This document shows, piece by piece, positions 1-20,000 of a DNA stretch of 20,000 bases (its first letter is position 1; every line of letters starts with the position of its first letter). A model generated the notes under the pieces. It was not told the DNA's origin. It worked only from the letters and a program-made list of their open reading frames with translations, and did no database searches. The stretch covers positions 184,573 to 204,572 of the forward strand of contig CAZAIK010000001.1 of assembly GCA_964485195.1 (NCBI GenBank), read 5' to 3'. The DNA is from an uncultured Methanosarcinales archaeon. GTDB taxonomy: Archaea > Nanobdellota > Nanobdellia > Woesearchaeales > CAIVOO01. The translations under genes were made by a program, and so were the position numbers.

Positions 1-3000
1 TGTCCTGCTGGGTTATTTTCAGTGTTTCACCCTCAAGGTTGAATGTCTGTCCGTCCTGGTCTGTTATGCTGATGTCTGCAATCACGTTGTGCTTTTCGTT
101 CAGCACCATAGCTGAAAAGTTAATGCCTGCGTCGCGCCTCATATACTCATTTGCTATGGTGAAGTTCTGCACTATGGGGGCTTCTGTGTCCCGCACGAAG
201 TAGAATATGTCAGGAGAGCCCTTTGAGACAAATGTTTCGTCTGCAAAGACTTTAATGGGCATTATTTTGAGGTGATAGTCGCCGTCCTCAAATGATGGAA
301 TCTGCATGGTGCACCTGAAATTGTCAAAGCTTCCCGTCCTGGCGCACTCAACAGTCCCGTTTCCCACAGGAACGTCCAGCTCTGCCCTGCCTATCTCCAC
401 TATGGAAGTGGTGAATTCTTCTTCCTCCACATAGCTTGCCCCCACTATGGGTATTCCGTTGACGAAATGATACTTGGTGTCGTTGGCTATGAAAACATCG
501 TTCAGTATGGTGAAAGTAGGAATCCTCGGAAGCTTTGAGTCAACTGTCAAGTTCCAAGCGTGATTGACAAAGTTGTTTGCCTTGTCGCCCGCCTTCATCT
601 TTATCAGGTAATTGCCGTCCTGGTCTGCCTCAAAATTGTAGGAGATGCTATAAGAAGCTGTAACTCCTGCATTTTCATCAAATTCAAAGGATTTTGTGGT
701 TATGTTTATCTTGTCATTTTTTACGCGCGCCCCGTTGATGGTGAGGTTTATGTTGTCCTTTCTCAGGCCAGAGCCCTTTTCCAGCACAGTCATTGTTATC
801 CTGTCTATCTTCTTCAGCCTGCCCTGACTGACTTCAGGCTCTAATCCTGTGATGTTAGGAGGGACTGCGTCCACAATTACGTCCAGCTTGTTGGTGGGAA
901 CTCCCAGGTTGCCTAGTTCATCATACTGTATTAGCTGGGCTGTGTGCATTTCATACCTTGCGTTTGGGTTTATGGGTATGGACATGTTAAACCTGTCCGG
1001 CTTGATGTGCATATTGCTGAATATCATTTGCTCTCCCTGCCCCACCTCTTCTTCAAGCGGTATGTCAAGGGTTATTACTGTTCCCTGGCCTTCCACAAAC
1101 TGCACATCATTTACATTGTATGCCTCCTTGTAATGGCCGTATTCCTTCCTGTGATGGCCTCCGAATCTGACATAAGTTTCTCCGAGCGTGTTGATCCTTG
1201 TAACCTCATCTCCTGGTATTAATACCTGGCTTTCCCCTTTCCTTGCCCTGGCTCCTGCTTCCAGGTTGGTTATTTCTGCGTATTGCTCTAGCGAAAGCTG
1301 CTGGTATTCAGCTACAAGAGAATCATCTGCAAACAGTTGCAGCTTAACCCCTGGTTCAGATGTGTGGCCTGTGAGGTAAGCCCTGCCTTCCCTTGCGCCC
1401 ACATAATACCTGTCCTCTTTCTCGTCGTAATGAAGGGGATATCCTAAAATGTCGTAGTTTTCCCCTAAACTGTTCTGCTCGTTGGTGATGGGCGGGTCAA
1501 ATGCTGGGGGCTTCAAAGGACCTACCTGGTCTATTATCACAAACACGTTGTCTTCTCCCATATTGCCTGCTGCGTCTCTTGCCCTCACAGACAATAATCC
1601 TTGATTGTTAAGAAAGAGCAGTGCTGAAACATTAACGTCGGCCCTGAAGCTTCCGTCACTCTGTATTTGCGTCTTTTGCGCCTGCTCCACCCCATTGATT
1701 GCGAAAGACACCTCTCCGCTAAGTGCTGAGGTTGAGGAATTGTCAATTATTACCAAGTTGGAGAAGGAATCATTTCTGGTTAAGTTCATATACCCCTCCT
1801 GTGCAATTCTTTCAAAAGTGCCGTAGGTTAATCCGTTTATTATAATCTCTGCACTTGCTCCCTGCGCATTGATGGTCACATTTACAGGGGGCCCTGCAGT
1901 GAAGGATTCTGTGCCCAAGACCTGTCCTGCCTGACCATACCTTATCAGGTCATCATCAAAGTCAATCTGCACAAAGTCGTAGAAGTTTTCAGAGCTGTAG
2001 TCAAAGATTATTTCTGCAAAGTCCTGAGCATTCACCTCTGCATCAAGCAGGAAGTCCCTGAAATAAACAGGGAGGAATCCTCCGCGGTCAGCCCAGTAAG
2101 CAGGGTTCTGCACAATACCTTCAACTGAGATTGTTTCGCCGGGAACTCTGCAAGCTGGCACCCCTCCTGGATTTGTGCACTTGCCTGACAAGCCCGTGAT
2201 GGTAATTCTTGGGGAGGACACATCCACCTTTATCTGCTCGCATTCTGTATCTCCTGCATTACCTCCCCTGTCCATTCCGTTAAAGCACAATGTTTGCGTC
2301 TGGTTAATGGAAAGCTGGACCTCTGTTCCATTAACCTCTCCCTCCGAGGATTCTGCAATGACGGGCTGGGGAGTGCATTGTGACTGCAATGCCGTGCAGT
2401 AATTTAACACTTCACAGCCGAACTCGCCTATTGGATAATTAGGCACTGGGTCTATGGCGGGCGTGGGAGGGTCAACGCACTTCAGCAGTATGCTGGCCTG
2501 GTTTTTCCACCTGGAAAGGTTATACTCCTTCTCTACAATTCTTTCCCCTGCCTCAAATATCTTTATTTCAGGCGCAAGATTGTCAACAGTGAACCTTATC
2601 CCTGCAACCTCGCTGCTTGTGAGATTCCCTGTCTCCACAAGCCTGCACCTCACAAGATACATCTTTGCAATCGCGTCTTCCACTATTGAAACTGGCGAGG
2701 AGTGGAGTTTGCCGTTGGTCTGCTCAAAGGTAACCATTTCGTCAAAGCTTATGCCCTGCAGTGTGGTGAATGCAAACTTGCCGTTTGCGTCCAGAGGCAC
2801 GTCCATATATCTGCAGGCGGCGTCTGCCCTTGTCCTTATTGAAATTTCAGAAACATCCTCTTTCTTGACAGTGGTGTTTGGCTGACCGTCATAAATCATG
2901 TCCTCTGTGTCCACCACTATCAGCTGTTCCTCTGAAATTTTGTTTCCAACCCAGTCTGTGCAGTTGTACTGGTATGTGTAAACTCCTGAAAGCACGTCAA

Positions 3001-6000
3001 AGGAGTCTGAGAATGATTTCCCTATCCTTCCCTGGACTCCTGCCTCTCCTGCGACAATGCTTCCTGAATCATCATAAATGTTCGCAGTGCAGTTCAGGTA
3101 TTCTGTTGAGTTTATTGTTGTTCTTAGCAAGGCATTGGCCTTTTCATAATAGTAGGAGAATGTTACAGGAGGGGGTACAAAGTCTATGTATATGTTGAAT
3201 GATTTCACGACTTCAAGGTTGTCTGCATCATCCCTTGAATAGAAGAACACTGTATAGTTCTTATCACTGGCAGGCAAGCCTGCCCAGGAGATAAACCCGT
3301 TTTGGGCGGACAGGTTGGGCCTTGTATATGCCATAGGACGGCCTTCAATCACCTCTGCTATCTGGAAGAAGGTTTCTGCATTGGGACTTATGAAGCTCCT
3401 GTCCTGGTCATCCCATACTGTGACAGGAAAGTTTATTGAATTGGCAGCAGTGGAGTGAATGACTGAAGTGAATGGGGGGCTCATGTCTGACTGGTTCCTG
3501 TCCGGCCTGTAATTGTTGTCAGCGTCCTTAAAGCACCTGTCCCTGTAATTGTAGGAAAGCTCAGGGCTTGTGCCGAACCTGCAAAGACCGAACTCCAGCA
3601 GGTCATCGCTTTCCTGAAGAATCTCATTATTGCCTGACTGGCTTACTGCCACAGATACATTCTGCGTTGGGGCGCACTGCTCGCTGTTCTTTCCGTAGCT
3701 GGCGCAGCTTCTGAACTCCTTGGCTGCGCACTCCCTGTTTGAAAAATAGCAGTAATGATCAGGTACCTCATCATCATCAGGATTCCCCCCGTAAAGGTCG
3801 CAGATTTCCTCGTCGCAGGTTCCAAACAGGTTGTTGAACTTATCCGGCTGGTTGCACCTGCTGCAGTCCCAGTAGGCAGGGTTTTTGGGCATGCAAACTC
3901 CAAGGCTTAGGTCTCCTGAATAAGGCCTCCACGCGCATTCCTCCTCCCCGCCAAAGCCGCAGGTGTTGGCCTGGCAGGTCTCCTGTGAAAGATAACCGTA
4001 ACAGCTGTTTATATTGCTGCACTCATAATACCTGCTCACCACGGTATTTGCATAATCCTTATAGCAGTATGCATATCGTTGAAGGTCAGAGATTATTGGT
4101 ATGTCCGCGCACATTACCCTTTCAGCCTGGCCACCTTCAAGCAGCAGCCTTAAAGTTCCCATTATTGAGAACATTCCAAGAGGAGTGTTGCATTCCACAG
4201 AGCAGTTTATCCTGCTCACATATCTTGTGCTGGTCCCGTGCTGCTTGCAATACTCATTAAGGTTTGCGGGCTCTATTTCAACTATTGAATTTGTTTCGTC
4301 GCATTCTGAGCGAACATTGTTATGGCAGAATTCATCAGTCTGCAGGTTGAAGCACTGCTCGGCCCCTGTGTAAACCGATGCCGGCTCAGAAGCCTTTTCC
4401 TGCACAAAAGGATTGTTGAAATATGAGTGTATCTCATAGGTGTAAAATGCTTCAGGCCTGACATTTTCATCAACAAACACATTTGTGTCAGGGTCTCTCA
4501 AGTTGGTAATGGGCTTTGTGTTCTCGCAATCCTCACCTTCGCACCTGTAAACATAGTAACCCACACTGGGGCATCTGTTTTCAAATTCAAGAACAGTTTT
4601 GTTCCCGTCCATTCCCAAAGTTAATATTACGGGAGGGGCTATGTCAGTGAAGCATTCTTCTGTGAACATTGTAATGTTTTGCTCAAAATCATTGGTGAGA
4701 GCGGGAATCAGCCTAGTTTCCTTTTTATACCCTGTTTTTGTTGCGCTGAGGGTGTGCGTTACCAGTATGGGAACATCGCTGATTACATAATTCCCGTTTG
4801 AGCCTGTCCTGGAAAAATGGGTGCTTTCCAGCCCCTGAATATACATAAAAACATCCTCTATGGGAATTCCTTCGCTGTCCTCCACCTTTCCGTAAATGCT
4901 GACACCTTCTATTTTTTCAAGCACAAATGTTTCTGTGGTGTCCAGTGAGAAGGATTTTGTCCTTTCCTCAGAGGAATACCCCTGCTTGGAAACCCTGATT
5001 ATGTACGTCACGTCTTTGTTCTTCTCTACTGTCACAGTGCCGTCACTTCCTGTTGTGTATTCCTCTCCTGTGGCAATCCCGAACTGCCTTATGAAAACAA
5101 CCGCGTTTTGCAATGGCGCTCCATCCTGGTCTGTCACGTTGACAGTAAGGTTAAATTTTTCTTCTGTTGCTATCTGCACCGTGAAATCATAGGTTGTTGT
5201 TTCATTCTCAATTACATTTACTGTTGCTTCTGTGGCGAGATAAGGTGAGGGAGGGCTTATTGTAACGTCCAAATCTCCGATGGGAATGTCTTCAATTTCA
5301 TAGAAACCATCGGGGCCTGTCGTGGCTGTTTTTCCTGCCACGCTTATTATTGTATCAGGCACGGGACTGCCTGTTGCATTAGTCACTGTTCCGTTGATGG
5401 AGCCAGTCCTTAGGATGGGGAGGGTGATTGTAACAAGTACGTCCTGGGTTAATGGGAAAAATGTTGAATTTGAGGCGTCGCCAAGCACTGCATTAACAAG
5501 GTAATACCTTTGGATGCTGCTTGGATGCAGTGTTGGCAAATTTCCCATATCTGCAATGCCGTTTTCATTGGTGGTTTGGGAAGTTGTGTCTGCAGTTACA
5601 GTTGCGCCTGACAAGGCATTTCCGTCCACGTCCAGGACCTGCGCCTGAAGATTGGCTGTTGGCAGGGGGTCCAGCTGAAGATTTGCGCCTGTTACGTCAG
5701 AATTTACATCAACAGTTGTGAGGCCTTCATAATAACTCTCGTGCCAGCCTCTCAAGGTGTAGCTGCCCTGAATCAGGCCGCTGGAGGAATAATCCCCATT
5801 GGAATCTGTTGAATAGGCAGAGCCCCCTATCATCACCTGAACATTTGGGATGGGAGTGTCTGTTGAGCTGTCAGTTATGGTTCCTGAAACTGAATAAAGG
5901 TCAGGCAGTTGCGCTGGAGGAGGGAAAGTCTCATTGTTGCACTCTGCAGAGGTTATTGAAGTGTTGAAAACCAAGAGCTGCTCTCCTGCACTTTCACTTT

Positions 6001-6409
6001 CATTCACGGCCTGGTAAAGAGGTAAAAATCTGGGAGTGTCTGCTATCCCGTCAGAAGATGTTGAGTCAGAATAGTAAGCGCAGCCTTCCTCGCACCTGCT
6101 GTACCCAGAGCAGGATTTCGTGACAAAGGATTCGTCAGGGCATAACAGGGGGGATTCCAGTCCTGATGTGCAGCTGTCAACACAGCAGGTGGGTTCTGGA
6201 AAGCAGAATCCTGAGTCTGCGCAGGCCTGGCCTTCCAGGAATCTTGTTTCAAGGCATTCCTCATCATCCCCGCAGCAGTCTGCTGCAGAGCTGTCATCGC
6301 AGAAGTTCGCGCTTCCTGTGTTCAGGCAGCAGTTCTGGGCTATTGCGAAGGAGGGGAGAAGCAGTATTATTGCTAAAAGTGTTATGATTATCGCTCTCTT
6401 TTTTCCCAT
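1..6409 (-). CDS. Giant secreted multidomain surface protein, >2136 aa, 3' end outside the window. Signal peptide, Cys-rich N-terminus, 5 carboxypeptidase-regulatory-like repeats, FN3-like domain, Cys-rich region and many Ig-like (DxxPP-delimited) repeats.
   Basis: Manual minus-strand translation from ATG at 6409 (MGKKRAIIITLLAIILLLPSFAIAQNCCLNTG...) stays open to position 2 (...ETLKITQQD). It is missing from the ORF track, presumably because no stop lies in the window. Sec-type signal with AIA|Q cleavage. Repeats include YSVSGTITDSSTDTPIPNVQV..STDSNGDY, GSINGTVTNATGSPVP..TTGPDGFY and VSIYGKVEDSEGIPIE..RTGSNGNY. Ig-like linkers are DMSPP, DFVPP, DNLAP, DVSSP, DAVPP and DTEAP, with DAAGN/DRGGN/DELGN motifs. 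An alternative in-frame GTG lies at 6418. Confidence 0.92.
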   Translation of the reverse strand, partial: MGKKRAIIITLLAIILLLPSFAIAQNCCLNTGSANFCDDSSAADCCGDDEECLETRFLEGQACADSGFCFPEPTCCVDSCTSGLESPLLCPDESFVTKSCSGYSRCEEGCAYYSDSTSSDGIADTPRFLPLYQAVNESESAGEQLLVFNTSITSAECNNETFPPPAQLPDLYSVSGTITDSSTDTPIPNVQVMIGGSAYSTDSNGDYSSSGLIQGSYTLRGWHESYYEGLTTVDVNSDVTGANLQLDPLPTANLQAQVLDVDGNALSGATVTADTTSQTTNENGIADMGNLPTLHPSSIQRYYLVNAVLGDASNSTFFPLTQDVLVTITLPILRTGSINGTVTNATGSPVPDTIISVAGKTATTGPDGFYEIEDIPIGDLDVTISPPSPYLATEATVNVIENETTTYDFTVQIATEEKFNLTVNVTDQDGAPLQNAVVFIRQFGIATGEEYTTGSDGTVTVEKNKDVTYIIRVSKQGYSSEERTKSFSLDTTETFVLEKIEGVSIYGKVEDSEGIPIEDVFMYIQGLESTHFSRTGSNGNYVISDVPILVTHTLSATKTGYKKETRLIPALTNDFEQNITMFTEECFTDIAPPVILTLGMDGNKTVLEFENRCPSVGYYVYRCEGEDCENTKPITNLRDPDTNVFVDENVRPEAFYTYEIHSYFNNPFVQEKASEPASVYTGAEQCFNLQTDEFCHNNVRSECDETNSIVEIEPANLNEYCKQHGTSTRYVSRINCSVECNTPLGMFSIMGTLRLLLEGGQAERVMCADIPIISDLQRYAYCYKDYANTVVSRYYECSNINSCYGYLSQETCQANTCGFGGEEECAWRPYSGDLSLGVCMPKNPAYWDCSRCNQPDKFNNLFGTCDEEICDLYGGNPDDDEVPDHYCYFSNRECAAKEFRSCASYGKNSEQCAPTQNVSVAVSQSGNNEILQESDDLLEFGLCRFGTSPELSYNYRDRCFKDADNNYRPDRNQSDMSPPFTSVIHSTAANSINFPVTVWDDQDRSFISPNAETFFQIAEVIEGRPMAYTRPNLSAQNGFISWAGLPASDKNYTVFFYSRDDADNLEVVKSFNIYIDFVPPPVTFSYYYEKANALLRTTINSTEYLNCTANIYDDSGSIVAGEAGVQGRIGKSFSDSFDVLSGVYTYQYNCTDWVGNKISEEQLIVVDTEDMIYDGQPNTTVKKEDVSEISIRTRADAACRYMDVPLDANGKFAFTTLQGISFDEMVTFEQTNGKLHSSPVSIVEDAIAKMYLVRCRLVETGNLTSSEVAGIRFTVDNLAPEIKIFEAGERIVEKEYNLSRWKNQASILLKCVDPPTPAIDPVPNYPIGEFGCEVLNYCTALQSQCTPQPVIAESSEGEVNGTEVQLSINQTQTLCFNGMDRGGNAGDTECEQIKVDVSSPRITITGLSGKCTNPGGVPACRVPGETISVEGIVQNPAYWADRGGFLPVYFRDFLLDAEVNAQDFAEIIFDYSSENFYDFVQIDFDDDLIRYGQAGQVLGTESFTAGPPVNVTINAQGASAEIIINGLTYGTFERIAQEGYMNLTRNDSFSNLVIIDNSSTSALSGEVSFAINGVEQAQKTQIQSDGSFRADVNVSALLFLNNQGLLSVRARDAAGNMGEDNVFVIIDQVGPLKPPAFDPPITNEQNSLGENYDILGYPLHYDEKEDRYYVGAREGRAYLTGHTSEPGVKLQLFADDSLVAEYQQLSLEQYAEITNLEAGARARKGESQVLIPGDEVTRINTLGETYVRFGGHHRKEYGHYKEAYNVNDVQFVEGQGTVITLDIPLEEEVGQGEQMIFSNMHIKPDRFNMSIPINPNARYEMHTAQLIQYDELGNLGVPTNKLDVIVDAVPPNITGLEPEVSQGRLKKIDRITMTVLEKGSGLRKDNINLTINGARVKNDKINITTKSFEFDENAGVTASYSISYNFEADQDGNYLIKMKAGDKANNFVNHAWNLTVDSKLPRIPTFTILNDVFIANDTKYHFVNGIPIVGASYVEEEEFTTSIVEIGRAELDVPVGNGTVECARTGSFDNFRCTMQIPSFEDGDYHLKIMPIKVFADETFVSKGSPDIFYFVRDTEAPIVQNFTIANEYMRRDAGINFSAMVLNEKHNVIADISITDQDGQTFNLEGETLKITQQD

Positions 6410-6439
6410 CAGCCACACCAGTTTTTTATTGCGATTTTG

Positions 6440-6447
6440 TTTATAAA
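6440..6447 (-). promoter_or_regulatory. Putative archaeal TATA box (TTTATAAA) for the 6409 gene; a second copy lies at 6474-6481
   Basis: TTTATAAA lies 31-38 nt upstream of ATG 6409 (22-29 nt upstream of in-frame GTG 6418) in an AT-rich intergenic region. The same octamer precedes three other genes. Confidence 0.55.
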
Positions 6448-6523
6448 TTATTCCCTGACTTAATAAATCTTTATTTATAAACCTTTTGTTATCTGTATAT
6501 ATTTATTAATGGTATTAAGAAAC

Positions 6524-9500
6524 TCATTCGCCAGGGTCGTCCCCGCTGCAACCCGTGCCTGTCCATTTCCAGCCGCAAAGCTCGCAGCCGTGCTGGCTGT
6601 TGTCAGGGTCTGTGTTTTGCAAGGCGCATCCATCAAGAATTTCGTTTCCGTTGGTATCCACTTTTGTGACATTCCTGAACTTCTTCTCATCAGGACCAAG
6701 GCAGTCTTCTGATAATTCATCGTTGACAGTGGCTTCCTCAATAACACAGGCACCTGTGTCGCAGCTGGAAGTGTTGCCGGGAATGCAAACCCTTATACCC
6801 TCTTCAAGGGTGATTTCTGCTTCTGTTTCAAAGACCGCGCTGCAGCTTTTCTCCATAGTGTAATTTGCTTCAGGGTACTTCTCATAATCATGATGGAAAG
6901 AGTATTCAATAAGCACATCCTGATCATCTGTTGAGCACTTATCTGTCAGCTCTATACGTGGCCTTGATAAGCAGCTATCCCTTCCTGCAGATGGATTATC
7001 AGGATAACAATATCCTGCCTGAACAACTGTTGTCTGCTGTATTTTATAATCATCCTCTGTGCCTGTATAGTCAGGGTCTTTAGTGGGAACATAACCTTCT
7101 TCNNNNNNNNNNNNNNNNNNNNNNNNNNNNNNNNNNNNNNNNNNNNNNNNNNNNNNNNNNNNNNNNNNNNNNNNNNNNNNNNNNNNNNNNNNNNNNNNNN
7201 NNCACTGTCAAACCCTCCCTTGTTATTTTCATAAAGATATTGCTCAAAGGTGGTGCCTGTGAATGTTATGCAGGAAGTTGTGCCTGAATAAAACTGCGCT
7301 GTCACGTTTGCGCCCTGGCATCTTGCAAGCTGCTCTCCTGCTTTATTCCAGTCTGACAAGTCCTCACAGGCAGTTATGTTGGTGTATGCCATTTCTGCAT
7401 TGTCGTCGCATATTATTCCGCTGTCACCACTGCAGGTGGAGTTGAATATTCTCAAGATGATGTCATTTGTCAGATTGTATAAGTTGGGCTTTGGCTTGTT
7501 TGTGGATGAATAACTTGTGGTTACGGGCGGAATTATGCTTACAGTTTCATACTGGTTTGCCTGCTCTGTGAAGTTTATGAAGGATGCATTGTAAAAACCG
7601 TACTCTGCATACCTGTAGCACTCCCTTGAAGATTCAGCATATTTCCAGGTTTCCGGCTCGCCGTCAGGATTTCCGGCACAGCAGGTGTGGTTTCCGAAGA
7701 AAGGGTCAGGATATGAATTGTAAGGGGATTCCTGCCCCTGGTAGTCAATGTTGTGGAAGGGGAATGAGGGGTATTGTGAAGGTATTTCCGGAACAGGGTG
7801 TGCTATTTCCCTTGCCTCAGGAATGTTCTGACGGTGAGGAATGCACTTAAATGCCTCTGCCTCCTTGCTGGCAGAGCCTGTTGTTGGCGGGGAGCCTAAA
7901 GTAGTGGAGCCCCTTTCCACGAGAAGTTCAAAAGTTTTCTTCCCTATTGTGCTGAAATAACCCACATTTCCTGGAAGATACCTGTCTGGGTTGCTTCTGT
8001 GCCCATCATAATCCCTGGGAAGCACTACGGAATCGTTGGGGCCTATGTAAATGGTTTCTGATACTCCATCCTCAATTGCCTGCCATTGATAGTTTGTGCT
8101 TCCTGGATTGAAATAGTCAATAACATCTGCATCAAGGCAAAGAGGGTCTTCAACAGAGATTATGCTCCTGTTGTCTATGTCGTCATAGCACCTGGTGAAG
8201 TTTATCAGGACATTGAACACGTCGTCAACAAGAATCCTCACAATCTGGCAGTCCTTCGTTTCAGGATTGTTGTCCTGAAAGGCGCAGACAGTGACATTGT
8301 GGTAGCCAATGTCTGAATGATTTGTGGTGTAATTTGCAGACTGATTGGTCAGGGTGAAAAGCTCGGAGTTTGTCCATATGTGAGGCTCCTCATTGTATTG
8401 CACCATCACGCAGTCCTGAGGATTGTCCCTTGTGCATCCTTGAGCTTCATCAAAATATGCATCCTCTGTCTCCTTCCACCCTGAATAGCTGTAGTTAAGC
8501 TTGTCCCCGTCGGGGTCGTAGGCCTGGGGGAATATCTGTATCATCTCCCCTTCCACATTGTACAGGTCATAGTCCCTGTTAATAACTGCCTGGTATTCTG
8601 CCGGGCTGTCATATCCCGGAATGTAATCAAGCACAGGGGGCCTGTCCTTGATGGCAAAGTTGAAAACAAAGGGGCCTGCCCTCAGGAAATGGTTTTCGTC
8701 CAGGTCCCTTATGGTTATGATCATATCGTTATCATTATTCTTCGCAGTCACGACTGAAAAGCCGGGCAGGGCATACTCCTCATTCCTGGACCAGTCACTG
8801 CTGTCATTGATGTCAAAGTCCAGTTCCGCGAATTCCTGGTAAGCGAGCCAGGTTGCAAAAAGATAGACATACTTGTAGCGCACAGGGCTGAAATAGTTGA
8901 ACTTCAAGATTCTTATCACGGGCTCAAGGTCCTGTATTTTTATGTTCAGGGGGTAGTCTGCCGTGACTTCTATTCCGTTGAAGCCGAAGGTTGTTGTCAC
9001 GTTAATTTCCCCGACAGTGATGTTAAAGGTCCTGAAGGCTGTGAGGTTGCTTTCTGAAACATTCAGGATTCCTGCAGAGCAGTTTTTGGTTTTGTTGGCT
9101 ATCATTTCCTCAACATATTCCTGTATGCTGTTCAAGCCTCGGAAGCTCATACTTTCTTCTATCCTTGTTCCCTGAACTGTAACATTAAAATCTTTTGACA
9201 TTCCCCTGGTGCACGGTTCGTTAGCGTATCTGCAAAGTGCAGGAAAATTTTTTCCGCCAAGCTCGGTCTCGTTCAGGTCCAGAAAAACAGAGATATCATT
9301 AAGGTAGGCGCAATATGCAGGCTCTATCAGGTGCTGCTGCATTTCATCATTGCAGGGCCAGGCATCGGGTTCAGGATTATTCTGAGGGTAATCAATGAAA
9401 TATTTCACTTCAGTGCCGCCCAAGGTTAATGTTGTTTCTCCTAAAAGGATAGGGCCTCCTCCCTGCTTCCCGCTGATGTTAAGGGCCTGCTTTGTTGCCT

Positions 9501-9687
9501 CCTCCAGGCACAAGGTGACATAATAATCAATTGGTGTTGTTGCAAGTATGGAATCCACAATCTTGTTTGCCTGCGTCTCCAGCTGTATCTTGCTCACTTC
9601 CGTGGTTATGAAATACATAAAGCCGAAAACAGCTATTACAATTATTCCTATGATTATGAAAACAGATATCTGCCCCTTCTTCTGCAT
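6524..9687 (-). CDS. Large (~1050 aa) class III signal peptide / type IV pilin-like protein with Ig-like and Cys-rich C-terminal extension; spans an assembly gap
   Basis: Start reassigned to MQKKG|QISVFIIIGIIVIAVFGFMYFI (ATG 9687), 23 nt below a TATA box. After the 100-N gap the frame EEGYVPTKDPDYTGTEDDYKIQQTTVVQAGYCYPDNPSAGRDSCLSRPRIELTDKCSTDDQDVLIEYSF reads continuously into the 130-aa ORF 6524-6916. The track's 925-aa and 130-aa ORFs are therefore probably one gene. An Ig-like motif DRPPVLDYI..AYDPDGDKLNYSY is present. Confidence 0.85.
7103..7202. other. Scaffold gap (exactly 100 N, placeholder length)
   Basis: Run of 100 N. The reading frame differs on either side. Confidence 0.97.
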
Positions 9688-9709
9688 ATTAGTGAAAAGA
9701 AAAAGTGTA

Positions 9710-9717
9710 TTTATAAA
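9710..9717 (-). promoter_or_regulatory. Putative TATA box for a leaderless transcript of the 9687 gene
   Basis: TTTATAAA lies 23-30 nt upstream of ATG 9687, with no Shine-Dalgarno-like motif between them. Confidence 0.65.
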
Positions 9718-9746
9718 TATTAGCCCCAACAGGGGGTATATTCAGC

Positions 9747-9762
9747 AAAACAAAAAATAAAA
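9747..9762 (-). terminator. Possible archaeal oligo-U terminator
   Basis: The minus strand reads TTTTATTTTTTGTTTT between the end of the 11960 gene and the next promoter. A similar T tract lies at 9898-9907. Confidence 0.25.
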
Positions 9763-9959
9763 GTATGTTCCTGCATTAATCCTGAAATCTTTTGTATGCC
9801 TTCGCTGGATTGCCACGCAGGAAAATAAGATAAAAAGCCAAAAGCGTTCTGCCATATGCAATTTATGTTTTTGAATCCAGCTCTGGCAATGGAGCACAAA
9901 CAAAAAATTAATGTTAAGAGCTGGACATTAAAAGATTGTTAAAATATTAAACCCAATGA

Positions 9960-11960
9960 TTAAGTTGTTTGCGTTGCATTNNNNNNNNNNNNNNNNNNNN
10001 NNNNNNNNNNNNNNNNNNNNNNNNNNNNNNNNNNNNNNNNNNNNNNNNNNNNNNNNNNNNNNNNNNNNNNNNNNNNNNNNGCGTTTGTTGTTCCTGACAG
10101 CGAGAGCATTGGTGTCAATGTTCCGCAGTTTTGCTTTACAACGCAGGCAAGTGCCGGCAATCCCTGAACTGTGAAATCCCTTGTTTCTGAAGTTACATTC
10201 ACAAACCTGTCCTCGCAGGTCACATTCCAGTAATATGTCTGGCCTGGATTTAGGCTTGCTGGAGAGAACCCTTGGATTATGACGTAGCCCAGTGGTTGTA
10301 TTGTTCTCTTGTCGCTTTCTACAAAGCTTCCCGAGGAGTATAGGCTTAAATTGCATTTTATTTCCTCATAGTCCTCGTCAGATGCCGTGTAATTCAGCTC
10401 AACATCTTCAGGGACTGAAGCTCCATCATCAGGTTTTTGAAGCGCTATGACAGGAGCAGCGTTTTCAATAATGGTGAATGTCCTGGTCTCGCTGGAATTT
10501 GTGTTAATCCCGTCAGAGCAGGAGGCGCTCCAGAAATGGTCTCCAGTGCCTAACCTCACTGTTTTTTCCACAAGCGCTCCTGAAGTCTGCTGTCCCAGCG
10601 AGGCGGTGCTGCCGTCCACAGAAAGCTGGCAGTCAAGCTCTCCATTTCCGTCTTGTTCATTATCATAAGGGGTGAAGTTGAAGTTAACATCCATTGCGGT
10701 TTCAGTGGTTGACAACACAGCGTTATGAACAGGCCTTTCAAGAACAATCCAGGGAAAGGTGTTGCCGACAGTTATTCTCAGGGAATCTGCAGCGCTCCTT
10801 CCAGTGTCCGGGTTTGTTACTGTGAATTTTATCAGCCTTGTAACCCCTATCTCATCATATGCGTGGGATTCTGAACATTCGTAGCTTTGGTTGAAAGTCC
10901 TCCCCCCTGATGGGTCGCAATCCGCAGTGTTTCCGTCTCCCCAGTCCCAGGAAGCTGTCAGTTCCCCGGGATGTGAGTCATTGCCATAGCCCACAAATTC
11001 AATGTTTGTTGCAGCTTTATCAGAAGGTATTACCAAAGGCCTTTCTGAAAGGTCAGAAAATATTCCTGGAGTGAAGTCCTCTGGCGCTATTCTCGCCTCT
11101 GGATAGGTGGTGCCGGGCAGGGCGAATTCCCTCACAAATTCAACAGAGCACTGCAACCCTGTGGAAACACTCTCTGCTATTCCCATAATTTTATACCTTC
11201 CATAATCAGCAGGGGCGAATTCGTAAGTGTCCTGGGCAGGAGAGGTTTTCGCGGCTGGTCGCTCATCACTATCTATTTCGTCTGCATTCTTGTCCGTGAC
11301 TATCCACGCAAATGTCAGGCGTGCGTCCTCAACATTCTCCAGCCTTGCTATCACGCTTGGGTGGTCTTCTGCCCCCATTTCAAATGACAAGGCATCGCTG
11401 GGAAGAAAGTCATATCTCTTGTAGAGTGGGACACCTGAAGCATTATAGCACCTTGGGATGGGCTTTTCAACCCTGAATGGCTCGCAGGGGTCGAATTCTG
11501 CAAAGCCTCCCCCTCCGTACATTCTGACATTTGCTGTTCCCCTGGTTGCATTGAAGCACTTGTAATGCGGTTCCAGACATACCCTGATGTCACCTCCCTC
11601 AAATGCTTCTGTGCTGGGGCCCAAGAGGAACACGTTGTTTGGGGAGTCGCTTTCTGCGCTGTCATTTATTATGTCAGGAGCATCAGCATCATCTTCTATG
11701 ATATCATTCTTGGTGGTATCTGTGAAGCATATCCTTGTGAAGTCCGCTCCAAGATAGTATGAATGCGTCCTGTTGGCCCCGTACTGCTGGCTTATCCTCT
11801 CAACATCGTTTCTTATTGTTTCTTTCAGAAGTTCAAGACTTGTTTCCTCTCCTGTTTCCCTGACCTGCATTACAGAGCTTACGCCGTAGTAAATTGCGGC
11901 AGCAGCGATTATGCCTCCTGCGATGTACAACAACGCCGTGGTCGCCTGCCCCTTTTTCAT
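9960..11960 (-). CDS. Type IV pilin-like protein (class III signal) fused to Ig-like, PKD and two tandem Ig-like domains; C-terminus uncertain because of the gap
   Basis: N-terminus MKKG|QATTALLYIAGGIIAAAAIYYGV. PKD signature WDWGDGN...SHAYDEIG..IKFTVTN. Two repeats end HFWSASCSDGINTNSSETRTFTI and YYWNVTCEDRFVNVTSETRDFTV. The sequence is reliable only from 11960 to 10081, so the true stop is unknown. Confidence 0.85.
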   Translation of the reverse strand: MKKGQATTALLYIAGGIIAAAAIYYGVSSVMQVRETGEETSLELLKETIRNDVERISQQYGANRTHSYYLGADFTRICFTDTTKNDIIEDDADAPDIINDSAESDSPNNVFLLGPSTEAFEGGDIRVCLEPHYKCFNATRGTANVRMYGGGGFAEFDPCEPFRVEKPIPRCYNASGVPLYKRYDFLPSDALSFEMGAEDHPSVIARLENVEDARLTFAWIVTDKNADEIDSDERPAAKTSPAQDTYEFAPADYGRYKIMGIAESVSTGLQCSVEFVREFALPGTTYPEARIAPEDFTPGIFSDLSERPLVIPSDKAATNIEFVGYGNDSHPGELTASWDWGDGNTADCDPSGGRTFNQSYECSESHAYDEIGVTRLIKFTVTNPDTGRSAADSLRITVGNTFPWIVLERPVHNAVLSTTETAMDVNFNFTPYDNEQDGNGELDCQLSVDGSTASLGQQTSGALVEKTVRLGTGDHFWSASCSDGINTNSSETRTFTIIENAAPVIALQKPDDGASVPEDVELNYTASDEDYEEIKCNLSLYSSGSFVESDKRTIQPLGYVIIQGFSPASLNPGQTYYWNVTCEDRFVNVTSETRDFTVQGLPALACVVKQNCGTLTPMLSLSGTTNXXXXXXXXXXXXXXXXXXXXXXXXXXXXXXXXXXNATQTT
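9981..10080. other. Scaffold gap (exactly 100 N, placeholder length)
   Basis: Run of 100 N. Confidence 0.97.
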
Positions 11961-11982
11961 TTTATGATTCTGCCTTATTTAA

Positions 11983-11994
11983 TTTATAAAAGTT
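11983..11994 (-). promoter_or_regulatory. Putative internal TATA box (AACTTTTATAAA) for the 11960 gene
   Basis: TTTATAAA lies 23-30 nt upstream of ATG 11960 in a 35-nt spacer. The 12-mer is identical to 19544-19555. Confidence 0.65.
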
Positions 11995-11995
11995 G

Positions 11996-12490
11996 TTATT
12001 CGCACTGGATTATCACTGAATCCCCTCCTCCTTCTGCCACAAAATTAATCGTGGTCCTGGTTATGTTGATGCAGTAAACAAAAGGCTCGCATTCCACCTT
12101 TATTTTTCCAGTGTCAAATGCAAGGAATTTCTTGCCCAGAAGGAATGCATTGTTTGGGGACTTGCTTTCAACACTGTCCCAGATGAGTGGGTAGCCTGAC
12201 TGGAGAGAGCTGTTCCTGATTTCCTCGTTTGTTACATTAAGGTGCAAGTCCACAAAACACAGCTTTTCATAGCCTTCTGCCACGGGATAGCTGAAGCTTG
12301 CGGTTGTTCCGTAATTGATTGCCAGCTTGCTGATGTCTGCCTTCATCCTCAGCTGGAACTTTTCCATAATGGCCTCCTCATTGGCCTCCTGAATGCTGGT
12401 TATGCCCCTGTAGCCGAAGTAAACCACCAGGATTATTATCAGCGCGGAGATGGTGTAAATGAATATTGAGCCTATGGTTGCCTTTTTCAT
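11996..12490 (-). CDS. Small pilin-like protein (164 aa), paralog of the N-terminal domain of the 11960 gene
   Basis: MKKA|TIGSIFIYTISALIIILVVYFGY gives a short basic leader plus a hydrophobic helix. It shares YG..SY, (L/I)CF.D, DS.ES.SPNN.FLLG, EP...C.N.TR.T.N and GGG...CE with the neighbouring gene. Its ATG overlaps the upstream stop (TAATG). Confidence 0.85.
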   Translation of the reverse strand: MKKATIGSIFIYTISALIIILVVYFGYRGITSIQEANEEAIMEKFQLRMKADISKLAINYGTTASFSYPVAEGYEKLCFVDLHLNVTNEEIRNSSLQSGYPLIWDSVESKSPNNAFLLGKKFLAFDTGKIKVECEPFVYCINITRTTINFVAEGGGDSVIIQCE

Positions 12491-15400
12491 TATGTTTGGG
12501 TCACGCTGAATGTCCTGGAATCAGTGACTGTATTGTCCCCTGCATCTGTGGCTTCTGCTGTGAGTGTGTAAGTTTCTCCAGCGTTGAGTGTTGCTGAGCC
12601 CTGAAGCACTGCGGGGGTGATGTTGGAATATGTTTGTTCCTTGTCAGCAACACTTGCCCCTGCGGAATCTGTAAGCTCATACATTATGTGCTGAACACCC
12701 ACATTGTCTGTTACTTCCACGCTAATGGTGGCAGTCGTGGAAGTGCCTCCTATTGTTATGTCGCTGTCAGGCAATATCTCTTCTATGACCGGGTCGGTAA
12801 TGTCTATCACGAACATTTGTGGCTCGCTGAAGTTCACCCTCCCCATTGTGTCTGCTGAGAAGAACACTATCTGATGGTAGCCTTCATCTGAAAATGAGAC
12901 AGAGACAGAGCCTGACTGGCTTGCTCCTGTGCAGTCTATGCGGGACCAGTCCTTGTCAAAGTTAATCAGCACCTGCTGTTCCACATCGCTTACGGATTTG
13001 TCTGTGAAGTATCCGCAGTATGAAAGGTTGTCCTGAACTGCATAGTCAAGTGTTAGAGTGTTTCCAGAAACTTCGAGACTTGTAATCTCTGTTGTTGGAG
13101 GGGTGGCATCTGGATAATAGGCACTTAACTGTATTGGCTTTAATTCATTGTTCTCCCATATTCCTGAAGAGGCTCCTTTTGTGTCTGTTGCATTTATGGA
13201 AATGTTGTACTCCCCTATGACTTGGTACTCGTGGAATTGTATGTTAGTGCCATTTACTTCAAAAAAGTCTGTGTTCGCACAATCATAACTGGTTATGGTT
13301 CCGTCTCCCCAGTCAAGCCGGCAGGTGCTTAAATTGTCATAATCGCTTGCATTGAAATATATTACAAATGAGCCGTTATAAACCTGAATAATTCCGTTGG
13401 TGAATGTAATATACAGTCCCAGCGAGATGTTGGCTGCAGGCCTCCTGTTAAGCATAAAGCCCTGCGTGACTTCGTCAAGAATTGCATTTATGTCAGTAAC
13501 ATTAAACTTAAAAACATATTCCTCGTTGGCAGGAGGCATTTCGGTAACTGGGTTGTCTGTGTAAATCCGGTGGGAGGTGTTCCACAAGAATGTGGCGTTG
13601 TACTCCTGCCATTTTGTAATGTTTGTCCAGTCCCTGATATCCCTGGTAATATAAGGAACAGATGGTGAAATCAACGAGTAGTTGAACGTAAAGGTATCTG
13701 GCTCTTCTGTGTCCTCGACTGTCAAATTCACTTCAAGGATTTCTCCTTCATTCACGAATTCAGCGAAAGGCTCCACCAGGGAAAGTTCAGGGGGTACCCT
13801 GTCCTTGGTGACGTTTATCTTTAATTGTACTGAATCTGTGGTTTCGCCGTCATCATCCTCTCCGTAACACTCATAATTGTCAATGTCATCTATATCTGAA
13901 GATGTTATGAAGAGCTTCCCTTCTGAAAATGTTATTTGCGTAGTCTGTACGTCAGTGAATGTGTCAATGAATGTGCATTGTATTGTAAGGTTTTCAGGGG
14001 CGTCGTCAATGTCACTCACGTAATCTTCCACCTTCAGCTCGCGGGTTGAGCCCCAGCCCATGATCAGTTCTTCAGGGAAGAGTATGTTGCCCTGCGGGTC
14101 TTTCTTCCATTCAGGAGCGTCATTGACATTGGTGATGGTTATGTTCAGTTTTTGTGTTGCTGTTTTTTGGTCATTATAACTGCCGGGCAAATCCCCTGTG
14201 TCACCTACTGTAATCCTTGCGCGGAATGTTCCTGTGTAATCCTCTATGTAGTCTGAACAGCTGAAAACCTGGTTGGAGATTCCGCAGCCAAACCCTGCCA
14301 ATAATGCTTCGTCTCCATCAGTGGCTGGTTCAGATTCAAATATTAAGCTTGCATCTGCTGTTTCCACATCATAAACATAGTCAGCCAAGTTAACAGACCA
14401 GGAAGATTCTGGTGCCTGGTCTTCAGGAGATTCTTGTTCAGGGATTGCTGTGAATTCCGGCGGAGTGTTCACAGGATGTACAGTTATTTCCAGTATTTTC
14501 TGCAAAGTGCCTGCTTCAGTGTTTATGTCTATTGTAAGTTTTCCCACTCCGTTCTGGTTAACGGCAGGGGTGCAGTTGATTTCAAAATCATCAATTTTAT
14601 TGCATCCAAGCCAGGCATCTGTCTCCGCTCCGACAATGCTTATGCTTTCGGCAAACCCGCTGTAATCTGATGACAAGTCAATTAAAAGGCTTGTCGGCTC
14701 TAATGTAGTGTTTTCCATCATATTATAATTTTCTGTGATTGGGGGAAGGTTTGTGGTTGTAACATCGTCTGTGCTTATCTTGAAGTCGCTGGTCAAAATT
14801 CCTGCCACCACCTTGTAATTCCCTCCTTCCTCAAAGGTGTGGGTTATTACCTTTGCATTTCCCGGAGGAACCCCGCTTATGGAAACTGCAGTGCCGTCAT
14901 CGAAGTCAACAGATGTTGCTATTATCTCCTCTTCTTCAGCAGGGTAAACAGTGACAAGATAACTTGCCGGCTCCCCTGCGGCTGTCGCGGCAGGGCCTTG
15001 TATTCCCACAGAGGATTCTGCCCCTTCTGGAGTGTAAGTTCCCTGCAGTCTCGTGTTGACTGTCAAGTCCTTCCAGTAAATGATGTTTTCTGCGTAAAGG
15101 TTCTGCCAGACTTCCGTGCTGTTAATCCTCACATTGCAGGATGCTGTGCTTCCAATGTCCTCCAGTCTTAATGCTTCTATTGTCTCGTTGCTGTGGCAGA
15201 GATTTTCCTCAACATTCTTGTAACCAACTGTCATTATGTTTCGCTGAAGTCCTCCAGTTCCTGCCTTTCTTTCCACCGCGCCCCTTATCTCCTTGTTGCT
15301 TGCCATTGAAATGTATAGTTTTCTCAGGTCCGCAATGTTTTCAAGGAACTGTTCAGTTCCCCTTATTGTCTCAACCTCTCCCACCAGGAAAAGCCTTGCC

Positions 15401-18400
15401 CACCTGAATATCGTCCGCAGGGGATGCCTTATCATCATATTGAACACGTCAGAGGTTGTGACTGTGTTGCTAATGTCAAACGCATCTCTTGAATAAATGA
15501 CTGTTTGGGTCTTGTTGTCCACCCATATGTTGGCATTTCCTGCTTCCACAAAATCATAATCATCGCAGCCTGTATAGTTCTTGGTTATGCTTGACTGCTG
15601 TATGGCGCCGTCGCAGTAGATGTTGTGGGCTCCCCCTGCTGAGCCTTTTGCTTCTGGGAACAGTCTCAGCAGGGAATACTCTGTTTCTGTGTTTAAAGGA
15701 ATGTTCGTGCTTGTTCCTATGTAGACTTCCTCATTGCCATCAAGGTCCACCAATGACAATGCGCAGAAGTTGTTTGCGCAGGGAAGCCCGTCAGTTCCGG
15801 GGCAGCCTTCTGAAGGCCCTTCTATCAGCTCCCTGACTGTCTTCTCGCTCAGCTCAATGTCCTTGTAATCCACCTGAGCCAGCACTTCATCAAAATCGTC
15901 GCAATAAATGGTGCCTCTTTTGAAATCGTAGCCTGTTATTGCTGCCCTTTTCTCCTCAAGAATGTCCAGGAGCTGCCTTGCCACCAGCTTTGTCCTGCTG
16001 GACCAGTTGCCTTTCTCGCAATAGTCATCCCCTTCGAAATATCCTGTGTCAACACATCCTTTTTCAGGCCCAAGATAGCACTGGTCAATCTGAGGGCAAT
16101 AGCCCTTGTCTGTGTTTTCAGGATTCCATTTCAAAACTGCCGGCCTCCAATTTCCGTTTATGCACCTGTAATACTCATTATTTCCATAAACCCTTCCATA
16201 TTTCTTTGAGCTGTTGAAAAAATAGGGAAGGCCTTCCTGCTCCTCATACTGAAAGATGTCTGCCTGGCTTGGAACGCAGGATTTCGGGGCTGAGACATTG
16301 CCGTAAAAGCACCAGTTTTCAGGACAGCAGGCTTTTGCATTTGCATCAAAAGGAATGTGCACAGAGAAATTTATAGTTTCCCCAGGGATTGCAGAGGTGT
16401 TCTTCCAAACCTTGTCAAAGTCGCAATACCAGCTTCCCTTCACATCACACTCTCCTTCCACACTGTCTAATGCGTCAGAATAATCCAAACTGTAAGGCCT
16501 TCCTGTTGAGCTTCCACCATATTCTAACTCAGCTTTAATAGCATCTGCCTTATCCTTACTTTTGCAGGTGTAAAACAGGCCATTGAAATATAGTAAAGAA
16601 GCGCTTCCGGGTCCTCCTGCAGGATTAGCATAGCTGAGGTTCATCACGCTGTTGTTTCTTACTGTGAATCCCTTCACGCACCCGTGCAAGGTGTCTGCAT
16701 ATGATTCTGCAACAACACCGCTCTCCTGAAGCCGCAGAAGGCTGGTACTTGCCAAGTCATCACCGCAGCAGGCATTCCCTGTCCATCCAAATCCTGGGGT
16801 GTTCTCGCAGACACCCTTCCCCACTGGGAATCCTGAAACATCAGAATCATTCTGGTCCATCTCGCTGACCCAATATCCGACATCTTCCTGAGGGTATTTT
16901 GCACAATATCTCCTATACTGGTTGTTTACGTTCCCTCCCGGGCCAAGATGTATCCTGTCAATTGCCAATGCGTTTCTCAATCTGAGAGTCCCGAAAACCT
17001 CATGAGTCATAAGCCTTTGCGGGACATCTTCCTTGTCGGCATAAAGTACCAATATCCTTGTGGAGTTGCTGGGAATTATTTCTCCATCCTCTACTGGTAT
17101 CACAACCCTCATCCACTTGCCTGCCTGAATCTGTCCTGTAACATAATCATCAACGTAGCCATCAAACAAGACTTTCCCGGGTATGTCTTCGTTAAGATAG
17201 TCCTGGAGGGATGTTTCTGTGAACTGGCTTGAAGGGGCGTAATCTGAGACCAAGAGTCTTAGATACTTTTGTTCAGGTGCGATAGCATATGCAATATAAA
17301 ATTCAAGGTTCAGTGTGTCTGTCCAGTTATATAATGGGTTGTCAGCATTTTCAATGATAAAAGGGTAATGATAGTAATCCTGTGGTATCTGGAGAGGCAT
17401 TCCAATTGCCAGGGCGTAGTTGATATTGCTGTTGTCCTTGGGAAATTCAAAAATGTCATAGAGGGGGTTGCCTGCTCTCCTGGTTTGTGAACCCAGATCC
17501 TCATTCTTGCACAGCCCCAGGCTGTAGCCGCAGCATTCAGTGTATTCCGATATTCCATCCATATCTGAGCAGATAAATCTCTGGGCGAGCCATCCTGCCT
17601 GGTCAAGGTCGGGTATTTCGCCTGCACATCTTAAAGTTCCGGTGCCGTCATCCCTGCAAATTCCTGAAATGCAGTCATCGTCTGTGCTGCATTTCTGTCC
17701 ATCCCAGCATTTTGCACATCCATCTCCGCAGTCAACGTCTGATTCCCCTTCATCTGTAAGTTCGTTATAGCAATGGGCAGGTGCTTCAGAAGGTTGGATG
17801 TCCCATAAGGAAATCCCGGGTTCAAACTGGTTATCTGGTATTAAGGCGGTGTTAGGACCAACGCCGTAATTTGAGACCTCTCCTTCAAGCTCTTCGGGCG
17901 TGATTAGTGTGGGTATTCCTATGGGGGCTTCATAACTCAAAGTTCTAAGATTCTGTGTGAAGCTTATGTCAGAAGCACTTTCATAAGCAAGGCTCGCGCT
18001 TCCCGAGGCGTTGCAGGCGTGCCATCCCAAGGAGTTGGAGATGACATTGAATCCGTTTATTGGTTTTATTTTGAAATCTTCTTCAGCTGGATTCAGCCAG
18101 GACCATTGTGTGTTATTATGATAGCAAAACCAAGGTGTATCCTCGCCTGTCGTATCCCTGTGAATTTTCCCGTAATCAACAAAAGCTCTGCTCTCGTGAA
18201 TGAGGTGGACATCATCAATCCATAACCTGGACTTGCCCACATCCTCTGGATTTGGGAGAGAGGGCACGACAATCTCAAAATATCTGAGCTGTTGTGGGCC
18301 TGGTAAGGTCATAGGGATTTGCACGTGCTTCCAGTCATAGGTTCCTTCGGGGATGCTTGTCGATACTGGAGTGGCGGTCTTATTCAACAGAGCATAACTT

Positions 18401-19518
18401 CCTGCTGGCACATTCCTTCCCTTGACCCAGAAGGACACTCTGAAGTTGCCGGCAGGAATTGTTGGCATGATTAGTGCTGATTGCCCGTTTTGCCTTCCTT
18501 GATGAACGAAATCCTGTCTCAAGAGGGAATTACTCTCATTGCTGGGCACTATCAGGAAGCTCTGCTCCCCTGAATGTGCAACATCCTTAACACGCCTGCA
18601 CCAGCTGCTGTACTGGCAGCTCTCTCCTGATGTTTCCCAGACCTGAAGGTTCTGTTCATTTGTTTTTGCCTCAAATCCAGGGTCTATGAAGTCATCGTCA
18701 CCGCAGCACTTGTAATCGCCAACTATTGTTCCCTTGCAGTCTGCCAGCTTTTTGTTCAGTTCATAAACAAGGCATTCTGTGGTGCTGTTGAACCCGCCCT
18801 TGACGTTTCTTGACTCACAGTCCAGCCCTGTCCTCCTGCACCCGTAAGGATTGTCGCAGGTGTCGTGAAAGTTCCAGAATCCCGGGGTGTAGTCTGAAGA
18901 TGAGGCGTTCAGAAGAACAAAAGGGTCTTCCACAAAGCGTATTAGCGAAACATCAGGGGTTTCCTCTGCAGGAAGTATGTTGAAGTAAGACCACATCTTG
19001 TCAAGGTCCAGTATTAAGTCGTCCTGGGTTGTGTTGCCAAAAAAAATTGTTTCTGATTGTAGAGTGCAAGAATCATAGCATTCACCGTCGCAATCATACT
19101 CACCATAAACAGGGTCATTGAAGTAGTCATAAGAGAGTATGCAATCTGTTGCTGTGCAGCTATCCTCCTCGTAGCGTGTACCATCACAATCCCAGTAGTA
19201 ATTATCTTCTGATGGTATCTCAAAATTCAGGTCATCCCTCTCATAATAAATGTCCCCAAGCCTTTTCCCTGACTGGTCTAATGGAGACACAGTAACCTGG
19301 AATCCGCACCCAGAGGTGCCTCCTCTTAATGCCTCTGCAAGCTGGTCCAGGTCGCCTATTTCAAAGCCGTCTTCAGGGGAAAGCTTTCCTGTGGAGTAAT
19401 TGCACACCACATTCACGGGAAGGTTATGTGCTGATAAAACAGAAGAGGCAGCCAATATGGAGGTGAGGGTTACTAAAAACAGGAATACAGCTATTTTTGT
19501 CGCGCTTACATTCGCCAC
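12490..19518 (-). CDS. Giant secreted protein (2342 aa): signal peptide, Cys-rich regions, two carbohydrate-binding-module-like domains, PKD, cadherin-like and Ig-like domains
   Basis: Uninterrupted 7-kb ORF with a GTG start and the signal peptide KIAVFLFLVTLTSILAASSVLSA. CBM-like motifs are FIDPGFE..AHSGEQS..FRVSFWVKG..GTYDWKHV..LWIDDVHL and NWTDTLNLEFYI..GKWMRVVIPV..IDRIHL. PKD motifs are VDFDDGT..HTFEEGGNY and LDWGDGT..HEYQVIGEY. Cadherin-like linkers are VNTPP and VNDAP. No C-terminal TM anchor is visible. Confidence 0.93.
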   Translation of the reverse strand: MANVSATKIAVFLFLVTLTSILAASSVLSAHNLPVNVVCNYSTGKLSPEDGFEIGDLDQLAEALRGGTSGCGFQVTVSPLDQSGKRLGDIYYERDDLNFEIPSEDNYYWDCDGTRYEEDSCTATDCILSYDYFNDPVYGEYDCDGECYDSCTLQSETIFFGNTTQDDLILDLDKMWSYFNILPAEETPDVSLIRFVEDPFVLLNASSSDYTPGFWNFHDTCDNPYGCRRTGLDCESRNVKGGFNSTTECLVYELNKKLADCKGTIVGDYKCCGDDDFIDPGFEAKTNEQNLQVWETSGESCQYSSWCRRVKDVAHSGEQSFLIVPSNESNSLLRQDFVHQGRQNGQSALIMPTIPAGNFRVSFWVKGRNVPAGSYALLNKTATPVSTSIPEGTYDWKHVQIPMTLPGPQQLRYFEIVVPSLPNPEDVGKSRLWIDDVHLIHESRAFVDYGKIHRDTTGEDTPWFCYHNNTQWSWLNPAEEDFKIKPINGFNVISNSLGWHACNASGSASLAYESASDISFTQNLRTLSYEAPIGIPTLITPEELEGEVSNYGVGPNTALIPDNQFEPGISLWDIQPSEAPAHCYNELTDEGESDVDCGDGCAKCWDGQKCSTDDDCISGICRDDGTGTLRCAGEIPDLDQAGWLAQRFICSDMDGISEYTECCGYSLGLCKNEDLGSQTRRAGNPLYDIFEFPKDNSNINYALAIGMPLQIPQDYYHYPFIIENADNPLYNWTDTLNLEFYIAYAIAPEQKYLRLLVSDYAPSSQFTETSLQDYLNEDIPGKVLFDGYVDDYVTGQIQAGKWMRVVIPVEDGEIIPSNSTRILVLYADKEDVPQRLMTHEVFGTLRLRNALAIDRIHLGPGGNVNNQYRRYCAKYPQEDVGYWVSEMDQNDSDVSGFPVGKGVCENTPGFGWTGNACCGDDLASTSLLRLQESGVVAESYADTLHGCVKGFTVRNNSVMNLSYANPAGGPGSASLLYFNGLFYTCKSKDKADAIKAELEYGGSSTGRPYSLDYSDALDSVEGECDVKGSWYCDFDKVWKNTSAIPGETINFSVHIPFDANAKACCPENWCFYGNVSAPKSCVPSQADIFQYEEQEGLPYFFNSSKKYGRVYGNNEYYRCINGNWRPAVLKWNPENTDKGYCPQIDQCYLGPEKGCVDTGYFEGDDYCEKGNWSSRTKLVARQLLDILEEKRAAITGYDFKRGTIYCDDFDEVLAQVDYKDIELSEKTVRELIEGPSEGCPGTDGLPCANNFCALSLVDLDGNEEVYIGTSTNIPLNTETEYSLLRLFPEAKGSAGGAHNIYCDGAIQQSSITKNYTGCDDYDFVEAGNANIWVDNKTQTVIYSRDAFDISNTVTTSDVFNMMIRHPLRTIFRWARLFLVGEVETIRGTEQFLENIADLRKLYISMASNKEIRGAVERKAGTGGLQRNIMTVGYKNVEENLCHSNETIEALRLEDIGSTASCNVRINSTEVWQNLYAENIIYWKDLTVNTRLQGTYTPEGAESSVGIQGPAATAAGEPASYLVTVYPAEEEEIIATSVDFDDGTAVSISGVPPGNAKVITHTFEEGGNYKVVAGILTSDFKISTDDVTTTNLPPITENYNMMENTTLEPTSLLIDLSSDYSGFAESISIVGAETDAWLGCNKIDDFEINCTPAVNQNGVGKLTIDINTEAGTLQKILEITVHPVNTPPEFTAIPEQESPEDQAPESSWSVNLADYVYDVETADASLIFESEPATDGDEALLAGFGCGISNQVFSCSDYIEDYTGTFRARITVGDTGDLPGSYNDQKTATQKLNITITNVNDAPEWKKDPQGNILFPEELIMGWGSTRELKVEDYVSDIDDAPENLTIQCTFIDTFTDVQTTQITFSEGKLFITSSDIDDIDNYECYGEDDDGETTDSVQLKINVTKDRVPPELSLVEPFAEFVNEGEILEVNLTVEDTEEPDTFTFNYSLISPSVPYITRDIRDWTNITKWQEYNATFLWNTSHRIYTDNPVTEMPPANEEYVFKFNVTDINAILDEVTQGFMLNRRPAANISLGLYITFTNGIIQVYNGSFVIYFNASDYDNLSTCRLDWGDGTITSYDCANTDFFEVNGTNIQFHEYQVIGEYNISINATDTKGASSGIWENNELKPIQLSAYYPDATPPTTEITSLEVSGNTLTLDYAVQDNLSYCGYFTDKSVSDVEQQVLINFDKDWSRIDCTGASQSGSVSVSFSDEGYHQIVFFSADTMGRVNFSEPQMFVIDITDPVIEEILPDSDITIGGTSTTATISVEVTDNVGVQHIMYELTDSAGASVADKEQTYSNITPAVLQGSATLNAGETYTLTAEATDAGDNTVTDSRTFSVTQT

Positions 19519-19543
19519 TTTTAAAAAACCAAAGAGGTTTGCC

Positions 19544-19560
19544 TTTATAAAAGTTTCGCA
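19544..19560 (-). promoter_or_regulatory. Putative BRE + TATA promoter of the giant-protein operon
   Basis: The minus strand reads TGCGAAAC-TTTTATAAA: a purine-rich BRE-like element followed by TATA 26-33 nt upstream of GTG 19518. Confidence 0.65.
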
Positions 19561-19594
19561 CTCAATTTAAAGCCCGGGCAGTCTTTTTTGTGCT

Positions 19595-19630
19595 CAAAAA
19601 GTTTTTAAGATAGGATAAAAACAGGAGGGT
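19595..19630 (+). promoter_or_regulatory. Putative BRE/TATA (CAAAAAG-TTTTTAAG) and Shine-Dalgarno (GGAGG 19624-19628) for the peptidase gene
   Basis: TTTTTAAG at 19602-19609 is preceded by an A-rich tract. GGAGG lies immediately before ATG 19631, with unusually short spacing. Confidence 0.5.
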
Positions 19631-20000
19631 ATGCTGAAGATTTATTACTTTCTGCCTGTAATCATTTTTTTGGGAGTCATAACATCTTATGAGGATGTAA
19701 AGAAGGGAAAAATCAGGAACAAGTGGCTTCTTTTGTCACTTGGCCTGGCATTAACTCTTCATCTCATTCTTTTCCTGCAGGGCCTTTCAGGAAATCAGGA
19801 AATGCTGCTCTTGCTTTCCAATTTTGCAATTTCAATAATATTTGCCTTTGCCCTGTGGAACTTCAATTTCTGGAGCGCAGGTGACGGCAAGCTGTTCATA
19901 ACATACTCTGCCCTGATTCCGGTGGGATTTTACTCAAGCCCCTTTGTCAGCTTTTTCCCCTCATTTAATTTGTTTATTAATGTTATAGTGCCTTTTTTTG
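19631..20000 (+). CDS. Prepilin/prearchaellin peptidase, family A24 (FlaK/PibD/EppA-like GxGD aspartyl protease), partial
   Basis: Manual translation: MLKIYYFLPVIIFLGVITSYEDVKKGKIRNKWLLLSLGLALTLHLILFLQGLSGNQEMLLLLSNFAISIIFAFALWNFNFWSAGDGKLFITYSALIPVGFYSSPFVSFFPSFNLFINVIVPF. It has multiple TM helices, the first catalytic Asp22 (SYED..K..I.N) and Asp85 in SAGDGKL. The frame is open to the window end and is not in the ORF track. Confidence 0.88.
   Translation, partial: MLKIYYFLPVIIFLGVITSYEDVKKGKIRNKWLLLSLGLALTLHLILFLQGLSGNQEMLLLLSNFAISIIFAFALWNFNFWSAGDGKLFITYSALIPVGFYSSPFVSFFPSFNLFINVIVPFF

Follow-up and report, generated by a model that had tools for sequence, protein, structure and literature searches.

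Epd pili of Methanococcus maripaludis, the archaeal type IV filament "system 1", are encoded by operons with several pilin-like genes (passages of PMC3875500 and PMC13705601), and their ATPase and two platform genes are encoded apart from these operons (passages of PMC13705601). In passages of PMC3875500, the substrates of the EppA peptidase, an A24 paralogue present besides the general one, have short leaders that end in Gly and are followed by Gln at +1 and Glu at +5. The locus described here belongs to a Woesearchaeota-type (DPANN) archaeon (source genome G000) and forms a single-strand cluster of about 40 kb and about 20 genes (G000:C1:164122-204090), of which the window, meaning the whole stretch of 20,000 nucleotides under analysis, covers the promoter-proximal third. 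It is like the Epd system in having several pilin-like genes in one operon, short leaders that end in a small residue with Gln at +1, an ATPase and two platform genes elsewhere in the genome that may serve it, and a second A24 paralogue besides the general one. Unlike the Epd system, which has only a few pilin-like families, it has about 12, its proteins gave no DUF361/Class_IIIsignal match in Pfam and NCBIfam searches, it includes giant Sec-exported proteins and peptidoglycan hydrolases, and the peptidase gene beside it mainly accompanies Hxs genes.

Modular type IV pilins, such as PilB and PilC of Streptococcus sanguinis, and the bacterial tip complexes that combine minor pilins with the large adhesin PilY1 are described in passages of PMC8179133. 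Two proteins of the cluster resemble modular pilins in having a functional module grafted on: p666, which joins a p164-like module to an Ig-like region, and the SLT protein, which joins a leader to an enzyme. The set of minor-pilin-like genes beside large proteins resembles the PilY1 arrangement. The cluster differs from those systems in being archaeal and in having unrelated sequences, and the giant proteins are neither pilins nor PilY1-like by sequence. Peptidoglycan-cutting modules are unmentioned in those passages of PMC8179133, where the words "transglycosylase" and "hydrolase" have zero occurrences each. Enzymes aimed at bacterial walls were inferred in 2021 in the same organisms, which are archaea without murein (PMC8204110), in a paper where "pili" and "pilins" have zero occurrences; here, an SLT domain is found with a pilin-like leader in a 20-gene cluster. 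The bacterial HXS (His-Xaa-Ser) antiphage system is composed of HxsD-HxsB-HxsC-HxsA (passages of PMC13128918), and the likeness to it concerns only the peptidase next to the cluster: behind this gene, most public loci and a same-genus relative have HxsD, HxsB (437 bits, cut-off 370) and a His-Xaa-Ser repeat precursor. Unlike the bacterial system, for which PMC13128918 names no protease, these loci have an added A24 peptidase ("peptidase" and "archaea" have zero occurrences in the text of that paper), and the HxsC model was not seen among the best 25 families per protein for the neighbouring radical-SAM genes of the relative G001. No published description of the cluster was found.

Composition and conservation of the cluster

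The minus-strand block of the window (Table 1) contains two secreted proteins of 2342 and 2453 aa (giantA and giantE), which flank three genes with [K/R][G/A/S]↓Q-type leaders, and it stands head-to-head with the gene of an A24-family peptidase. The original prediction had named these components, and its two Cys-rich proteins above 2100 aa, its leaders KKA↓T, KKG↓Q and KKG↓Q and its divergent peptidase were all found again. It overlooked the two 100-N gaps and the continuation of the block as the larger cluster; the three leader genes of the window are a small fraction of the system, with about eleven more pilin-like genes beyond. The contig ends with the 20 kb of the window and the peptidase gene is therefore truncated, while giantE reaches its 2453 aa once reading continues into the contig beyond the window. 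The p925 segment at 7203..9687 encodes the first 828 residues of a protein of about 1037 aa, and the short Cys-rich ORF past the second gap aligns to residues 914-1034 of a 1037-aa p925 orthologue (E 1e-23); by this alignment, the ORF is the C-terminus of p925 and has no gene of its own. In the divergent region, sequence reading locates TTTATAAA about 27-35 bp 5' of the giantA GTG start and TTTTTAAGATA about 20-29 bp 5' of the peptidase ATG, and these TATA-like boxes are putative promoters.

Table 1. Features of the window, numbered from its first nucleotide (the arrow precedes position +1 of a leader)
Feature	Position	Strand	Description
giantA	12490..19518	-	2342 aa, GTG start, Sec leader, 66 Cys, no C-terminal membrane anchor
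p164	11996..12490	-	Pilin-like protein of 164 aa, leader MKKA↓T; its start overlaps the giantA stop
p666	10081..11960 (ORF 9960-11960)	-	Frame of 666 aa, leader MKKG↓Q, p164-like module and Ig-like region
Scaffold gap, 100 N	9981..10080		Cuts the C-terminal part of the p666 frame
p925	7203..9687 (ORF 6952-9729)	-	Likely ATG at 9687; leader MQKKG↓Q
Scaffold gap, 100 N	7103..7202		Inside the p925 gene; cuts the C-terminal part of the 925-aa frame
p925 C-terminal Cys-rich piece	6524..6916	-	ORF of 130 aa, Cys 6.9%
giantE	1..6418 (ORF 2-6418, open end)	-	Likely ATG at 6409; 2139 of 2453 residues
A24-family (class III signal) peptidase fragment	19631..19999	+	N-terminal 123 residues; truncated by the contig end
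Divergent intergenic region	19519..19630		112 bp, A+T-rich TATA-like boxes toward both genes

Both giant proteins have a Cys content of 2.8-2.9%, against 1.36% across all ORFs of at least 200 aa. GiantE has a Sec leader, a Cys-rich N-terminus that opens with CC, and CarboxypepD_reg repeats (133 bits, 4 stretches), which are solid Ig-like content, and it has no C-terminal anchor. In giantA, PKD_4 and Ig-like families match below threshold only. Among the domains originally proposed for the giants, the Ig-like ones stand for giantE, PKD_4 (19.9 bits, cut-off 27) and CBM_4_9 (25.0 bits against a cut-off of 25.9, and only in the same-genus orthologue) appear weakly, and cadherin families were absent even at E<=1. 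Orthologues of giantA are found at the same position in 6 relatives, and those of giantE occupy the same place in relatives with lengths of 1786-5002 aa.

Below the window, on the same strand, lies a 1006-aa Big_13 protein, followed by proteins of 160, 345, 163, 180, 256, 300, 265, 283, 303, 173 and 195 aa; these 11 have a hydrophobic anchor at the N-terminus, and 8 of them match the leader pattern. The second-to-last gene encodes a leader-bearing SLT protein of about 400 aa (PF01464, 58.7 bits, cut-off 21.3), and the far end of the cluster is occupied by a 1737-aa protein with Metallophos, GH3 and NAGPA domains. The cluster encodes at least 12 type IV pilin-like families, which share a short basic leader with G/A/S as its last residue, in most cases Gln at +1, and a hydrophobic helix, together with three giant or large Sec-exported proteins that are rich in Cys and sequons, have Ig repeats and lack a membrane anchor; one further large protein has a C-terminal anchor. 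A pilin-like leader is also borne by one hydrolase and two large proteins. SLT, Peptidase_M23, VanY, Polysacc_deac_1, GH3 and NAGPA domains are found at the same end of the cluster and vary among relatives. The SLT protein has the PF01464 domain and the catalytic Glu-Ser motif of family-1 lytic transglycosylases, which is retained in 4 of 4 aligned sequences. Neither a Mur ligase nor a PBP transpeptidase was seen in G000.

Gene order is conserved in six relatives from five families (G001, G003, G024, G029, G013 and G028), and the G001 cluster is complete, with 20 genes. The p164/p160 family is present in 56 of 61 relatives and p345 in 54; by a hand comparison, p345 has a match to the p160 family on its own strand and no more than 2 kb away in 43 of these 54. 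Across the phylum sample, p345 is found in 178 of 201 genomes. Judged by this distribution, the cluster belongs to the core gene content of the tiny Woesearchaeota-type DPANN archaea, and the synteny bears out the predicted conserved surface apparatus of pilin-like and giant proteins. The linkage of the giant and pilin-like genes holds across these six relatives; the A24 peptidase faces the giant genes in 11 of 46 public loci. The sequencing runs listed that contain the stretch are DNA runs from one study, with no RNA run among them.

Leaders, predicted folds and assembly genes

A short basic leader ending in G/A/S and about 20 hydrophobic residues are found in the pilin-like proteins. In alignment A1, position -1 is A, G or S in 16 of 16 rows, a basic residue is found at -2 in 14 of 16, and Gln at +1 in 11 of 16; p164 and its two orthologues have no Gln at this position (T, E, S). 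Invariant positions are Q5, E7 and G10 in p180, K4, Q6 and E11 in p163, and Q6 and F10 in the p925 orthologues (n=15), whose leader reads K/R/N-[GAS]-Q in 15 of 15 rows. A loose leader pattern, which is unspecific, also matches ordinary signal peptides and served solely for an enrichment count, is found in 108 of 1151 ORFs genome-wide and in 13 of the 22 listed ORFs of C1:169332-197062, a concentration in the cluster that exceeds chance.

Residues 1-157 of p666 are homologous to p164 (E 6.7e-23), Big_3_3/PKD_4 is matched in p666 only at E 0.07, and its orthologue has 624 aa. The homology supports p666 as an enlarged pilin-like protein, of the kind that had been predicted as enlarged minor pilins. 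The p164 and p666 genes are family-specific duplicates of a core gene located farther down the cluster. Five p925 paralogues are found in G000, each preceding a large secreted protein, and no common docking domain was detectable by BLAST among these partner proteins. The C9 pair of G000 consists of a 247-aa p925-family protein, which has only 2 database relatives, and a 436-aa neighbour.

The AF2 model of p164 (pLDDT 93.2, pTM 0.79) has a helix at residues 3-58 (56 residues) and then a beta-rich domain, which makes a long N-terminal alpha-helix with a globular beta-rich head. The model of p925 residues 1-420 has a helix at 3-74 and a poor overall pLDDT of 65.2. Neither model had a Foldseek match in the PDB at E<=0.001. 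The VIA-align wide searches mostly returned coiled coils aligned to the N-terminal helix (best Z 5.3 and 6.0) and hardly probed the heads; one tied row pairs p925 269-349 with the competence pilin 5g2f_A (Z 5.8, rmsd 3.7, 70 aligned). Profile searches of solved structures with alignments A1, A4, A5 and A6 returned chance rows only, and no curated pilin family (e.g. PF04021, PF07790) was matched at E<=0.01 in Pfam and NCBIfam by any of the pilin-like proteins; a weak PilV row was obtained for p180 (16.5 bits). In the ESM Atlas, the clusters nearest to p164 and p180 are unnamed Nanobdellota/Woesearchaeota families, and the named rows, PF04021 (0.82) and DUF7287 (0.84), are leads only. Because the VIA-align matches are mostly long helices and Foldseek returned nothing, the pilin fold of the globular heads is treated here as putative; of the predicted pilin folds, the helix and beta domain of p164 were modelled confidently, and a match to a solved pilin fold was not obtained.

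The T2SSE and T2SSF models have no match inside the window, in agreement with the original statement that no assembly ATPase or TadC-like gene lies there, and such genes are found elsewhere in the genome, with matches on C2, on C3 and at C1:53244. In G000, an ATPase and two platform genes are located at C2:152162-156848, and a second ATPase/platform pair at C3:22854-27360. Genes of this kind were absent beside the cluster in 5 near-complete relatives. As they are never in cis in any examined genome, the link of the cluster to a type IV machine is one that we infer.

The neighbouring A24 peptidase and readings of the cluster

The reading preferred here, held with slightly more confidence than doubt, is that the cluster encodes a type IV filament-like surface apparatus that attacks bacterial walls and is assembled in trans. 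The peptidase at its head matches Peptidase_A24 (PF01478) with 27.4 bits (cut-off 26.5), its G001 orthologue stays just under the cut-off with 25.0 bits, and PF01478 and/or PF06819 are found in many members of its family; the same-genus orthologue has 354 aa. D22 and the Asp of GD-x-K (D84) align with those of a canonical A24 enzyme, and both catalytic Asp are retained: all 7 aligned rows have D84 and K86, and D22 is found in 6 of 7, with a one-column shift in the G028 row. The A24 motif is formed by two catalytic aspartates, one in the first TM region and one of the GxGD type. The peptidase neighbourhoods of relatives have one operon that contains HxsB, HxsD and a His-Xaa-Ser repeat precursor. 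The HxsB model TIGR03978 scores 437 and 443 bits (cut-off 370), and the HxsD model TIGR03976 scores 55.3 bits in G028 and 44.3 in G001 (cut-off 50), where the order is peptidase, HxsD, HxsB. HxsB and HxsD were absent from the G000 assembly by tblastn, which gave only a distant radical-SAM match on C25, because the truncated peptidase contig ends there.

That the divergent A24 enzyme is EppA-like, dedicated to the cluster leaders and co-regulated with them through the 112-bp intergenic region, is unlikely. The head-to-head arrangement is found in G000, G001, G024, G029, G013 and G028 (6 of 16 enzyme-bearing relatives, five families) and in the 11 public loci mentioned above, out of those 46 with enough upstream DNA, and contig breaks by the giant genes hide some linkages, as the peptidase lies at a contig start in G003 and G002. 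The two A24 paralogues of G000 recall FlaK and EppA of M. maripaludis, and the cluster leaders with Gln at +1 resemble EppA substrates. However, only 16 of 61 relatives have a full-length orthologue of the window peptidase, while the pilin-like families occur in 54-56 of them; of the 56 with the p160 family, 40 show no such orthologue, whereas a canonical A24 enzyme, which in G000 lies at C2:128866-129723, is present in 57 of 61. The commoner neighbours are Hxs genes: among 41 public loci, HxsB follows the peptidase on its strand in 27 and HxsD does so in 25, at least one Hxs gene is found in 34, and the His-Xaa-Ser precursor often comes after HxsB. Radical-SAM clusters on Omnitrophota- and Patescibacteria-labelled records also contain related N-terminal domains. 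An EppA-type system would have a peptidase specific to its pilin genes and constantly linked with them, and such constant linkage is not seen for the window peptidase. The word "dedicated" in the original prediction is not supported, and on gene neighbourhoods the A24 gene is best read as primarily a member of an A24-HxsD-HxsB-HxsA module, which abuts the cluster in part of the order.

It is also doubtful that the small proteins are uncleaved signal-anchor membrane proteins, forming a static envelope complex that holds the giants and hydrolases with neither a filament nor a type IV machine. Such proteins would explain why both a pilin family and a solved pilin fold are unmatched, why the ATPase and platform genes are absent in cis, and why p300, p173 and p303, the first with additional hydrophobic segments, fall outside the leader pattern; but a small residue at -1, Gln at +1 and, by family, an acidic residue at +3 or +6 are conserved, which is unexpected for a plain anchor, and the long p164 helix is joined to a compact domain. 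The separation of a pilin operon from the ATPase locus is also the organisation of Epd-type systems (passages of PMC13705601). The fixed order of at least 12 minor-pilin-like genes with no obvious abundant major pilin, the anchor-less giants and the enzyme cargo, variable at one cluster end, could instead suit a type II secretion-like pseudopilus, that is, a short piston that exports the giants and hydrolases through the S-layer and not a long adhesive fibre. This is very unlikely, as giants with ordinary Sec leaders face no second membrane that they would have to cross, and the pilin-like leaders on one hydrolase and two large proteins suit display more than export. Archaea are not known to have a T2SS.

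In the preferred reading of a wall-attacking apparatus assembled in trans, the leaders would be trimmed by a class III signal peptidase, for which the canonical A24 enzyme of nearly every relative is the probable candidate. An ATPase and platform encoded elsewhere would then build a type IV filament-like fibre, or a short pseudopilus, from these subunits. The giants and the enlarged "modular" subunits may bind a bacterial partner, whose wall the hydrolases would open. Leader cleavage, filament formation, binding by the giants and the bacterial target are all proposals, and the hydrolases could in principle have a different role. The most speculative version, in which we place the least confidence, is a cross-domain "drill", where a fibre tip with pilin-fused peptidoglycan hydrolases and giant lectin-like proteins would open the bacterial host wall, and a small His-rich subunit or plug that aids or guards the contact site would come from the A24-HxsD-HxsB-HxsA module, after radical-SAM modification and cutting by the A24 enzyme of that module.

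The archaeal His-Xaa-Ser radical-SAM module with an A24 peptidase as a regular member is a separate lead. Few uncultivated archaea are as widespread as the Woesearchaeota and their relatives, for which cell contact and possible bacterial partners are at stake. The near-universal, single-copy cluster of about 20 genes offers a concrete gene set that joins pilin-like subunits, giant proteins and murein-cutting enzymes, and it probably builds a fibre to grip and breach bacteria.

Gene content and pilin-like proteins of the cluster

In the genome under study (G000; 1.13 Mb in 32 contigs, with a completeness rating of 99.5%), the window covers the final 20 kb of contig C1. The minus strand carries every long gene of the window except one, and the window block is the head of a far bigger same-strand cluster, whose frames mostly overlap or almost abut. 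The sequence observation of the original prediction, that three genes with class III-type leaders lie between two giant exported proteins and head-to-head with an A24 peptidase, was largely borne out. All eleven small proteins encoded downstream have N-terminal hydrophobic anchors and eight of them match the leader pattern. In its loose form this pattern is found in 108 of 1151 ORFs genome-wide versus 13 of 22 in the cluster interval, with a chance probability of the order of 1e-8 by our own binomial arithmetic, for genes that, being in an operon, are not independent.

Features of the cluster and of related loci in the same genome (window positions unless a contig, C2 to C15, is named; the slash in a leader stands before the first mature residue)
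Feature	Location	Strand	Description
Peptidase fragment	19631-19999	plus	123 residues; Peptidase_A24, 27.4 bits (cut-off 26.5)
giantA	19518-12490	minus	2342 aa, Sec-type leader
p164	12490-11996	minus	Leader MKKA/T
p666	From 11960 downwards	minus	Leader MKKG/Q
100-N run	9981-10080		Interrupts p666
p925	Probable ATG 9687	minus	Leader MQKKG/Q
100-N run	7103-7202		Interrupts p925
130-aa ORF	6524-6916		C-terminal end of p925
giantE	6418 to past base 1	minus	2453 aa with contig continuation
Big_13 protein	Below window	same strand	1006 aa, C-terminal anchor
Eleven small proteins	Below window	same strand	160, 345, 163, 180, 256, 300, 265, 283, 303, 173, 195 aa
SLT protein	Below window	same strand	~400 aa, pilin-like leader and SLT lytic-transglycosylase domain
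Metallophos, GH3 (NagZ-like) and NAGPA protein	Below window	same strand	1737 aa, secreted
Canonical A24 gene	C2:128866-129723		~13 kb upstream of pilus locus
Canonical pilus locus	C2:142944-156848		1752-aa protein, 613-aa ATPase, two platform genes
p925-type pairs (loci L127-L129)	C2:131424-137126, C2:138209-141206, C9:2889-10430, C9:13296-15361, C15:1-6246		p925 paralogues at C2:136134, C2:140451, C9:8256, C9:13296, C15:4303

The giants contain 2.8-2.9% Cys versus a background of 1.36%, their N-glycosylation sequons are roughly twice as dense as in the background, and neither giant has a C-terminal anchor. Of the domains originally assigned, the Ig-like repeats are the sole solid ones (CarboxypepD_reg, 133 bits in giantE); PKD was sub-threshold, CBM_4_9 came near threshold only in an orthologue, and no cadherin match was found in the window proteins. 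Counted per 100 residues, sequons amount to 1.8-3.0 in the genes of window 1-19518, with a background of 0.82, and are near zero in most downstream pilin-like genes (C1:169332-180603, on the contig of the window) and in the hydrolases, a contrast that suggests an apparatus with an exposed and a buried part.

Each pilin-like family keeps a distinct leader. In the p160 family position -1 is A/G/S in 16/16 rows, -2 is basic in 14/16 and +1 is Gln in 11/16; p925 has [GAS]-Q in 15/15 orthologues, p180 retains Q5, E7 and G10, and p163 retains K4, Q6 and E11. These leaders match the reported substrate pattern of EppA, the Methanococcus pilin peptidase, namely 5-13-residue leaders with a Gly end, +1 Gln and +5 Glu (PMC3875500). 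Built from 16 sequences, the p164 AlphaFold model (pLDDT 93.2, pTM 0.79) has a helix at residues 3-58 and then a beta-rich domain, in which a Cys pair is conserved. None of the pilin-like proteins matched curated pilin families (Pfam and NCBIfam, E<=0.01), profile searches against solved structures returned nothing relevant, and Foldseek and VIA-align, whose lists were dominated by long helices, placed the heads on no solved pilin. The proteins, which have this leader and model evidence without a match to a pilin family or solved fold, are therefore named pilin-like, and membership of a known pilin family is not claimed. The p925 model is poor (pLDDT 65.2); the sole row near its VIA-align top that is not a coiled coil pairs residues 269-349 (window 8641-8883) with 5g2f_A, a competence pilin of Thermus (Z 5.8, rmsd 3.7, 70 aligned), and is tied with chance rows.

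Conservation of gene order

The same-genus relative G001 has the complete cluster without gaps, with the peptidase followed by 20 genes in identical order over ~40 kb. The core order is common to G003, G024, G029, G013 and G028, which together with G001 represent five families, and runs giantA, p925, giantE, 1006-aa protein, p160, p345, p163, p180, p256, p300, then p173 and finally the hydrolases, with other genes between these last three. G028 retains the flanking gene too. This gene, of ~335 aa (C1:163086-164096), lies past the hydrolase end and is syntenic across families with its counterparts in G001, G003 and G028 (identity of 63-71% to those of its own family; E 3e-99 for G028), so the island occupies a fixed chromosomal place.

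p160 and p164 are paralogues (40% identity), and residues 1-157 of p666 are homologous to p164, which makes p666 a pilin-like module with an Ig-like addition. Since p164 and p666 are confined to the window's own family, they are products of a p160 duplication that is local to it. The p164/p160 family is present in 56/61 relatives and p345 in 54/61, as well as in 178/201 genomes of a phylum sample that includes other orders of the class; by hand comparison, p345 lies within 2 kb of a p160-family match on the same strand in 43 of the 54. Related public loci are titled Candidatus Woesearchaeota, Nanoarchaeota or Nanoarchaeia, some automatic labels plainly differing. A full-text literature search found no paper that describes the cluster as a unit.

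The A24-like peptidase and the Hxs module

The peptidase retains both catalytic Asp positions, and many members of its family match PF01478, PF06819 (an archaeal C-terminal domain) or both. It had been proposed as dedicated to the pilin-like proteins, which is probably wrong. Full-length orthologues are present in 16/61 relatives, a canonical A24 enzyme (~280-320 aa, mostly 45-67 bits) in 57/61, and the neighbours of the peptidase are mainly genes of the His-Xaa-Ser radical-SAM system (Hxs), a distribution that misfits a dedicated pilin peptidase. In G001 it is followed by HxsD (TIGR03976) and HxsB (TIGR03978, 437 bits versus a cut-off of 370). Full-length orthologues were found in 56/80 public loci. 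Among the 41 with at least 2.5 kb downstream, HxsB adjoins the peptidase in 27 and HxsD in 25, and an Hxs gene occurs anywhere in the locus in 34. His-Xaa-Ser repeats often terminate a small ORF after HxsB. Upstream sequence of 3 kb or more is available for 46 loci, and in only 11 of these does the peptidase face giantA/p925-type genes. Six of the 16 relatives with the enzyme do have the head-to-head layout, so the peptidase and the cluster may still be functionally linked locally.

An A24-like peptidase, HxsD, HxsB and a His-Xaa-Ser repeat precursor together form a four-gene module in G001 (L032:5408-8557, contig C4) and in 27/41 public loci. No HxsC model was among the best 25 families per protein for the neighbouring G001 radical-SAM genes. 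In the precursors a long N-terminal extension (consensus like ...EEGKISKESLLKxG) precedes a short hydrophobic stretch, and this may be the true cleavage site of the peptidase. Hxs genes were not found in the G000 assembly, where they are unassembled because the contig stops within the peptidase gene. A 2026 study, whose accessible text names no archaea and no peptidase, showed that the HxsD-B-C-A system of bacteria blocks the entry of phage DNA (PMC13128918). Records labelled Omnitrophota and Patescibacteria (L062, L064, L077-L080, L088, L090, L104, L114, L121, L124) also carry the N-terminal A24 domain of this peptidase subfamily, at 30-46% identity. Its neighbours there are radical-SAM genes and runs of ~300-aa genes, and in L064, L077, L078 and L088 HxsD and HxsB lie upstream of it.

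Assembly genes, p925-type pairs and hydrolases

The canonical pilus locus of G000 encodes four or five pilins of the RGVSPLIATVLL / GVSPLIATVLL type, and a second ATPase/platform pair lies on contig C3. No T2SSE was found near the cluster in five near-complete relatives, the closest being ~40 kb off. As far as its accessible text goes, a 2026 survey of DPANN reports the ATPase adjoining the platform, pilins dispersed, and 'system 1' (Epd-like) pilins in many genomes (PMC13705601). Five p925 paralogues in G000 share with p925 the leader, K/R-[GS]-Q-[ILV]-T-x-F-I-I-[IV]-G in these pairs, and ~250 N-terminal residues, and the gene directly downstream of each, in many cases overlapping it, encodes a large Sec-leader protein. 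The partner proteins have no detectable common domain. The recurring pairs fit the original idea of enlarged pilin-like proteins as putative holders of the giants.

Murein-active domains always lie at the far end of the cluster, and their type varies among genomes: SLT with GH3/NAGPA in G000, SLT with Polysacc_deac_1/VanY/NAGPA in G001, SLT with Metallophos/NAGPA in G003, a Peptidase_M23 with leader in G013, and an SLT protein of 929 aa in G028. All 4 of the aligned SLT sequences retain the catalytic Glu-Ser motif. Neither a Mur ligase nor a PBP transpeptidase was found in G000, and foreign peptidoglycan is therefore the likely substrate. Castelle et al. 2021, whose accessible text nowhere mentions pili, had already inferred such a target for the large proteins with LT domains in these archaea (PMC8204110). 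The original interpretation was too narrow in extent and holds in kind, that of a surface apparatus for attachment or attack with pilin-like parts.
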